Positions 1 to 64,000 of a DNA stretch of 64,000 nucleotides are shown piece after piece. The number at the start of each line of letters is the position of its first letter. The first letter of the stretch is position 1. A model generated the notes under the pieces. It worked only from the letters and a program-made list of their open reading frames with translations, did no database searches and was not told where the DNA came from. The stretch lies in contig ONQT01000006.1 of NCBI GenBank assembly GCA_900320045.1, positions 19,633-83,632 of the forward strand, read 5' to 3'. A program made the position numbers and the translations under genes. Source of the stretch: an uncultured Prevotellaceae bacterium. Lineage in GTDB: Bacteria; Bacteroidota; Bacteroidia; Bacteroidales; Bacteroidaceae.

Positions 1-1
1 C

Positions 2-598
2 GAGACGGTGCTGCACCAATTCATCAAGTACAGCGGCAAGCCCGTCTTCGCCATGGAGACCGCCACCGTACACCCCCTGCAGGCCTTTGCCGACCTCATC
101 ACCATCGAGGAGCATAAGACAGTGAAAAAGCCAAAGGTGGTACTCACTTGGGCCCCTCATTGTCGTGCCCTGCCGCAGGCTGTGCCCAACAGTTTTGCCG
201 AGTGGATGAATGCTGCCGAGGATGTGGATCTCGTCATCACACACCCCAAAGGCTATGAGCTCGACCCGAAGTTTGTGGGCAATGCCCGTGTGGAGTATGA
301 CCAGAAGAAAGCCTTCGAGGGGGCCGACTTCATCTATGCCAAGAACTGGTCGAACCCCGGCGTCACCAATCCTGCCGACTATGGCAAGATAACCTGCGAG
401 GACCGTTCGTGGACTGTAGATACCGAGCACATGTCGTGGACCAACAACGGTAAGTTCATGCACTGTCTGCCCGTACGCCGCAACCTCATCGTGACCGACG
501 ACGTCATCGAGAGCCCGAACAGCATCGTTATCCCCGAGGCTGCCAACCGCGAGATTTCATGCTCCGTCGTCATCAAGCGCATGCTGGAGGCCATGTAA
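2..598 (+). CDS. argF': N-succinyl/N-acetyl-ornithine carbamoyltransferase (Bacteroidota ArgF'), 5'-truncated by window edge
   Basis: Transcarbamylase motifs HPLQ and FMHCLP, plus TWAPH..ALPQAVPNSF typical of the ArgF' subfamily; frame open to the window start. Confidence 0.9.
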   Translation, partial: ETVLHQFIKYSGKPVFAMETATVHPLQAFADLITIEEHKTVKKPKVVLTWAPHCRALPQAVPNSFAEWMNAAEDVDLVITHPKGYELDPKFVGNARVEYDQKKAFEGADFIYAKNWSNPGVTNPADYGKITCEDRSWTVDTEHMSWTNNGKFMHCLPVRRNLIVTDDVIESPNSIVIPEAANREISCSVVIKRMLEAM

Positions 599-634
599 CC
601 TCCCGATTACAACAATAACCAAATACCTATCACG

Positions 635-1969
635 ATGATGAAGATTCACAAACCAAAGAGTAAAAACAAGCATATTCTCACCAAGGATGGCGTCAACTAT
701 CTGTTGCCGTTCATCCTTGTTACCACGTGTTTTGCCCTGTGGGGCTTTGCCAACGACATCACCAATCCGATGGTGAAGGCTTTCTCCAAGATTTTCCGCA
801 TGAGCGTCACCGATGGGGCCTTGGTACAGGTAGCCTTCTACGGCGGCTACTTCGCCATGGCCTTCCCCGCCGCGATGTTCATCCGCAAATACAGCTACAA
901 GGCTGGTGTGCTCATGGGATTAGGACTGTACGCCTTCGGTGCCTTCCTGTTCCTGCCTGCCTCATGGACAGGCATGTACTATCCCTTCCTGGCAGCCTAC
1001 TTTATCCTGACCTGCGGATTGTCGTTCCTGGAGACCTCGTGCAACCCCTACATCCTGTCCATGGGTGGTGAGGATACGGCCACACGCCGTCTGAACCTGG
1101 CACAATGTTTCAATCCCATGGGGTCGTTGTGCGGTATGTTTGTCGCCATGAACTTCATCCAGGCGAAGTTGCATCCTGCCTCCACGGAGCAGCGCGCCCT
1201 GCTGAGCGACGAGGAGTTCGCTGCCGTCCGCGATGCCGACCTCAGCGTGCTTATCACACCTTATTTAATTATAGGTGCTGTCATTGCCCTGATGTTCATC
1301 ATCATCTGGCGCGCCAACATGCCCCACAATGCCGATAAGAATCACGACGTACACCCGCTGACCACGCTGAAGCGCATCCTGCGCATCGACTATTACCGCG
1401 AGGGGGTCATTGCCCAGTTCTTCTATGTCGGTGTACAGATCATGTGCTGGACCTTCATCATCCAGTATGGCACACGAGTTTTTATGGAGGAAGGAATGGC
1501 TGAGCGCGATGCCGAGGTGCTGTCGCAGCAGTATAACATCCTGGCGATGATCATCTTTGTCTGCAGCCGCTTCATCTGCACGCTGTTCCTGAAATATGTC
1601 AACGCCGGAGCCCTATTGGGTACGCTGGCAACCCTCGGAGTCCTACTGACGCTGGGTGTTATCTTTATCGACGGACGCCCGGGACTATATTGTCTGGTTG
1701 CCATCTCAGGCTGTATGTCGCTGATGTTCCCCACCATTTACGGCATCGCACTACAGGGATTGGGTGACGATGCGAAGTTCGGTGCAGCTGGTCTCATCAT
1801 GGCCATTCTGGGAGGCTCCGTACTTCCCCCGTTGCAGGCCAACATCATCGACCAGCATACCGTCTTCAACATGCCTGCTGTCAATATCTCGTTTGTATTG
1901 CCGCTGATTTGCTTTGTCGTCATCATCATCTATGGCTATCGCACTTACCAGCGGACGAAGATGATTTAA
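635..1969 (+). CDS. fucP: L-fucose:H+ symporter family MFS permease
   Basis: FALWGFAND, LETSCNPY, RRLNLAQCFNPMG, SLMFPTIY motifs; about 12 hydrophobic segments. Confidence 0.88.
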   Translation: MMKIHKPKSKNKHILTKDGVNYLLPFILVTTCFALWGFANDITNPMVKAFSKIFRMSVTDGALVQVAFYGGYFAMAFPAAMFIRKYSYKAGVLMGLGLYAFGAFLFLPASWTGMYYPFLAAYFILTCGLSFLETSCNPYILSMGGEDTATRRLNLAQCFNPMGSLCGMFVAMNFIQAKLHPASTEQRALLSDEEFAAVRDADLSVLITPYLIIGAVIALMFIIIWRANMPHNADKNHDVHPLTTLKRILRIDYYREGVIAQFFYVGVQIMCWTFIIQYGTRVFMEEGMAERDAEVLSQQYNILAMIIFVCSRFICTLFLKYVNAGALLGTLATLGVLLTLGVIFIDGRPGLYCLVAISGCMSLMFPTIYGIALQGLGDDAKFGAAGLIMAILGGSVLPPLQANIIDQHTVFNMPAVNISFVLPLICFVVIIIYGYRTYQRTKMI

Positions 1970-1980
1970 GGGAAAAGGCA

Positions 1981-3108
1981 TTACTGTATTTCGCCGTTCT
2001 CGACATGGAAAATTCTGTAGTCGAGCGTGCTACCAGTTAGTATTTGGTCCAAATGGTCGCGGTTGGTATCCGTAATGAATATCTGACCGAAACTGTCGCT
2101 GGACACCAGGCGCACAATCTGCTCCACACGCTGGGCATCGAGTTTGTCGAAGATGTCGTCGAGCAGCAGCAGGGGTGTCGTCTGTGAGGCTGTGCGTCTC
2201 AGAAAGTCAAACTGTGCCAGCTTCAAAGCAATGACAAAGGTCTTGTTCTGTCCCTGTGAACCTTCGCGCTTCATGGGATGCCCATCCAGGGTAAACTCCA
2301 GGTCGTCGCGATGGACACCGTGCAGCGAGTAGCCCACAGCCAAGTCTTTGTGCCGGTCGCGCCGGATAACGTCCAGCAGCAAACCACGCTGGCAGTGGGA
2401 GACGTATTGCAGTCCTACCTGCTCCTGATGACCGGATATGTGCTGGTAGTACTCCTGAAAGACTGGCGTCAACTCATCCACAAAAGCCGTTCGCTTACGG
2501 AACAGCTGCTCGCCAGCCTCAGCCATCTGTTCCTCCCAGAGTTGCATGAGCGTTTCATCGGGGGTGAATCCGGATGTGCTGGATTCGGCCTGCCGAAGCA
2601 GACTGTTGCGCTGTTGTAAGGCATTGTTGTACCTCGACAGGGCATCGATATAGGAGCGGTCATACTGTGCGATGACCATGTCCATCAAGCGGCGTCGTTC
2701 CTCGCTCATACCTTCTATCAATAGGGTATCAGCAGGTGACACAACGACCAAGGGTATGAGTCCGATATGCTCCGACAAACGTTTGTATTCCTTCTTGTTG
2801 CGCTTGAAGTGCTTCTTCTGTCCACGCTTCATGCCACAGGAAACGACGAGCGTAGCCTCCTCACTCCCGTCTCCTTGCTCTTCCACATACTCTCCCTCCA
2901 ACATACAGAAAGGCTCGTCGTGTCGGATGACCTGCGAGTCGATGGGGTTGTTGGCCGAACGGCAGAAGGACAAATAGTAGACGGCATCCAGGACATTGGT
3001 CTTGCCCATACCGTTGCGCCCGATGAAACAATTCATCTTGGGCGACAGCTCCAATTGGGCCTCGCCAATGTTCTTATAGTTCAGTATGGATAGACGTTTC
3101 AGTATCAT
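1981..3108 (-). CDS. recF: DNA replication and repair protein RecF
   Basis: Walker A GRNGMGKT, SQGQNKT, LLLDDIFDKLD; start placed at ATG 3108 (MILKRLSILNYKN), just downstream of a TAnnTTTG promoter. Confidence 0.95.
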   Translation of the reverse strand: MILKRLSILNYKNIGEAQLELSPKMNCFIGRNGMGKTNVLDAVYYLSFCRSANNPIDSQVIRHDEPFCMLEGEYVEEQGDGSEEATLVVSCGMKRGQKKHFKRNKKEYKRLSEHIGLIPLVVVSPADTLLIEGMSEERRRLMDMVIAQYDRSYIDALSRYNNALQQRNSLLRQAESSTSGFTPDETLMQLWEEQMAEAGEQLFRKRTAFVDELTPVFQEYYQHISGHQEQVGLQYVSHCQRGLLLDVIRRDRHKDLAVGYSLHGVHRDDLEFTLDGHPMKREGSQGQNKTFVIALKLAQFDFLRRTASQTTPLLLLDDIFDKLDAQRVEQIVRLVSSDSFGQIFITDTNRDHLDQILTGSTLDYRIFHVENGEIQ

Positions 3109-3116
3109 TTGCGCTA

Positions 3117-3124
3117 CAAAGGTA
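3117..3124 (-). promoter_or_regulatory. Bacteroidota housekeeping -7 promoter element (TACCTTTG) for recF
   Basis: Matches TAnnTTTG, 8 bp upstream of the recF ATG. Confidence 0.75.
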
Positions 3125-3130
3125 GTGAAA

Positions 3131-3168
3131 AATAAAAGAATAAAAGAATAAAAGGATGAAAGAATCAA
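3131..3168. repeat. 8-mer tandem microrepeat (AATAAAAG)x3 plus degenerate units
   Basis: AATAAAAG AATAAAAG AATAAAAG GATGAAAG AATCAA between two divergent promoters. Confidence 0.8.
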
Positions 3169-3178
3169 AAATATTTCG

Positions 3179-3186
3179 TAACTTTG
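3179..3186 (+). promoter_or_regulatory. -7 promoter element (TAACTTTG) for the microprotein-DUF3822-rsmD unit
   Basis: Matches TAnnTTTG, 8 bp before ATG 3195. Confidence 0.75.
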
Positions 3187-3194
3187 CAGTCGAA

Positions 3195-3281
3195 ATGGAC
3201 AGCAACCGTTTGATAAATATCATATTAGCGCTGGCAGCACTGGCTTTGACCGTGCTCTGCGCATGGAGTATAGCATCATGA
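3195..3281 (+). CDS. 28-aa single-transmembrane microprotein (not in ORF track)
   Basis: MDSNRLINIILALAALALTVLCAWSIAS*; first ATG after the promoter; its TGA overlaps the next ATG (ATGA). Confidence 0.65.
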   Translation: MDSNRLINIILALAALALTVLCAWSIAS

Positions 3282-4099
3282 CCGACATCGCAACGCCACA
3301 GAACCACCGAATCGTTATCCGCGTCAGCGCCGGCAGTTTGTCGTTCTCGAAAGTAACGGCAGAGGGCGTGACCTACGAGCCCTATGCGCTGAATAGCAGC
3401 ATAGCCATCGCCGCCAACCTGCGCGAGGCTCTGCGCACCATCCCCATGCTACGGCAGGAGACAGACCGCACACTAGTGATGGTTGACTCGCCAACACTCC
3501 TAGTGCCGCTCAACCAGTTTCCCGACAACCAAACGGAGCAGGAAGAACTGTACCGTCACGCCTTCAGTCAGACAGAACAGAAAGCAGTATTGTACACGGT
3601 ACTGACCGACTTGAACAGCGTGGCACTCTTCAGTCTGCCTAAGGATCTGCTCACCGTCTGCAACGACGCCTTCAAGGGTGTCAGCTTCATGCCCGCCGTG
3701 GCTCCTGTCTGGCATCACCTGCACCAGCGCAGCTATACCGGTCAGCGTCAGAAGCTCTACGGCTACTTCCATGAGCGCCGACTGGAAATCTTCTCCTTCG
3801 GGCAGAACCGTTTCCGCTTCTGCAACACATTCACGGCCAACAATCCCAACGATGCACTGTACTACCTGCTGTCCGTCTGGAAGCAGTTGGCCATGACTCC
3901 TGAGCACGATGAGCTTCACTTGGTGGGCGACCTGCCGGAACGCGAGTCACTCATGGCCGAAGCGCAGAAGTTCGTCAAGCGCGTCTTCTTCATCAACCCC
4001 TCGGGTGAGTTCAACCGTGCCCTGGTGACTCAGATAGCAGAAATGCCTTACGACCTGATGGTATTGTTCGTAAAAGGCAACGCAAGCAGAAAACTATAA
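3278..4099 (+). CDS. DUF3822 family protein
   Basis: FCNTF..NDALYYLLSVWKQL and INPSGEFNRA...MPYDL resemble DUF3822; usual position upstream of rsmD. Confidence 0.8.
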   Translation: MTDIATPQNHRIVIRVSAGSLSFSKVTAEGVTYEPYALNSSIAIAANLREALRTIPMLRQETDRTLVMVDSPTLLVPLNQFPDNQTEQEELYRHAFSQTEQKAVLYTVLTDLNSVALFSLPKDLLTVCNDAFKGVSFMPAVAPVWHHLHQRSYTGQRQKLYGYFHERRLEIFSFGQNRFRFCNTFTANNPNDALYYLLSVWKQLAMTPEHDELHLVGDLPERESLMAEAQKFVKRVFFINPSGEFNRALVTQIAEMPYDLMVLFVKGNASRKL

Positions 4100-4145
4100 C
4101 AAGCCCATCATCCAAGACCGTTACAATAATATAGTTAAAGGAGAA

Positions 4146-4679
4146 GTGAGAATTATTACCGGTAAATACAAAGGTCGTCATTTTGACATTCCGCGCTCGT
4201 TCAAGGCACGGCCTACGACCGACTTTGCCAAAGAGAACATCTTCAACGTACTCATCCAGTACGTCGACTTTGACGAAGCCACCGCCCTAGATCTCTTCTC
4301 CGGTACGGGTAGCATCACCCTTGAGCTTCTGTCCAGAGGATGCCAGCAGGTTGTCAGCGTCGAACTGGACCGCGACCACCACCGCTTCATCTGCGACTGT
4401 CTCGCAAAACTTGACGGGCACAATGCCTGTTTACCCCTTCGCGGCGATGTATTCCGCTTTATAAAGGGCTGTAAGCAGCAGTTCGACTTCATCTTTGCCG
4501 ACCCCCCATACGCACTGAAGGAGCTTTCAACCCTTCCCGACCTCATCTTCGACAAGCAGTTGCTGAAGCCCGACGGGCTCTTCGTTTTGGAACACGGCAA
4601 GGACAACGATTTCGCACAACATCCCCACTTCGTAGAGCACCGCCAGTACGGCAGTGTCAACTTCTCATTGTTCCGCTAA
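4146..4679 (+). CDS. rsmD: 16S rRNA m2G966 methyltransferase RsmD
   Basis: MRIITGKYKG, ARPTTD, LDLFSGTG, FADPPY. Confidence 0.93.
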   Translation: MRIITGKYKGRHFDIPRSFKARPTTDFAKENIFNVLIQYVDFDEATALDLFSGTGSITLELLSRGCQQVVSVELDRDHHRFICDCLAKLDGHNACLPLRGDVFRFIKGCKQQFDFIFADPPYALKELSTLPDLIFDKQLLKPDGLFVLEHGKDNDFAQHPHFVEHRQYGSVNFSLFR

Positions 4680-4688
4680 ACCATTACC

Positions 4689-6113
4689 TTACAGCAGAGG
4701 CGAAACAAGACGGGCGAAGGATTCCAACAGACGTTTGAAGAAATTGGGGTGCAAGCGACGGGGCAGTTGTGACAGAGGAATGCTCTGCGACTGGTCGTCA
4801 AGGATAATCTTCTTCAGGCGAAGAGCCGTACTTTCATCATAGATAAAGACGTTGGCCTCAAAGTTATTCTCAAAGGAGCGAAAGTCAACGTTGGTAGAAC
4901 CACAGGTGCTCAAGGAGTCGTCGGCAACCATTACTTTTGAGTGGAGGAAACCCGTCTTGTAAAGATACACCTTTGCCCCAGCCTCATGCAGTTCACGAAG
5001 ATAGGAGCGCGATGCCCAGTCAGTAAAACGTGCATCAGAGCGTAGCGGACAAAGGATGCGCACGTCGACACCAGCCACAGCCGCCGTCTTCAGGGCAAAC
5101 AGCACAGGTTCATTGGGCAGAAAATAGGGCGTCTCCAAATAGATATACCGCCGGGCGGCCAGGATGATGCGAACGTATCCCTGCATAATCTCAGGATACT
5201 GTGCAAGAGGTCCGCTGGTGACAATTTGCGCCAAAGGAACCTGACCGGTATGAGCAGAAACTGGCGGATAGTACTTGCGGTCGGTAATGAGGGTACGGTC
5301 GACGAAATACCAATCAATCAGGAACGTGCGCTGCAGGGCATAGACGATGCCTCCTGTAAGGCGCAGCATCGTGTCGCGCCAAGGCTGAGCCCCCGTTCCC
5401 TGCACATAGCGACGGGCAATGTTCATACCACCGATATAACCCACCTGTCCGTCAATGACAATTAGCTTGCGGTGGTTGCGGCAGTTGGCTTTGCTGGTAA
5501 ACGACGGGAAGCGAACGGGCAGATAAGGAACGATCTCGATTCCGCTCTCGCGCATTCGCTCAAAGAAGTTATGATGGACCTTCCAGCAACCCACGTCATC
5601 ATAGATGACACGTACCAGGACACCACTTCGAGCACGGTCTGCCAAGGCATCCGCTATCAGTAAACCCAAGGCATCGTCCTCGAAGATATACATATCAATA
5701 TGAATATGATGACGTGCCTGAGCAATGTCCTTCAGCAGTTCAGGGAAGAAGGCGTAGCCATCGGTCATGATATCAATCTTTCCTGCCTTAAAAGGCAATG
5801 ACATATTCTGGTTGACAAAGAGGTCGACCAACTGCTTATAACGCTCAGGGACATGCAGGTCGGGCTGCTCGACGAAGCTCAGCATGGAACGCTTGGACAA
5901 TTCGTCGACAGAGCGCTGGCTGATGAGTCGCTCGCGGCGGTGGTTCACACCAAAGAACAGATAGAACACCACTCCCACGACCGGAATAAAGAGAATCACC
6001 AGTGCCCACGCCATCGTCTTGGCAGGCTGGCGATTGTCCATCACGACGTGAATAACCATGGCGGCTATCAGAATCCACGTCAGTGTCATTCCTATGATAT
6101 AGAGCAGGTGCAT
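4689..6113 (-). CDS. cls: cardiolipin synthase
   Basis: Two PLD HKD motifs (NHRKLIVIDG, LHSKVMVADD), two N-terminal TM helices; start placed at ATG 6113. Confidence 0.92.
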   Translation of the reverse strand: MHLLYIIGMTLTWILIAAMVIHVVMDNRQPAKTMAWALVILFIPVVGVVFYLFFGVNHRRERLISQRSVDELSKRSMLSFVEQPDLHVPERYKQLVDLFVNQNMSLPFKAGKIDIMTDGYAFFPELLKDIAQARHHIHIDMYIFEDDALGLLIADALADRARSGVLVRVIYDDVGCWKVHHNFFERMRESGIEIVPYLPVRFPSFTSKANCRNHRKLIVIDGQVGYIGGMNIARRYVQGTGAQPWRDTMLRLTGGIVYALQRTFLIDWYFVDRTLITDRKYYPPVSAHTGQVPLAQIVTSGPLAQYPEIMQGYVRIILAARRYIYLETPYFLPNEPVLFALKTAAVAGVDVRILCPLRSDARFTDWASRSYLRELHEAGAKVYLYKTGFLHSKVMVADDSLSTCGSTNVDFRSFENNFEANVFIYDESTALRLKKIILDDQSQSIPLSQLPRRLHPNFFKRLLESFARLVSPLL

Positions 6114-6142
6114 ATCGGTTATTGGTCTTTTGCTATTGACTG

Positions 6143-8119
6143 TCAAACGACGACGTCGGAGCCTCGTTGACGGGCCAGAGCATTCCGCAGCTCTTGAGTG
6201 TCCTTAAAGGCGTCCATCAGTTCTTTTATCCTGTCGCGGTCACTGCCGACGGTCTTCAACTCACGCTGGATGTCCTTCAGGCGCTGATTGACGATGTCCA
6301 TACGGAAGTCGAGTATGAGATGCTGGATGCGCTGACGCAGGCTACTGCCGCTGCTCTTCAGTTCAAAGCTGCGACTAAGCTGGTGGTTATCAATGGCCAG
6401 CCGTGCAGCCAACTGGCTCATGGCGGGGTCAGGATGCTGCATGAAATACTGGTCGGACTTGAACCCCGGGTCGCCAGAATGCTCCACGGCCTCATGCAGG
6501 ATGCGGTTGTAGCGTTCGTCGCTGAACGACAGACCGTCGCTGCCCAGGTCGTAATCCACATACTGTGCCACATTGAGGCTGACAGTACCGCCGTCCTCCG
6601 TCTCCAAATTCTCGAAGATGACTTCGTCGCCGTGGCGGATGACATTCTGTATCAACAGGCGTTCCACTTCCGTAGACTGCTCCAGAGCCGTATGCAATCC
6701 CATCGGTTCTATGGCAGGGCGAGCTGACGGAGTGTCCGCAGCCTCCCTACCCTGCTCGCGGTCGCGTTCTTTCTGGCGGTCTTCCTTATCCTTGGCGATG
6801 TAATTGTTGACGGTGGTCACGAGAGCATCCTCTCGGACATTGAAGCGATGGGCACACTCAGAAAGATAGGTGTTGCGCTTCAGCGGATCGGGAATGACCG
6901 AGACACTCTTCAGAATGCTGCCGATAGCCTCCGAACGCTTCTGCGGGTCAGTAACGTTCTTCAGCAACAGCTCGGTCTTGAACTGGATGAAGTCCGTCTG
7001 GTGCTGCTCAATATAGTCCTTGAACTGCTGGGCGGTATGCTTGCGGGCAAAGGAGTCGGGGTCGTCGCCGTCGGGGAGCAGCAGCACCTTGATGTTCATA
7101 CCTTCCTGCAGCAACATGTCTGTACCACGCATGGCAGCATGGATGCCGGCCTCATCGCCGTCATAAAGCAGCACAATGTTCTGCGTGAAACGGTGCAGTA
7201 ACTTAATCTGATGGACAGACAGTGCGGTACCGGAGTTGGCCACAACGTTCTCCAAGCCACACTGGTGCATGGCAATGACGTCGGTATAACCCTCAACCAT
7301 ATAGACGCAGTCTTCCTTGACGATGGCTTTCTTCGCCTGATAGATGCCGTAGAGCTCGCGTTCCTTATGATATATCACAGAGTCGGGCGAGTTGACATAC
7401 TTCTGCTGCACGCCTTTCGTAGCTGCATCGAGTTTACGACCACCGAAGGCTACAACCTTGCCACTCACGTTCAGCCACGGGAAGATAGCTCGACCTGCAA
7501 AGCGGTCAATTAGTTGGGTATTGGAGGAAGGTTGCTGGGTGTTTGCCTCGCGAACATAGCAAAGTCCTGTCTTGACGAGGAATTCGTCCTTGTAACCCTT
7601 GCGTCGTGCCTCGTTAGCCATGGCGTCGCGCTTGGTGAGGGCAAAGCCCAACATAAACTTCTCAATGATGTCGTCGCGAATGCCACGACTGCGGAAATAT
7701 TGCTTTCCAATAGCCTGGCCATCGACGTCGTTCTTCAAGATCTCATGGAAGTACTGACAAGCCCACTCGTTGACGATGAACATCGACTCACGTTCGGTCT
7801 GTTGTTGTTTCTCTTCCGCCGTCAGTTCGCGTTCCTCTATTTCTATGTTGTACTTCTTGGCCAGCCAGCGCAACGCCTCAGGATAGGTAATCTGCTCGTG
7901 CTTCATGAGGAAATTGACGGCATTGCCACCTTCACCGCAGGAGAAGCACTTGCAAATCTGACGAGCCGGCGACACCATAAACGACGGTGTCGTGTCGTCA
8001 TGGAACGGGCACAGGCCCTTGTAGTTGACACCCGACTTGCGCAGATTGACAAATTCACCCACCACATCAACGATGTTAGTGGCTTCCATAATCTTGTCAA
8101 CTGTCGCGCGGTCTATCAT
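6143..8119 (-). CDS. dnaG: DNA primase
   Basis: CPFH...CFSC zinc finger, KYVNSP, VEGYTDV, TOPRIM YDGDEAG, DPDS. Confidence 0.97.
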   Translation of the reverse strand: MIDRATVDKIMEATNIVDVVGEFVNLRKSGVNYKGLCPFHDDTTPSFMVSPARQICKCFSCGEGGNAVNFLMKHEQITYPEALRWLAKKYNIEIEERELTAEEKQQQTERESMFIVNEWACQYFHEILKNDVDGQAIGKQYFRSRGIRDDIIEKFMLGFALTKRDAMANEARRKGYKDEFLVKTGLCYVREANTQQPSSNTQLIDRFAGRAIFPWLNVSGKVVAFGGRKLDAATKGVQQKYVNSPDSVIYHKERELYGIYQAKKAIVKEDCVYMVEGYTDVIAMHQCGLENVVANSGTALSVHQIKLLHRFTQNIVLLYDGDEAGIHAAMRGTDMLLQEGMNIKVLLLPDGDDPDSFARKHTAQQFKDYIEQHQTDFIQFKTELLLKNVTDPQKRSEAIGSILKSVSVIPDPLKRNTYLSECAHRFNVREDALVTTVNNYIAKDKEDRQKERDREQGREAADTPSARPAIEPMGLHTALEQSTEVERLLIQNVIRHGDEVIFENLETEDGGTVSLNVAQYVDYDLGSDGLSFSDERYNRILHEAVEHSGDPGFKSDQYFMQHPDPAMSQLAARLAIDNHQLSRSFELKSSGSSLRQRIQHLILDFRMDIVNQRLKDIQRELKTVGSDRDRIKELMDAFKDTQELRNALARQRGSDVVV

Positions 8120-8148
8120 AATTATAGAGGTGAGAAGCTAGAGAAAGG

Positions 8149-8916
8149 TTATTGTTGCTGATGGGTGACGGCGGCACGCATCTCCTTCAGCAGGTCACTG
8201 GCAAAGATGAAGTCGGTAAGCCGTTGGTTGGTAGAGTGCATGATCTCGCTGCTGACACCTTGCCACTCCTTGTGCCCTTGGTAGATAAAGATGATGTTCT
8301 CACCAATACCCATCACGGAGTTCATATCGTGAGTATTAATGATGGTCGTCATGTTGAACTCCTGTGTAATGGAGTGCAGCAGATCATCGATAACCAGCGA
8401 GGTCTTGGGATCCAGACCGCTGTTCGGCTCATCGCAGAACAGATACTTGGGATTAAGGGCAATGGCACGGGCGATGGCCACACGTTTCTGCATACCACCG
8501 CTGATTTCGCCTGGATATTTCTCCTCAGCGCCCACCAGGTTGACACGGTCCAGACAGTCCATAGCCCGCTTGGTGCGCTCGCGGAGTGTCATCGACGAGA
8601 ACATATCGAGCGGGAACATGACGTTTTCCAGTACCGTTAATGAGTCAAAGAGTGCTGCCGACTGGAAAATCATACCCATCTCACGACGCATGAGCACCTT
8701 TTCCTGTTTGGACATCTTCACGAAGTCACGACCGTCGTAGAGTATCTGGCCGCTGGTTGGTTCGAAGAGTCCTACAAGGTTCTTCATGAGCACGGTCTTA
8801 CCCGAGCCGGACTGTCCAATGATGAGGTTGGTCTTGCCGTCCTCGAACATGGTGCTAATATTCTTTAGCACCTGGACACCGTCGAATTCCTTATATAGAT
8901 TCTGTACCTCTATCAT
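8149..8916 (-). CDS. MlaF-like ABC transporter ATP-binding protein
   Basis: GQSGSGKT, ISGGMQKRVAIARA, FCDEPNSGLDP; adjacent to MlaE. Confidence 0.88.
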   Translation of the reverse strand: MIEVQNLYKEFDGVQVLKNISTMFEDGKTNLIIGQSGSGKTVLMKNLVGLFEPTSGQILYDGRDFVKMSKQEKVLMRREMGMIFQSAALFDSLTVLENVMFPLDMFSSMTLRERTKRAMDCLDRVNLVGAEEKYPGEISGGMQKRVAIARAIALNPKYLFCDEPNSGLDPKTSLVIDDLLHSITQEFNMTTIINTHDMNSVMGIGENIIFIYQGHKEWQGVSSEIMHSTNQRLTDFIFASDLLKEMRAAVTHQQQ

Positions 8917-9665
8917 GACAGTAGTTGTGTTAGGAATACATCAGAGAAAAGGATGAGCGTACTAGAGCACACCACGGCATCGGTCGATGCCTTGCCGACA
9001 TTCACGGAACCGCCCTCAACGGTATAGCCGAAGTAGGACGGGACAGCGGTAATGATAAAGGCAAAGAACTGGCTCTTGATGATGCTCATCCACATGAACC
9101 AGGGCACGAAGTTGTGCTGCAAGCCCAGCGTCAGGTCGTCGGGTACGATGATATGAGCAATGAAAGCGGTGCCGTATGCACCAATAATACCCATCGCCGA
9201 CGAGAAGATGACGAGGAAGGGCATGATAGTCAGCATACCAAGAATTTTGGGCAGTATCAGATAGCAGGCAGAGTTGACGCCCATAATGTCCAAAGCATCA
9301 ATCTGCTGGGTAACACGCATCGTACCTATCTCGGAAGCAATGTTCGAGCCCACCTTTCCGGCAAGAATCAGACACATGATACTGCTGGAGAATTCCAGAA
9401 GCATGATTTCTCGTGTGGTATAGCCTGCCACCCAACGAGGCATCCATGGCGATTCGATGTTCACCTTCATCTGAATGCAGATAACGGCACCGATAAAGAA
9501 TGAGATCAGCAGTACGATTCCGATGGAGTTGACACCCAACTGAGCCATCTCCTTGACATACTGTTTCCAGAACATACGAAACCGCTCCGGGATAGAGAAT
9601 GTACGTCCCATGAGCAGCATAAACTTGCCGAACGTTGTTAGGGCATTGAAAAATAGTCTAATCAT
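8913..9665 (-). CDS. MlaE family ABC transporter permease
   Basis: [35 protein letters not shown]. Confidence 0.9.
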
Positions 9666-10480
9666 TGTTGTTGCTGTCTTTCCTCCTCTAATTCCTTACG
9701 TCGCTTGGCCTCGGCCAGTTCCTCGAAGTTTTTCTTCTGCAGCACGAAATTGGAACCGAGGTATTTCTCCTTCACGATGGGGTTCACGGCCAACTCCTCC
9801 GGCGAGCCCTTGAACAGAATGCGTCCCTCGAAGAGCAGGTAGGCGCGGTCGGTAATGTTCAGCGTCTCATGCACGTTATGGTCGGTAATCAGGATGCCGA
9901 TATTACGGTATTTCAGTTGCCATACTATCTGCTGGATATCCTCCACGGCAATGGGGTCGACACCGGCAAAGGGCTCGTCGAGCATAATGAACTTCGGCTC
10001 GATGGCCAGACAGCGGGCAATCTCCGTACGGCGACGCTCACCACCGGAAAGTTGGTCGCCCTTGTTCTTACGAACCTTGCCCAAACGAAACTCCTTGATC
10101 AGGCTCTCCAGTTTCTCCAACTGGTATTCACGAGGCCTGCCAGTCATCTCCAGCACGCTGAGGATATTGTCTTCCACAGACATCTTGCGGAACACGCTGG
10201 CCTCCTGAGCCAGATAGCCGATACCGGCACGAGCACGCTTGTAGACAGGATATTCCGTCACGTCCTCGTCACCGAGATAGATATGACCGCCATTCGGTAC
10301 GATCAGTCCTGTTGTCATATAGAATGATGTCGTCTTACCGGCACCATTAGGTCCCAGCAGACCCACTATCTCGCCTTGTTTGACGTCAAAACTCACGTCG
10401 TTCACCACGGTACGCTTACCATACCGTTTGACAAGTCCTTCCGTACGCAGCACCAGCTGCTCCTGTTTTCCATTCTCCAT
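9662..10480 (-). CDS. lptB: LPS export ABC transporter ATPase LptB
   Basis: [50 protein letters not shown]; start placed at ATG 10480. Confidence 0.94.
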
Positions 10481-10489
10481 AATCGGGTG

Positions 10490-10497
10490 CAAAGATA
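10490..10497 (-). promoter_or_regulatory. -7 promoter element (TATCTTTG) for the lptB-mlaE-mlaF-dnaG-cls operon
   Basis: TAnnTTTG match 9 bp upstream of the lptB ATG. Confidence 0.7.
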
Positions 10498-10541
10498 CAA
10501 AGAAGACTGCAAAAAGCCAAATTTATTTGCGCTTTTTTGAT

Positions 10542-10565
10542 GACAAAACGCGGCCTCTATCAGTC
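10542..10565 (+). promoter_or_regulatory. Putative alternative-sigma (ECF-type) promoter GACAAAACG..CAGTC
   Basis: Same bipartite motif recurs at 16764-16786 and on both strands at 22306-22337. Confidence 0.55.
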
Positions 10566-10576
10566 CTTAGTATATA

Positions 10577-11872
10577 ATGCGCATGATGAAAAAGTTATTC
10601 CTTACATGGATGTCTGCCGTTGCTCTCTGTAGCACGGCTCAGACTTACGAGACCCAGTATGAGCGACCGGTGAGCGACCTGATGACGGACGTGCAACGGC
10701 AGTTTAACGTTCGTTTCAAATATAATGTCGACACCGTTGGCAAACGATTGCCCTATGCCGACTTCCGCGTCCGGCCCTACTCCATCGAGCAGACGCTGGA
10801 CAACATCTGCAAGTACTTCGACTGGAACTGGTGGAAGCAGTCGGGCAATGTCTATAAGATTAAGCCCTACGAATATCCCCGTCGCCACGAGGCTGAAGGC
10901 AGACAGATGCTAGACTGGTTGTCGTCCCTCTATAGTAACAAGGTTGAATGGGAGGCTCGTCGCGACTCGTTACGGAAGGAGGTGCGCCAACGCCTGGAAT
11001 TGGACGCGTTTCTCGACTCCTGTACGTTGAAACCACAACTATCAAAGATTCGCAAGCACGATGGCTACACCACGCAGAACATCTGCATCGAACTGACTCC
11101 CGGCCAACACCTCTTCGGCACTATCTATGCTTCCTTGAAGAAAGGAAAGCACGCGTTGATAGTATGCCCTGACGGCCACTGGCCTTATCGTTATCGTAAG
11201 GACGAGCAGCAGCGGTTGGGGACCCTGGCCCGCATGGGTGCCGTTTGTGTAGACTTCGACCTCTACGGCTGGGGCGAGAGCGAGAAGGAGGTGGGTGCCG
11301 AGGCGCACCATACCAGTCGGGCTCATGTCTATCAGGCTGCCTGCGGCTACGTGCTGCTGAACTACATGCTCAAGACCCGCAAGGACATTGACCACAGCCG
11401 CATCGGTGTTTGTGGCGGCAGCGGCGGAGGCACGCATACTGTTCTGCTTTCGCTGCTTGACGAACGCGTGACGGCATCGGCTCCCGTGGTTCACCTGGCA
11501 TCGCACTTCGACGGCGGTTGTCCGTGTGAGAGCGGCAAACCCGTACAACTATCGGCCGGAGGCACCTGCGAACCGGAACTGGCAGCCGTCATAGCTCCCA
11601 AGCCCATGCTTATCGTGAGCGACGGCGGCGACTGGACATCATCCGTTCCCACGCTGGAATTCCCTTATCTGCAGCGCATCTACGGATTTTATGGTGCGCA
11701 GGACAAGGTGCGCAACGTGCATCTTGAGAAGGAGCGCCACGACTTCGGCAAGAACAAGCGGCAGGCCGTCTACGACTTCTTCATCGACGTCTTCGGACTG
11801 GACCGCACCATGCTGGACGAGAGCATGATCGAGATAGAACCCGACGCCGCTCTCAAATTCCTCTACAAATAG
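10577..11872 (+). CDS. Secreted alpha/beta-hydrolase carbohydrate esterase, probably CE19 (BT1017-like RG-II pectin methylesterase)
   Basis: Signal peptide; nucleophile elbow GGSGGG (S282), candidate triad D352 (GGDWT) and H388 (ERHDF); GGCPCE cysteine motif; RG-II context. Confidence 0.72.
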   Translation: MRMMKKLFLTWMSAVALCSTAQTYETQYERPVSDLMTDVQRQFNVRFKYNVDTVGKRLPYADFRVRPYSIEQTLDNICKYFDWNWWKQSGNVYKIKPYEYPRRHEAEGRQMLDWLSSLYSNKVEWEARRDSLRKEVRQRLELDAFLDSCTLKPQLSKIRKHDGYTTQNICIELTPGQHLFGTIYASLKKGKHALIVCPDGHWPYRYRKDEQQRLGTLARMGAVCVDFDLYGWGESEKEVGAEAHHTSRAHVYQAACGYVLLNYMLKTRKDIDHSRIGVCGGSGGGTHTVLLSLLDERVTASAPVVHLASHFDGGCPCESGKPVQLSAGGTCEPELAAVIAPKPMLIVSDGGDWTSSVPTLEFPYLQRIYGFYGAQDKVRNVHLEKERHDFGKNKRQAVYDFFIDVFGLDRTMLDESMIEIEPDAALKFLYK

Positions 11873-11899
11873 TCCCCCTTACTCCTCACCTCTAAAAAT

Positions 11900-14368
11900 A
11901 TGAAACGCATACTCATCGTCCTCACCATCCTCTTTTCCGTTAGCTGCGGCTCGTTTGCAGCACGTTATCGGTTGTGGTATGACCGTCCTGCTATGACGTG
12001 GACACAGGCATTACCCATCGGCAATGGCATCATGGGTGGCATGGTGTTTGGCACACCTGCCGTAGAGCGCATCCAACTGAATGAGGAAACGCTCTGGGCC
12101 GGACAACCTAACAATGTCATCAACCCCTCGGCGAAAGCCAATCTGCCCAAGGTACGCCAGCTCATCTTCGAAGGCAAGTACAAGGAAGCACAGAAGTTGG
12201 CCGATGACAAGGTGATGCCTCATTCTGCAGGCAAGAATATGGGTATGCCTTATCAGCCTTTCGGCGACGTCTACATTTCCATGCCCGGCCACGCCGACTA
12301 TAGTGACTACGAGCGCTGGCTGGACCTAGACAGCGCCAAGGTGGTGAGCCGCTATGTCTCCAATGGCGTCGAGTACCGCCGCGAGGTAACGGCGCCCATG
12401 GGACCGATTCCCGTCGTCACCGTTCACCTAACAGCAAACCGACAAGGAATGCTGACCTTCACCGCCCACATGACATCACCCCACGAGAACGTACTTATCG
12501 GTACCGACACCAACGCCACCTTATATAATAATGTGTCCGACGGTTCCCCCGTCGGAGACGCCTATCTCCACGGTGTTTCTTCCAAGCACGAGGGTCTGAA
12601 GGGCAAGGTTCGCTTTATGGGGCGCATGGCCGTTGAGACCAACGGCGGGACAGTAACCTGCTCGAATGGTGTCATCAGCGTGACTGGGGCCGACGAGGCG
12701 GTGGTGTTCGTTGCCATCGGCACGAACGTCAAGAATTACAAGGACATCACCGGCGACGAGGTTGCACAGGCCAAGGAACGCTTGGAAGCAGCCCGCAACT
12801 GGGGATACGGTCGTCTGCAGACCGTCCATACCAATGTCTATACGGAATACTACAACCGCGTCAAGTTGGACTTGGGCGAAGACCACTACCCTCGCCTGTC
12901 GATGGACAAGCGCATCAAGCAGTTCAGCGCCACCACTCCCAAGAGCGCTCCTACTCCCGACGGTTCTCCGTCAAGCCTCCCCGACAACCACCTCGTAGCC
13001 ACCTACTTCCAGTTCGGACGCTATCTCCTCATCTCGTCGTCACAGCCCGACAACATGAACCCCGCCAACCTGCAGGGCATCTGGAACGACAAGATGTTTC
13101 CCTCGTGGGACTCGAAATACACGACGAACATCAATCTGGAGATGAACTACTGGCCGGCAGAGGTGACGAACCTCTCGGAACTGAACGAGCCGCTGTTCAA
13201 ACTCATCCGTGAAGTAAGCGAACAAGGCAGGCAGACGGCCCGCGACATGTATGGTGCCGACGGATGGGTGCTGCATCACAACACGGACCAATGGCGCATC
13301 ACCGGTCCTGTAGACCATGCCCAGACGGGATTGTGGCCGATGGGCGGTGCATGGCTATGTCGCCACTTGTGGGAACATTATCTTTATACGCGCGATGAAG
13401 CCTTCCTTCGTCAATACTACCCTATCATGCTGGGCGCTGCCACCTTCTTTACGCAGACCCTGCAGAAACACCCGACCAAAGGCTGGCTGGTAGTCTGTCC
13501 GGGAGAGTCGCCAGAGCATGGCGGCAAGGGTCGCGGCACAGCGCTGGATGCCGGTGTAACGATGGACAACCAACTGGTGCGTGAACTCTATACCAACGTC
13601 CTCGAGGCTGCTAAGATTCTGGGCGACGACAATGCTCAATTGTCAATCATCAAAGCTCAATTGAAAGAGCTTGCTCCCATGCAGATAGGCAGCTGGGGAC
13701 AGTTGCAGGAATGGCTCGACGACCTCGACGACCCGAAGGACGACCACCGTCACTTCTCGCACCTCTATGGGCTGTTCCCCTCTAACCAGATATCCCCCTC
13801 TAAGACACCCGACCTTTGGGAGGCTGCCCGCAAGTCGCTAACGGCCCGTGGTGACGTCTCGACAGGCTGGAGCATGGGCTGGAAAGTATGCTCATGGGCC
13901 CGACTGTTAGACGGCGAGCATGCCTACAAGCTCATCAGGGACCAGTTGACGCTGACGGCCGACACCTTCCTGATATTCGGTGCCACGAAGCAACGTGGCG
14001 GCACGTATCCCAATATGTTCGACGCCCATCCGCCCTTCCAGATTGACGGCAACTTCGGCTGTACGGCAGGTATCGCCGAGATGCTGATGCAAAGCTACGA
14101 CGGCTTCATCTACCTGTTGCCTGCCCTTCCTGCTGTATGGAAGGACGGCAGCGTCAAGGGACTGGTGGCCCGCGGCGACTTCGAGATAGACATGAACTGG
14201 AAGGACGGCAAGCTGACACAGGCCGTGGTGCGCTCGAACAAGGGCGGCAATTGTCTGCTGCGCAGCAACACGCCACTTAAGGGCAAAGGACTGAAAAAGA
14301 CAAAAGAAACAAACCTGTACACGCTGTCTACCAAGGCGGGCGTGGCATATACGATTCAAGGACTATGA
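11900..14368 (+). CDS. GH95 alpha-L-fucosidase/alpha-L-galactosidase
   Basis: [48 protein letters not shown]. Confidence 0.93.
12530..12556 (+). repeat. In-frame hairpin element, family A
   Basis: AATGTG TCCGACGG TTCCC CCGTCGGA, read as NVSDGSPVG. Confidence 0.75.
12929..12975 (+). repeat. In-frame hairpin element, family B
   Basis: ...ACT CCCGACGG TTCT CCGTCAAG, read as [16 protein letters not shown]. Confidence 0.75.
13636..13663 (+). repeat. In-frame heptamer microrepeat (TCAATTG-like x4) in GH95
   Basis: TCAATTG TCAATCA TCAAAGC TCAATTG. Confidence 0.7.
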
Positions 14369-15822
14369 AGAAACTTATGATGATACTGAGCCTTGCGTTG
14401 CTGACGGTGTCGGCACAGGCAGGCAAGCCATGGGACAATGGCAAACTTTGTGTTTCGGATAACCAGCGTTATCTGCAGTTTGAGAACGGACAGCCCTTCT
14501 TCTGGCTGGGCGAGACGGGATGGCTGTTGCCGGAACGTCTGGACCGCGCCGAGGCGGAGTGGTATCTGCAGAGCTGCGCCAAGGCGGGCTACAATGTCGT
14601 GCAGGTGCAGACCATCGACGGTGTTCCTGCCTATAACATCTACGGACAGATGTCGAACCCTGACGGCTGGAACTTCAATGACATCAACAAGAAGGGTGTC
14701 TACGGCTATTGGGACCACATGGACTACATCATCGACCGTGCCGCCGACCACGGCATCTATATCGGCATGGTGTGCATCTGGGGCGGACTGATAAAGGACG
14801 GCAAGCTCTCTGTAGAGGATGCCAAGAAATACGGCACGTTCCTCGCTAACCGCTACAAGAACAAGCCCAACATCATCTGGTTTATGGGCGGCGACATTCA
14901 GGGCGACATCAAGCCTGAGGTCTGGGAGGCGCTGGCCACCACCATCAAGAGCATCGACAAGAACCATATCATGACCTACCACCCCCGTGGTCGCTATACG
15001 TCTGCCCGCTGGTGGAGCAAGGCCAAGTGGCTCGATTTTCACACCTTCCAGAGCGGACACCGTCGCTATGGACAGCGCATGGGTAATGCCGACTACCCCA
15101 TTCCCGACAATACGGAGGAGGACAACTGGATGTATGTGGACTCCACCTGGAAGTACAATCCCATCAAGCCCGTGCTCGATGCAGAGCCCAGCTATGAGGA
15201 TATTCCCATTGGTCTGCACGACCCCAACGAGGGTCGCTGGCAGGACTATGACGTGCGCCGCTATGCCTACTGGAGCGTCTTTGCCGGAAGCTGCGGACAC
15301 ACCTACGGCCACAACGCCATCATGCAGATGCTGAAGCCCGGCTATCCCACCTCGTACGGCGATGCCGGCGACGTGAAGACCTGGTATCAGGCCCTGCACG
15401 ACCCTGGGTTCTCGCAGATGCAGTACCTGAAGTGCCTCATCCTGTCGTTCCCCTACTTCGAACGTGTGGCTGACCAGAGCATCATTCACGACAACGGTGT
15501 ACAGTACAACCGACTCATTGCCACACGAGGCAACGACTACCTGTTGGTGTACAACTACAACGGCAACAGCATGAAGGTTGACCTGACGAAGATCAGCGGC
15601 TCCAAGAAGAACGTCTGGTGGATGACGGCCGCTACAGGTAAGCTGAAGTACCTCGGCGAATTTGACTCCAAGGTGCTCACCTTCCGCTATCACCCCCAGT
15701 CGGCCCGCATCGAGGACGGTGTCCTCATCGCCATCGACACCGCTAAGGACTATCTGAAGAAGGACCAGACGAATCTCTCGCCCGACGGCTACAAGGCCAA
15801 AGCCCGCGACCTGAACGAGTAA
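14365..15822 (+). CDS. GH140 apiosidase-like protein (DUF4038 plus C-terminal beta domain)
   Basis: [54 protein letters not shown]; signal peptide. Confidence 0.88.
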
Positions 15823-15864
15823 CGAAATTCGCAACCATAACAAACGAAGCGAAGAATTAACACT

Positions 15865-16521
15865 ATGTCTGACATAAAGATTAAGTTCAGCGTGCATCAG
15901 AATCCGCTGAAAGACGAGCAGGGACGGACGACGTATCAGGTGCGGCAGGATACGCATGGAACGGTAACGACCAAGATGCTGGAGGAAGAACTGGCCCTGC
16001 ATGGTTTGCAGAACAACTTCACGCTCGACGGAGCCGTGGAATGGCTTAAGAAAGTGATGGTATCGCACATGAACTTCAACCGTCGTATACACGTGGAGGG
16101 CCTGGGAATGTTCTCGCTGAGCATTGGTCTGAAACCCGTCGTCGACGAGGACGGCACCGTACACAAGCGCATCGTTACCGACCCCAACGACATTACGGGC
16201 AACGAGGTGGAGGTGACGGGCATTAACTTCGTGCCCGACAAGGAATTCCTGGACTATGCCAAGCAGCAACTCTTGTACTTCGAGAACTCTGCTCCGCGCG
16301 GTTTCGTGGGACATTCGGAATGGCACGAGGACGAAAAACTGAGACAGGAAGTTATCGGATATCTTACAGAGCACAAGTATCTTACATGTCCCCTCTTCAT
16401 GAAGTTGTGGCACGTTACGCGCTACAAAGCAGAGCAGCTATTAGCACAACTCTGCGAAGGAGAGGACGCCATCCTGGTGCGCCAGAAGCAAGCAAACACG
16501 ATTTTCTATTATCTGAAGTAG
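15865..16521 (+). CDS. Bacteroidota HU-like DNA-binding protein with C-terminal winged-helix-like domain
   Basis: HU-type core RRIHVEGLGMFSLSIG ... INFVPDKEF; C-terminal YLTEHKYLT..F..L....RYKA...L..L. Confidence 0.78.
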   Translation: MSDIKIKFSVHQNPLKDEQGRTTYQVRQDTHGTVTTKMLEEELALHGLQNNFTLDGAVEWLKKVMVSHMNFNRRIHVEGLGMFSLSIGLKPVVDEDGTVHKRIVTDPNDITGNEVEVTGINFVPDKEFLDYAKQQLLYFENSAPRGFVGHSEWHEDEKLRQEVIGYLTEHKYLTCPLFMKLWHVTRYKAEQLLAQLCEGEDAILVRQKQANTIFYYLK

Positions 16522-16523
16522 GA

Positions 16524-16709
16524 CTCACCGACAGTATCAAGAGATCTCACCAACTACGAAGTGGCACTTAAGCAATCGCAAAGTGCCACTATTACTATCT
16601 TCCGACTATAGTCAGCAAACCTTCCGACTATAGTCAGCACAACTTCTGACTATAGTCGGAAGAATGGCAAGATTACTTCTTAAGGAGGCGGATGTTGCTT
16701 TTCAAGGAG
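16524..16709. repeat. 22-bp-period mosaic repeat array downstream of the HU-like gene
   Basis: CTCACC(G/A)AC at 16524/16546; AAGTG(G/C)CACT at 16559/16581; CTTC(C/T)GACTATAGTC at 16599/16621/16643; CTTyTyAAGGAG at 16676/16698. Confidence 0.85.
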
Positions 16710-16724
16710 ACTTTGCTTACTAAT

Positions 16725-16750
16725 CAGCCTTGACGGGAAGGCTGTTCTTT
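16725..16750 (+). terminator. Probable intrinsic terminator
   Basis: CAGCCTT-GACGGG-AAGGCTG followed by TTCTTT. Confidence 0.55.
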
Positions 16751-16763
16751 GGGGGCCTGCGAG

Positions 16764-16786
16764 GACAAAAACGGCTGCCGTCCGTC
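16764..16786 (+). promoter_or_regulatory. Putative alternative-sigma promoter GACAAAAACG..CCGTC
   Basis: Second copy of the cluster motif, 23 bp upstream of the GH78-GH33 ATG. Confidence 0.55.
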
Positions 16787-16809
16787 TTTATGTTAGTAAA
16801 GAAGAACCG

Positions 16810-19800
16810 ATGAAAAAACTACTGACAATCATGTGTCTTGCGCTACTGCCGATGCTGGTGGCAGGCAAGCAGAAAGCAAGAGTTGCGGACGTCAGCCTCT
16901 CGTGGCTGAGAGTAGAGAATATGGACTGTCCTCTGGGCATTGATACCGACACGCCTCGGTTCTCGTGGCTCATCAGAAGCGAGAAGCAGAACGTGCGCCA
17001 GACGGCCTACCAGATCATCGTCTCTACCGACAAGGGCGAGATGTGGAACTCCGGCAAGGTGGACTCGGACCAGCAGTTGTGGGTGCGCTACGGCGGACAG
17101 CCGCTGAAGAGTGCCACGCAATGCACGTGGAAAGTGAAGGTCTGGACGACGGCCGGCGAGAGTGCGTGGAGCGAGGAGGAGCGCTTCGGCATCGGCCTGC
17201 TGAAGGAGAGCCACTGGACAGGGCGCTGGATTGGTCTGGAGCGGCTGATGCCCGGCGAGGAGCGAGGACTGCACACCCGACTGGCAGCCCGCTACGTCCG
17301 AAAGGAGTTCGAGCTGGACAAGCCCGTCAAGCGCGCCATCGCCTATGTGGCCGGCATCGGACTGCATGAGTTGCATGTCAATGGAGTCTGTTACAATGCC
17401 AACGTCCTGATGCCCATGCCTACGGACTACCGCAAGACGGTGCTCTACAACACCTACGACATCACGGGAGGACTGAAGGAAAAGAACTGCATCGGACTGG
17501 TGCTGGGCAACGGCCGGCTGTTCCCCATGCGCCAGAACAAGCCCTACAAGGCACCGGTCTTCGGACTGCCGAAGTGTCGCATCAACATCCTCATCGAGTT
17601 TACCGACGGCACCACCAAGCGTATCTCAACTGACGAAAAATGGAAGATAACGGCCAATGGCCCTATCCGCTCGAACAACGAATACGACGGTGAGGAGTAT
17701 GATGCCCGTAAGGAACTGACGGGTTGGGACAAGCCAGGCTACGACGACCATACCTGGCTACAGGCCGAGCGTACCGCCATACCGCTGGGCACCCTTCGGG
17801 CGCAGATGGCGCCGGGCATGGTGATAGATCCCCAGACACAACAGCCGCTGGTGGTCAGCCAGAAGCAGAATGCCCAAGGCAAGCAGGTTGTCATCTACGA
17901 CTTCCACCAGAATATGGCGGGATGGATAGGCTTTACACCCACAGGCCATGCCGGCGACACCATCCGCGTAAAGTATGCCGAGAAGCTCAACGCCGACGGC
18001 ACGCTGTACCTCGACAACTTCCGCGACGCCCGCTCGGAGGACATCTACGTCTGCGGTACTGTGCCCGCTGGTTCGGCCAGCGGGATTGCCGAATGGCACC
18101 CCACCTTCAGCTATCACGGTTTCCGCTACGCTCAGGTGACGGGACCGGCCAAGGACCTGCGTGCCTATACCGTCAGCGACGATATGGCAACGACGGGAAC
18201 TTTCGAGTGCTCGGATGCCACGCTGAACCAGGTGATGAAGAATGCCTGGTGGGGCATCTATTCTAATTATAAAGGTATGCCCGTCGACTGTCCGCAGCGC
18301 AACGAGCGTCAGCCGTGGCTGGGCGACCGCACCATGGGCTCGCTGGGCGAGAGCTTCGTCTTCAACAACGAGCGGCTGTACACCAAGTGGATGCGAGACA
18401 TCTGTGAGTCACAGCGCGAGGACGGTGTCTTCTGCGACGTGGCTCCCGCCTACTGGAACTACTACAACGACGACGTGACATGGCCTGCCGCCCTACCCTT
18501 CGGTTGCGACATGCTGTATCGGCAGTACGGCAACCGCGAAGCCATCGACAAGTCGTATCCGTATATCAAGCGCTGGCTGCAACACCTGATGGCTGACTAT
18601 CTGAAGGACGGCATCATCACCAAAGACACCTATGGCGACTGGTGCGTGCCGCCCGAGAAGCTGGAGCTGATCCATTCGCAGGACCCGGCCCGCAAAACGG
18701 ACGGCAGCCTCATCTCGACGGCCTACGTCATCCGCGTCCTGCAACTGCTGGAGCAATGGGGATGCGAGGCCGACACCTGGAAACCTATTCGTCTGAAACT
18801 CACCGATAGCTTCAACCGCCACTTCCTGACCGTCAAGGAAGGAACGTCACCGCGGCCGGGGCATCCATTGTACCCCGACTCCGTCTTCTACGGCAACAAC
18901 ACCGCGACCGCCAACCTGCTGGCATTGTCGTTCGGCATCGTTCCCGAGAAGTACCGCCAAGAGGTGACGAAGAATGTCGTTGAGAACATCATCGTCAAAA
19001 ACAATGCCCACGTGCCCTGCGGCGTCATTGGCATCTCCTGGCTGCTGCGCGGCCTCTCAGACAATGGTTTCAGCGACATCGCCTACATGATTGCCACCCA
19101 GCACAGCTATCCCTCCTGGGGCTATATGGCCGAGAATGGTGCAACGACCATTTGGGAGCTCTGGAACGGCGACAAGGCCTCTCCCCGCATGAACAGCGGC
19201 AACCACGTCATGTTGCTGGGTGACCTGATTACCTGGTGCTACCAGTATCTGGGCGGCATCCGTACTGTGGGCAGCGGTTCTGCCGTTGCCTATAAGCGCT
19301 TTATTCTCAAGCCCGACTTCAGCATCCAGGACTGCTCGTTTGCCAACGTCAGCTACCTTTCTCCCTATGGCACGATTATCAGCAACTGGAAAAAGACACT
19401 ACAGCATGTTGAGTGGGACGTGCAGGTTCCCTGCAACACCACCGCGGTCGTCTGCTTCCCCGACGGCACCACCCAGGAAATCGGTTCCGGCAAATACCAC
19501 TTCTCCTGCGACATCCCGACGGCTCACCCCGCCATCCTGAAGGACGAGTTCCTGTACGAGAAAGCCTCTTTCCCGCAATGTCACTCGGCCAGCATCGTGG
19601 AGACCAAGAAGGGCGACCTCGTCGCCACTTATTTCGGCGGCAAGCATGAGCGCAATCCGGATGTCTGCATCTGGGTGAGCATCAAGAAGAAAGGCAGTAA
19701 CGAATGGAGTAAGCCCATCCTCGCCGCTGACGGTGTGTTTACATTAGAAACAAAAGAAGCCGAAATCGCAGGCATCAACGCTGAAAGCACTCCTGCTTCT

Positions 19801-20724
19801 GAAGGCCCCATGCGTAAAGGAACTGCCTCGGACAACCAACGCCGCAAGGCCTGCTGGAACCCCGTCCTCTGTGAAATGCCCAACGGTGAACTCTGGCTGT
19901 TCTTCAAGGTGGGTCTGAAGGTATCCGATTGGACAGGATGGCTCTGCAAGTCGAAGGACGGCGGAAAGACCTGGAGCGACAAGGAGCCCCTGCCTAATGG
20001 CTTCCTCGGCCCTATCAAGAACAAGCCCGAAATCATCGACGGCCGTCTGCTCTGTCCCTCCAGCACGGAGGATAACGGTTGGAAGTTCCACATGGAAATC
20101 TACGACCTGAAGACCAAGCAATGGAAGTACGTCGGTCCCGTTGCCGCCGAGCTGGCCATGCGCTGCGAAAACATGCACGCCGGCAGCGGCTCCACCACCA
20201 CCACTCCCAACGCTTCTCCGTCGGGCAAGAAGGAAGACATCGAGGCCCCTGATGCCGGAGGTGTCGCCGCCAAGGACGGTCGCCACCCCATCGATTGCAT
20301 CCAGCCTTCCATCCTCAAACTTAAGGACGGTCGCCTACAGGTATTGATGCGCACCCGCAACGGCAAGATAGCCACCTCCTTCTCCAGCGACAACGGCGAC
20401 ACCTGGACCAACGTCACACTACTCAATGTGCCCAACAACCAGAGCGGCACCGATGCCGTCACGCTGAAGGACGGACGGCACGTGCTCATCTACAACGACT
20501 TCGAGACGCTGCCCGGCACCAAGAAAGGAGTCCGCACACCGCTTTCTATCGCCATCAGCGACGACGGCACACACTGGCGCCACGCCTTGACGCTGGAGGA
20601 TTCGCCCATCAGTCAGTACTCCTACCCCTGCATTATCCAAGGGCGTGACGGCAAACTGCATGCCGTCTACACCTGGCGCCGACTGCGCATGGCCTATAAG
20701 GAAATAGACATCGACAAACTGTGA
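16810..20724 (+). CDS. GH78 alpha-L-rhamnosidase fused to a GH33/BNR sialidase-like domain (BT1013-like)
   Basis: PVDCPQRNERQPWLGD, GATTIWELW, MNSGNH; C-terminal Asp boxes SKDGGKTWS, SSDNGDTWT, SDDGTHW and YSYP. Confidence 0.92.
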   Translation: MKKLLTIMCLALLPMLVAGKQKARVADVSLSWLRVENMDCPLGIDTDTPRFSWLIRSEKQNVRQTAYQIIVSTDKGEMWNSGKVDSDQQLWVRYGGQPLKSATQCTWKVKVWTTAGESAWSEEERFGIGLLKESHWTGRWIGLERLMPGEERGLHTRLAARYVRKEFELDKPVKRAIAYVAGIGLHELHVNGVCYNANVLMPMPTDYRKTVLYNTYDITGGLKEKNCIGLVLGNGRLFPMRQNKPYKAPVFGLPKCRINILIEFTDGTTKRISTDEKWKITANGPIRSNNEYDGEEYDARKELTGWDKPGYDDHTWLQAERTAIPLGTLRAQMAPGMVIDPQTQQPLVVSQKQNAQGKQVVIYDFHQNMAGWIGFTPTGHAGDTIRVKYAEKLNADGTLYLDNFRDARSEDIYVCGTVPAGSASGIAEWHPTFSYHGFRYAQVTGPAKDLRAYTVSDDMATTGTFECSDATLNQVMKNAWWGIYSNYKGMPVDCPQRNERQPWLGDRTMGSLGESFVFNNERLYTKWMRDICESQREDGVFCDVAPAYWNYYNDDVTWPAALPFGCDMLYRQYGNREAIDKSYPYIKRWLQHLMADYLKDGIITKDTYGDWCVPPEKLELIHSQDPARKTDGSLISTAYVIRVLQLLEQWGCEADTWKPIRLKLTDSFNRHFLTVKEGTSPRPGHPLYPDSVFYGNNTATANLLALSFGIVPEKYRQEVTKNVVENIIVKNNAHVPCGVIGISWLLRGLSDNGFSDIAYMIATQHSYPSWGYMAENGATTIWELWNGDKASPRMNSGNHVMLLGDLITWCYQYLGGIRTVGSGSAVAYKRFILKPDFSIQDCSFANVSYLSPYGTIISNWKKTLQHVEWDVQVPCNTTAVVCFPDGTTQEIGSGKYHFSCDIPTAHPAILKDEFLYEKASFPQCHSASIVETKKGDLVATYFGGKHERNPDVCIWVSIKKKGSNEWSKPILAADGVFTLETKEAEIAGINAESTPASEGPMRKGTASDNQRRKACWNPVLCEMPNGELWLFFKVGLKVSDWTGWLCKSKDGGKTWSDKEPLPNGFLGPIKNKPEIIDGRLLCPSSTEDNGWKFHMEIYDLKTKQWKYVGPVAAELAMRCENMHAGSGSTTTTPNASPSGKKEDIEAPDAGGVAAKDGRHPIDCIQPSILKLKDGRLQVLMRTRNGKIATSFSSDNGDTWTNVTLLNVPNNQSGTDAVTLKDGRHVLIYNDFETLPGTKKGVRTPLSIAISDDGTHWRHALTLEDSPISQYSYPCIIQGRDGKLHAVYTWRRLRMAYKEIDIDKL
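18058..18084 (+). repeat. In-frame hairpin element, family A
   Basis: ACTGTG CCCGCTGG TTCGG CCAGCGGG, read as TVPAGSASG. Confidence 0.8.
19264..19290 (+). repeat. In-frame hairpin element, family A
   Basis: ACTGTG GGCAGCGG TTCTG CCGTTGCC, read as TVGSGSAVA. Confidence 0.8.
20194..20225 (+). repeat. In-frame hairpin element, family B
   Basis: ACCACCACCACT CCCAACGC TTCT CCGTCGGG, read as TTTTPNASPSG. Confidence 0.8.
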
Positions 20725-20757
20725 TGGACTATAGCCTGAGTGCTATAGCCCCATCAC
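20721..20757. terminator. Inverted repeat covering both convergent stop codons (possible bidirectional terminator)
   Basis: GTGATGG-A-CTATAGC ctgagt GCTATAG-CC-CCATCAC; no U-tract on either strand. Confidence 0.45.
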
Positions 20758-22266
20758 GGCTTTCACCAACAGCATCACGACGGGAATCGTGACCACGAGA
20801 ATGCCTATCAAGTCAATGATGAAGCCTGACCTGATCATCTTGGTGATGGGCACATAGCCGGAAGCATAGACAATGGCATTGGGCGGTGTGGACACAGGCA
20901 TCATGAATCCCAATGACGATGATAGCGCTATGCCGATGGCTACCGGAATAGGACTGAAGCCTGACGATACTGCTGCGCCAATAGCGATAGGAGCAATAAG
21001 GTTGGTGGATGCTGTATGAGAGGTAAGTTCTGACAGTATCAGGGTTACGATGCAGAACACGCCCACAAAGAGCCACTCAGAAGGATGACCGCCTAACGCC
21101 TCCTTGATACCGGCTCCTACCCATGCCGAAAGACCCGTGGTGTACATCATAGCGCCCATTGCCAAGCCACCGCCAAAGAGCAACAGCGTGCCCCACTCGA
21201 CGCCTTCTACGCCGTCCTTCCAACTCATCGTCATCTCGCCCTTCTTCATATCGACAGGCAAGAAGAACAGCAGCAGCGCTCCCACCATGGCAGCAATGGC
21301 CTCGGGGAAGTGACTATCATAGAACGACATCATATCAGAATGGGCACCGTAGACGATACTTAGCACGCTGGGGGCAACCCACAGCACGAAGGCTACCGAG
21401 AAAGCTATTATCGTATTCTTCTGCGCCCTGGTCCAAGAGCCTAAGCTGTCAACATACTTGCGGATAAACTCCCTGGCGCCCTCGATGTGCTTGACATCGG
21501 CGGGGAACATGCGCCACAACACCATATAAGCCAGTAAGAAATAGCATATCATGGCCACAATGCCCCACACCATCCATTGGAAGAACGACACGCTGGGAGC
21601 ATCGGGAGCCAGCTGGTCCAAGAAACCAATCATAATAATATTGGGCGGTGTTCCGACGGGAGTCATCACACCACCGATGCTACAGGCATAGGCCGTCATC
21701 AGCATCAGGCCGGTAGCATACTTATAAGAAGACAAATCAATGACTTTGCCGTTTTGCGCCATCATCTCGCGGATAGCCTCCAGCAAGCCTAAAGCGATGG
21801 GAAACATCATGGCAGCAGTGGCTGTATTGCTAATCCATCCCGAACAAAGCATACACGCCAGGCCAATGGCCAGAAAGATACGCCGTGGGGAGTCGCCCAC
21901 CCATTTCATCGACATGATGCCATAGGCGATGCGCTTGTCCACACCGTTCACCATCATTGCCTTCGCCAACAGGAAGCCACCCATAAAGAGGAATATCATG
22001 GGATTGGCAAACTGCTCGAAGGCATCCTTGATTGGCGCGATGCCCAGAACGACACAAAGCGTGGGGCCTACGAGCGATGTCACGGGAATGGGCACCGGCT
22101 CTGTAATCCACCAAATGGCAACCATGGACATCACAGCCAACAGGTGATGGGCTTGTTCTCCAAGTCCGTCTATAGGCATCATCCATAACAACACGGCACA
22201 AAGAGGCCCCATAACGGCCCCTACCAGTCTGCGTTTCTGTTCAAAACGTGAATCCTTGCTATTCAT
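20743..22266 (-). CDS. DASS/SLC13 family sodium-coupled anion (di/tricarboxylate or sulfate) symporter
   Basis: WITEPVPIPVTSL, WISNTATAAMM, TPVGTPPN, LTSHTAST, PVSTPPNAIVY. Confidence 0.92.
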   Translation of the reverse strand: MNSKDSRFEQKRRLVGAVMGPLCAVLLWMMPIDGLGEQAHHLLAVMSMVAIWWITEPVPIPVTSLVGPTLCVVLGIAPIKDAFEQFANPMIFLFMGGFLLAKAMMVNGVDKRIAYGIMSMKWVGDSPRRIFLAIGLACMLCSGWISNTATAAMMFPIALGLLEAIREMMAQNGKVIDLSSYKYATGLMLMTAYACSIGGVMTPVGTPPNIIMIGFLDQLAPDAPSVSFFQWMVWGIVAMICYFLLAYMVLWRMFPADVKHIEGAREFIRKYVDSLGSWTRAQKNTIIAFSVAFVLWVAPSVLSIVYGAHSDMMSFYDSHFPEAIAAMVGALLLFFLPVDMKKGEMTMSWKDGVEGVEWGTLLLFGGGLAMGAMMYTTGLSAWVGAGIKEALGGHPSEWLFVGVFCIVTLILSELTSHTASTNLIAPIAIGAAVSSGFSPIPVAIGIALSSSLGFMMPVSTPPNAIVYASGYVPITKMIRSGFIIDLIGILVVTIPVVMLLVKAVMGL

Positions 22267-22305
22267 CCTTTTTAATGATTTAAAGTATAACTTCGTCTTT
22301 ATAGT

Positions 22306-22337
22306 AGACTGATGACAAAACGCTTTGTCGTCAGTCT
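22306..22337. promoter_or_regulatory. Palindromic site carrying the GACAAA..CAGTC motif on both strands between divergent genes
   Basis: AGACTGATGACAAA ACGC TTTGTCGTCAGTCT (13/14 arm match). Confidence 0.6.
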
Positions 22338-22365
22338 TTTTTATAAATAAAAAACACCAGAAAGC

Positions 22366-25155
22366 ATGAAGAGATTATCTGTATTTTTAGCGCTTGCATG
22401 CCTTGCCACCTTCGCTATGGCACAGCGAGTCAGCATCCTGACGGGAAAGAAAGCGTCAGCACGTGAGCAATATGCGGCAGAGTACCTGCAGAAGAAGCTG
22501 CAGGAGATGGGCTGTACGGTCTCCGGCAAGAAGGCCGACTACAACATCGTGCTGTCGAACGCTAACAGTGGTGCTGCCGAAGGGTACACCCTCACCAAGG
22601 ACAAGAAAAGTATCAAAGTGGTGGGCAATGATGCCACGGGTGTCATCTATGGCTGCGTGGAGCTGGCAGACCGCATCCGACAGGCCGGCAGTTTCGTTCA
22701 GTATGTTGCGATGCCATCGCCACAAACCATCCAGGAAGCACCAGGAATGGTGATGCGCGGCACCTGCATAGGTCTGCAGAAGACAGTCTATCTGCCCGGC
22801 CACGGCGTCTACGAATATCCCTATACTCCCGAGAACTTCCCCTGGTTCTACGACAAGGCAGAATGGGTGAAGTACCTCGACATGATGGTAGAAAACAAAT
22901 ACAACTCGCTCTACCTCTGGAACGGACATCCCTTTGCCTCGCTGGTGAAGCTGAAGGACTATCCCTTTGCCCTGGAGGTAGACGACGAGACCTTCAAGAA
23001 GAACGTGGACATGTTCTCCTTCCTCACCCATGAGGCCGACCGCCGCGGCATCTGGGTCATCCAGATGTTCTACAACATCATCCTGAGCAAGCCCTTCGCC
23101 GACCACTACGGTCTGAAGACACAGGACCGCCACCGTCCCATTACGCCGCTCATCAGCGATTATACCCGCAAGTCGATTGCTGCCTTCATCGAGAACTATC
23201 CTAACGTGGGTCTTCTGGTCTGCCTGGGTGAAGCCATGGCGACCATCGACGACGACGTGACGTGGATGAAGGAGACCATCATTCCCGGTATCAAGGACGG
23301 TCTGGCAGCATCCGGCCGTGCCCCCTTCCCCACCACCACTCCCGCCGTTTCTCCGTCGGGTCCCACCACCACTCCCACCGCATCTCCGGCGGGTCCCACC
23401 ACCACTCCCGCCGCTTCTCCGGCGGGTCTCCCCCCCATTGTCCTGCGCTCTCACGACACCGACGGCCCGCTGGTGCTGAAAGAGTCGCTACCCCTCTACC
23501 CCAACATCTACACCATGTCGAAGTACACGGGAGAGTCGTTGACCACCTATACCCCCGGTGGCCCTTGGGGGGAGACGCATCAGCAGTTGGCCGCTGCCGC
23601 CCCCGTACATATTGATAATGTGCACATCCTTGCCAACCTCGAGCCATGGCGCTGGTCGTCACCATCCTTTACGCTGAAGACCGTCCAAGCCATGCACCGT
23701 GCTCACCATTCCAAGGGCTTGCACCTCTATCCGCAGGCCAGCTACTGGGACTGGCCCTATACGGCTGACAAACTGCCGAACGGTGAGCGACTGAGGCAGT
23801 TGGACCGCGACTGGATGTGGTATCAGGTATGGGGTCGCTACGCCTGGAACGACCAGCGAGGAGCGTTGGTAAATAACGGTTTGCCCACTGCCGAGCGCAC
23901 GTATTGGAAGAAGGTTCTTGCCGACTACTACGGCATAGATACCATCGCTGCTGGTCATGTGCTGAATGCATACGACGAAGCTGGCGAGATAGCCCCGAAG
24001 CTATTGCGCCGTTTCGGTATCACAGAAGGTAATCGCCAGACGCTGTTGCTCGGTATGACGATGGGCGAACTGGTGAATCCCTATAAGTACACCATCTATC
24101 CCGGCTTCTACGAGAGCTGCGGCCCCGAGGGCGAGAAGCTCATCGAATATATTGAAAAGGAACACAAGGGTCTGCCGCATCATGGCGAACTGCCCTTCGA
24201 CATCGTCGACCAGTGCGTGAACCACGGTGACATGGCGCTCGTGGAGATGGGGGCTGCCGCTGCCAAGCCGACGCGCCATGCCGACGAATACCAACGGGTA
24301 TGGAACGACATGCTGTGCTATGCCTCCTTTGCCAAGGCGTTCCAGCTAAAGGTGCGCGCTGCCGCCGAAGTACTTCGCTATAAGTGGACGCAGGACATCA
24401 GCCACCTGGAGACGGCTCTCGTCTGGCTGGAACAGAGTCTCAGCATCTGGTATGACCTGAGTCGCATGACGGACGAATGGTATCTCTATGCCAACTCCAT
24501 GCAGACGGCCCAGCGCCGCATTCCCGTTGGCGGCGACGGCGGCAAGATGAAGACGTGGAAAGAGCTGGCCGTGGTCTATCAGGAGGAGGTCGATGCCTTC
24601 AAGGAGAACATCGAGAAACTGAAGCATCCTGCTCCCGCCTCAGCCATCAAGATACAGCCCCTGCAAGCCGCCAAGGTCACCTATAACGGCACCATGGTTC
24701 CGCTGAAGAAGGGTGCCATCGTTTTTGAAAACCGTCCCGACACTCCCGTCGACAGTCTCGCTCCCGAGCTGGCAGGTCTGCAGGCCTTGGTGCTCAACCG
24801 CGACACAACCCGCATCGTCGGAACGACCATCCAGTTTGAATGCGACAAACCCGTCAAGGTGCTTGTGGGTCTCTTCAAAGATGACGACAAGAAGTTTGCC
24901 AAGGCTCCCAAACTGGAGATTGATGCCACAGGCAATGAATACGGTCAGGCTGAGCCTGTCCTTACCAATGCCATCAGTATCGTCCAGATGCCCAAGGTGA
25001 ACATCCACCAATATGCACTTCCCGCTGGTCGCCATACGCTGCGACTGCCCAAGGGCATCCTCATGGTGGCAGGCTTTACCAACGACAACATCAAGGCGCG
25101 CGACTGCGGCCTCAACGGTCCCTCGGGAGAAGTAGACTGGCTATTCCAGAAATAG
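22366..25155 (+). CDS. GH138 alpha-galacturonidase-like protein (BT0997-like)
   Basis: Signal peptide; MRGTCIGLQK, YEYPYTPENFPWFYD, LWNGHPF, VCLGEA, HLYPQASYWDWPY; upstream of the GH137-GH2 gene. Confidence 0.8.
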   Translation: MKRLSVFLALACLATFAMAQRVSILTGKKASAREQYAAEYLQKKLQEMGCTVSGKKADYNIVLSNANSGAAEGYTLTKDKKSIKVVGNDATGVIYGCVELADRIRQAGSFVQYVAMPSPQTIQEAPGMVMRGTCIGLQKTVYLPGHGVYEYPYTPENFPWFYDKAEWVKYLDMMVENKYNSLYLWNGHPFASLVKLKDYPFALEVDDETFKKNVDMFSFLTHEADRRGIWVIQMFYNIILSKPFADHYGLKTQDRHRPITPLISDYTRKSIAAFIENYPNVGLLVCLGEAMATIDDDVTWMKETIIPGIKDGLAASGRAPFPTTTPAVSPSGPTTTPTASPAGPTTTPAASPAGLPPIVLRSHDTDGPLVLKESLPLYPNIYTMSKYTGESLTTYTPGGPWGETHQQLAAAAPVHIDNVHILANLEPWRWSSPSFTLKTVQAMHRAHHSKGLHLYPQASYWDWPYTADKLPNGERLRQLDRDWMWYQVWGRYAWNDQRGALVNNGLPTAERTYWKKVLADYYGIDTIAAGHVLNAYDEAGEIAPKLLRRFGITEGNRQTLLLGMTMGELVNPYKYTIYPGFYESCGPEGEKLIEYIEKEHKGLPHHGELPFDIVDQCVNHGDMALVEMGAAAAKPTRHADEYQRVWNDMLCYASFAKAFQLKVRAAAEVLRYKWTQDISHLETALVWLEQSLSIWYDLSRMTDEWYLYANSMQTAQRRIPVGGDGGKMKTWKELAVVYQEEVDAFKENIEKLKHPAPASAIKIQPLQAAKVTYNGTMVPLKKGAIVFENRPDTPVDSLAPELAGLQALVLNRDTTRIVGTTIQFECDKPVKVLVGLFKDDDKKFAKAPKLEIDATGNEYGQAEPVLTNAISIVQMPKVNIHQYALPAGRHTLRLPKGILMVAGFTNDNIKARDCGLNGPSGEVDWLFQK
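23329..23427 (+). repeat. 3 x 33-bp tandem copies of the family-B hairpin element, in-frame
   Basis: PTTTPAVSPSG PTTTPTASPAG PTTTPAASPAG; units start at 23329, 23362, 23395. Confidence 0.92.
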
Positions 25156-25195
25156 CGACCCCTCGGGAGAAGTAGACTGGTTATTCCAGAAATAA
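25116..25195 (+). repeat. 40-bp tandem duplication of the GH138 3' end
   Basis: 25116-25155 vs 25156-25195, 36/40 identical. Confidence 0.92.
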
Positions 25196-25205
25196 AACAA
25201 GCACG

Positions 25206-28200
25206 ATGAAAAGAATACAGACCGCCCTTATATCGTTTTTTACTGTGTTCAGCGGTTTTGCCGCTGACATCCCCGCTGACGTGATGAACCGCATCTACCA
25301 AGAGGTGCGCACCCCTTATAAATATGGTATGGTGGTAGCACCTACGGACAACTACCACAAGATAGACTGTCCGACGGTGTTCCGCATGGGCGACAAATGG
25401 CTGATGACCTACGTTGTCTATAATGGAAAGGACGGACTGGATGGTCGCGGGTACGAGACGTGGCTGGCCTCGAGTGACGACCTGCTGCACTGGAAGACGG
25501 AAGGTCGCCTGCTGTCGTATAAGGACGACGGTTGGGACATGAACCAGCGCGGCGGTTTCCCTGCCCTCATTGACTGGACCTGGGGTGGCAGCTATGGTAT
25601 CTCCAAGTTCAAGGGCAACTACTGGATGTCGTACATCGGCGGGCACGGCACAGGCTACGAGGCGGTGCGCGAACCGCTCAACATCGGTATGGCATGGACC
25701 AACGGTGACATTACCAAGGCGCACGAGTGGCAGTCGGACAACACGCCCCTGCTGTCCATACAAGACAAGGACGTGCAATGGTGGGAACAGCTGACGCAAT
25801 ACAAAAGCGCCATCTACGACCTAAATGCCCAATCGGAGAAGACAATTCAGAAAGCCGCCAAGGGCAAAAGTCGTAAGGGTAAGAACATGCTACCCGCTGA
25901 ATTGCGCAAGTATCGCTTCCTGATGTTCTACAATGCCGGTGGCATCAATCCAGCTAACTACCTCAAGGCCGAGCGTATCGGCATTGCTCTAAGCAATGAC
26001 CTCAAGAAATGGAAGCGTTACAAGGCGAACCCCGTCTATTTCCACGAGGCTCCAGGCATCATCACCGGCGATGCCCAGATTGTCCGCATGTCCCCTCCCG
26101 CCACGACTCCCGACGCTTCTCCGTCGGGTGCCCCCCTCTACGTCATGTTCTACTTCTCGGCCTATAACCCCGACCGCAAGTACAACGCCTACAACACCTT
26201 CGCCGTCAGTCGCGACCTCATCCACTGGCAGGACTGGACGGGAGCAGACCTCATCGTCCCTTCTAAACCCTACGACGAGATGTTTGCCCACAAGAGCTAC
26301 GTGGTAAAACACGACGGTGTAGTGTATCACTTCTACTGCGCCGTCAACAATGACCAGCAGCGCGGCATTGCCGTGGCCACCAGCGTTCCCATGGGGCGTA
26401 GCGAGGTGCACTTCCCCGCCCCCGAGCGTAAAGGCCGCCGCACCATCATCTCGCTCAACGACGATTGGACGGCTTCGGTCGTTGGTCGCGATTCCATTGC
26501 GACGAAGGTCAACCTCCCCCATAACTTCGACGACTACTACGGCTATCGTCAGTTGCGTCACGGCAACCTGCACGGCAAGGCTATATATAATAAGGTGTTC
26601 ACCACCGAGAAGCGTGACGGTCGTCGCTACTTCCTGCAGTTCGAGGGTGTAGGCACTTATGCTCAGGTCATCCTCAACGGCCATAAGTACCCCGAAGAAC
26701 TGGTGGGTCGTACCGTCTGGACACTCGACGTGACCGACCATCTGAAGAGCGGTGAGAACTCACTACAGGTCAACGTAGATCACCCCGCCATGGAAACTGC
26801 ATCGCCATGGGTATGTGGAGGTTGCAGCAGCGAGTGGGGCTTCTCGGAAGGTAGTCAGCCTTTCGGCATTTTCCGTCCCGTCAGTCTGGTCGAGACCGAT
26901 GCAGTACGCATCAAACCCTTCGGTGTCCACATCTGGAACAACGCTGCTTGCGACAGTGTCTTCATTGAGACGGAAATCAGGAACTACACTAAGGAGCAGC
27001 AGACCATCGAGTTGGTTAACAAGTTCTCCTTTGCCAGCGGCAAGCAGGTGTTCCGTCATGCAGAGACCGTCACGATAAAGGCTGGCGACAGCAAGACGTT
27101 CCGCATGGCAGAGCGCATAGGGAACGCTCACCGCTGGAGCATCAGCGACCCCTACCTCTATAGTCTGGCCACGATGATTAAGCGCATCGTTCCCTCTGGC
27201 TCTGACGGTTCCAAGTCCAACATCGTCACCACCGATGAGGTGCGCACGCCCTTCGGTATCCGCAGTATCTCGTGGCCCGTCCTCCGCCAGCGTTTGGCGC
27301 TCAGCGGTGTTTCCCCCGCAACCACCGTTCCCGCCACTACTCCCGACGGTTCTCCGTCGGGCGACAACCGCTTCTACCTCAACGGCCAGCCGGTCTTCAT
27401 CAACGGCACCTGCGAATACGAACACCTGTTAGGCCAGAGCCACGCCTTCAGCCCCGAGCAGATACGCTCTCGCATGAAGCAAATCACCAATGCTGGCTTC
27501 AACGCCCTGCGCGAGGCTCACCAGCCACACAACCTACTCTACCAGCAGCTGTGCGACGAGCAGGGCGTCCTGTTCTGGAGCCAGTTCTCTGCACACATCT
27601 GGTACGATACGCATAAGTTCCGCAACACCTTCAAGCGTCTGTTGGTACGCTGGATTAAGGAGCGCCGCAACTCGCCCAGCATCATTCTCTGGGGACTGCA
27701 GAACGAGAGTGTGCTGCCCAAGAAATTTGCCGAGGAGTGTTCGGATATTATCCGCTCCCTCGACCCTACCTGTCGTGACCAACGCGCCATCACCACCTGT
27801 AATGGCGGCGAGGGTACTGACTGGAACGTCATCCAGAACTGGAGTGGCACCTACGGCGGCTCTGCCGACAACTACGACAAAGAGCTACTTCAGCCGCAGC
27901 AGTTGCTGAACGGCGAGTATGGTGCCTGGCGCACCCTCGACCTACACGGCGATGCCAAGTACAGCGAAGAGTCGTTCACCCGTCTGTTAGAGACCAAAGC
28001 CCGCCTGGCCGAAAAGGCGTACGGTCTTCCTGTAGCCGCAGCTACCATGAATCAGGACCTAAATTTGACCGGCGGTTCTGCCGTCGACAAGCATGGCGTC
28101 TGCGGCCACTTCCAGTGGATTTTCAACTCCCACGACAATCCTGGTCGTGTGCAACCCGACGGAGCTCTGCGCCGCATCGACAAGATAGGTCCCATCAACT

Positions 28201-29405
28201 ACAAGGGTCTCGTCACCGCTTGGGAGGAGCCCACCGCCGCCTACTATATGTACAAACATCGCTATGCCGCCACCACTCCCGACGCTTCTCCGTCGGGTAC
28301 TCTCCCTACCGCTGCCGACCGCAACCGCGACCTCGTGAAAGGTGCCGAGGGCTATCGTTACCTCTACCGTATCAACTGCGGCGGCGATGCCTTCACCGAT
28401 GAGTTCGGCCAGCAATGGCAGGCCGACGACACGCTGCACTGCCACTCGTGGGGACAGGACTTCGAGGGTATCAATGCCCTACAGGCCTCACAGCGACATA
28501 TCACCACTGGCATCCGCGGCACACGGAGCGACGAGCTGTTTCAGTTCTTCCGCTTCGGTCGCCACCGCCTCTGGTACGACCTGCCGGTCGCAACCTTCGG
28601 CAAAACCGAAGGCCACACTATAACCAGCGCTCCTACTGTGGTCAGCGGTTTTGCCGCTGACACCACCCAATATCGCGTGGAGCTATACTTCTGCGAACCA
28701 TGGCACGGCCGTGAAGCCTCGGAGACCGCCGACTACGAAGGCCTGCGTATCTTCGACGTCGCCATCAATGGCGAGACCGTCGTCAACGACCTCGACCCAT
28801 GGGCCGAGGCGGGCTACTGCGGAGCCATGAAACGGGTGGTATACGCCAAGGCCGTGAACGGTCGACTGCACATCTCCTTCCCCGAGATAAAGGCCGGCCA
28901 AGCCGTCATCTGCGGCTTAGCGGTAGCCACAAGCACTCCCATCAGCACCGCCACGACTCCCAAGGTTTCTCCCGAGGGTCTCTCCTGGCACGCTCTCGAC
29001 ACCGATACCATCGCCAAGTTGCCGAAGGAGCTATTGCCCGCAGATACCGAGGCACGTCCTGCCAGTGTCTATGAGCCCATCAGCATCAAGGACCTCAAAG
29101 CCAAGGGCGTCAAGCTCAGCGCCCAGAACCTCCGCGGCACCACCTTCCTCATTACCCCAGGCTTGGGTCAGGAGTATGCCCTGCGCTTCCGCTACAAGAA
29201 TACGACAGGCGAGCCTATCACGGCACGTATGACCGTCATCGACTCCAAGCAGGCCGTGCTGGTAGACCGCGACGTGACGTTCCCGCCGACGCCCAACAAG
29301 TTCAAGATGCTCTCCACGACCACTGGCACGCAGATCAATGCCGGCACCTACCAGTTGCACATCGACGCCAAGGACGTGGAGTTCAAGGAGGTGGAGATAC
29401 AATAA
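25206..29405 (+). CDS. Multimodular GH137 (beta-L-arabinofuranosidase) + GH2 + malectin/CBM57-like protein (BT0996-like)
   Basis: N-terminal TPYKYGMVV..DCPTVFR propeller-like module; GH2 motifs FEGV, REAHQPH, LWGLQNE, NGEYG; malectin-like YRINCGG, VELYFCEPW, RIFDVAING. Confidence 0.85.
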   Translation: MKRIQTALISFFTVFSGFAADIPADVMNRIYQEVRTPYKYGMVVAPTDNYHKIDCPTVFRMGDKWLMTYVVYNGKDGLDGRGYETWLASSDDLLHWKTEGRLLSYKDDGWDMNQRGGFPALIDWTWGGSYGISKFKGNYWMSYIGGHGTGYEAVREPLNIGMAWTNGDITKAHEWQSDNTPLLSIQDKDVQWWEQLTQYKSAIYDLNAQSEKTIQKAAKGKSRKGKNMLPAELRKYRFLMFYNAGGINPANYLKAERIGIALSNDLKKWKRYKANPVYFHEAPGIITGDAQIVRMSPPATTPDASPSGAPLYVMFYFSAYNPDRKYNAYNTFAVSRDLIHWQDWTGADLIVPSKPYDEMFAHKSYVVKHDGVVYHFYCAVNNDQQRGIAVATSVPMGRSEVHFPAPERKGRRTIISLNDDWTASVVGRDSIATKVNLPHNFDDYYGYRQLRHGNLHGKAIYNKVFTTEKRDGRRYFLQFEGVGTYAQVILNGHKYPEELVGRTVWTLDVTDHLKSGENSLQVNVDHPAMETASPWVCGGCSSEWGFSEGSQPFGIFRPVSLVETDAVRIKPFGVHIWNNAACDSVFIETEIRNYTKEQQTIELVNKFSFASGKQVFRHAETVTIKAGDSKTFRMAERIGNAHRWSISDPYLYSLATMIKRIVPSGSDGSKSNIVTTDEVRTPFGIRSISWPVLRQRLALSGVSPATTVPATTPDGSPSGDNRFYLNGQPVFINGTCEYEHLLGQSHAFSPEQIRSRMKQITNAGFNALREAHQPHNLLYQQLCDEQGVLFWSQFSAHIWYDTHKFRNTFKRLLVRWIKERRNSPSIILWGLQNESVLPKKFAEECSDIIRSLDPTCRDQRAITTCNGGEGTDWNVIQNWSGTYGGSADNYDKELLQPQQLLNGEYGAWRTLDLHGDAKYSEESFTRLLETKARLAEKAYGLPVAAATMNQDLNLTGGSAVDKHGVCGHFQWIFNSHDNPGRVQPDGALRRIDKIGPINYKGLVTAWEEPTAAYYMYKHRYAATTPDASPSGTLPTAADRNRDLVKGAEGYRYLYRINCGGDAFTDEFGQQWQADDTLHCHSWGQDFEGINALQASQRHITTGIRGTRSDELFQFFRFGRHRLWYDLPVATFGKTEGHTITSAPTVVSGFAADTTQYRVELYFCEPWHGREASETADYEGLRIFDVAINGETVVNDLDPWAEAGYCGAMKRVVYAKAVNGRLHISFPEIKAGQAVICGLAVATSTPISTATTPKVSPEGLSWHALDTDTIAKLPKELLPADTEARPASVYEPISIKDLKAKGVKLSAQNLRGTTFLITPGLGQEYALRFRYKNTTGEPITARMTVIDSKQAVLVDRDVTFPPTPNKFKMLSTTTGTQINAGTYQLHIDAKDVEFKEVEIQ
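25242..25268 (+). repeat. Family-A hairpin element inside the signal peptide
   Basis: ACTGTG TTCAGCGG TTTTG CCGCTGAC, read as TVFSGFAAD; 26/27 identical to 28635-28661. Confidence 0.85.
26100..26129 (+). repeat. In-frame hairpin element, family B
   Basis: GCCACGACT CCCGACGC TTCT CCGTCGGG T, read as ATTPDASPSG. Confidence 0.85.
27333..27362 (+). repeat. In-frame hairpin element, family B
   Basis: GCCACTACT CCCGACGG TTCT CCGTCGGG C, read as ATTPDGSPSG. Confidence 0.85.
28062..28088 (+). repeat. In-frame hairpin element, family A (degenerate)
   Basis: AATTTG ACCGGCGG TTCTG CCGTCGAC, read as NLTGGSAVD; 6-bp stem. Confidence 0.6.
28269..28298 (+). repeat. In-frame hairpin element, family B
   Basis: GCCACCACT CCCGACGC TTCT CCGTCGGG T, read as ATTPDASPSG. 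Confidence 0.85.
28593..28661. repeat. Back-to-back doublet of family-A hairpins
   Basis: Minus copy 28593-28619 (AGTGTG GCCTTCGG TTTTG CCGAAGGT) and plus copy 28635-28661 (ACTGTG GTCAGCGG TTTTG CCGCTGAC). Confidence 0.8.
28950..28979 (+). repeat. Degenerate family-B element
   Basis: GCCACGACT CCCAAGGT TTCT CCCGAGGG T, read as ATTPKVSPEG. Confidence 0.6.
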
Positions 29406-29418
29406 CATGATAGTATAA

Positions 29419-32319
<2,901 letters not shown>

Positions 32320-32321
32320 AC

Positions 32322-32356
32322 AATAAGAACGCCCTTTGACCGAGGGCGTTCTTATT
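32322..32356. terminator. Bidirectional intrinsic terminator
   Basis: AATAAGAACGCCCT-ttgaccg-AGGGCGTTCTTATT between convergent genes. Confidence 0.85.
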
Positions 32357-32363
32357 TGTTATC

Positions 32364-35291
32364 TTAATAACCGAAGGTATCTTCAGGAGTGAGGCGCTTG
32401 ATAGGACCTATCTTCTCCAGCGACTTGATGTCCAGTTCCTTCTCATTACCCAGTATCACATAGCGCCACGTCTTATGTGCCATATGCTTCTGCTCGAAGT
32501 TGACAATATCCTTGAGCGTGACCTTGTCCAGCGACTTGTAGATACGTTCATTGCGGTCGTAGTCGATACCCAGAGCCTTCGCATCCAACCAAGCGTACAG
32601 CAGGTGCGCCTTCGTGGTGCGGTTACTGGCAATCTTCTTCGTCACAGCCTCCTTAGCAATCTGGAAAGCGCCTTCGTTCTGCGGGATATTGTCCAGTATC
32701 TCCTGGAACTGTCGGACGCAGTCCATCATCTTGTCGTTCTGCGAAATGATATGTACCAAGGCATACTCGTTCTCGTCCTTGAAGTCGGGATCGATATAAC
32801 CGGCATAGGCATTGTATGCCAAACCGCGCGACTCACGGATTTCCTGGAACACCACACTACCCATGTTGCCACCGTAGTATTCGTTGAAGAGCGCCTTGAC
32901 GGCGGCCTGCTCGGGATTCCAGGGCTGCTTCTCGATGTGGTACATCTGCATGTAGATGTTCTTCGCATCGTAGGGAGCCAGCAGAATTTCATTTGCTGGG
33001 GTCATCTGCATGGTGTAATGCTTGGCCTGCGGAGCGGGTGTTTTTCCGACGGCTGAACCGTCGGATACAGTATGGGCGGTAAGGGCGGCGGTTAGGTCGC
33101 TATCCGTCATCGGGCCGTAATAGAGCACGGTGTGCTCATACTCCTTCAAGTGCTTCAGCAAGTCTAACAAGTCCTGCGGATTGGTCTTCTGCAACTGCTC
33201 GCCCGTCAGGATGTTGCGGGCACGGTTATAGGTGCCATACAAACCGTAGGTACGCAGCACGCTGAAGTTTGCACGCTGGTCGAGCTTGTTGTCGGCACGG
33301 GACTTGTTGACGATGGCAATATACTGCTGATATGAGTCGGTATCAACCTTGGCACGCTGCATCAAATGTTCCAGCAGTTTCAGGGCCTGCGGCATATTCT
33401 CGCTAAGACCCGTCAACCAGACGGTCATATTGCGAGCTTCCACCGAGATATTATAGCTGCACGCCAGCTTATAGAACTGCTGTCGAACCTGCTCGGCCGT
33501 CAGCGAGTCGGTACCTATATAATTAAGGTACGAGGCGGCATAATTATAACCAGTATTTACCTCGTCGCCGAAGTCATAGCGGAAGGCCAGCTCAAAGCGG
33601 CCGTTCTCCTTGTTCTGGACGGAGACAACAGGTAAACCGTTGTCCGCCGTGCTGAACGTCAGGTCGCGTTGGAAGTCGACGAAACGCGGTTCGATAGGCT
33701 TCACCTCCATCTTCTGGATGTCCTGCACAAACTGGCTTGTGGTATCGCGGTTCGTGGGGATGGGCGTAATCTCGGGCTTGTCAATCTTCTTCTGATTGGG
33801 GTCAACACCCTGGCGCTTATACACAGCGACATAGTTGTCGCGGAAGTGGCGGTTGGCGAAGTCGACAATCTGCTGCTTGGTCATTCCGCTGATGCGGTCA
33901 AGAAAGTGCACACTCTGTTCCCACGGCTCGCCATTGACAAATGCCTGGAGGAAGAAGCTGGTTCGTGCGATGTTATACTCCATGGCATGATAGAAGTCCA
34001 GCTTCAGGTTATTGACAACACTGGGTAGCAGGTCGTCGCTGAAGTCGCCCTTCTTCAACTTCTCCAGTTCGCCCAACAGCAAGGAACGCACCTCGTCGAG
34101 TGTCTGTCCCTCACGAGGCGTGCCGGTCAGCTGGAAAGTAGAATAGTCCATCAGCAGCTCGGAAGAAGACCGTGCCTCTACCATTTTCATCTGCTGGTTG
34201 ATGTCCAGGTCGAGTAGTCCTGCCTTACCGTTGGTCAGCATATAATCAATTACCCGCAACGTGTCAGCCTGCGGTGATGCTGCCTTGTCGAAGCGCCAGC
34301 CCAACAGCAGCTGTTCAGCCTCCAGACCGATGACAGTGGTATCGACGGCATGTGTCAGCTCGGGCTGTTCGGAGAACTTAGGCTGTTCCACCTGCTCCTC
34401 GGGAGCAGCCTCCCAGTCGCCGAAATATTTGTCAATCTGCTCGATGACCTCATCGGGGTCAAAGTCGCCAGACAGACAGATGGCGGTATTGTTAGGCACA
34501 TACCACTTCTTGAAGTAGTTCTTGATGTTTGTGATGCTGGGATTTTTCAGATGAGCCTGTGTTCCGATGGTCGTCTGAGTACCATAGGGATGTGTGGGGA
34601 ACAGTTTGGTCATCATCGCATCGTACACCTTCTCATCATCGTCAGCCAGATAGATGTTATACTCCTCGTACACAGCCTCCAACTCGGTATGGAAACCGCG
34701 GATGGTCATGTTCTTGAAGCGGTCAGCCTCTATCTTCAGCCACGCCTCCACCTGGTTCGACGGGATGTCCTCGACATAGCAGGTCCGGTCGTGCCAGGTA
34801 TTGGCATTGGTTCCCTCGGCACCAATCATGGACATCATCTTGTCGTACTCGTTGGGGATAAAGTACTTGGCAGCCAACTGCGACACAGAGTCAATCTCGT
34901 GGTAGGCCTGGCGGCGCTCCTCGGGATCAGTCAATGTACGGTACTTCTCGTAGCGAGCCTCAATGTCAGCCAGCAACGGAGCTTCAGCCTTAGGGTCGGT
35001 CACACCATACTTGTCAGTTCCCTTGAACATCAAGTGCTCCAGATAGTGTGCCAAGCCTGTCGTCTCAGCAGGGTCGTTCTTTGAACCCGTTCGCACCGCA
35101 ATGAAAGTCTGGATGCGAGGCTTCTCGTCGTTAACACTCAGATACACCTTCAACCCATTCTTCAGCGTATAGATACGCGTCTTCATCGGGTCATCCTTGA
35201 CCTCTTCATACTTGTACTTGCTGCATGCCGACAAGAGCAGGATGCCGACAAGTACCGCAGGCAGTAATGCAAAATGCTTCATGTGTTTCAT
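32364..35291 (-). CDS. M16 (insulinase-family) zinc metallopeptidase, lipoprotein
   Basis: HYLEHLMFKGT (HxxEH), lipobox LLSAC, FQEIRESRGLAY. Confidence 0.92.
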   Translation of the reverse strand: MKHMKHFALLPAVLVGILLLSACSKYKYEEVKDDPMKTRIYTLKNGLKVYLSVNDEKPRIQTFIAVRTGSKNDPAETTGLAHYLEHLMFKGTDKYGVTDPKAEAPLLADIEARYEKYRTLTDPEERRQAYHEIDSVSQLAAKYFIPNEYDKMMSMIGAEGTNANTWHDRTCYVEDIPSNQVEAWLKIEADRFKNMTIRGFHTELEAVYEEYNIYLADDDEKVYDAMMTKLFPTHPYGTQTTIGTQAHLKNPSITNIKNYFKKWYVPNNTAICLSGDFDPDEVIEQIDKYFGDWEAAPEEQVEQPKFSEQPELTHAVDTTVIGLEAEQLLLGWRFDKAASPQADTLRVIDYMLTNGKAGLLDLDINQQMKMVEARSSSELLMDYSTFQLTGTPREGQTLDEVRSLLLGELEKLKKGDFSDDLLPSVVNNLKLDFYHAMEYNIARTSFFLQAFVNGEPWEQSVHFLDRISGMTKQQIVDFANRHFRDNYVAVYKRQGVDPNQKKIDKPEITPIPTNRDTTSQFVQDIQKMEVKPIEPRFVDFQRDLTFSTADNGLPVVSVQNKENGRFELAFRYDFGDEVNTGYNYAASYLNYIGTDSLTAEQVRQQFYKLACSYNISVEARNMTVWLTGLSENMPQALKLLEHLMQRAKVDTDSYQQYIAIVNKSRADNKLDQRANFSVLRTYGLYGTYNRARNILTGEQLQKTNPQDLLDLLKHLKEYEHTVLYYGPMTDSDLTAALTAHTVSDGSAVGKTPAPQAKHYTMQMTPANEILLAPYDAKNIYMQMYHIEKQPWNPEQAAVKALFNEYYGGNMGSVVFQEIRESRGLAYNAYAGYIDPDFKDENEYALVHIISQNDKMMDCVRQFQEILDNIPQNEGAFQIAKEAVTKKIASNRTTKAHLLYAWLDAKALGIDYDRNERIYKSLDKVTLKDIVNFEQKHMAHKTWRYVILGNEKELDIKSLEKIGPIKRLTPEDTFGY
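33045..33071 (-). repeat. In-frame hairpin element, family A
   Basis: ACTGTA TCCGACGG TTCAG CCGTCGGA, read as TVSDGSAVG. Confidence 0.8.
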
Positions 35292-35304
35292 AGTCCTTGT
35301 TATA

Positions 35305-37158
35305 TTAGTCTTCGTAATCTATCTCATGGTCGAGCTTTGAGATGAAGTCGTCGAACACCTCCTGCTCCACATCGCCCATGTCAAACTCCTTCTGGGCATC
35401 CTTACGGATTTCGGCAATCCAAGCACGACGGGCACGGACATAGTCCTCACGGATACGCTGCATGGCGCTGTCCGTCAGTTCATCAATGCCGTAGTAGTCG
35501 AGTATCAGCTTGTAGGTCCACACCCACTGGTACTCACGATAGTGATCATTGATGTCGTTAAAGCGATCCAATACCTCTTGAATACTTTCAATGGTACCAT
35601 TTTTGATATCCTCTAACAGACGCTTCTCCTCGCTGGCGGGCAACAGCAGACCACTCAAGTCGTTCCATTCGCCCTCACCTGTCGTTGTTGTCGGTTTGCC
35701 CAGGAATCCGCCTTTGACAGCACGCTTCAGCACGGCACCCATATAGATGCGCAGGGCAATGTCGTAGTACTTGATGCCCTTCTTCAACGACGAGGCATTG
35801 ATGATGTACTCCTGGAAGTTGTACGACGACACATTCTTGCCACCGGCTTTCTGCAGGTTCTCCAGAATCTTCTTGCCTTCAAATATTTCGCCCACGGTGA
35901 AGGGACTGAGCCAGTCGAAGTTAATGACCGACTTGCGGCACGAGGCAGCACGCTTGTCACGCTTGGGCCACTTCTTGATGTCACGATACAGTCCGACGGT
36001 GGTGATGTTACGTCCAGGCACAATATACATCGTCTCGCCGTATGCCAGCAGATAGGCAAAGGGCAGACAGCGCATGTCGGGATGGTTCATCAGTTTGCCG
36101 AAACAAACGCTGAAAGCACCGATCTTGGCAGGCATCAGCACATAGGCACCGCTGGCCGTCTTCGAACCGCGCTCCAGGGTTCCGTAGTGCAGCGGTCCCA
36201 TCTTGTAGGCATGGTTCGAGAAGTTGGTGTTCGAACCGGCATTGTAGAACGAGAACTCACCACCGATGAGTAGACTCGACTTGTGGTGGCTGGCCGAGAA
36301 GGGGCCGCAGAAAGCTGCGCAGGCCTCACCATTGGCCATGTAGCTGTTGGCAAAAAACACCGAGGCTTCTGCCGTGAAACCGTTAGTAATCTGGCAAGCC
36401 TCACCCACGAAACAGTCCTGCATCTTCACGCTGTTGGTGATACTACACCCGCCAGAGATGATGCTGTTCTCGCAGATAACACCCGTTCCGATGTATACTG
36501 AGGCATCGCCCGACGACAGGATGGTACAGTCACTCAGTCGGGCAGCCCCATTGATTTCGCAGTCGTCCTTGACAACGGTATTGGTAATCTCCTTCGAGTT
36601 GACAATCTTCACACCGTTGCCAATGGTTCCCCGCTCGGGCTGCGTGAATCGTATCTCCTCATAGACAAGGCGTGTCAGGTTGTCCTTCAACTGCTTGTCC
36701 TTGAAATACTTCACCATGAAGGCAGCCAATTGCGAGTTCAGGTCGTGAAACAGCATAACGTTGCCGTCTCCCATCTCGTTGAGCACACTAATCATGTGAC
36801 CTTCGCCAAAACTGGCACCTTCGGTAGTCTCCATGGTCGATATGTTCGAGATGTAGCAGTCGTCACCAATGGTATAGTTATTGATGAAGTTGCCCACACG
36901 TTCTATCAGGCAGTTGTCGCCCACGGTAACGTTACGCAGCGTAGCGTCGTTGATGCCTGCATGCTTGGTGAAGCCCTTGGAGACCTCTACCTGCTTTTCA
37001 AACACACCCAGTCGGATGTCACCATAGAATACCACTCGGTGGAAGCCGTAGGGCGAAAATGCATCCGCAACCATGACGTTGTCCCAGTTCTCGGCCCAAC
37101 AGCTATTACTCTCGAGCACATTGATTTCCTCATCTGTCAAATGTCTGTAATCTCTCAT
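35305..37158 (-). CDS. DUF4954 family protein (beta-helix-like)
   Basis: YRHLTDEEI..LE.N.CWAENW, GEACAAFCGPFSASHHKSSLLIG, RDIKKWPKRDKR. Confidence 0.8.
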   Translation of the reverse strand: MRDYRHLTDEEINVLESNSCWAENWDNVMVADAFSPYGFHRVVFYGDIRLGVFEKQVEVSKGFTKHAGINDATLRNVTVGDNCLIERVGNFINNYTIGDDCYISNISTMETTEGASFGEGHMISVLNEMGDGNVMLFHDLNSQLAAFMVKYFKDKQLKDNLTRLVYEEIRFTQPERGTIGNGVKIVNSKEITNTVVKDDCEINGAARLSDCTILSSGDASVYIGTGVICENSIISGGCSITNSVKMQDCFVGEACQITNGFTAEASVFFANSYMANGEACAAFCGPFSASHHKSSLLIGGEFSFYNAGSNTNFSNHAYKMGPLHYGTLERGSKTASGAYVLMPAKIGAFSVCFGKLMNHPDMRCLPFAYLLAYGETMYIVPGRNITTVGLYRDIKKWPKRDKRAASCRKSVINFDWLSPFTVGEIFEGKKILENLQKAGGKNVSSYNFQEYIINASSLKKGIKYYDIALRIYMGAVLKRAVKGGFLGKPTTTTGEGEWNDLSGLLLPASEEKRLLEDIKNGTIESIQEVLDRFNDINDHYREYQWVWTYKLILDYYGIDELTDSAMQRIREDYVRARRAWIAEIRKDAQKEFDMGDVEQEVFDDFISKLDHEIDYED

Positions 37159-37176
37159 AAGTCTATTGTATTAAAA

Positions 37177-38511
37177 TCATTCTTCTATCTGATACAAGAA
37201 GTCGTTGTATGGATACTTCTGCACATGCAGTTCGCGTACCTTCTTATATAATACCTCTCGCAGTTCGTCGATGTTCTGCTTCGCACGGGCTGAGATAAAC
37301 AGAGGTGCAGGGGCAAATTCTTCCCCTTTTTCTCTTCCCTTCTCCCTGATCTTCGCCATCCATGTGCGTTTGAGTTCCTCCAGCGAGATGTTCTCTCTGG
37401 TAGGTGGCGTCAGGTCGTCGGCATCCTGCGGTGTCCAGGTGTAGGCGTCAATCTTGTTGAATACCAGCAGCGACGGTTTCTCAGCACAACCTAAGTCGGC
37501 CAACGTCTTCTCGACGACGGTAATCTGTTCCTCGAAGTCGGGATGCGAAATATCCACTACATGCACCAACAGGTCGGCCTCGCGCACCTCGTCGAGCGTT
37601 GACTTGAACGAGTCAACCAAATCCGTGGGCAACTTGCGGATAAATCCTACAGTATCAGCCAACAGGAACGGCAGGTTGTCGATGACCATCTTGCGCACCG
37701 TGGTGTCTAACGTAGCAAAGAGCTTGTTCTCGGCAAAAACTTCGCTCTTAGCCAACAGGTTCATCATCGTCGACTTGCCCACGTTGGTATATCCCACCAG
37801 TGCCACACGAATCAATCGGCCGCGGTTCTTGCGCTGAGTAGTCTTCTGCTGGTCAATCTCCTGCAGGCGTTGCTTCAATAGCGTAATGCGTTGCAGGATG
37901 ATACGGCGGTCCATTTCCAGCTGGGTTTCACCAGGACCGCGCAGTCCCACACTACCCTTTCCGCCACCGCTGCCTGAGCCACCGCCCTGTCGTTCCAGGT
38001 GCGTCCACAGTCGTTGCAGACGGGGCAGCATGTAGCGATACTGTGCCAGTTCGACCTGTGTCTTGGCCTCGGCAGTCTGTGCCCGCATGGCAAAGATGTC
38101 GAGTATCAAGGATGTACGGTCAAGAATCTTGACTTTCAACTCGGCCTCAATATTGCGTATCTGCTTAGCCGACAGCTCGTCGTCAAAAATGACCATACCC
38201 ACAGGTTGTGGAGCCGACAAGCCTTCCTCCGGCTCGGGCGAACCCGCGTCCAACCAGTCGTAGTAGGCATCTTCCTGCTGCTTGATGTATTGCTTGATTT
38301 CGTCGAGTTTACCCTTACCGACATAGGTTACCTGACTGGGACCTTGCACCTTTTGTGTAAAGCGTTTGACGGTGACGGCACCGGCGGTATCCGCCAGAAA
38401 CTCCAACTCGTCCAGGTATTCTTTCGTCTTTGCCTCGTTCTGCTGCTGGGTAATCAGACCTACCAGCACGGCAGTCTCGGCCTTCACTTCTGATATAACA
38501 AATTCCTTCAT
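37177..38511 (-). CDS. hflX: GTPase HflX
   Basis: GPGETQLEMDRR, GYTNVGKST, LFATLDTT, DTVGF, NKID. Confidence 0.96.
   Translation of the reverse strand: MKEFVISEVKAETAVLVGLITQQQNEAKTKEYLDELEFLADTAGAVTVKRFTQKVQGPSQVTYVGKGKLDEIKQYIKQQEDAYYDWLDAGSPEPEEGLSAPQPVGMVIFDDELSAKQIRNIEAELKVKILDRTSLILDIFAMRAQTAEAKTQVELAQYRYMLPRLQRLWTHLERQGGGSGSGGGKGSVGLRGPGETQLEMDRRIILQRITLLKQRLQEIDQQKTTQRKNRGRLIRVALVGYTNVGKSTMMNLLAKSEVFAENKLFATLDTTVRKMVIDNLPFLLADTVGFIRKLPTDLVDSFKSTLDEVREADLLVHVVDISHPDFEEQITVVEKTLADLGCAEKPSLLVFNKIDAYTWTPQDADDLTPPTRENISLEELKRTWMAKIREKGREKGEEFAPAPLFISARAKQNIDELREVLYKKVRELHVQKYPYNDFLYQIEE
37302..37347 (-). repeat. Heptamer array plus conserved tail (family D), in-frame in hflX
   Basis: AGGGAGA AGGGAAG AGAAAAA GGGGAAG + AATTTGCCCCTGCACCTC. 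Confidence 0.7.
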
Positions 38512-38528
38512 ATATAAAATATATGGGG

Positions 38529-38587
38529 CAAAGGTACAAAAAAATATTCATTCACTATTCATATTTTCAAAAAAATCATTACCTTTG
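38529..38587. promoter_or_regulatory. Divergent -7 elements for hflX (minus, 38529-38536) and nagB (plus, 38580-38587)
   Basis: TACCTTTG on each strand in an AT-rich spacer. Confidence 0.75.
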
Positions 38588-38624
38588 CAGCCGATAAGAC
38601 GAAAAACTTTATATTTTAAGACTT

Positions 38625-39419
38625 ATGAGAGTAATTATTGAATCTGATTATCAGAAAATGTCGCAGTGGGCTGCCGAGCATGTCATTGAGCGCATCAATG
38701 CCTTCCAGCCCACCAAGGAGAAGCCGTTTGTACTGGGCTTGCCCACCGGCTCCTCACCTGAGGGAATGTATGCCTGCCTTGTGAAAGCCAACAAGGAAGG
38801 TCGTGTGTCATTCAAGAACGTGTTAACGTTCAACATGGACGAGTATGTCGGACTGCCCGAAAGCCATCCCGAGTCGTACCACTCATTCATGGCGCGCAAC
38901 CTGTTCGACCACATCGACTGCCCGAAAGAAAACATCCACATCTTGAACGGCAACGCCAAGGACCTGGCTGCCGAGTGTGCACACTATGAGGAAATGATTA
39001 AGGAAGCTGGTGGCATCGACTTGTTCATCGGTGGTATCGGCCCCGATGGTCACATTGCCTTCAACGAGCCCTACAGCTCATTGACCAGTCGCACCCGCGT
39101 CAAGACGCTGACCACCGATACGATTATTGCCAATAGCCGCTTCTTCGACAACGACGTCAACAAGGTTCCCAAGTTGGCATTAACCGTTGGTGTAGGCACC
39201 GTTATGGATGCCCGCGAGGTAATGATTCTGGTTAACGGTCACCACAAGGCCCGCGCCATGAAGGCTGCCGTAGAGGGAGCTGTGACGCACGAATGGACCA
39301 TCTCGGCCCTGCAGATGCACCAGCACGGCATCATTGTAGCTGACGAACCTGCTACCGACGAGCTGAAGGTTGCCACCTACAAGTACTTCAAGGATATCGA
39401 AAAAGACAACCTGCTGTAA
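38625..39419 (+). CDS. nagB: glucosamine-6-phosphate deaminase
   Basis: [30 protein letters not shown]. Confidence 0.96.
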
Positions 39420-39456
39420 GAAGTAAGAGGTAAGAAGTTTACCTATTATCATAGAG

Positions 39457-39481
39457 AATGCCCGCCAGAACAGCGGGCATT
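39457..39481. terminator. Intrinsic terminator between convergent nagB and acyl-CoA ligase
   Basis: AATGCCCGC-cagaaca-GCGGGCATT followed by TTCTATTT. Confidence 0.75.
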
Positions 39482-39483
39482 TT

Positions 39484-41565
39484 CTATTTCTCTATTCTGA
39501 TTCTCGCATCCACCGCCACCACATCGTCCGTGTCTGCCAACAAGGGGTTGATGTCCATTTCCTTAATCTCCGTGGCAAAGCGCAGCAGCGTCGACAGGCG
39601 GACAATGATCTCGGCATACTTCTGTTCGTTGATGCCCTGTTGACCACGCGTACCTTTCAGTATCTTATAACCGCGCAGGGAGTGTATCATGCTGTAGGCC
39701 TCGCCGTAGCTCAGCGGAGCCAAGCCCGACTGTACATCCTTCAGCACCTCGACGAAGATGCCACCCAGTCCGCACAGCACCACATGACCGAAGCGTTCCT
39801 CATACTTGGCACCAATGAACAACTCGGTGCCCTTCAGCATCTTCTGCACCATCACGCCCGTGGCATCCTGGATCTGCATCATGCGGTCGAACTCCAATGC
39901 CAGATGCTCTGCCGTGCGGATATTCAGCGTCACACCGCCCACATCGCTTTTGTGCACCGGCCCCACCACCTTGGCTACAACTGGATAGCCCACCCTGTCA
40001 GCAAAAGCCGTCAGTTCTTCCTTGGATGTGGACACCATCTCAGGCACCATCGGGATACCAGCACACTGCAGCAATCGTCTGACGGTATCTGGGTCGAGAT
40101 AACCACTCCTCTCGCCCTTTGGAGAGGGGTTGGGGGTGAGGCTTATAATCTCTCTAATCTTCGGCACGTCAACGCCAAACAGCTCTATCTCGGGCGGTGC
40201 AGGAGCCGGCGTCTTCATAATCTGGCTCAACGCCGTGGCCAGCGTCACCTCATCGCTGAAATTCACATGACCTTTCTGTAAGAACTCCGCCACTTCTGGC
40301 CCTGCGGTATGAAGACTGGGAAGAATGGGGAAAATGGGTTTCCGGCATTCCTGAATCTTCTTGTGCAGGACCTCGTAGGCCTCGTAGAGCGTTGTCAGTC
40401 CGGGAGTGCCGTAGATGACGGCGATTGCATCGATGCGGGGGAACTGGTTTTCGCAGTAGTCAATGGCTATGCCCAGGTGTTCTGCCGTTCCCGTTGCCAG
40501 AATGTCGATAGGGTTCGCCACGGCCGAACCGGGCAACAGTTTCTCCTTCAACTCCTCTGCCGCCGGACCTTCCAGTTTGGGAACGTTCATGCCACCTTTC
40601 GACAGGGCGTCGGTCAGCATCACGCCAGGACCTCCGGCATGGGTAACAATGGCAAAGTTCTTGCCCTTCAATTCCGGCAGCGTAAAGATACACCCCACCG
40701 TCGTCAGTTCTTCACGCGAGAAACAACGCACGATGCCGGCCTTTCGGAACAACGCCTCCACGGCACTATCGCTCGACGCAATGGCTCCTGTATGGCTCGA
40801 TGCGGCACGGCTGCCACTCTCAGAGGCACCTGCCTTAATAGCGGCGATGCGACAACCCTTGCGAATCAAGCTCGACGCATGGAACAACAGCTTGTCGGGA
40901 TTGCTGATATTCTCGATGTATAACAATTTGACATGCGAGTCGGTCTCGGCATCAAAGTGCTCGTCCATATACTGCAGCACATCCTCGATACCAATCTGCT
41001 TGCCATTGCCTATCGACCACACACTATTGAACTGCAAACCCTTGATGACGGCACTCTCCAGAATGAACACCGCCGTCGCTCCCGAGCCGCTGACAAAGTC
41101 GACACCCCGCGGATTCAATGCAGGGATGGGCTTGGTGAACACCGAATGGTGATGGCGCGTCAGCAGACCGATGCAATTCGGTCCGATGAGTGCACAGCCA
41201 TACTTCTCACAAGTGTCCAGAATCTGCTGTTCCAACTTTGCTCCCGCCTTCGTCTCCTCGCCAAAACCGGCACTAATAATGATGAAGGCCTTCGTCTGCT
41301 TTTCCTTGGCCAGCAATTCCACCGTATCGGGACACATCTTCGCAGGGATGACCAGCACCGCCAGCTCTGTGGGTGGCAACTCGCGGGCATCGTGAAACAC
41401 CTTGATGCCCTGCACCTCGTCCTCCTTGGGATTGACGATGCGCAGCGTACCGCTGAATCCACCTTGCAGAATGTTGCGCACGATGGCGCCACCAGGTTTG
41501 TGTACATTGTTAGAGCCGCCGATGACGACGATGCTTTCCGGTAGTAGTAGTTGTCGGTTAATCAT
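39484..41565 (-). CDS. Acetate/acyl-CoA ligase (ADP-forming) family, fused alpha/beta
   Basis: IISAGFGE, IGPNCIG, ASSHTGAIA, HKSDVGGV, EMDINPL..VDARI; start placed at ATG 41565; TATTTTTG -7 element at 41596-41603. Confidence 0.88.
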   Translation of the reverse strand: MINRQLLLPESIVVIGGSNNVHKPGGAIVRNILQGGFSGTLRIVNPKEDEVQGIKVFHDARELPPTELAVLVIPAKMCPDTVELLAKEKQTKAFIIISAGFGEETKAGAKLEQQILDTCEKYGCALIGPNCIGLLTRHHHSVFTKPIPALNPRGVDFVSGSGATAVFILESAVIKGLQFNSVWSIGNGKQIGIEDVLQYMDEHFDAETDSHVKLLYIENISNPDKLLFHASSLIRKGCRIAAIKAGASESGSRAASSHTGAIASSDSAVEALFRKAGIVRCFSREELTTVGCIFTLPELKGKNFAIVTHAGGPGVMLTDALSKGGMNVPKLEGPAAEELKEKLLPGSAVANPIDILATGTAEHLGIAIDYCENQFPRIDAIAVIYGTPGLTTLYEAYEVLHKKIQECRKPIFPILPSLHTAGPEVAEFLQKGHVNFSDEVTLATALSQIMKTPAPAPPEIELFGVDVPKIREIISLTPNPSPKGERSGYLDPDTVRRLLQCAGIPMVPEMVSTSKEELTAFADRVGYPVVAKVVGPVHKSDVGGVTLNIRTAEHLALEFDRMMQIQDATGVMVQKMLKGTELFIGAKYEERFGHVVLCGLGGIFVEVLKDVQSGLAPLSYGEAYSMIHSLRGYKILKGTRGQQGINEQKYAEIIVRLSTLLRFATEIKEMDINPLLADTDDVVAVDARIRIEK
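40104..40143 (-). repeat. 40-bp hairpin element, family C, in-frame
   Basis: Read as SLTPNPSPKGERS; 39/40 identical to 57730-57769. Confidence 0.9.
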
Positions 41566-41646
41566 AGGTAATATTGATGTTACAAAATACTTGTGCAAAA
41601 ATACAAACTTTCCATCAATCTACCAAATATTCCTACTACTTTTTTA

Positions 41647-42111
41647 TCAGGGCTGAGTGGGCTTGCCGTCGTGATGGTGGTGGCGACGACGGTTCATGAG
41701 CTTTCGCTGAATCTGGCCTTCGACCTCATAGAAGCGGCTGACCTGCTGGGCGGTGAGGACTGTGGCAAACTCGTCGATATACTTCAGACGGATGGCCTGA
41801 GCCTGCTGCTGACGCTCCATGCGGTGCTTGGTGAGCTGCAGCTTCTGCTCGTCAGTCAACGGTTCGCGCTGACCATCCTCGCTACGATGCCTCTTAGGGT
41901 GTCGTCCCCACAGGGCTCGCATCTCGTTGTTGTAACGGCGATAGACGGGTTCGAACTTAGCGCGCTGCTCGTCAGTCATCTCTAAGCGCTGAGTGACCTC
42001 GCTGACCTTGGCCTGGAAGAACTTCTCGTTGATGGCGGCGGCTTTGTCGTTTTGCGCTCCTGCTGTCATCGCTGCGACAAACAGCAGCATGGTTATTAGT
42101 ACTTGTCTCAT
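41647..42111 (-). CDS. Periplasmic helical protein, Spy/CpxP-like
   Basis: Signal peptide; LEMTDEQ, LTDEQK, LTAQQ repeats. Confidence 0.6.
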   Translation of the reverse strand: MRQVLITMLLFVAAMTAGAQNDKAAAINEKFFQAKVSEVTQRLEMTDEQRAKFEPVYRRYNNEMRALWGRHPKRHRSEDGQREPLTDEQKLQLTKHRMERQQQAQAIRLKYIDEFATVLTAQQVSRFYEVEGQIQRKLMNRRRHHHHDGKPTQP

Positions 42112-42153
42112 ATTCTTATCTCCTTGCTATATTGATTACTTTCTCCTAACACT

Positions 42154-42483
42154 TCACTCGTACTCCGGAACATCGTCTATGTCGTAGTACGCCAGCAGCT
42201 GAACCTCCTCGTCGCTGATGTTGTTCAGGAAGTCATCGACGGGACTCTCGGTCTGTGCCAATGGTTGCTGCTCGGTTGCGGGATACCAGATACTGATGCC
42301 GGCAAAGATGAGCAGGACGGCTACGGCTGCTGCAGCAACATAGCGCAACAGCGGGCGCACCTTGCTCTGAGGACGCTGCGACTGTCGGATGGCGGTCTCC
42401 GTCGTGCGTTCTATCAACTGGTTCAAATACTCAGGACTCTCCTGGTAGGGCATCTTCTTGCCTATATTCTCAAACTCTTTCAT
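42154..42483 (-). CDS. Single-TM putative anti-sigma factor
   Basis: KKMPY..P.EY N-terminus, YVAAAAVAVLLI helix; overlaps the sigma gene stop. Confidence 0.6.
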   Translation of the reverse strand: MKEFENIGKKMPYQESPEYLNQLIERTTETAIRQSQRPQSKVRPLLRYVAAAAVAVLLIFAGISIWYPATEQQPLAQTESPVDDFLNNISDEEVQLLAYYDIDDVPEYE

Positions 42484-43034
42484 GCTGTATGTTCTTTGAT
42501 GTATTTCTTAATTCTCTCCGTTGCAAAGTGGTAGTTGGTCTTCAAAGTACCGACGTTCTTGCCCGTAATGCGAGCTATTTCGTCGTAGCTCAGTTCGTCG
42601 TAGTAGCGCAGGTTGAAGGCGATACGCTGCTGCGTAGGCAGCGTAAGCAGGGCCTTCTGGAAGAGTTGCTCCGTGCGGTTGCCATCGGTGGGTGTCTCGG
42701 CCTCCAGGCGATTGGTGAGAGCCGGTCCCAAGGCATCGATGCTCTGGAAGATGCTGGTCTGTCGGCGCAGGTGGTGTAAAGCCTCGTTGGTGGCGATGCG
42801 GTACATCCATCCTGCCAGCGTCCCTTCACCCTTGAAGGACTGGATGCTGCTGAAGATCTTGATGCTCGTCTCCTGCAACACGTCCTCAGCGTCATCGTGA
42901 CCTACCACGATGCGGCGGATGTGCCAGTAGAGCTGCTCGCCATACTGCTGCATAAGCAGTCGGAAGCCCCGCTCGCGCTGATCGGGAGTGGTCAGCATCT
43001 CCAACAGTTGTTCTTGTCCTAACTCTATCTTCAA
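42480..43034 (-). CDS. ECF RNA polymerase sigma factor
   Basis: DAEDVLQE, WMYRIATNE, region 4 LRYYDELSYDEIA...GTLKTNYH; start uncertain (TTG 43034 or ATG 42998). Confidence 0.92.
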   Translation of the reverse strand: MKIELGQEQLLEMLTTPDQRERGFRLLMQQYGEQLYWHIRRIVVGHDDAEDVLQETSIKIFSSIQSFKGEGTLAGWMYRIATNEALHHLRRQTSIFQSIDALGPALTNRLEAETPTDGNRTEQLFQKALLTLPTQQRIAFNLRYYDELSYDEIARITGKNVGTLKTNYHFATERIKKYIKEHTA

Positions 43035-43137
43035 TGTACTGCGTTTTATTTCGGTCTTACACCTTTATGATATATCTAAAGACGAAAAGTTAAAGTCGAT
43101 AGTCCTCTTTTTTAATTATTTTTTGTACTTTTGCATC

Positions 43138-44433
43138 ATGTTATTGAAAGAACGCGACCATCAGATACTTCGCATTGCCCTACCGGCCATCATCACCAAC
43201 GTCACCGTACCGCTGCTGGGACTGGTAGACACGGCCATCGTAGGACACATGGGCGATGCTGCCTACATCGGTGCTATTGCAGTCGGTGCCATGATTTTCA
43301 ATCTCGTCTATTGGGTCTTCGGTTTCCTGCGGATGGGCACGAGCGGGATGACAGCCCAGGCTTGGGGCAGAAAAGACCTTGCCGAGATTCAACAGATGCT
43401 GACCCACTCGCTGGCACTATCAACGCTCACGTCGCTCTTGCTTTTGGTGCTGCAATGGCCTCTCTGTCAACTGATGCTGGCCATCATCGGTCCGTCTGCT
43501 GATGTGCGCCCGCTGGCTGCCACCTATTTCTATATAGTCGTCTGGGGGGCTCCTGCGTCGTTAGGACTCTTCTCGCTCACGGGCTGGTATATCGGTATGC
43601 AGAACACGCTCATCCCGATGTTCATCAGCATCACGCAGAACGTGGTCAACATCCTCGTTTCGCTCGTCCTTGTCTTTGGTTTCCACATGAAGGTGGAGGG
43701 CGTCGCCCTGGGGACAATCATCGCTCAATACACAGGATTTCTCATGGGACTCGTCCTGCTTGTGAGGCGCTACAAAAAACATATCAACATTAAATATACA
43801 AAACTAAGACTCAGCGATTTAACGCCTTTCATTCATGTTAATCGAAACATCTTTCTTCGCACCCTTTGCCTTGTGGCGGTCAACCTTTTCTTTACCTCTG
43901 CCGGAGCCCGACAGAGCACAACTATTCTAGCCGTCAACACGCTACTGCTTCAACTCTACCTGCTCTTCTCCTACATCATGGACGGCTTTGCCTATGCCGG
44001 CGAAGCACTCGGAGGGCGCTATTGGGGAGCGGGCGACATGCCTGCCTTCCGCAGTACCGTCAGACGGCTATTCGGCTGGGGAGCCATCATGACGGTGATT
44101 TTCACCCTGGTCTATGTCATGGGCGGCATGCCGTTTCTCCGACTGCTAACCGACGAACCTGGCGTGGTAGAAGCCTCGCACGACTACGTCTGGTGGGCCT
44201 ACCTGATACCCATCTGCGGTGTGGCGGCATTTATCTGGGACGGCATCTTCATCGGAACAACACAGACTCGCGGCATGCTTCTCTCAGCTGCATTGGCAGC
44301 CATCGTGTTCTTTGCCCTGGCATTAGGACTGCTATCCGTGATGGGCAACCACGGACTGTGGCTCGCCATGGTGTTCTACCTGTTCATGCGCGGCGGCGTC
44401 CAGACAGTGTGGTTCGCAAGAATGAAGACGTAA
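43138..44433 (+). CDS. MATE family efflux transporter (DinF-like)
   Basis: PLLGLVDTAIVGH, FGFLRMGTSG, DGFAYAGEAL, WDGIFIG; ATG 4 bp after TACTTTTG (43126-43133), so near-leaderless. Confidence 0.9.
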   Translation: MLLKERDHQILRIALPAIITNVTVPLLGLVDTAIVGHMGDAAYIGAIAVGAMIFNLVYWVFGFLRMGTSGMTAQAWGRKDLAEIQQMLTHSLALSTLTSLLLLVLQWPLCQLMLAIIGPSADVRPLAATYFYIVVWGAPASLGLFSLTGWYIGMQNTLIPMFISITQNVVNILVSLVLVFGFHMKVEGVALGTIIAQYTGFLMGLVLLVRRYKKHINIKYTKLRLSDLTPFIHVNRNIFLRTLCLVAVNLFFTSAGARQSTTILAVNTLLLQLYLLFSYIMDGFAYAGEALGGRYWGAGDMPAFRSTVRRLFGWGAIMTVIFTLVYVMGGMPFLRLLTDEPGVVEASHDYVWWAYLIPICGVAAFIWDGIFIGTTQTRGMLLSAALAAIVFFALALGLLSVMGNHGLWLAMVFYLFMRGGVQTVWFARMKT

Positions 44434-44541
44434 ACGACGTGTCGCCGATGCGACCCGATTGCAGAAAACAAAAAAAATTACCGTGTTTTGTGTTTCGGAA
44501 ATAAAACTTTTCCTTACCTTTGCAGCAAAAACAGAAACATT

Positions 44542-45513
44542 ATGGAACATTCACACCATCACGAGCATCACGATGAGCATCATCACGAGCATCACGATGA
44601 GCACCATCATCACCATCATCACCACGTCCATGTAATGCCCTCCTCGCAGAGCGGCATCTTCGTCTTCTGCATTATCCTCAACCTGCTCTTCGTGGGCATC
44701 GAGGCACTCATCGGACTGACCCAGAACTCGCTGTCATTGCTGTCAGATGCCGGTCACAATCTCAGTGACGTTTTCAGTCTGATACTGGTTCTCATTGCCT
44801 TCCGACTGGCCAAGGTTCGCGCCGGACAGCACTACACCTACGGTCTGAAAAAGTCGACAGTACTCATCTCGCTACTCAACGCCATCCTGTTGTTAGTAGC
44901 CATTGCCGGTATTGTCATTGAGAGCATTCATAAATTCAGCGAACCAGCCGATGTGAATGGCATGGCCGTTACATGGACGGCAGGAGCCGGCATCCTAATC
45001 AACGGACTGACGGTATTGTTGCTGATGCGAGGGCAAAAGAACGACATCAACGTTCGCGGAGCCTTCCTCCACATGGTGGCCGACACATTGGTATCGGTAG
45101 GCGTTGTCATTTCGGGTATCATCATCACTTATACAGGATGGAACGTGGTTGACCCCATTGTCAGCCTCATCATCGCCGGGGTCATCCTCATCTCGACATG
45201 GGAGCTGCTGACTGCCAGTCTGCGACTGATTGTTGACGGGACGCCAGAGGGTGTTGAGCCGCGCGACATCCTGCAACTGCTGGAAGACGCCGAGCACGTG
45301 ACCGAGGTGCACCATCTGCACATCTGGGCCCTGAGCACTACCGACAATGCTCTGACGGCACATGTCGTCATCGACCAGTTGGAACAGTCGGAAACCGTTA
45401 AGGAGCAGCTGAAACACCGCCTGAGCGAACACGGTATCGCCCACTCCACACTGGAATTTGAGACACCCGACAGCCACTGTCACGAGCATTGCTGCGAGGA
45501 CTGTCAATCATAA
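44542..45513 (+). CDS. Cation diffusion facilitator (CzcD/ZitB-like) with His-rich N-terminus
   Basis: LSDAGHNLSD, AFLHMVAD, VHHLHIW, HSTLEFE; -7 element TACCTTTG at 44515-44522. Confidence 0.92.
   Translation: MEHSHHHEHHDEHHHEHHDEHHHHHHHHVHVMPSSQSGIFVFCIILNLLFVGIEALIGLTQNSLSLLSDAGHNLSDVFSLILVLIAFRLAKVRAGQHYTYGLKKSTVLISLLNAILLLVAIAGIVIESIHKFSEPADVNGMAVTWTAGAGILINGLTVLLLMRGQKNDINVRGAFLHMVADTLVSVGVVISGIIITYTGWNVVDPIVSLIIAGVILISTWELLTASLRLIVDGTPEGVEPRDILQLLEDAEHVTEVHHLHIWALSTTDNALTAHVVIDQLEQSETVKEQLKHRLSEHGIAHSTLEFETPDSHCHEHCCEDCQS
44557..44604 (+). repeat. 2 x 24-bp tandem repeat encoding HHEHHDEH
   Basis: CATCACGAGCATCACGATGAGCA(T/C) x2. Confidence 0.85.
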
Positions 45514-45517
45514 CTTA

Positions 45518-45547
45518 TTGGTAAAACTTGGTAAAACTCGTTAAATG
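45518..45547. repeat. 10-mer intergenic microrepeat
   Basis: TTGGTAAAAC TTGGTAAAAC TCGTTAAATG. Confidence 0.6.
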
Positions 45548-45604
45548 GCTTGGCCGTTTAACGGGTTTTTCGTATCTTTGTCTGAAATTTCAAACACGAT
45601 AGCT

Positions 45605-48600
45605 ATGAAAAGAATGCAATATCCCCTTTGGACGACAGTTCAGCAATCGTTCCGCATGCTGACGACCGCCCTGTTATTCATGCCTCTGACCATGATGGGA
45701 CAATCTTACGAATCGCTTTGGAAGCAGGTAGAACAAGCCCAAAACAAGGACTTGCCCCAAACTGCCATGACCCAATTGAGGAAGATGGAGACCAAAGCCA
45801 CCAAGGAAAAGGCTTACGGCTGGCTGCTGAGGTCGAGCTTGCTATACGCCAAGCTGCAGGCCGAGGTGGCTCCCGACTCGTTGGCACCCGCCGTCAAGCG
45901 ACTGGAACAGCGCGAGCAGGCTGCCAAGGACGTTGCCCTGAAAGCGGTCTACGACGTCGTGCTGGCAAAGGTCTACGAGACCAACCAGCAGTTGACGGAC
46001 AATTGGAAAGCACAAAGCGACAGCTACCGCCGGCAGGCCATGACGCGCCCCGACGTGTTGGCACAGACCCAGATTGACAGCTATGTTCCCTTCGTCGTCA
46101 AGGAGAAAGATAGCGAGTGCTTCGGTCACGACCTGCTAAGCGTCGTCGGCATGGAGCTGAACGAATGGAAGTGGATGAGCAATTATTACAGCCAGATTGG
46201 CAACCGCCCTGCAGCCTGTCTTTCTGCATGTCAAGCGGTCAGCACCATCGAGGGTATGGACTCGCTGCTGAACATCTACGGCAACCTGCCTGAAGCCGGC
46301 GAGATTGCTATCAAGCGTTATGAGCTCATGTCTGACGACCGCTTTACCGCTGCCGAAAAGAACAGTTGGATAGAGCAGTCTCTCAACCGCTGGGGAACGT
46401 GGAAGCGCTCCAATATCCTGCGCAACGCCCAGACAGCGCTCAACAATCCCACCTACCAGGTGCACATTGACAATACGGTTCACGAGGTTGGAAAACCGCA
46501 GATGATACAGTTGACCAACCTGCGCAATATCGAGCGTCTGACCATGCATGTCTATCGCACTACATTGGCTGGCGACACCAAGCTGAACATCAACAACAAG
46601 GACGACCTGAAACAAATCCAGAAGGTTTCGACGTTGCTGAATGAGCATACCAAGACGCTATCGTTTACAGGACATGCCAGCTATGACTTCTTCCGCGACT
46701 CGCTCGAGTTGAACAGTCTGCCGGCAGGTGTCTATGTGCTGATGTTCCGCACCGAACAGGACACACAAGTGAAGCGCATGCTGTATTTCGTTTCGGGCAT
46801 CCGTGTCATCTCACAGGCTCAGCCCCACAACATGATGCGCTATGTCGTGGTCGACGCCACCACGGGGCAACCGGTTCCGAATGCCCAACTGCGAATGACA
46901 TTCCATAAGGGTAATGATACGCATTACAAGACGCTGGCATGCAATCAGCAGGGCGAGGTCACGTACAACTACGAGAAGGAACGTCCCAGCAGCGTCTTTG
47001 CTTTTACATCAACCGACAACTGCTGTCCGGAGTTCAACAACTACGGCAACTACAGCTACTACGAGCGACAGTATAACGTGGAGCATACCACGCTTTTTGC
47101 CGACCGCAGCATCTACCGCCCAGGTCAGACCGTTCATGTTGCAGCTATCGCATGGAAGGAAGTGTCGGCAACGGAGAATGCGGCCATCAGCAGTAAACAG
47201 CTCACCCTGACGCTGCGCGACGCCAACTACAAGGTCGTCAGCGAGCAGCAGGTGACGACAGACCGCTACGGCAAGTGTGCGGCAGACTTCACGCTGCCTA
47301 CCGGACAGCTCAACGGACACTTCACCATCCAATGCCAAGGAGCCAGCGTCGCTTTCAATGTGGAAGAATACAAGCGTCCTACCTTCCAAGTGGAGTTTGC
47401 CGACTACAAGCAGTCTTATCACAACGGCGACACCATTCAGGTGCAAGGCAAGGCGCTGACCTATGCCGGTGTTCCTGTCCAGGGCGCCAAGGTCAAATAT
47501 ACTGTCAAGCGTCGCGTGGCATTTTGGTGGATGTCGTATTCCCGCTACTGGAACAATGGCTATATCGGTCACAGCCTCAAGGATGAGGTCTTGAACGAGG
47601 GTGAAGCCGTCACGGAGGAAGACGGAACGTTCTGCGCCAACGTGCCGATGGTGCTACCCACAGACTTGGGCAATCGCAGCATGTTCTATCACTTCGTGGT
47701 AGAGGCTGATGTCACCGACCAAGGTGGCGAGACCCACAGCGGTACGCTGTCATTGCCATTGGGCAACAAGTCGACCGTGCTTACATGCGACATTCCCCAG
47801 CGGATTCGCAACGACCAGATGCCGCAGATAACCTTCACACGCCGCAATGCCGCTGGCAACGAGATAGCAGGAACGGTACGCTATCGCATGGACAATGGCA
47901 AGTGGAAGGAGTGCGCCGCCAACGCTCACCTCTCACCTCTCACCTCTCGCCTCTCAAGCGGTCAGCATCGCATAGAAGCCATCTGTGAGCAGGACACCCT
48001 CAACACCTCTTTCGTCGTCTTCTCCCTAAACGACAAGAAACCTGCCGCAGAGACACACGACTGGTTCTATGTCTCCGACACGCAGTTCCCCAACGACGGC
48101 AAACCCGTCACCGTCCAGGTGGGATCGTCTGATCCGAATCTCCACATTGTCTATGGCATCTATGCCGGTGACCAGCAGATAGAAAGCGGTGCCGTCGATA
48201 AGGATGCCGCACTCATCAACCGCAAGTTCACCTACAACGAGAGCTATGGCAACGGTCTGTTACTGACTTTTGCATGGGTCAAGGATGGCCAGTGCTATCG
48301 TCACAGCCAGTTCATCCAACGCCCCATGCCCGACAAACAGCTGAAGTTGCAGTGGGAGACATTCCGCGACCGACTGACGCCTGGTCAGCAGGAGGAATGG
48401 CGACTCACCATTAAGAAACCCGACGGCACAGCTGCCGACGCCAGTTTCATGGCTGTGCTCTACGACAAGAGTCTGGATGCCATCAAACAGCACCACTGGT
48501 CGTTCACCCCAACCTCCTATCTGCCGCAGCCCGGCACTTCCTGGCAATGGCGCTCCTGGAGCAGCATCGGACTGAGCGGTGCGAAGCACTACCAGTCGCT

Positions 48601-51202
48601 GAAGGTTCCCTCCTTCACCTATAGCTACTTCGACAGTAGCGTGATACCCACCTATATGGCTCCTGTACTGTTCAGGAACAACCACAGAGTTATGATTCGA
48701 GGTGCCAAGGCTGCAGCAGCACCACGAACCGACATGATGGTCATGAAACAGACGACCGCCATCGGTTCTTTCGACGTCAGGGGCAACGAGGAAACGGCAG
48801 AAGCCCACGATGAAGTCATCACCGTAGGCTATGGAGAGCAGCAAAAGGAAGAAAAGGCTGAGGAAGTGCAGCTCCGCGAAAACTTGCAGGAGACCGCTTT
48901 CTGCTACCCCACGCTAACCACGGCGACCGACGGCACCGTCACCATGAAGTTTACCTTGCCCGAGAGTCTGACGACCTGGCGCTTCATGGGTATCGCCAAT
49001 ACTTCTGATATGCTCTATGGAAGCATCAGTGGCGAAGCGATAGCCCAGAAGGACATCATGATACAGCCCAACATGCCGCGCTTTATTCGTATGGGTGACG
49101 AAGCCCGTATTTCGGCACGCATCTTCAATACCACAGAGCGAGCAATCAGCGGTACGGCCAAGCTACAACTCATTGACCCCGCTACCGAGCAGGTTGTCCT
49201 CGAACAGCAGCAGCCGTTCGCCGTTGCCGCACAGCAGACCGCTGCCACGACCTTCGCCGTCCAGAGTGCAACGTTCCAGGAGTCTTTGCTCATCTGCAAG
49301 GTCGTTGCTACAGGCGATGGTTTCAGCGATGGCGAGCAGCACTACCTGCCCATCCTACCCGACCGCGAATACGTCACCAAGACCGTTCCCTATACGCAAC
49401 ACGAGCCTGGCGTCAAGACCGTTGACCTCACCAAGCTCTTCCCGCAGGGCACCAGCCAGCAGAAACTGACGATAGAATACACCAACAATCCCGCATGGCT
49501 CATGGTGCAGTCGTTGCCTACCTTGGGACAGCCTTGGGAACATAGCGCCATCGACCAGGCAGCATCCTTCTATAGCAATATGTTAGCCAAGACGCTGTTA
49601 GGACAGAGTCCGCAGGTGAAGAATATCTTCGAACAATGGAAGCGTGAGACAGGTGCCGAGACATCGTTAACCTCTCACCTCGCACAAAACGAGGAACTGA
49701 AGGATCTCGTCTTGGAGGAAACACCATGGATAGCGGCTGCCGACCGTGAGGAGGAGCAGAAGCAACGCCTTGCCGACTTCTTCGACGAGAACGGCATGGA
49801 CAACCGCCTGTCGACGGCATTGGAAAAACTTCAGAAGCTACAGCATGCCGACGGTTCCTTCTCGTGGTACCCTGGCATGGAGGGCAGCACATTCATCACG
49901 GTTGCTGTCGAGGAAATGCTGGCTCGCCTCAACATCCTGACTGGCACGTCAACAGTGGTCAATGGTTCTGCCATTGACATCACTCCCATCTACGACAAGG
50001 CTTTCAACTACATGGGCCAGCAGATGGTTGACCTGGTAAACAAGATGAAGAAAGAGGAGAAGAAGGGCATCAAGCAGTCGTTCCCCTCATTCACCGCCCT
50101 GCGCTGGCTTTACATCTGCGCCATCGACGGCCGTACGCAGTCGTCCAGCGTCAAGTCGGCCAACAACTACCTCATCAATCTCCTGAAGAAGGACATCAAG
50201 CGTCAGACCATCTACGAGAAGGCTATGTCCGCCATCGTCCTCGCTCAGCATGGTGAGAAAACCAAGGCTGCCGAGTATGTCAAGAGCCTGAAGGAATATA
50301 CCGTCTATACCGAGGAGATGGGTCGTTACTACGACACCCGCCGCGCGTCTTACTCTTGGTACGACTACAAGATTCCCACCGAGGTGGCAGCAATCGAGGC
50401 CATCCAGCGCGTGACACCGAACGATGCACAGACGGTCGACGAGATGCGCCGCTGGCTGTTGCAGGAGAAGCGCACCCAGACATGGGACACGCCTATCAAC
50501 AGCGTCAACGCCATCTATGCCTTCCTGAATGCAACGCCACACTCTCACAGAGAGAACGGCAACAGCCAAGCGCTGACGACCACCAACGCCCAAACAGTCC
50601 TCGCCATCGATGGTTCTCCCATCGATACTCCGAAAGCGACAGCCGGCATCGGTTATGTAAAAACGGTGGTTGACGCTTCCGCTGTCAACAACGCCCGCAC
50701 CTTCACCGCTACCAAGACCAGTGAGGGGACTTTGTGGGGTGCCGTCTATGCGCAGTTCCTGCAGAAAACCAGCGACATCGAGTCATCGACAAGCGGCATC
50801 ACCATCCAGCGCGAAGTGATGGCGGCAGGTCCGCAATCCACATCTCTCACCGCTCAGCCCTCAACACCCACCGCGCTCAAGGTCGGCGACCGCATCAAGG
50901 TGCGCATCACTATCAACACCACACGCGACCTCGACTTCGTACAGGTCATCGACCGCCGGGCAGCGTGCATGGAACCTGTCGGTCAACTGTCGGGCTATCG
51001 GAACGGTGCCTACTGTTCTCCCAAGGACAATGCCACACACTATTTCTTCGGCATGCTGGCCAAGGGTCGCCATGTCGTCGAGACGGAATACTACATAGAC
51101 CGTTCCGGACGCTACGAGACGGGCACATGCACCGTGGGGTGTGCCTACGCTCCCGAATACCGCGCCACAGCACCTTCACTCACCATCAACGTCAACGAAT
51201 AA
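45605..51202 (+). CDS. Bacterial alpha-2-macroglobulin family protein
   Basis: DRSIYRPGQTV, VEEYKRPTF, LRENLQETAF, LPESLTTWRF, PRFIRMGD, LQHADGSFSW, AYAPEY; -7 element TATCTTTG at 45573-45580. Confidence 0.9.
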   Translation: MKRMQYPLWTTVQQSFRMLTTALLFMPLTMMGQSYESLWKQVEQAQNKDLPQTAMTQLRKMETKATKEKAYGWLLRSSLLYAKLQAEVAPDSLAPAVKRLEQREQAAKDVALKAVYDVVLAKVYETNQQLTDNWKAQSDSYRRQAMTRPDVLAQTQIDSYVPFVVKEKDSECFGHDLLSVVGMELNEWKWMSNYYSQIGNRPAACLSACQAVSTIEGMDSLLNIYGNLPEAGEIAIKRYELMSDDRFTAAEKNSWIEQSLNRWGTWKRSNILRNAQTALNNPTYQVHIDNTVHEVGKPQMIQLTNLRNIERLTMHVYRTTLAGDTKLNINNKDDLKQIQKVSTLLNEHTKTLSFTGHASYDFFRDSLELNSLPAGVYVLMFRTEQDTQVKRMLYFVSGIRVISQAQPHNMMRYVVVDATTGQPVPNAQLRMTFHKGNDTHYKTLACNQQGEVTYNYEKERPSSVFAFTSTDNCCPEFNNYGNYSYYERQYNVEHTTLFADRSIYRPGQTVHVAAIAWKEVSATENAAISSKQLTLTLRDANYKVVSEQQVTTDRYGKCAADFTLPTGQLNGHFTIQCQGASVAFNVEEYKRPTFQVEFADYKQSYHNGDTIQVQGKALTYAGVPVQGAKVKYTVKRRVAFWWMSYSRYWNNGYIGHSLKDEVLNEGEAVTEEDGTFCANVPMVLPTDLGNRSMFYHFVVEADVTDQGGETHSGTLSLPLGNKSTVLTCDIPQRIRNDQMPQITFTRRNAAGNEIAGTVRYRMDNGKWKECAANAHLSPLTSRLSSGQHRIEAICEQDTLNTSFVVFSLNDKKPAAETHDWFYVSDTQFPNDGKPVTVQVGSSDPNLHIVYGIYAGDQQIESGAVDKDAALINRKFTYNESYGNGLLLTFAWVKDGQCYRHSQFIQRPMPDKQLKLQWETFRDRLTPGQQEEWRLTIKKPDGTAADASFMAVLYDKSLDAIKQHHWSFTPTSYLPQPGTSWQWRSWSSIGLSGAKHYQSLKVPSFTYSYFDSSVIPTYMAPVLFRNNHRVMIRGAKAAAAPRTDMMVMKQTTAIGSFDVRGNEETAEAHDEVITVGYGEQQKEEKAEEVQLRENLQETAFCYPTLTTATDGTVTMKFTLPESLTTWRFMGIANTSDMLYGSISGEAIAQKDIMIQPNMPRFIRMGDEARISARIFNTTERAISGTAKLQLIDPATEQVVLEQQQPFAVAAQQTAATTFAVQSATFQESLLICKVVATGDGFSDGEQHYLPILPDREYVTKTVPYTQHEPGVKTVDLTKLFPQGTSQQKLTIEYTNNPAWLMVQSLPTLGQPWEHSAIDQAASFYSNMLAKTLLGQSPQVKNIFEQWKRETGAETSLTSHLAQNEELKDLVLEETPWIAAADREEEQKQRLADFFDENGMDNRLSTALEKLQKLQHADGSFSWYPGMEGSTFITVAVEEMLARLNILTGTSTVVNGSAIDITPIYDKAFNYMGQQMVDLVNKMKKEEKKGIKQSFPSFTALRWLYICAIDGRTQSSSVKSANNYLINLLKKDIKRQTIYEKAMSAIVLAQHGEKTKAAEYVKSLKEYTVYTEEMGRYYDTRRASYSWYDYKIPTEVAAIEAIQRVTPNDAQTVDEMRRWLLQEKRTQTWDTPINSVNAIYAFLNATPHSHRENGNSQALTTTNAQTVLAIDGSPIDTPKATAGIGYVKTVVDASAVNNARTFTATKTSEGTLWGAVYAQFLQKTSDIESSTSGITIQREVMAAGPQSTSLTAQPSTPTALKVGDRIKVRITINTTRDLDFVQVIDRRAACMEPVGQLSGYRNGAYCSPKDNATHYFFGMLAKGRHVVETEYYIDRSGRYETGTCTVGCAYAPEYRATAPSLTINVNE
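47925..47955 (+). repeat. In-frame heptamer microrepeat (CTCACCT)x4
   Basis: CTCACCT CTCACCT CTCACCT CTCGCCT CTC, read as HLSPLTSRLS. Confidence 0.85.
49952..49978 (+). repeat. In-frame hairpin element, family A
   Basis: ACAGTG GTCAATGG TTCTG CCATTGAC, read as TVVNGSAID. Confidence 0.8.
50606..50689 (+). repeat. Two further family-A-like hairpins in the macroglobulin gene
   Basis: ATCGATGG TTCTC CCATCGAT (50606-50626, lacks the leader) and ACGGTG GTTGACGC TTCCG CTGTCAAC (50663-50689). Confidence 0.6.
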
Positions 51203-51205
51203 ATC

Positions 51206-52267
51206 ATGAAGAGAAACATCATCATACCAACCTTGCTCCTGCTGGCAGCACTCCCCGTGAGCGCTCAGAAACTGGTCATCAGCAAGTCGACCGTCAACGT
51301 AGGACGCACAGCCTATCAGCAGCCCGTCACCGCCGTCTTTGAATGCAGAAACAAGAGTCACCGTAAGCTCAAGATTGAAGCCATCAAACCCGACTGCCAC
51401 TGCACCAAGGTAGACTATCCCAAAAACGGAATCGGTGCCAATGAGCGCTTCCAGATTCGCATGACCTACGATGCTCGCCAGTTAGGGCACTTTGACAAGC
51501 AGGCAGCCGTCGTCTCCAACGCATCGTCCAAACCCGTCTATATCTGCATGAAGGGCGTGGTGCTGACGGAGGTCGTAGATTTCTCGAAGACCTATCCCGT
51601 CGAGATGGGCGACCTGCTGTTGGACAAGGCTGACCTGGAGTTCGACGACATCAACAAGGGTGACACGCAGGTACAGGAAATCCACCTCTACAACAATGGT
51701 GTCAAGGCTTACGAGCCCAACCTGATGCACCTTCCGTCGTATCTGTCGGCAACGGTCACGCCACAACGGCTGTTCCCGCGTCAGGCGGGAGTCATCAAGG
51801 TGACGCTCAACTCCTCCGAGCTGCGCGACTACGGTCTGACACAGAACACCATCTATCTGGCTGGCAACCCAGGCGATAAGGTGAGTCCCGACCACGAAAT
51901 CAGTGTCTCGGCCATCTTGCTGCCCTCATTCTTAGGCATTACCGATGCCCAGCGACAGTATGCGCCCAAGCTCCAGCTGTCGAAAGAGAAGGTAGACATT
52001 CAGTTTGACGGCAAGAAGAAAAAGAGCGACATCATTGAGCTTGCCAACGTGGGACGTAGCGAACTGGAGATTTCGTCGCTGCAGCTCTTCACCGGTGGAC
52101 TGACAGTCTCGCTGGGTAAGAAACGCCTCTCGCCGGGTGAACGGACGAAACTGAAGTTTACCGCCGTGCGCGACGAACTGAAGAAGGTCCGCACCCGTCC
52201 CCGCATCCTCATGATTACTAACGACCCTTCCAAGCCGAAGGTCACCATTACCATTAATGCCAAATAA
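51206..52267 (+). CDS. DUF1573 domain (Ig-like) secreted protein
   Basis: Signal peptide, KPDCHCT (CxCT), GHFDKQ..V.SNA, ITNDPSKP. Confidence 0.8.
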   Translation: MKRNIIIPTLLLLAALPVSAQKLVISKSTVNVGRTAYQQPVTAVFECRNKSHRKLKIEAIKPDCHCTKVDYPKNGIGANERFQIRMTYDARQLGHFDKQAAVVSNASSKPVYICMKGVVLTEVVDFSKTYPVEMGDLLLDKADLEFDDINKGDTQVQEIHLYNNGVKAYEPNLMHLPSYLSATVTPQRLFPRQAGVIKVTLNSSELRDYGLTQNTIYLAGNPGDKVSPDHEISVSAILLPSFLGITDAQRQYAPKLQLSKEKVDIQFDGKKKKSDIIELANVGRSELEISSLQLFTGGLTVSLGKKRLSPGERTKLKFTAVRDELKKVRTRPRILMITNDPSKPKVTITINAK

Positions 52268-52273
52268 AACGAC

Positions 52274-53383
52274 ATGGAACATCCCGAGAATAGTACCGAA
52301 TATGCAGGTCTGCAAGTCAACAGCGGCGTAGAGCAGCCTGCCATCGTAAACCCCTACCTGAACCGCAACCGCTTCCGCCGTCGCGAGCTCTCTGCCACCG
52401 AGATGGTGGAGGGCATCGTCAAGGGCGACGTCACCATCCTCTCGCAGGCCGTGACATTGGTGGAGAGCGTCAATCCCGACCATCAGGCGAAGGCGCAGGA
52501 GGTTATCAACAAGTGTCTGCCATATAGCGGTCACAGCATCCGCGTGGGCATCAGCGGTGTCCCCGGTGCTGGCAAGTCTACCAGCATCGACGCTTTCGGC
52601 ATGCATGTCCTGCAGGAGAAAGGCGGCAAGTTGGCCGTTTTGGCCATTGACCCCTCGTCGGAACGCTCAAAGGGAAGCATCCTGGGCGACAAGACGCGCA
52701 TGGAGAAGCTGAGCGTCCACCCCGACTCCTTCATCCGTCCCAGTCCGACGGCAGGTTCCTTGGGCGGTGTGGCCCGCAAGACGCGCGAAACCATCATCCT
52801 CTGCGAGGCCGCAGGCTTCGACAAGATTTTCGTCGAGACGGTCGGCGTGGGACAGTCGGAGACGGCCTGCCACTCCATGGTCGACTTCTTCCTGCTCATC
52901 CAACTGGCCGGTACTGGTGACGACCTGCAAGGCATTAAGCGCGGCATCATGGAAATCTGCGACGGCATCGTTATCAATAAGTGCGATGGCGACAACGTGG
53001 AGAAGTGCCACATGGCTGCCACCAACTTCCAGAACGCTCTGCACTTCTTCCCCATGCCCGAGAGTGGCTGGCTGCCAAAGGTGCTGTGCTATAGTGGTTT
53101 CTATGGACTGGGCATCAAGGAGATTTGGGACATGATATACCAATATATTGACTTTGTCAAGGCCAACGGCTATTTCGACTACCGCCGCAACGAGCAGTCC
53201 AAGTACTGGATGTACGAGAGCATCAACGAGCACTTGCGCTTCAACTTCTACAACAACCCTGTCATCCAGCAGCAGCTGCAGGAGGCTGAACGCTCCGTAC
53301 TGGCTGGTCAGCAGACATCGTTCGTGGCAGCCCAGAGTCTGCTCGACAACTACTTCAAGCACCTCCAGTCCCCCAACCCATAA
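52274..53383 (+). CDS. meaB: Methylmalonyl-CoA mutase-associated GTPase MeaB/ArgK
   Basis: GVPGAGKST, LAIDPSS, GSILGDKTRM, VETVGVGQSE, INKCD. Confidence 0.94.
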   Translation: MEHPENSTEYAGLQVNSGVEQPAIVNPYLNRNRFRRRELSATEMVEGIVKGDVTILSQAVTLVESVNPDHQAKAQEVINKCLPYSGHSIRVGISGVPGAGKSTSIDAFGMHVLQEKGGKLAVLAIDPSSERSKGSILGDKTRMEKLSVHPDSFIRPSPTAGSLGGVARKTRETIILCEAAGFDKIFVETVGVGQSETACHSMVDFFLLIQLAGTGDDLQGIKRGIMEICDGIVINKCDGDNVEKCHMAATNFQNALHFFPMPESGWLPKVLCYSGFYGLGIKEIWDMIYQYIDFVKANGYFDYRRNEQSKYWMYESINEHLRFNFYNNPVIQQQLQEAERSVLAGQQTSFVAAQSLLDNYFKHLQSPNP

Positions 53384-53427
53384 GGCCCATAAGTCCCATT
53401 AGCCCCATCAAAACCAACCCCATGAGT
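53377..53427 (+). repeat. 9-mer repeat CCCATnAGn spanning the meaB stop and ispH start
   Basis: CCCATAAGG CCCATAAGT CCCATTAGC CCCATCAAA accaac CCCATGAGT. Confidence 0.85.
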
Positions 53428-54297
53428 TTAACAATCGAAATCGACAACGGCAGCGGCTTCTGCTTCGGTGTGACGACTGCCATCCAAAAGGCCGAGGAGG
53501 AACTGGCCAAAGGCAATACCCTATACTGCTTGGGCGACATCGTCCACAACGGCATGGAGTGCGACCGTCTGCGCCAGATGGGACTCATCACCATCGACCA
53601 CGACGAGATGGCTCGCCTGCACAACGTCAAGGTGCTGCTGCGGGCACACGGCGAACCACCCGAGACCTATGAGCTGGCGCAACGCAACAACATCGAGATT
53701 ATCGATGCTACATGTCCTGTGGTGCTGCAGCTGCAGAAGAAAATCAAGCGGCAATATGAAACCTCCCCCAGCCCTTCCCCTAAAGTTTCCATCGTCATCT
53801 TCGGCAAGAAGGGACATGCCGAGGTGCTGGGACTGGTTGGACAGACACATGGCGAGGCTGTGGTGATTGAGAGTTTCGACGACGTCAAGCGCCTGGACTT
53901 CTCGCACGACATCTATCTGTATTCGCAGACCACCAAGTCGCTGGACGAATTCCACCGCATCATCGACTACATCCAGGAGCACATCTCGCCCGATGCCGTC
54001 TTCAAGAGCTTCGACACCATCTGCCGCTCCGTAGCCAACCGCATGCCGAACATCTCGCAGTTTGCCTCGCGCCACGATCTCATCCTCTTCGTTTGCGGAC
54101 GCAAGAGCAGTAACGGCAAGGTGCTCTTCAACGAGTGCCTGCGTATCAATCCCAACAGCCACCTCATCGAAGGCCCTGAAGAGATTGACGCCGCCTGGCT
54201 GCAAGGCGTGCAGACCGTAGGCATCTGCGGAGCGACATCTACTCCCAAATGGCTCATGGAACAATGCGCAGCCAAACTCACATCCATAGCCACATAG
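53422..54297 (+). CDS. ispH: 4-hydroxy-3-methylbut-2-enyl diphosphate reductase
   Basis: GFCFGV, IVHN, RAHG, DATCP, HAEV, SQTT, DTIC, SSN, GATSTP. Confidence 0.95.
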   Translation: MSLTIEIDNGSGFCFGVTTAIQKAEEELAKGNTLYCLGDIVHNGMECDRLRQMGLITIDHDEMARLHNVKVLLRAHGEPPETYELAQRNNIEIIDATCPVVLQLQKKIKRQYETSPSPSPKVSIVIFGKKGHAEVLGLVGQTHGEAVVIESFDDVKRLDFSHDIYLYSQTTKSLDEFHRIIDYIQEHISPDAVFKSFDTICRSVANRMPNISQFASRHDLILFVCGRKSSNGKVLFNECLRINPNSHLIEGPEEIDAAWLQGVQTVGICGATSTPKWLMEQCAAKLTSIAT

Positions 54298-54323
54298 ATT
54301 GTAACATACTCCAATTGCCCAAT

Positions 54324-54359
54324 AAATTGTAAATCGTAAATTGTCAAATTGTAAATTAC
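54324..54359 (+). repeat. Heptamer repeat (AAATTGT)n containing the probable TTG start of the next gene
   Basis: AAATTGT AAATCGT AAATTGT C AAATTGT AAATTAC. Confidence 0.8.
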
Positions 54360-55582
54360 ATCCCGAGTTTCTTGCTTCCACCCGCCAGCTCTTTGGCGAG
54401 GAGCGCTTCGAGCGATACCTGCACTCGTTCGACGAGGAACCTCCTGTCAGCATCCGCCTCAATCCCTTGAAGACCTCCCCTTGGGGGAGGCCGGGAGAGG
54501 TGCCTTGGTGTCGCAATGCCTACTACCTGCCGCAGCGCCCCAACTTTACCATGGACCCGCTGCTGCATGCCGGCTGCTACTACGTGCAGGAAGCTGCCTC
54601 GATGTTCCTCGACGAAGTCCTACTACAAATGCACACCGCCTACGCCAACCATCAGCCTGGATCCATCAGACCCCTTGCTGCACTCGACCTCTGTGCGGCT
54701 CCCGGTGGCAAGTCGACACTGCTGCGTGCTGCGCTGCCCAAGGACTGCGTACTCTATAGCAACGAGCCCATTCGCAACCGCGCCAACATCCTGGCGGAGA
54801 ACGTGCTGAAATGGGGTGCACCCAACCATATCGTCACCAACAACTACCCCCGCGACTACCGTGCGTCGAAGATGCGCTTCGACCTCATCCTCTGCGACGT
54901 GCCGTGCTCCGGCGAAGGCATGTTCCGCAAGGATCCCGCTACCATCGGCGAGTGGTCACCGCAAAACGTGGAGAAGTGCTGGCAACTGCAACGCGAGATT
55001 GTCGACGATGCCTGGAAATGTCTCAACGACGGCGGCATGCTCATCTATAGCACGTGCACCTTCAATACCAAGGAGAACGAAGAGAACGTCCGCTACTTTT
55101 TGGAGCAGTACGACGCACAACTGCTGCCCATCGACATCCAACCCGAGTGGCACATCACCGGCTCGCTGCTGGAAGGTTTCACCGGGCCCGTCTATCGTTT
55201 CATCCCGGGCATCACCCGCAGCGAAGGACTCTTTATGGCTGTCCTTCACAAAGCCCCCGCCCAAAATGAAAATGAACGTCGTGGCAAGAAGCATGAGATT
55301 CGCAAGCCCGCCCTGAACATGCTCGCATCCACCGCCGACCGTCCGACATCCGACGTAAAGGTCGAACTGGACTATCAGCAGGCCATCAGCTATCTGCGCC
55401 ACGAAGCCCTGCGACTGCCCGACAACACGCCGTTAGGCCTTGTGGAGGTTTGTTTCCAGGGGCATCCCCTCGGACTGGTGAAGAACATCGGCAGCAGAGC
55501 CAACAACCTCTACCCCAAAGAATGGAAAATCAAAACAACACATATCCCTGAAACCTACGAACCCATCCTATCAACAGTATAA
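54341..55582 (+). CDS. RsmB/RsmF (NOL1/NOP2) family rRNA m5C methyltransferase
   Basis: YYVQEAASM, LDLCAAPGGKS, DVPCSGEGMFRK, IYSTCT; TTG start. Confidence 0.9.
   Translation: MSNCKLHPEFLASTRQLFGEERFERYLHSFDEEPPVSIRLNPLKTSPWGRPGEVPWCRNAYYLPQRPNFTMDPLLHAGCYYVQEAASMFLDEVLLQMHTAYANHQPGSIRPLAALDLCAAPGGKSTLLRAALPKDCVLYSNEPIRNRANILAENVLKWGAPNHIVTNNYPRDYRASKMRFDLILCDVPCSGEGMFRKDPATIGEWSPQNVEKCWQLQREIVDDAWKCLNDGGMLIYSTCTFNTKENEENVRYFLEQYDAQLLPIDIQPEWHITGSLLEGFTGPVYRFIPGITRSEGLFMAVLHKAPAQNENERRGKKHEIRKPALNMLASTADRPTSDVKVELDYQQAISYLRHEALRLPDNTPLGLVEVCFQGHPLGLVKNIGSRANNLYPKEWKIKTTHIPETYEPILSTV
54474..54500 (-). repeat. Family-C-related hairpin, antisense, in-frame in the methyltransferase gene
   Basis: CCTCCCC TTG GGGGAGG CCGGGAGAGG on the plus strand, read as TSPWGRPGE. 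Confidence 0.6.
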
Positions 55583-55602
55583 AGCATAAAGATTAAAGAT
55601 AT

Positions 55603-56412
55603 ATGAAGCAATACTTAGACATACTTGACCGTATCCTCCGCGAGGGTACCCAGAAGGGTGACCGTACAGGTACCGGCACCCTGAGCATTTTTGGCACACA
55701 GAGTCGTTACAACATGCAGGACGGTTTTCCGCTGCTGACGACGAAGAAACTGCACCTGAAGTCTATCATCTACGAGCTGCTGTGGTTCCTCAACGGCGAT
55801 ACCAACGTGAAGTATCTGCAGGAACACGGCGTGCGCATCTGGAACGAGTGGGCCGACGAGAACGGCGAGCTGGGTCCCGTCTACGGTCACCAATGGCGCG
55901 CCTGGCCCGACTACAATGGCGGCGTCATTGACCAGATACAATATGTCGTCGACCAGCTGCAGCACAATCCCGACTCGCGCCGCATGATTGTCTCGGCATG
56001 GAACGTGGCGGAAGTCAACAAGATGGCCCTGCCGCCGTGCCACACCATCTTCCAGTTCTACACCGCTCCCCTGCCCAACGGCCGTCGCCGCCTGTCGCTA
56101 CAACTCTATCAGCGCTCGGCCGACACGTTCCTGGGTGTGCCGTTCAACATCGCCAGCTATGCCCTGCTGCTGCAGATGATGGCGCAGGTGGTCGATATGG
56201 AGGTCGGCGACTTCATCCACACCACGGGCGACACGCACCTCTACCTGAACCACCTCGAGCAGGCCCGTCTGCAGCTTACCCGCGAGCCACGCCCCCTGCC
56301 CACGATGAACATCAACCCCGACGTGAAGGACATCTTCTCGTTCCACTTCGAGGACTTCGAGCTCGTCGGCTACGACCCGCACCCCCACATCAAGGCAGAA
56401 GTAAGCGTCTAA
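55603..56412 (+). CDS. thyA: thymidylate synthase
   Basis: [37 protein letters not shown]. Confidence 0.97.
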
Positions 56413-56416
56413 CACC

Positions 56417-56470
56417 CCCATGAGGCCCATGAGCCCCATTAGTCCAATTAGCCCCATTAGCCCTATGATT
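56417..56470 (+). repeat. 9-mer repeat x6 ending in the folA start codon
   Basis: CCCATGAGG CCCATGAGC CCCATTAGT CCAATTAGC CCCATTAGC CCTATGATT. Confidence 0.88.
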
Positions 56471-56977
56471 ACCATTATCGCTGCCGTGGCCCGCAACCGC
56501 GCCATTGGCCAAGAGAACAAACTGATATACTGGTTGCCTAACGACCTGAAGCGCTTCAAGGCGCTCACCTCGGGTCATACCATCGTGATGGGCCGCAAGA
56601 CCTTCGAGTCGCTGCCCAAGGGTGCGCTGCCCCATCGCCGCAACGTGGTGATAAGCCGTGGCGACAGCGTGCAGAACTGGCGTAGCGACGACGGCACCAC
56701 GACACTGGAGGTGTTCCGCTCGCTGGACGAGGCCTTGAAGAGCTGCCGTCCCGACGAGGACATCTACGTCATTGGCGGTGCCAGCGTCTACGAGCAGGCG
56801 ATGGCCGTTGCCGACCGCCTGTGCCTGACGGAGATTGACGACGTGCCCGAGCAGGCCGATGCCTTCTTCCCCGACTACAGCACGGGGTGGCACATCACAC
56901 AGAAAGAAGCGCATCCGAAGGACGAGCGTCACGCCTTCGAATACGCTTTTACGGATTACGAGCGGGACCCACGGTGA
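56465..56977 (+). CDS. folA: dihydrofolate reductase
   Basis: MITIIAAV, W.LPNDLKRFK, MGRKTFESL, LPHRRNVVIS, IGGASVY, DAFFP. Confidence 0.95.
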   Translation: MITIIAAVARNRAIGQENKLIYWLPNDLKRFKALTSGHTIVMGRKTFESLPKGALPHRRNVVISRGDSVQNWRSDDGTTTLEVFRSLDEALKSCRPDEDIYVIGGASVYEQAMAVADRLCLTEIDDVPEQADAFFPDYSTGWHITQKEAHPKDERHAFEYAFTDYERDPR

Positions 56978-56990
56978 GGCCCGCTTTTTT
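56961..56990 (+). terminator. Probable intrinsic terminator overlapping the folA stop
   Basis: AGCGGG...CCCGCT followed by TTTTT. Confidence 0.6.
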
Positions 56991-56998
56991 GTTTCTAC

Positions 56999-57478
56999 TT
57001 ACTCCTCACCCGGCATGATGTCCATGATGGGCAGCTGGCGCTCAAAGGCCGAGTAGAACGAGATGAGCGTCTGCGAGCTGCTGAGCCCCAACGGCTGCAG
57101 CTGGTCGTGGATGATGGTCAGCAGGTGATGGTTGTTACGCGCATAGATCTTGATGAACATGTCGAAGTTACCCGTCGTATAGTGACACTCCGTCACCTCG
57201 GGAATCTTCTTCAACTCCTCCAGCACGTGGTCGAAGTCCTCGGGATTCTTCAGGTTCAGTCCGATGTAGGCGCAGGTCTCATAACCGATTTTCTCGGGGT
57301 CCATCACAAATACGGAGCCCTTGATGATGCCCAGATTCGTCAGTTTCTGAATGCGCTGGTGGATAGCTGCTCCACTCACGTTGCAGACCCTTGCCACCTC
57401 TAAAAACGGCACGCGGGCATCCTCGCCAATCATGCGAAGTATCTGCCTGTCCAATTTGTCTAACTTCTGAATAGCCAT
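56999..57478 (-). CDS. Lrp/AsnC family transcriptional regulator
   Basis: LDKLDRQIL..DARVPFLEVAR..VSGAAIHQRIQKL HTH; PEVTECHYTTG. Confidence 0.93.
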   Translation of the reverse strand: MAIQKLDKLDRQILRMIGEDARVPFLEVARVCNVSGAAIHQRIQKLTNLGIIKGSVFVMDPEKIGYETCAYIGLNLKNPEDFDHVLEELKKIPEVTECHYTTGNFDMFIKIYARNNHHLLTIIHDQLQPLGLSSSQTLISFYSAFERQLPIMDIMPGEE

Positions 57479-57496
57479 ATATTTACGTGTTTTGGT

Positions 57497-57979
57497 TTAA
57501 CGATTAGATTGCTTATTCTGCTTCTTTGCTGCGTAGTAGATATTCAGCGCTCCGGCGCGTCGCAGCTGTTGCTTGACATCGTTGATGATGCCCATCTCCG
57601 TGTTGCGGTCGGCGCGGATGCAGACCGTCAGCCGCTGGCGTTCCTCTTCGGTCATCTCCTCGCGAATGCGGTTGATACATTGCGCCACCTCGTCAACCCT
57701 GACCATACGGTCGTTCACCTGTATCATTTCACTCCCCTCGCCCTTTGGAGAGGGGTTGGGGGTGAGGCTCTCGCCTATCAAAATATACACCAACCCTGTC
57801 TTGCTTGCTTCCTGACCGACCTCCGTACCTTGCGGCAGCTGGTAGCGCACGTGGGTCTCCACCTGTCGCATGTGGGTGACGATCATGAAGAAGAACAGCA
57901 CGGTGAATATCAGGTCGGGCAGCGCAGCCAGATTCAATGCCGGCACTTCTCTGTCAATATGTTGACGAAACCTACTCAA
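57497..57979 (-). CDS. ExbD/TolR family protein
   Basis: LNLAALPDLIFTVLFFFMI, IRADRNTEMG. Confidence 0.88.
   Translation of the reverse strand: MSRFRQHIDREVPALNLAALPDLIFTVLFFFMIVTHMRQVETHVRYQLPQGTEVGQEASKTGLVYILIGESLTPNPSPKGEGSEMIQVNDRMVRVDEVAQCINRIREEMTEEERQRLTVCIRADRNTEMGIINDVKQQLRRAGALNIYYAAKKQNKQSNR
57730..57769 (-). repeat. 40-bp hairpin element, family C, in-frame
   Basis: Read as SLTPNPSPKGEGS. Confidence 0.9.
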
Positions 57980-58464
57980 AGCCTTTGACCTTTATGTTTC
58001 ACATCACTCCCCTCGCCTCTTGGAGAGGGGTCGGGGGTGAGGCTTCCTTCCCTAATTCGCATCGGGTGGCGGTCCAGTTTGCGGTAGGCCGCCACGATGC
58101 TGTTCTGCATCTCGAAGTAGGCGTTATAGCTTGCCTTGCGACCGGTCTCGACGGCGATGACATATTGTTCCGTAGGCTGTGCGGCAAGGAACGACTCCAC
58201 CTGTTGCTGCAGTTGCAGGCCGCTCACCTGCTTGCCGTCGCAGAACAGCACGTCGTCATCGTCCAGTCGCAGCTGGAGCACGCTGGAGCGGTTGATGTCA
58301 CGCTGCTCCTGCTGCTCGTCCACCGGCGACAGCTTGCGTCCCAGTCCCTTGTCGGCGTCCATGGACGAGGTGACCAGAAAGAACACCAGCAGCATGAACG
58401 AGATGTCAGCTGTCGACGTGGTGTTCAGCCCGGGAACGTCCCTATGTTTCCTCCTAAACCGCAT
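57976..58464 (-). CDS. ExbD/TolR family protein
   Basis: LNTTSTADISFMLLVFFLVTSSM. Confidence 0.88.
   Translation of the reverse strand: MRFRRKHRDVPGLNTTSTADISFMLLVFFLVTSSMDADKGLGRKLSPVDEQQEQRDINRSSVLQLRLDDDDVLFCDGKQVSGLQLQQQVESFLAAQPTEQYVIAVETGRKASYNAYFEMQNSIVAAYRKLDRHPMRIREGSLTPDPSPRGEGSDVKHKGQRL
58005..58044 (-). repeat. 40-bp hairpin element, family C, in-frame at the ExbD C-terminus
   Basis: Read as SLTPDPSPRGEGS; 37/40 identical to 57730-57769. Confidence 0.9.
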
Positions 58465-58467
58465 GCT

Positions 58468-58590
58468 TTATTTATTCAACCAGAACGAGCGCGCAGCCGA
58501 CACCACGACGGCGACGACGGCTACGGCGAGGGCAATATACATGAGCCACAGCATCACGTCTGCCAAGAACATACCTCCTGCTTCAACCAT
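58468..58590 (-). CDS. 40-aa single-transmembrane microprotein between exbB and exbD (not in ORF track)
   Basis: MVEAGGMFLADVMLWLMYIALAVAVVAVVVSAARSFWLNK*; overlaps the exbB end by 8 bp and ends 3 bp before the exbD ATG. Confidence 0.72.
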   Translation of the reverse strand: MVEAGGMFLADVMLWLMYIALAVAVVAVVVSAARSFWLNK

Positions 58591-59437
58591 TGTTACGCGC
58601 TTTATAGTTCGTTACCGAGTCCAGGAACGTAATGGCGCACTCCTCCATCTGGAGGCTCAGGCGCTCAATCTTCGAGAGGATGTAGTTGTAGAAGAACTGC
58701 AACACGACGGCGGCAATGATGCCGAAGATGGTGGTAATCAGCGCCACCTTCATGCCTCGTGCCACGATGGTCGGACTGATGTCGCCGGCCGTCTGTATCT
58801 GGTCGAAGGCCATCACCATGCCGATGACCGTTCCCAGGAATCCCAGTGACGGTGCGACGGCGATGAACAGTCGTATCCACGTGCAGCCCTTCTCCATGTT
58901 TGATATCTGTACCGAACCGTAGTTCGTCAGCTGGCGGTCGATGTCCTCCACCTGCTCGCGGATGTGCAGCAGTCCCTGATAACAGATGCTGGCCACGGGT
59001 CCGCGGGTGTTGCGGCACAGTTCCTTGGCACCCTCCACGTCGCCCTGTTCCAGTCGGGCGTCGATGTCCTGCATGAGACGCTTGGTGTTCACTTCTGCCA
59101 GCGACAGGTAGATGATGCGTTCTATGCAGAATGCCAGTCCCAGCACCAGTGCCAGGGCCACGAGCGACATGAAGCCTGTGGAGCCCTCCACGAACTTACG
59201 CTTCAGCTCCTTGTGCAGTCCGCCGCCCTCGGCATAGTCGTCGTCGGCGGCACCCAGCTCGGCATCCACCAGAGCCATGGCGGAGTCGGCCGTCAGCGTG
59301 TCGCCTGCAGTCTCTGCCGTATCAGCCACCGCCTCGGCGGCAGCCTTCGCCGGCTCCTGCTGAGCCCATGCTGGTTGTCCGCACATCAGCAGAGCGGCAC
59401 ATATCCATAAAATGAGAGGTTTCTTCATTGTTTTCAT
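58583..59437 (-). CDS. MotA/TolQ/ExbB proton channel family protein
   Basis: APSLGFLGTVIGM, GMKVALITTIFG; signal peptide; start at ATG 59437 or 59428. Confidence 0.92.
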   Translation of the reverse strand: MKTMKKPLILWICAALLMCGQPAWAQQEPAKAAAEAVADTAETAGDTLTADSAMALVDAELGAADDDYAEGGGLHKELKRKFVEGSTGFMSLVALALVLGLAFCIERIIYLSLAEVNTKRLMQDIDARLEQGDVEGAKELCRNTRGPVASICYQGLLHIREQVEDIDRQLTNYGSVQISNMEKGCTWIRLFIAVAPSLGFLGTVIGMVMAFDQIQTAGDISPTIVARGMKVALITTIFGIIAAVVLQFFYNYILSKIERLSLQMEECAITFLDSVTNYKARNNG

Positions 59438-59452
59438 TTTATTTTCGTTATG

Positions 59453-59546
59453 CTCGCTGGCGCGCAGCCTTGACCTTTGGTCGAGCCTGCTTGCGCTCGG
59501 CAGAGCTGATGCAAGCATCGCTCTGCTCTCACTGACGCGCAGCCTT
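59453..59546. repeat. Structured element: 19-bp direct repeats enclosing two hairpins; contains the typA stop
   Basis: CTCGCTGGCGCGCAGCCTT (59453) and CTCACTGACGCGCAGCCTT (59528); hairpin GCAGAGC-T-GATGC-AA-GCATC-GCTCTGC. Confidence 0.7.
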
Positions 59547-61331
59547 TTTGCGCTGGTCGTGGTCGAGAATGACCTTGCGCATGCGCATCGACTTCGGCGT
59601 CACCTCCACCAGCTCGTCCTCCTTGATATACTCCAGGCACTCCTCCAGAGACATCACCACCTTCGGGATGATGCGCGCCTTCTCGTCGGTACCGCTGGCG
59701 CGGACGTTCGTCAGCTGCTTGGCCTTGCAGACGTTGATGACCAGGTCGTTGTCGTGCACGTGCTCGCCGACCACCTGACCCATATAGACGTCCTCGCCCG
59801 GGTCGATGAAGAACTTGCCGCGGTCCTGCAGCTTGTCGATAGCGTAGGCAAAGGCGTTGCCCGTCTCCAGGGCTATCATCGAACCGTTCACGCGGCGCTC
59901 GATGTCGCCCTTGTACGGCTGGTACTCCTTGAAGCGGTGGGCCATGATGGCCTCGCCCTGGCTGGCCGTCAGCACGTTGGTGCGCAGACCGATGATGCCG
60001 CGCGAGGGGATGTCGAACTCGATGTTCGTGCGCTCGCCCTGGCTCTCCATGCTGGTCATCTCGCCCTTGCGGCGCGTCACCATGTCAATCATCTTCGAGG
60101 CAAACTCCTCGGGCACGTTGATGGTGAGCTCCTCGATGGGTTCGCACTTCTGACCGTCAATCTCCTTGTAAATCACCTGCGGCTGACCGACCTGCAGCTC
60201 GTAACCCTCGCGACGCATGGTCTCGATGAGCACGCTCAGGTGCAGCACGCCACGGCCACTGACCACCCAGCGGTCCGTCGAGTCCTCGTAGGGCTCCACG
60301 CGCAGCGCCAGGTTCTTCTCCAGCTCCTTCTCCAGACGGTCGTTGATGTGGCGCGACGTCACGAACTTACCCTCCTTACCGAAGAACGGCGAGTCGTTGA
60401 TGGTAAACAGCATCGACATCGTCGGCTCGTCAATGGCGATGGGCGGCAGGGGCTCCGGATTCTCCACGTCGCAGATGGTGTCGCCAATCTCGAATTTCTC
60501 CAGACCGATGACGGCGCAGATGTCGCCGCACTTCACCTGTTCCGTGCGCTGGTGACCCATGCCGTCGAAGGTGTGCAGCTCCTTGATCTTCGTCTTCTCC
60601 ATGGAGCCGTCGCGGTGGGCAATGGTCACCTGCTGGCCGTCCTTCAGCGTGCCGCGATGAACGCGACCCACGGCGATACGGCCCGTATAGCTCGAATAGT
60701 CCAGCGACGTGATCAGCATCTGCGGCGTACCCTCCAGCTGCTGCGGGGCGGGAATGACCTCCACAATCTTGTCCAGCAGATAGGTAATGTCCGTCGTGGG
60801 CTTGTTGTAGTCCTCGCCCATCCAGCCGTTCTTCGCCGAACCGTACACCACGGGGAAGTCCAGCTGGTCCTCCGTGGCGTTCAGCGAGAACATCAGGTCG
60901 AACACCATCTCGTACACCTCCTCGGGACGGCAGTTAGGCTTGTCCACCTTGTTGACCACCACGATAGGCTTCAACCCGATTTCCAGCGCCTTCTGCAGCA
61001 CGAAGCGCGTCTGCGGCATGGGACCCTCGAAGGCGTCCACCAGCAGCAGACAGCCGTCGGCCATGTTGAGCACGCGCTCCACCTCGCCACCGAAGTCCGA
61101 GTGTCCCGGAGTGTCTATGATATTGATCTTGGTACCTTTCCAGTTGATGCTCACATTCTTCGACAGAATGGTAATGCCGCGCTCGCGCTCCAGGTCGTTA
61201 GCGTCCAACACCTGGCTCGACAGGTTCTGCCCCTCGCGGAACAGGTTTCCGGCCAGCATCATCTTGTCCACGAGCGTCGTCTTGCCGTGGTCCACGTGTG
61301 CGATAATCGCAATATTCCTAATATCCTGCAT
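59529..61331 (-). CDS. typA: Translational GTPase TypA/BipA
   Basis: AHVDHGKTT, ERGITILSK, DTPGHSDF, GRGVLHLSVLIETMRREG, LTNVRASG; -7 element TAATTTTG at 61355-61362. Confidence 0.97.
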   Translation of the reverse strand: MQDIRNIAIIAHVDHGKTTLVDKMMLAGNLFREGQNLSSQVLDANDLERERGITILSKNVSINWKGTKINIIDTPGHSDFGGEVERVLNMADGCLLLVDAFEGPMPQTRFVLQKALEIGLKPIVVVNKVDKPNCRPEEVYEMVFDLMFSLNATEDQLDFPVVYGSAKNGWMGEDYNKPTTDITYLLDKIVEVIPAPQQLEGTPQMLITSLDYSSYTGRIAVGRVHRGTLKDGQQVTIAHRDGSMEKTKIKELHTFDGMGHQRTEQVKCGDICAVIGLEKFEIGDTICDVENPEPLPPIAIDEPTMSMLFTINDSPFFGKEGKFVTSRHINDRLEKELEKNLALRVEPYEDSTDRWVVSGRGVLHLSVLIETMRREGYELQVGQPQVIYKEIDGQKCEPIEELTINVPEEFASKMIDMVTRRKGEMTSMESQGERTNIEFDIPSRGIIGLRTNVLTASQGEAIMAHRFKEYQPYKGDIERRVNGSMIALETGNAFAYAIDKLQDRGKFFIDPGEDVYMGQVVGEHVHDNDLVINVCKAKQLTNVRASGTDEKARIIPKVVMSLEECLEYIKEDELVEVTPKSMRMRKVILDHDQRKKAARQ

Positions 61332-61530
61332 AACCTATTTACGTAAATCGGCTGCAAAATTATAAAAAAATGAGCGAAACACCAAATTATTCTTGGTATT
61401 TCAATTCCAAATCAGTACTTTGCACCAAAAGAACCCATCTTTGCACCCAAAAGAACTAATCCTATGACCAAGCGATACTACGCCTTATTGAGAATCAAAG
61501 TTCCAGTCCCCAGTGATTTACGTCTCTGAT

Positions 61531-63999
61531 TCACAGTCTGCTCTTCTCGGAATTGCCGGCGCCGGTACCCTTATACTTCGACGGGGTGACATTGAAGCGG
61601 TAGCGCAGGGAGAGGGTAACACAGCGGGAGTCATTGTCCTCCATCTTGCGAATCATCATGCGATTGCTATAGAGCGTGAAGCGATTGATGGCTCCATTGA
61701 AGAGGTCATTGCCTGAAAGTTTGATGTTAAGGCGACGTTTGCAGAAGTCCTTGCTGACACTAAGCGAAAGAATGGGGTTTGTGCTGTCGAAATTGGCATT
61801 TGCACCGCTATTACCATGGGTGTGCACGTTGAAGTCGGCCTGCACCAGCCAGTCGTGAGGAAACGTGACAATATTGCCTAATTGCAACGACAGCATAGGC
61901 TGACTGAAACTCTTCTGTTCACCTCTAAATTCTGTTTTGAGCCACGGCTTCATCAGTGATATATTGTATTGCGGAGTCCATGTGACCTCATGCCCCAATT
62001 TGATATCTTTCTGTGCTCCCAGCGTAATGACAAGCCAGTCGAGATGGTCGTAGTTTTTGTAAGTCACAAGGTTTACCTTGCTGTCGTTCTCCAAACTTCC
62101 TGCCGTGTAAAGGATAGGGTCTACACAATGGGAGAAGTTGACATTGAGATAGAGCCACTTCCACATAGCCATCGTATTTACGTTATGGTATTTGACAGGC
62201 TTCAGATAGGGATTACCCGTCTGCAAGTTCAGGCGGTTCTCATAGATGACATCACTACTCAGTTGCCAGTAAGACGGGCGCCTGGTGCGCTTGGCATAGC
62301 TGAAGGATAGTTGCACCTTCTTCACAGAAGCTGATAAAGAAACCGATGGAAAGAAGTCGTTATATGTACGGCTCTGGTCGTCGCGACGTATGCCGCTAAC
62401 GAAGTATTCCGACGTCACATGCTCATAGCGCAAACCTGCAGCCAACTGAAGACGGCCAATCTGCTGGCGTAGCTCTATGAAGGGGGCTATTGTCTGCTCA
62501 TGCTGTTCGTTGTTGCTGTTGGCGATAAATCCTTGTTCGTTTTCAAAACTGCTGTTCCAACGGGTGTTAGTGTACTCCTCGCCCACCTCTATCTGCCCTT
62601 TCCCTATCGGATACGTCACGAAGAGTTTTTCTGCCATCAGTCGGCTACGCGTCAGGGCATACGTGTTCACGTCACGGTCATCATACTCGACGCTCAGTTC
62701 CTGTTGCTGGTTGCGGTTACGCTGATTACGATAGGTATAGTCGGCATTGAAGTCAATGCTGAGCTTTCCAATCTTACCCGTGTAGTATATATTCACTTGG
62801 TGTTTGGGTGTGCCTTTGGCTCTTTTGACGCTACTGTTCTGCAAGTGGTCATACATGGTGCCGTTGGCTTGCAGGTCATCGTCATAGTCGCTCCAAGTCT
62901 TCACGTAGTCGTAGGTGTTCTGATAGAAGCCACCAAGAGAATTGTCGTCGTTCAGCTGGTAGTTGAAGCCGAAGCGGCCTTCAAGGAATGGATTGTAAGC
63001 CTTGTCCCTCTGCTTGTTGGTAATCACCCAGAGTGTGTCAGCAAAGACGGTCTGCTCAAAGTCGCCTCTCTCCCACCGTTTGTTGTAAGCTCCAAAGAGA
63101 TTGGCAAACAGTTCCAACTTTCCTGTGCGGTAGGTCAGGTTGATTCGTTCGTTGTTTGCATAGCCGTGCCCCTTGCGGCTCCATGAGGTCAGTTCTACAC
63201 CCAGGCCTTCACCTGCTGTGCGCTTGGTACGTATGATGATGACAGCATTGACCGTTGCGTCATACCGGGCACCGGGATTCTGGATGACTTCCACGTTCTT
63301 GATGTTGTCCGACTGGATGTTACGCAGTTCCTGCAAGTCGGTCAACTTACGGTTGTTCAGGTAGATCAACGGCACACCTTTTCCCAGGATTTCAAACGCA
63401 TCGCCTTTCTTCGAAATCATCGGTACGCGTGAGAGCACATCTTCAGCGGTGCCCATTCGTTCCATCACCGTGCCCTCGACATTCATCACAAGCGAATTGC
63501 CCTGCAGCTGTACTTTGGGACGCTCACCTTGTACGACCACGCCGTTCAGCGTATAGCTGTCAGGCTGCATCCGTATCGTGCCAAGTTTGGTGCCTTTACA
63601 ATGCCTATACACGGTCTTGTAGCCGACGTAGGAGATGCGGGCGAGGACAGGACTTGTTTCACAGGGAATGACGAAGAGACCAGCCTCATTGCTCACGCCA
63701 CCACCTATCAGTGTAGAATCAGAGGTTTGAAGCAAATAAACATTGGCATAGGGCACGGGCTGGCCTTGTTCGTCAATAATGGTACCCGTCAGATGGCGAT
63801 TGGTCTTGTGGGTACATTCCACATAGATCTCATGTTTTCCACTTTTTACCACACGGACAGGATAAAAGCCGACTGTCTGCAGGATAGCATCGGGAACAGA
63901 CTTGTTTTGTATATGAGTAGTCACGCGGAAGTCTTCCAGTTCATCATAGATAAAGGTGATGTCGTAGTCTGTGGCTTGCGCCTGAATATATTTCAGGGC
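61531..63999 (-). CDS. Outer-membrane beta-barrel protein, TonB-dependent-receptor-like, with carboxypeptidase-regulatory-like domain; 5'-truncated by window edge
   Basis: GTIIDEQGQPVPYANV, ISYVGY, plug-like VEVIQNPGARYDA..VIIIRTK, GNPYLKP, terminal LRYRFN..SKYKGTGAG; frame open to the window end. Confidence 0.85.
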   Translation of the reverse strand, partial: ALKYIQAQATDYDITFIYDELEDFRVTTHIQNKSVPDAILQTVGFYPVRVVKSGKHEIYVECTHKTNRHLTGTIIDEQGQPVPYANVYLLQTSDSTLIGGGVSNEAGLFVIPCETSPVLARISYVGYKTVYRHCKGTKLGTIRMQPDSYTLNGVVVQGERPKVQLQGNSLVMNVEGTVMERMGTAEDVLSRVPMISKKGDAFEILGKGVPLIYLNNRKLTDLQELRNIQSDNIKNVEVIQNPGARYDATVNAVIIIRTKRTAGEGLGVELTSWSRKGHGYANNERINLTYRTGKLELFANLFGAYNKRWERGDFEQTVFADTLWVITNKQRDKAYNPFLEGRFGFNYQLNDDNSLGGFYQNTYDYVKTWSDYDDDLQANGTMYDHLQNSSVKRAKGTPKHQVNIYYTGKIGKLSIDFNADYTYRNQRNRNQQQELSVEYDDRDVNTYALTRSRLMAEKLFVTYPIGKGQIEVGEEYTNTRWNSSFENEQGFIANSNNEQHEQTIAPFIELRQQIGRLQLAAGLRYEHVTSEYFVSGIRRDDQSRTYNDFFPSVSLSASVKKVQLSFSYAKRTRRPSYWQLSSDVIYENRLNLQTGNPYLKPVKYHNVNTMAMWKWLYLNVNFSHCVDPILYTAGSLENDSKVNLVTYKNYDHLDWLVITLGAQKDIKLGHEVTWTPQYNISLMKPWLKTEFRGEQKSFSQPMLSLQLGNIVTFPHDWLVQADFNVHTHGNSGANANFDSTNPILSLSVSKDFCKRRLNIKLSGNDLFNGAINRFTLYSNRMMIRKMEDNDSRCVTLSLRYRFNVTPSKYKGTGAGNSEKSRL

Positions 64000-64000
64000 T

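Follow-up and report, generated by a model that had tools for sequence, protein, structure and literature searches.

Short covarying hairpins in a rumen Prevotella genome: a candidate lineage-restricted family of palindromic DNA elements

We confirmed that short hairpins with covarying stems form a real family that extends across the whole 2.3-Mb MAG of a rumen Prevotella (label G000, 79% complete), and we favour, with a probability of roughly 0.55, the reading that they are a family of REP/RPE-like short palindromic DNA elements restricted to the rumen Prevotella lineage. Each unit of ~30 nt consists of a 5' tag, with the consensus CT-N-ACTGTG in one subfamily and CYCGCY in another, followed by a hairpin whose 8-bp stem has six outer pairs that may vary freely as long as they pair, around a constant C-GG/TTYNS/CC-G apex and usually with an A after the stem. 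Copies would be written into transcribed DNA, either within genes or 7–20 nt past stop codons, and those within genes would survive chiefly in the orientation and frame giving T-V-x-x-G-S/F/L-A/P-x-x, a small flexible loop that proteins probably tolerate in disordered regions, in linkers and in loops at the surface. The factor on which their spread may depend would recognise the shape of the hairpin, its loop and the tag, and not the sequence of the stem; pairing would stay perfect either because that factor requires it or through arm-to-arm correction by template switching. The first-pass annotation of the window (the 64-kb stretch of DNA analysed here) had proposed a nucleotide-level element that adds loops to proteins, which held; its link to secreted proteins, its absence of intergenic copies and its RAYT transposase partner did not.

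A genome-wide hairpin family

The core GGTTYNSCC occurred 339 times in the whole MAG and was flanked by at least five perfect pairs in 82 cases, compared with ~0.2% for other 5-nt loops closed by 2 bp. Pairing beyond the core peaked sharply at exactly six pairs, giving a stem of 8 bp. When membership was defined as the core plus six outer pairs with one mismatch tolerated, the family comprised 100 copies, 73 of them with all six outer pairs perfect. The real genes contain 69 sense and 12 antisense hairpins, 81 in all; after synonymous shuffling (30 shuffles) the averages fell to 2.1 and 0.9, and the largest total in any shuffle was 8. Since shuffled genes held ~3 hairpins instead of 81, the hairpins are not an artefact of a protein motif; the nucleotide-level signal seen in the window (covarying stems with a constant loop and leader) survived this control, codon-shuffled genes having failed to yield the equal numbers that would have spoken against it.

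A covariance model trained solely on 54 copies from outside the window recovered nine of the 11 copies originally claimed there (E 3e-10 to 7e-6; Table 1), and these nine folded at -10 to -18 kcal/mol (z = -3 to -5). The best model match, with 42.9 bits, was the copy at 28635, while the copy at 25242 had its outermost pair disrupted (T/C). The two other claimed copies, at 28062 and 50663, were marginal: in related strains other sequence takes the place of the region around the first (115 nt vs 46 nt), and at the site of the second G000 exceeds its orthologues by 3 aa. Metagenome contigs over the window, which are too mixed with related organisms for simple 21-nt indels to be scored, showed nothing but complex replacements near elements. 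In a related strain, an RNA-library contig has 74 additional nt just upstream of the element at 19264.

Table 1. Hairpin copies in the 64-kb window, with covariance-model E-values.
Feature	Copy	Strand	Hairpin	Tag	Arm/loop/arm	Peptide	Match and remarks
GH95 fucosidase element	12530..12556	+	12536-12556	AATGTG	TCCGACGG/TTCCC/CCGTCGGA	N-V-S-D-G-S-P-V-G	E 4.8e-8
GH78-BNR protein element	18058..18084	+	18064-18084	ACTGTG	CCCGCTGG/TTCGG/CCAGCGGG		E 4.2e-6; -17.8 kcal/mol
GH78-BNR protein element, domain junction aa 820	19264..19290	+	19270-19290	ACTGTG	GGCAGCGG/TTCTG/CCGTTGCC		E 1.2e-6; one G-U pair
GH2/malectin protein, signal-peptide codons 13-21	25242..25268	+	25248-25268			T-V-F-S-G-F-A-A-D	E 5e-8
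Degenerate relative	28062..28088	+		AATTTG	ACCGGCGG/TTCTG/CCGTCGAC		14.7 bits, E 0.07; z -2.3; 5/8 pairs
Malectin-domain antisense copy	28593..28619	-	28593-28613	AGTGTG	GCCTTCGG/TTTTG/CCGAAGGT		E 4.3e-6
Consensus-type copy	28635..28661	+	28641-28661	ACTGTG	GTCAGCGG/TTTTG/CCGCTGAC	T-V-V-S-G-F-A-A-D	E 3e-10
M16 peptidase element (sense to minus-strand gene)	33045..33071	-	33045-33065	ACTGTA	TCCGACGG/TTCAG/CCGTCGGA		E 1.5e-8
Alpha-2-macroglobulin element	49952..49978	+	49958-49978	ACAGTG	GTCAATGG/TTCTG/CCATTGAC		E 1.4e-8
Alpha-2-macroglobulin copy, GCY/CCC subfamily	50600..50626	+	50606-50626	CTCGCC	ATCGATGG/TTCTC/CCATCGAT	L-A-I-D-G-S-P-I-D	E 6.7e-6
Degenerate relative	50663..50689	+		ACGGTG	GTTGAC...GTCAAC		14.0 bits, E 0.12; z -1.7; no GG/CC closure, bulged stem

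Although the leader played no part in selecting the hairpins, they carried a 5' tag (ACTGTG or CYCGCY, with G at -3 in 97%), G(-3)Y(-2) being present in 96 of 100 hairpins vs 52 of 239 other cores (p = 2e-40), and coding and non-coding copies had this tag in common. GT-type tags were paired with loops ending in G (63 vs 7) and GC-type tags with loops ending in C (22 vs 4; p = 6e-12), an association that defines two linked subfamilies. The left arms took 61 different forms among the 100 copies, and particular stem variants recurred at several loci (GTCAGC, 11 copies; CCTTGC); together, the tag-loop linkage and the recurrent stems fit copying from master types. G-T and A-C mismatches were roughly equally frequent in stems (~13 and ~11) and many population variants broke stem pairs, so that stem decay looks neutral. 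Similarity between copies stopped ~9–15 nt out on the left and 1–3 nt out on the right, which delimits a unit of 21 nt plus a 6–9-nt tag, and some copies showed partial tandem duplications of 18 nt spanning the tag, the left arm and GGTTCT. The tag showed no complementarity to the loop or to the 3' flank.

The family is patchy within the genus. The hairpin pattern was present in 27 of 201 genomes, with 26 copies by the same search in this MAG and ~0 for a reversed-pattern control; ~87% of same-genus genomes were without it, though they encode the same protein families, and the elements were absent from outgroup species. In a scan of all species, the variable bases were paired in 29 of 31 matches from Prevotella/Prevotellaceae vs 7 of 49 elsewhere. 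A full-text literature search found no published description in Prevotella or Bacteroidota.

Position, orientation and variation of the copies

Eighty of the 100 copies lay within ORFs and 58–59 of the 100 were in sense orientation and frame 0, encoding T-V-x-x-G-S/F/L-A/P-x-x, so the single-frame sense bias first noticed in the window holds across the genome. Intragenic copies were ~85% sense, and other Prevotella species had 35 sense vs 4 antisense copies. The window itself contains no intergenic copy, as had been stated, but the genome has 20, each 7–20 nt past a stop codon, co-oriented with the upstream gene and found within operons such as grpE-dnaJ. Similarly, every host in the window has a signal peptide, as reported, whereas genome-wide signal peptides were predicted, with a crude predictor, in 27% of hosts vs a background of 39–47%. 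The host genes, which include mutS, clpB, rho, grpE and ileS, are largely cytoplasmic housekeeping genes with no function in common, and the suggested link to secreted proteins found no support.

Where |GC skew| exceeded 0.04, the top strand of the elements lay on the C-rich strand 35 to 5, with only 45% of coding length there. This bias, which was read from the GC skew of MAG contigs and not from a known replication origin, the C-rich strand being taken as lagging, points to a replication-coupled step. One contig (C35, with 8 copies) runs counter to it; in its favour, host genes on one contig were co-oriented beyond chance (p = 0.008).

Comparison with outgroups and among near-identical strains showed that copies are insertions or replacements relative to outgroups and vary within the species. 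At 49952 in the alpha-2-macroglobulin, 11 orthologues lack exactly 7 aa, and the GH95 element (12530) falls in a 14-aa segment missing from the orthologues of two relatives (G015 and G017). Outside the window, ClpB has 7 additional aa at the element site relative to T. thermophilus ClpB (PDB 1qvr), MutS is ~19 aa longer than in three relatives, with a segment that has no counterpart in Taq MutS, and a MetH-like protein has 7 additional aa relative both to G015 and to an allele 97.5% identical. Most indels exchanged a few codons for other sequence instead of resembling clean cut-and-paste events, and no consistent target-site duplication accompanied them. The positions of the elements were not conserved in the nearest species.

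Alleles 97–99.7% identical differed in the presence, absence or tandem copy number of elements. In MutS alleles 99.4% identical, a 51-nt block with one element, flanked by a 9-nt imperfect direct repeat, was present or absent; a 10-aa unit occurred in one to three tandem copies in the 1066-aa C25 protein, a ~13-aa unit in none to three copies in the 1582-aa C24 protein, and the LAVNGSPV unit of Rho once or twice. At one GH95 site the hairpin type differed among alleles, and the loop of the GH95 element showed P/A variation. Indels were bounded by 6–10-nt direct repeats containing half of the hairpin. The earlier expectation that copies add short peptide loops and behave as insertions is thus borne out by the orthologue gaps in alpha-2-macroglobulin and ClpB and by near-identical alleles with or without copies. 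The converse finding, orthologues carrying the same residues, which would have counted against insertion, was made at one copy, 50600..50626: it shows no indel against orthologues whose residues are [ILV]-D-G-x-P-[LIV]-E, while the 49952 and ClpB copies are extra residues. Since this hairpin sits on ancestral residues, not every copy is an insertion, and the 50606 copy arose in situ; at what is probably the matching site, a species 65% identical carries a 5/6 hairpin.

Some copies were retained. The 49952 hairpin was unchanged in strains whose proteins are 99.4% and 94.5% identical, and a strain with 4-fold sites 86% identical has both alpha-2-macroglobulin hairpins without any change. The ClpB loop carries this hairpin family in G000 and G056 and a different hairpin type in G070, and is a hot spot reused by hairpin elements; between G000 and G056, with 4-fold sites 57% identical, the sole difference in the element is a compensatory change of the outer pair from T-A to C-G. 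These conservation statistics come from few sites, with an estimated P ~0.1 for alpha-2-macroglobulin and for the ClpB comparison.

Search for a mobilising enzyme and alternative explanations

A RAYT/IS200-type partner, as initially suggested, was rejected after a search of this genome and 200 others of the genus: the MAG (79% complete) had no match to the Y1/RAYT transposase family (PF01797), and although the family was present in 108 of 201 genomes, the 16 RAYT-like loci inspected in relatives had other, cognate hairpins (such as ATAG-CCCAGGGC) or none alongside. The same MAG had no reverse transcriptase and no Ssn-type small GIY-YIG gene, its sole PF01541 match being a 621-aa open frame that we take to be UvrC from its length. 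Two further candidate partners were rejected. A DUF559 (Vsr-like) nuclease was represented by a single gene (C56:2582-2890), which this family does not flank, its 1.9-kb locus scoring at most 7.7 bits against the family model; a 178-aa ORF between direct hairpin doublets (C37), with no Pfam or NCBIfam family, had DUF4157/eCIS-core-like neighbours by protein-language comparison and an identical genomic context across all contigs found, and was not convincing. Target-site duplication was also rejected as the origin of the tag, since CCCGCC resembles the internal CCCGCT for the commonest stem only and the tag does not follow the right arm in other stems. A fold-back origin, in which the left arm is copied from pre-existing right-arm sequence, was dropped as well: it fits one MetH-like allele pair and does not fit MutS.

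Several observations weigh against the element reading: no mobilising enzyme was found in the 79%-complete MAG, replacements of a few codons lack a consistent target-site duplication, the 50606 copy lies in place on ancestral residues, and an element acting purely at the DNA level would not lead one to expect the 85% sense bias, given that two frames are open in the antisense orientation as well. The sense bias counts in favour of a functional RNA hairpin (UGUG tag, 8-bp stem, UUCNG loop) serving as a binding or processing signal with its structure under selection, for example in 3'-end protection, in differential stability within operons or by acting on transcripts of head-on genes, the coding copies being harmless loops. 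In favour of this explanation, which we consider unlikely, are the recurrence of the sense bias elsewhere in Prevotella, the co-oriented copies past stop codons in operons, the compensatory ClpB change, the intact alpha-2-macroglobulin hairpins and the fact that RNA-library contigs traverse the elements. The two conservation arguments rest on the few sites noted above, however, and selection on an RNA structure is hard to reconcile with quick turnover among near-identical strains, with hosts sharing no function, with positions not conserved in the nearest species, with G-U mismatches no commoner than A-C and with pair-breaking changes in many alleles. It also leaves the replication-strand bias unexplained, and Rfam 15 gave no match at the gathering threshold anywhere in the window.

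The replication-strand bias is what hairpin-driven slippage on the lagging strand would produce, and a mutational by-product needing no dedicated machinery is a second, rather improbable, explanation: template switching would perfect the hairpins, slippage would duplicate them and short patches would be copied between loci. Codings of turn motifs such as V-D-G-S-P-V-D are quasi-palindromic because GTC/GAC, AGC/GCT and GGN/CCN are reverse complements, and the 50606 copy formed in place on ancestral I-D-G-x-P-I-E. The partial 18-nt duplications and the half-hairpin repeats at indel borders agree with such a process, which nevertheless fails to explain a constant tag and loop at 100 loci (20 non-coding), the tag-loop linkage, the sharp 8-bp limit and the lack of the pattern in most genomes of the genus with the same protein families. 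Finally, a protein-level repeat motif (T-V-V-x-G-S-A-x-D) with hairpin potential arising by coincidence from codon usage would account for the similar peptide encoded in one frame by 59% of copies, but is scarcely credible given that ~96% of hairpins were lost on synonymous shuffling, that non-coding, antisense and off-frame copies retain tag and loop, and that partner residues track codon complementarity, e.g. N(AAC)-V(GTT) vs N(AAT)-I(ATT).

We retain the reading as a family of short palindromic DNA elements. A fuller version of it, which we put forward tentatively and at less than even odds, is an undescribed class of miniature mobile element in Bacteroidota, ~30 nt long and recognised by hairpin geometry, loop and 5' tag, whereas its stem sequence would be free. 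An enzyme acting on single strands would spread it in a replication-coupled manner to the sense strand of genes that lie mostly on the lagging strand, where 7–13-aa loops and linker repeats would keep appearing in, and disappearing from, proteins of housekeeping and of glycan degradation.

Significance and relation to known systems

If active, these elements would rank with the smallest repeats known to have spread into coding sequence, and would offer a steady supply of variation in loop and linker length (Rho, MutS, ClpB, glycoside hydrolases). Their polymorphism in abundant rumen bacteria would then make gain, tandem expansion and loss readable from public metagenomes, and the hairpin plus tag could serve as a defined substrate in the search for a new enzyme or binding protein specific for nucleic-acid structure. 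In practice, the elements can supply strain-level markers, and they give rise to artefacts when Prevotella MAGs are annotated or aligned.

One close likeness is to the GTAG-tagged REPs and REPINs, which are mobilised by RAYTs (Di Nocera et al. 2013, PMC3733652). Both are short (20–40 bp) palindromic hairpins with a conserved tag at one end, present in ~100 copies, specific to a species or strain, and transcribed just downstream of ORFs between co-directional genes, with some copies intragenic. The Prevotella tag is, however, YGYG (CTGTG or CGCY) instead of GTAG, its stems vary around a constant loop while REPs do the reverse, ~80% of its copies are intragenic and mostly in frame whereas REPs are predominantly extragenic, its doublets are direct and not inverted, and no cognate RAYT was found for it in the 79%-complete MAG. 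For the CGTC-tagged REPs, or NTS/SRM repeats, the recognising proteins are the Ssn single-strand nucleases of the GIY-YIG type, small enzymes whose genes often have the repeats on their flanks (Chenal et al. 2025, PMC11893778). These repeats too are ~30-nt hairpins with oriented non-palindromic flanks, they occur in hundreds of copies and a site-specific protein reads their single-stranded DNA, but the Prevotella hairpins are without the CGTC tag and their stem sequence is unconserved.

Rickettsia palindromic elements (Ogata et al. 2000, as cited in PMC3733652) are palindromic repeats lying in frame in unrelated, intact housekeeping genes, where they add a peptide at permissive sites with no known transposase, much as we see here. 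The Prevotella units differ in being 21–30 nt long, defined by structure, still polymorphic within the species, and found in another phylum with another lifestyle. RPEs, by comparison, measure ~100–150 bp and are conserved in sequence. Integron attC sites are recognised as a folded single strand rather than by sequence and show a strand bias relative to replication; the Prevotella hairpins share this replication-strand bias and, probably, structure-based recognition. In attC, however, conserved boxes lie at the base of a longer hairpin (57–141 nt) that flanks gene cassettes, whereas in the Prevotella hairpins the conserved part is the apex.

Paired hairpins in the window and across the genome

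We inspected all 11 window sites that the first-pass annotation had listed as copies of a hairpin repeat (here family A, ~30 nt with a 5' tag), and found clear N6-GG / TTYNS / CC-N6' hairpins at nine of them, the sites at 28062 and 50663 being degenerate. ACTGTG-like bases precede eight of the nine, and CTCGCC, the tag of a second subfamily, stands in their place at the 50606 copy. A covariance model trained solely on 54 copies from outside the window recovered these nine at E = 3e-10 to 7e-6 (the two weak sites scored E about 0.1), which bears out the family with nine clear copies rather than 11; all of them fold, at energies between -10 and -18 kcal/mol and z-scores between -3 and -5. The window spans C41:19633-83632 of the MAG GCA_900320045.1 (2.31 Mb, 75 contigs, 79% complete, 52% GC), which gene content, with PorV, SusC-like proteins and many glycoside hydrolases, and run metadata assign to rumen or bovine-gut Prevotella. 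The window hosts are a GH95 fucosidase, a GH78-BNR protein, a GH2/malectin protein, an M16 peptidase and an alpha-2-macroglobulin.

Genome-wide, the two strands together have 339 occurrences of the 9-mer core GGTTYNSCC, and the count of extra perfect pairs beyond it has two modes, peaking sharply at exactly six. At least five extra pairs flank 82/339 of these cores, compared with about 0.2% of all other 2-bp-closed pentaloop cores, and 5-nt loops were the sole loop class in excess (184 hairpins versus 69-98 for other loop sizes). With one mismatch permitted, family A has 100 members, 73 of them perfect. When synonymous codons were shuffled within each of 1,698 ORF-defined genes, a mean of 2.1 sense and 0.9 antisense hairpins was left, against 69 and 12 observed; the shuffled genes, named beforehand as a possible refutation, do not reproduce the hairpins, and pairing is therefore a nucleotide-level property.

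Although members were chosen without using flanking bases, G stands at -3 in 97-98% of copies, with T or C at -2 and mostly T at -4, equally in frame-0 coding copies and in the others; A directly follows the stem in about half. This tag predicts pairing, being present in 96/100 hairpins and 52/239 unpaired cores (p = 2e-40). Two subfamilies link tag to loop (p = 6e-12), GTG with TTYNG (read G-S/F-A) and GCY with TTYNC (read G-S/L-P). Next to GG, about 70% of copies have C in the stem, preceded by two bases that are mostly purines. The three outer pairs vary freely; most positions show all four pair types, and 61 different left arms occur among the 100 copies. Similarity between copies ends about 9-15 nt left and 1-3 nt right of the stem. 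Ahead of several copies, the tag, left arm and GGTTCT are partly duplicated in tandem with an 18-nt period, so that T-V-V-x-G-S is read twice; the pattern suggests slippage inside the element.

Hosts, insertion sites and strain polymorphism

Scored against the longest-ORF gene set, 58 copies lie in sense frame 0, reading T-V-x-x-G-S/F/L-A/P-x-x, 10 in other sense frames and 12 antisense. The remaining 20 are intergenic, 7-20 nt 3' of a stop codon and oriented like the upstream gene, often as direct doublets within operons (e.g. grpE-dnaJ); the earlier statement that no copy is intergenic thus holds inside the window but not genome-wide. Nor are hosts mainly exported proteins, as had been proposed from the window: they include mutS, clpB, rho, grpE, ileS, pheT, trpC, trpF, prfC and lpd (names confirmed for several), and a crude signal-peptide test was positive for 27% of hosts versus 39-47% of the background.

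In the alpha-2-macroglobulin, 11/11 orthologues lack exactly seven residues at element 49952, and the genome is three residues longer than orthologues at the weak copy 50663; element 50606 lies on the conserved [ILV]-D-G-x-P-[LIV]-E without any indel. The GH95 element falls within a 14-residue segment missing from both orthologues that aligned (G015, G017). ClpB carries an element at one site common to this genome and one relative, G056, the sole difference being compensatory (outer pair TCC...GGA versus CCC...GGG); at this position the proteins of other species are shorter by three residues, that of T. thermophilus lacks seven, and another relative, G070, has a different hairpin type. MutS carries two elements, and is about 19 residues longer, where three relatives have a short C-L-Y-A-N-N-E loop, and the segment has no counterpart in Taq MutS. 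From these comparisons, most copies are derived and located in loops and linkers of variable length, and at least one was made in place; the view of the 9-aa segments as insertions stands for 49952, GH95, ClpB and MutS but not for 50606. At the same MutS loop, the relative G150 (L117) has another insertion, about 25 residues long and with many His, Glu, Ser and Tyr (S-H-E / S-Y-E units), which makes this loop a hot spot for inserts of several kinds.

Alleles from other rumen samples, gathered by exact-sequence cluster look-ups, differ at these sites. Between MutS proteins 99.4% identical, a 51-nt block with one element differs, bounded by an imperfect 9-nt direct repeat; between Rho proteins 99.1-99.7% identical, the number of L-A-V-N-G-S-P-V units differs in a disordered N-terminal insert. 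A 10-residue unit (D-A-R-V-Q-G-G-S-A-Q) occurs in one to three copies and a 13-residue unit in zero to three, and the element is present or absent in a beta-galactosidase and a MetH-like protein. At one GH95 site, alleles 97.5% identical carry either a perfect family-A hairpin or a different one (the reader's 'family B'). Event boundaries are often short direct repeats containing half the hairpin, 18-nt partial tandem duplications were also found, and many alleles have pair-breaking substitutions.

Further features are listed in the table. A second in-frame hairpin family has a sequence-conserved stem, ACYACT + CCCGACGG/TTCT/CCGTCGGG, read T-T-P-D-G-S-P-S-G. An RNA-library contig from another sample crosses a junction via 916 other bases, so that its strain seems to lack, or to have replaced, about 2.2 kb of the GH2/malectin gene.

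Coordinates of accessory features in the window and on other contigs of the genome
Feature	Location	Strand	Remark
Second hairpin family	window 12947, 20197, 23332, 23398, 26100, 27333, 28269, 29884	+	weak matches of the family-A model; near 12947 (GH95), a family-A hairpin is the alternative allele in strains 97.5% identical
Copy with partial tandem duplicate	C24:11002-11028
Copy with partial tandem duplicate	C38:145417-145443
Copy with partial tandem duplicate	C65 (L102:84-117)	-	copy TCTACAGTG-GTCAGC...GCTGAC
9-aa tandem repeat N-A-T-P-H-S-Q-R-E	window 50528		alpha-2-macroglobulin aa 1661; 1-3 copies, proteins 94.5-100% identical
Junction in RNA-library contig	window 25141-28267		25141 joined to 28267
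33 nt skipped by the same contig	window 23345-23377		one hairpin-repeat array unit
178-aa ORF (L039)	C37:5465-6064		HExxH motif

Distribution, strand bias and candidate partners

The tag-plus-core pattern occurs 26 times in this genome and at most once in each of 40 relatives. A stem-anchored pattern was present in 27/201 genus genomes (26 here, 16 in G150, 6-7 in five others), with variable bases nearly always complementary and a reversed control at about 0; in G020, of the same order, the reversed, uncomplemented control CCSNYTTGG-N6-GTGTCA gave 8 matches (about 0 elsewhere), which may reflect an unrelated family of repeats. When a single genome of each prokaryotic species was scanned, 29/31 matches in Prevotella/Prevotellaceae MAGs were paired versus 7/49 chance matches in high-GC genomes. 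Orientation in other Prevotella loci was 35 sense to 4 antisense.

Locally, the C-rich strand carries the top strand of the element in 68 copies versus 32, and in 35 versus 5 where |GC skew| over 80 kb exceeds 0.04, although only 45% of coding length is on that strand; at host-gene level, 18 are lagging versus 3 leading (p = 2e-4). Independently of skew, host genes that share a contig agree in orientation more than random genes do (p = 0.008). We regard the C-rich/lagging bias as moderately supported, since the skew was taken from MAG contigs and one of them, C35, does not follow it.

Searches of this 79% complete genome found neither a Y1/RAYT gene nor a reverse transcriptase or small GIY-YIG gene, and Rfam gave no match in the window. 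Y1 genes are common in the genus, and the inspected loci are flanked by other REP-like hairpins or none, so the RAYT/IS200-type partner once suggested did not emerge. In G150, G118, G082 and G015 (L085-L087, L093, L095), these flanks are ATAG-tagged classical REP-like hairpins, e.g. CATAG-CCCAGGGC-N3-GCCCTGGG, or alternatively CAGGCGAATT-N3-AATTCGCCTG; they are separate REP/RAYT-type systems within the genus. The genome's single DUF559 gene was rejected, as family A does not flank it. The C37 178-aa ORF has no Pfam family and DUF4157/eCIS-core-like protein-atlas neighbours; an identical-hairpin direct doublet (TCAGAC...GTCTGA) lies upstream, and another at its 3' end is translated and provides the stop codon. 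It too was set aside, given its DUF4157-like look and a genomic context that is always the same.

Proposed DNA-level spread and possible RNA-level roles

A REP/RPE-like element, spreading as DNA and recognised through its shape and tag, is consistent with several observations: tag and apex are constant and tag is linked to loop, stem variants recur at different loci, copies are derived and polymorphic, insertion hot spots are reused, and species distribution is patchy. Protein tolerance would then filter the frame and orientation of inserted copies. A role of the hairpins at the RNA level is kept alive by the strong sense bias, the placement 3' of stop codons and the one compensatory change in ClpB; against strong selection of this kind, G-T and A-C mismatches are equal in number, turnover is rapid and conservation statistics are weak, both alpha-2-macroglobulin hairpins being unchanged relative to a strain 94.3% identical in nucleotides (estimated P about 0.1) and 6/7 third positions of the ClpB element identical versus 57% expected (estimated P about 0.1). 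As with classical REPs, we regard spread as DNA and an RNA-level role as compatible. A purely mutational origin, by quasi-palindrome correction and slippage, leaves the shared tag and loop unexplained, although both processes probably contribute to maintenance and copy-number change.

Rickettsia is known to carry in-frame RPEs. Our literature search found no description of elements like family A for Prevotella or Bacteroidota. The present family is set apart by a small unit, a stem of variable sequence and evidence at the level of alleles. REPs with end tags, a location after ORFs and occasional intragenic copies have been described (PMC3733652), and CGTC-tagged hairpins are now linked to Ssn nucleases (PMC11893778).

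Follow-up and report, generated by a model that had tools for sequence, protein, structure and literature searches.

The window, i.e. the whole stretch of 64,000 nucleotides that was analysed, carries an inserted segment of ~990 bp between two host genes, GH140 and GH78-GH33. The order inside the insert is a short leader, a gene coding for an HU-HIG protein fused to a winged helix-turn-helix (HU-HIG-wHTH), a repeat array and a hairpin. The features are the following.

14365..15822, + strand: GH140, apiosidase-like host gene, upstream (Pfam PF13204)
15823..16809, + strand: inserted segment of ~990 bp, from the GH140 stop to the GH78-GH33 start; 28/29 relatives empty
15865..16521, + strand: HU-HIG-wHTH gene, 218 aa (P0001; Pfam PF18291, E 5e-14)
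15877..16266, + strand: HU/IHF-like domain, residues 5-134, with long beta-arm and predicted homodimer interface
16321..16518, + strand: C-terminal winged helix-turn-helix, residues ~153-218 (AlphaFold2 model, Foldseek)
16524..16554, no strand: left flank, distal 22-bp duplication CTCACC(G/A)AC, copies at 16524 and 16546
16559..16590, no strand: left arm, two AAGTG(G/C)CACT units, copies at 16559 and 16581
16604..16613, no strand: core palindrome 1, GACTATAGTC
16626..16635, no strand: core palindrome 2, GACTATAGTC
16648..16657, no strand: core palindrome 3, GACTATAGTC
16673..16709, no strand: right flank 22-bp duplication CTTyTyAAGGAG, copies at 16676 and 16698
16725..16750, + strand: terminator-like hairpin with a short T run, tentatively assigned
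16810..20724, + strand: GH78-GH33, rhamnosidase and BNR sialidase-like host gene, downstream (Pfam PF17389, PF13088)

The HU-HIG-wHTH gene is the single long ORF of the insert, and neither the ORFs nor the Pfam matches of the ~990 bp indicated an encoded transposase or integrase. The sequence-only reading had taken gene and array for an inserted cassette, and the search for an empty site bore this out: in 28/29 GH140-bearing relatives the GH78-GH33 match was found -7 to 355 bp from the GH140 stop, which is too short for the HU gene, while the remaining relative carried a different gene at this junction. Homologues of the two host genes are presumably the neighbours BT1012/BT1013 in B. thetaiotaomicron, and the empty sites of congeners lead to the same conclusion. 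The empty-site relatives are only ~75-86% identical, too distant for resolving the junctions or a target-site duplication. The cassette also occupies the GH140/GH78-GH33 junction in loci L070, L094 and, as seen on the downstream side, L097, and ~21 distinct neighbourhoods, made up of varied host genes, were counted among 33 homologue loci examined. The cassette inserts and gets lost at many sites; its content alone does not explain this mobility, and trans factors or recombination must be needed.

The near-identical strain L094 contains, between GH140 and the HU gene (L094:1622-2196), a DUF4160/DUF2442 gene pair and a separate promoter-like element, and because of this extra insertion the GH140/HU junction is considered a hot spot. 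GH140/GH78 junctions without the HU cassette harbor other short repeat families, namely CCCCTCCC-type palindromes and 9-mer arrays (L041, L042, L045, L053, L054, L056, L057, L066 and L068). To the ORF upstream of L071, a RAYT candidate, Pfam assigned no family and the candidate was dropped.

The P0001 protein scored 52.8 bits against PF18291 (cut-off 26.2), while TIGR01201 remained under its cut-off (29.2 vs 68.6). The AlphaFold2 model (pLDDT 87) consists of an HU/IHF body followed by three C-terminal helices with a beta-wing. A Foldseek search with this model, which returned no row below E 1e-3, gave ArsR-type wHTH repressors as top rows for the C-terminal domain (rmsd 1.7 A over 60 residues, E 8e-3) and IHF/HU chains as best rows for the HU part; rows for WD40/WRAP structures were discarded as no stretch passed alone. 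The homodimer model scored 0.68, the best control being 0.00, with a contact agreement of at least 49% and a pLDDT of at least 69 among the runs; the score mark used is reached by 20/30 solved homodimers and 1/23 single chains. A homodimer is therefore supported by modelling, and the pass may reflect likeness because HU dimers have already been solved.

Comparisons with homologues gave dN/dS values of ~0.11-0.25 for the P0001 gene, indicating purifying selection, and its divergence was ~5x that of the GH140 neighbour (dN 0.225 vs 0.041 for L070). The gene is covered by contigs from RNA libraries. All four sequencing runs consist of contigs, from which RNA start, end, strand and level are not readable, and three RNA contigs end in or before the array, possibly as a repeat-related assembly effect. 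The available part of Burroughs et al. (2017, PMC5499826) describes a wHTH-fused subclade of HU-HIG with the same architecture, fast divergence, many paralogues and no conserved neighbours, considers HU-HIG proteins unlikely as sequence-specific transcription factors and proposes for them a role in conflict. P0001 is a member of this subclade, in agreement with its domain, its wHTH, its diverse neighbours and its divergence.

The array in the window and at homologous loci

Analysis of the nucleotide sequence between 16522 and 16712 indicated a lag-22 identity of 93/169 (55%), every other lag from 5 to 49 giving 18-33%. All four motif pairs and the five phased palindromes reported in the sequence-only reading were recovered: CTTC(C/T)GACTATAGTC is found at 16599, 16621 and 16643, the five dyad centres are spaced by 22-22.5 bp and the GACTATAGTC units 1 and 3 are mutual inverted copies. 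The sequence flanking the GACTATAGTC block shows a periodicity of its own (28/55, p=1e-4, and 19/31, p=6e-5). The motifs had been called unrelated, and here the reading needs correction, as the GTGCC half of AAGTG.CACT is an arm motif which is shared clade-wide and keeps its register relative to the cores; the arm GTGCC at 16583-16587 is located 23.5 bp from the first core centre, which is the clade-wide register. The CTCACC(G/A)AC duplication is found in loci of this species (L094, L099) and is not clade-wide. Since the AAAGTGCCAC of the window fits the arm register, the apparent mosaic can be described as core, arm and lineage-specific slippage copies. As to the terminator that had been read behind the array, a hairpin is present, but the scan found 2 such sites vs 1.3 expected, which is not above chance, and in L099, a near-identical locus, the hairpin is broken up. 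A sigma-70 promoter scan was set aside as uninformative for Bacteroidetes.

Homologues were recovered by an alignment scan of genome contigs, a single-protein scan having given nothing; 55/85 returned loci, with 33-92% protein identity and many near-duplicates, were examined, fragments and more distant hits being left out. Exactly four GAC-N4/5-GTC cores spaced by 22 bp (in a few cases 23) were identified in 45/54 loci with at least 200 nt downstream, so that the periodicity which the sequence-only reading had looked for beside homologues was indeed found there. The other nine loci showed five cores (1), three (3), two (2), one (2) or none (1). The cores form a family of GACTnnAGTC palindromes with the unit consensus YYGACTAWAGTCRR, and core positions 1, 2, 7 and 8 were invariant in 188/188 units. 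The window carries three cores and L099, with 91% protein identity, carries four; two to four occur among strains of this species and a 22-bp unit is missing from one sequencing-run contig, which indicates that the core number slips in 22-bp steps.

The flanks of 24 non-redundant tetrads (<85% protein identity) are also 22-periodic, with an identity of 0.43-0.49 vs ~0.26. Of 36 GTGCC arm words, which occur in 11/24 non-redundant loci, 34 have a distance of 0.5-1.5 modulo 22 to a core centre, and those left and right of the tetrad are in mirror orientation. Members of this clade which are intact and have no array are L306, L309, L140 and L141, while a single core was found in L308 and L310.

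In the L306 sub-branch, which has no tetrad, the gene converges tail-to-tail on a VapE-like/DUF3874 gene (with Pfam confirmation for L306 only), and the downstream sequences of L308, L310, L141 and L309 resemble that of L306; in L308 and L310 the lone core sits in a terminator loop. In the downstream flanks of L011, L025, L026 and L022 the arrays are composite: a 22-bp block gives way to a 23-bp block that has another palindrome, which in L011, L025 and L026 is of the GTTGTACAAC type.

Arrays and protein phylogeny across the family

PF18291 matched 41/41 family genomes searched, with up to 20 matches each including classical HU. From 150 listed of 305 matches a sample of 130 loci was drawn, the rows skipped being mostly at contig edges; the wHTH class was assigned by a profile built for this work, in one case by eye, duplicates and flanks <250 nt were dropped, and periodicity was scored blind with an array threshold of 36/63. 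Among the matches listed, a 21-23-bp array was found in 41/50 wHTH-fused genes (40 upstream, 1 downstream), a count to which no p-value is attached as kin are not independent, and in 23/83 HU-HIG genes without wHTH. The controls gave 53/1464 ordinary genes of this genome (3.6%) and 0-2/50 at control lags. Still among the matches listed, 29/41 arrays of the blind set consist of exactly four units and 24/41 exceed the 95th percentile of the palindromicity null. A -7 promoter-like element was called for 22/40 upstream arrays of the same listed matches, and in 9/22 of these the first unit starts 13-14 nt past it. Most upstream tetrads are sharply bounded.

The phylogenetic tree constructed with 112 proteins, a data set other than the blind one, showed that a single clade of 47 proteins (support 0.99) holds 38/38 downstream arrays and that another (support 1.0) holds 13/15 21-bp arrays, with motifs differing by branch; no array was detected in 18/110 wHTH genes. 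Paralogues in a single genome, for example G428, carry different motifs. The position, the period (21, 22 or 23 bp) and the motif of the array follow the protein tree, and distant HU-HIG-wHTH clades have tetrads of other motifs, mostly just past the promoter. Such shared clade patterns can come from co-inheritance, because gene and array are physically linked. The correlation between motif similarity and protein distance was weak (rho 0.14-0.32; 0.00-0.15 among distant pairs), and a partial Mantel test for the motif-reading domain did not single out the wHTH.

A second HU-HIG-wHTH paralogue of the window genome (L001; G000:C44:6635-7024) carries about three 21-bp-spaced units right past a promoter-like element, an array under threshold in the tree data set. 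Upstream arrays of 22 or 23 bp, mostly with four units, were also seen at short HU-HIG genes without wHTH (L157, L161, L162, L245, L246, L259, L265, L266 and L270), which suggests a possible reading of the motif by the HU arms.

Gene-less arrays and alternative explanations

The window genome (G000) contains gene-less GACTATAGTC arrays at C38:41047, C38:124407 and C62:8517 and a single core at C35:22587; 23 lag-22 arrays belonging to several motif families were counted in this genome. The sequence-only reading had expected the 22-bp period to accompany homologous genes and to be weaker in other intergenic regions; arrays were found beside the homologous genes, whereas the period is not unique to the locus, with 67 lag-22 events genome-wide vs 5-19 at lags 17, 19, 20, 23, 25 and 26. 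The other 22-bp families of this genome matched no HU-HIG flank among 290 hits, save one inside a gene, so that membership is not shown for every 22-bp array.

Of 201 genomes of the genus, 7 showed the strict triple-core pattern (GACTNNAGTC) and 13 a gene assigned to this clade at E 1e-39 or better. The seven pattern-positive genomes comprise 3 with the gene, G307 with a deleted gene and 3 without a gene of this clade. The ten gene-positive genomes without the strict pattern include degenerate tetrads (L302, L303, L307), some upstream arrays, and none or a single core in L306, L308, L309 and L310. Dispersed intergenic copies matching the gene-linked copy were identified in G000, G229, G298 and G307; those of G298 and G229 share motif variant and flank with the gene-linked tetrad of their own genome and sit just past stop codons or between convergent genes. 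In carrier genomes gene-less copies outnumber gene-linked ones and both orientations occur. At the pepD-corA site L285 has the tetrad alone while L072 has gene and tetrad, and in G307 an internally deleted gene stands beside the tetrad, which indicates that at least some orphan arrays are relics of gene loss. The gene-less arrays behind carB and rnfA are missing in 4/4 and 3/3 relatives, respectively, where downstream synteny is broken and the sites are thus not clean empty sites.

Further intergenic 22-bp families of G000 have the motifs CTCCA..TGGAG, GGACTA/TAGTCC, TCCGAA, GCGCCCG and TACCAA (examples at C35:83407, C46:11353, C50:257, C60:21676 and C55:604), and 11-bp arrays occur as well. 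A repeat of ~33 bp lies in frame in several glycoside hydrolase ORFs, coding for peptides like TTPDASPSG, at window positions 12536, 12956, 18064, 20200, 23329-23428 (three tandem copies at 23329), 26103, 27336, 28272 and 28953, with related copies on contigs C22, C35 and C37; it resembles a mobile palindrome inserted into coding sequence. Tandem arrays of heptamers and 9-mers are located at window positions 31413-31442, 47925-47956, 54323-54357 and 56416-56477, and the most enriched periods of the genome are lags 7, 14 and 21.

The reading we consider probable is that the cassette consists of the HU-HIG-wHTH gene and its own binding array. The arrays could instead be REP/MITE-like dispersed repeats moved in trans, the HU-like gene being a non-binding cargo which inherits the adjoining array. 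This is in line with the surplus of gene-less copies behind stop codons or between convergent genes, the 3/7 array-positive genomes without a gene of this clade, the families lacking an HU partner in the sample and the different short repeats at the same junction in relatives. It is nevertheless an unlikely explanation in view of the 41/50 wHTH-fused genes with arrays (among the matches listed) vs the 3.6% background, the clade-specific motif, the constant four-unit design and the often identical place past the promoter, and L285/L072 and G307 identify some orphans as relics of gene loss. A different host protein, either classical HU/IHF or an unknown factor, might bind the array, with HU-HIG acting as partner or as decoy, for instance against phage DNA-mimic proteins. 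One host protein would not easily read the arrays, because the paralogues of G428 differ in motif within the same genome, and we hold this to be quite improbable even though the protein changes ~5x faster than its GH140 neighbour, arrays also stand beside HU-HIG genes without wHTH, and a conflict role has been proposed (Burroughs et al., PMC5499826, in its available part).

An action as RNA was also considered, the sequence-only reading having envisaged a processed 3' RNA. The transcript would then form an extended hairpin in the 3' UTR or give rise by processing to a small RNA, with a period of 22 nt equal to two A-form turns, and this RNA would confer stability on the mRNA or bind the protein. 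The array region folds well (z -5.3), as palindromic repeats must, and the flanks are mirror-symmetric about the tetrad with 50% Watson-Crick pairing vs 25%. The mirror pairing is equally good after a shift by 22, however, and the spacers match each other better in direct (0.77) than in inverted orientation (0.57). G-U and A-C counts on the sense strand were 69 vs 92 inside, 93 vs 128 in the flanks and 120 vs 130 in the upstream clades; the lack of a G-U excess points to sites in double-stranded DNA rather than RNA and disfavours the processed RNA. Gene-less copies occur in both orientations, and the array region matched no Rfam family at threshold, sub-threshold miRNA matches being the only ones returned. 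The array thus appears to behave as double-stranded DNA, and we give the RNA explanation very little credence. Least credible is a ruler-like enzyme that measures and duplicates arbitrary 22-mers beside the gene to produce the mosaic, another suggestion of the sequence-only reading. The non-palindromic flank 22-mers do differ by lineage at a lag-22 identity of 0.43-0.49 vs ~0.26 and their copy number varies between strains, but the cassette encodes no such enzyme, core motif and four-core count persist at protein identities as low as 33%, one conserved flank motif keeps a fixed register and the upstream tetrads are mostly sharply bounded; ordinary 22-bp slippage suffices for the differences between strains with 2, 3 or 4 cores.

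Proposed mode of action and meaning

The suggestion of a protein-plus-array module, or phased binding platform, gains support from the conserved tetrad and from the family-wide link between gene and array, binding itself being deduced from sequence. In the own-array reading, a two-fold symmetric dimer would bind each two-fold symmetric core (YYGACTAWAGTCRR in this clade), and four dimers placed 22 bp (~two turns) apart on one face of the helix would cooperatively bend or wrap ~90 bp, the complex being extended by the GTGCC arm units in the register of the cores. In other clades the tetrad just past the promoter would serve as an autorepression operator. The array of the present clade lies downstream and hence cannot be a simple operator; past the stop codon the tetrad would most likely serve as an insulator, as a roadblock to transcription or as a sink that takes up its own protein. 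The strain-specific extra 22-mers of the flanks would be slippage by-products inheriting the period. As a tentative and more general proposal, which is possible though doubtful, the HU-HIG expansion of Bacteroidales could represent enzyme-less selfish cassettes whose private, rapidly re-specified nucleoid proteins would place four dimers on their own four-site, ~90-bp address, in a nucleosome-like wrap that controls cassette expression and seeds gene-less roadblock copies over the chromosome, so that orthogonal protein-address pairs diversify on the HU fold.

REP/BIME and REPIN-RAYT elements are intergenic palindromes found past stop codons or between convergent genes, with gene-linked and dispersed gene-less copies; some BIMEs bind IHF, and REP/REPIN sequences carry a GTAG or CGTC tag next to the hairpin and a linked HUH (Y1) transposase. 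The dispersed copies of the cassette, which match the gene-linked variant and lie past stops or between convergent genes, are similar in this respect. Unlike REPIN-RAYT, the linked gene codes here for a non-catalytic HU-wHTH and not for an HUH (Y1) transposase, and the units, four as a rule, are short palindromes phased at a constant 22 bp, with a unit consensus YYGACTAWAGTCRR that lacks the GTAG or CGTC tag. In plasmid Rep iterons, ParR-parC and TubR-tubC an adjacent protein binds phased repeats cooperatively and exerts autorepression. The cassette shares with these the DNA-binding gene next to helically phased repeats, own-site binding being here presumed, and differs as a stand-alone chromosomal cassette that lacks a replicon, an NTPase and a partition partner, with palindromes instead of direct iterons and with an HU/IHF fold. 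With IHF and the sequence-specific HU/IHF members P0001 shares the core fold and the predicted dimer, while it differs from IHF by the extra wHTH and by clade-private palindromic tetrads vs single asymmetric sites. CRISPR-like arrays and structured RNA are unlike the array, whose spacers are alike and which showed no Rfam family at threshold and no G-U excess.

As far as the available part of its description goes, the nearest described repeat of Bacteroidales is BrickBuilt of Porphyromonas gingivalis (Klein et al. 2015, PMC4596501), a minisatellite/MITE with leader, tail and terminal inverted repeats, of which BrickBuilt_14 adjoins a PF00216 DNA-binding gene. Both are dispersed intergenic tandem repeats of similar period (BrickBuilt 23 nt), whereas motif and period differ and the part of that paper available mentions no link to HU-HIG. 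Likewise the corresponding part of PMC5499826 mentions no flanking DNA element for the HU-HIG wHTH subclade, in which a clade-specific phased palindrome tetrad is found here at nearly every gene. The arrays are not described in the accessible portions of PMC5771137 and bioRxiv 2024.06.24.600358, and the literature searched, with subscription papers mostly outside the search, yielded neither a description of the link between gene and tetrad nor a demonstration of HU-HIG function.

The tetrads are most likely the binding sites of the adjacent protein and would provide a concrete, testable DNA target for the HU-HIG family, a family of little-understood DNA-bending proteins whose genes are carried by gut and rumen Bacteroidales. 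Gene-adjacent tetrads may also account for some of the 21-23-bp arrays that lie between genes in Prevotella-like genomes. Should the binding be confirmed, gut Bacteroidales would possess many native orthogonal repressor-operator pairs, and sequence specificity would have evolved repeatedly on the HU fold.
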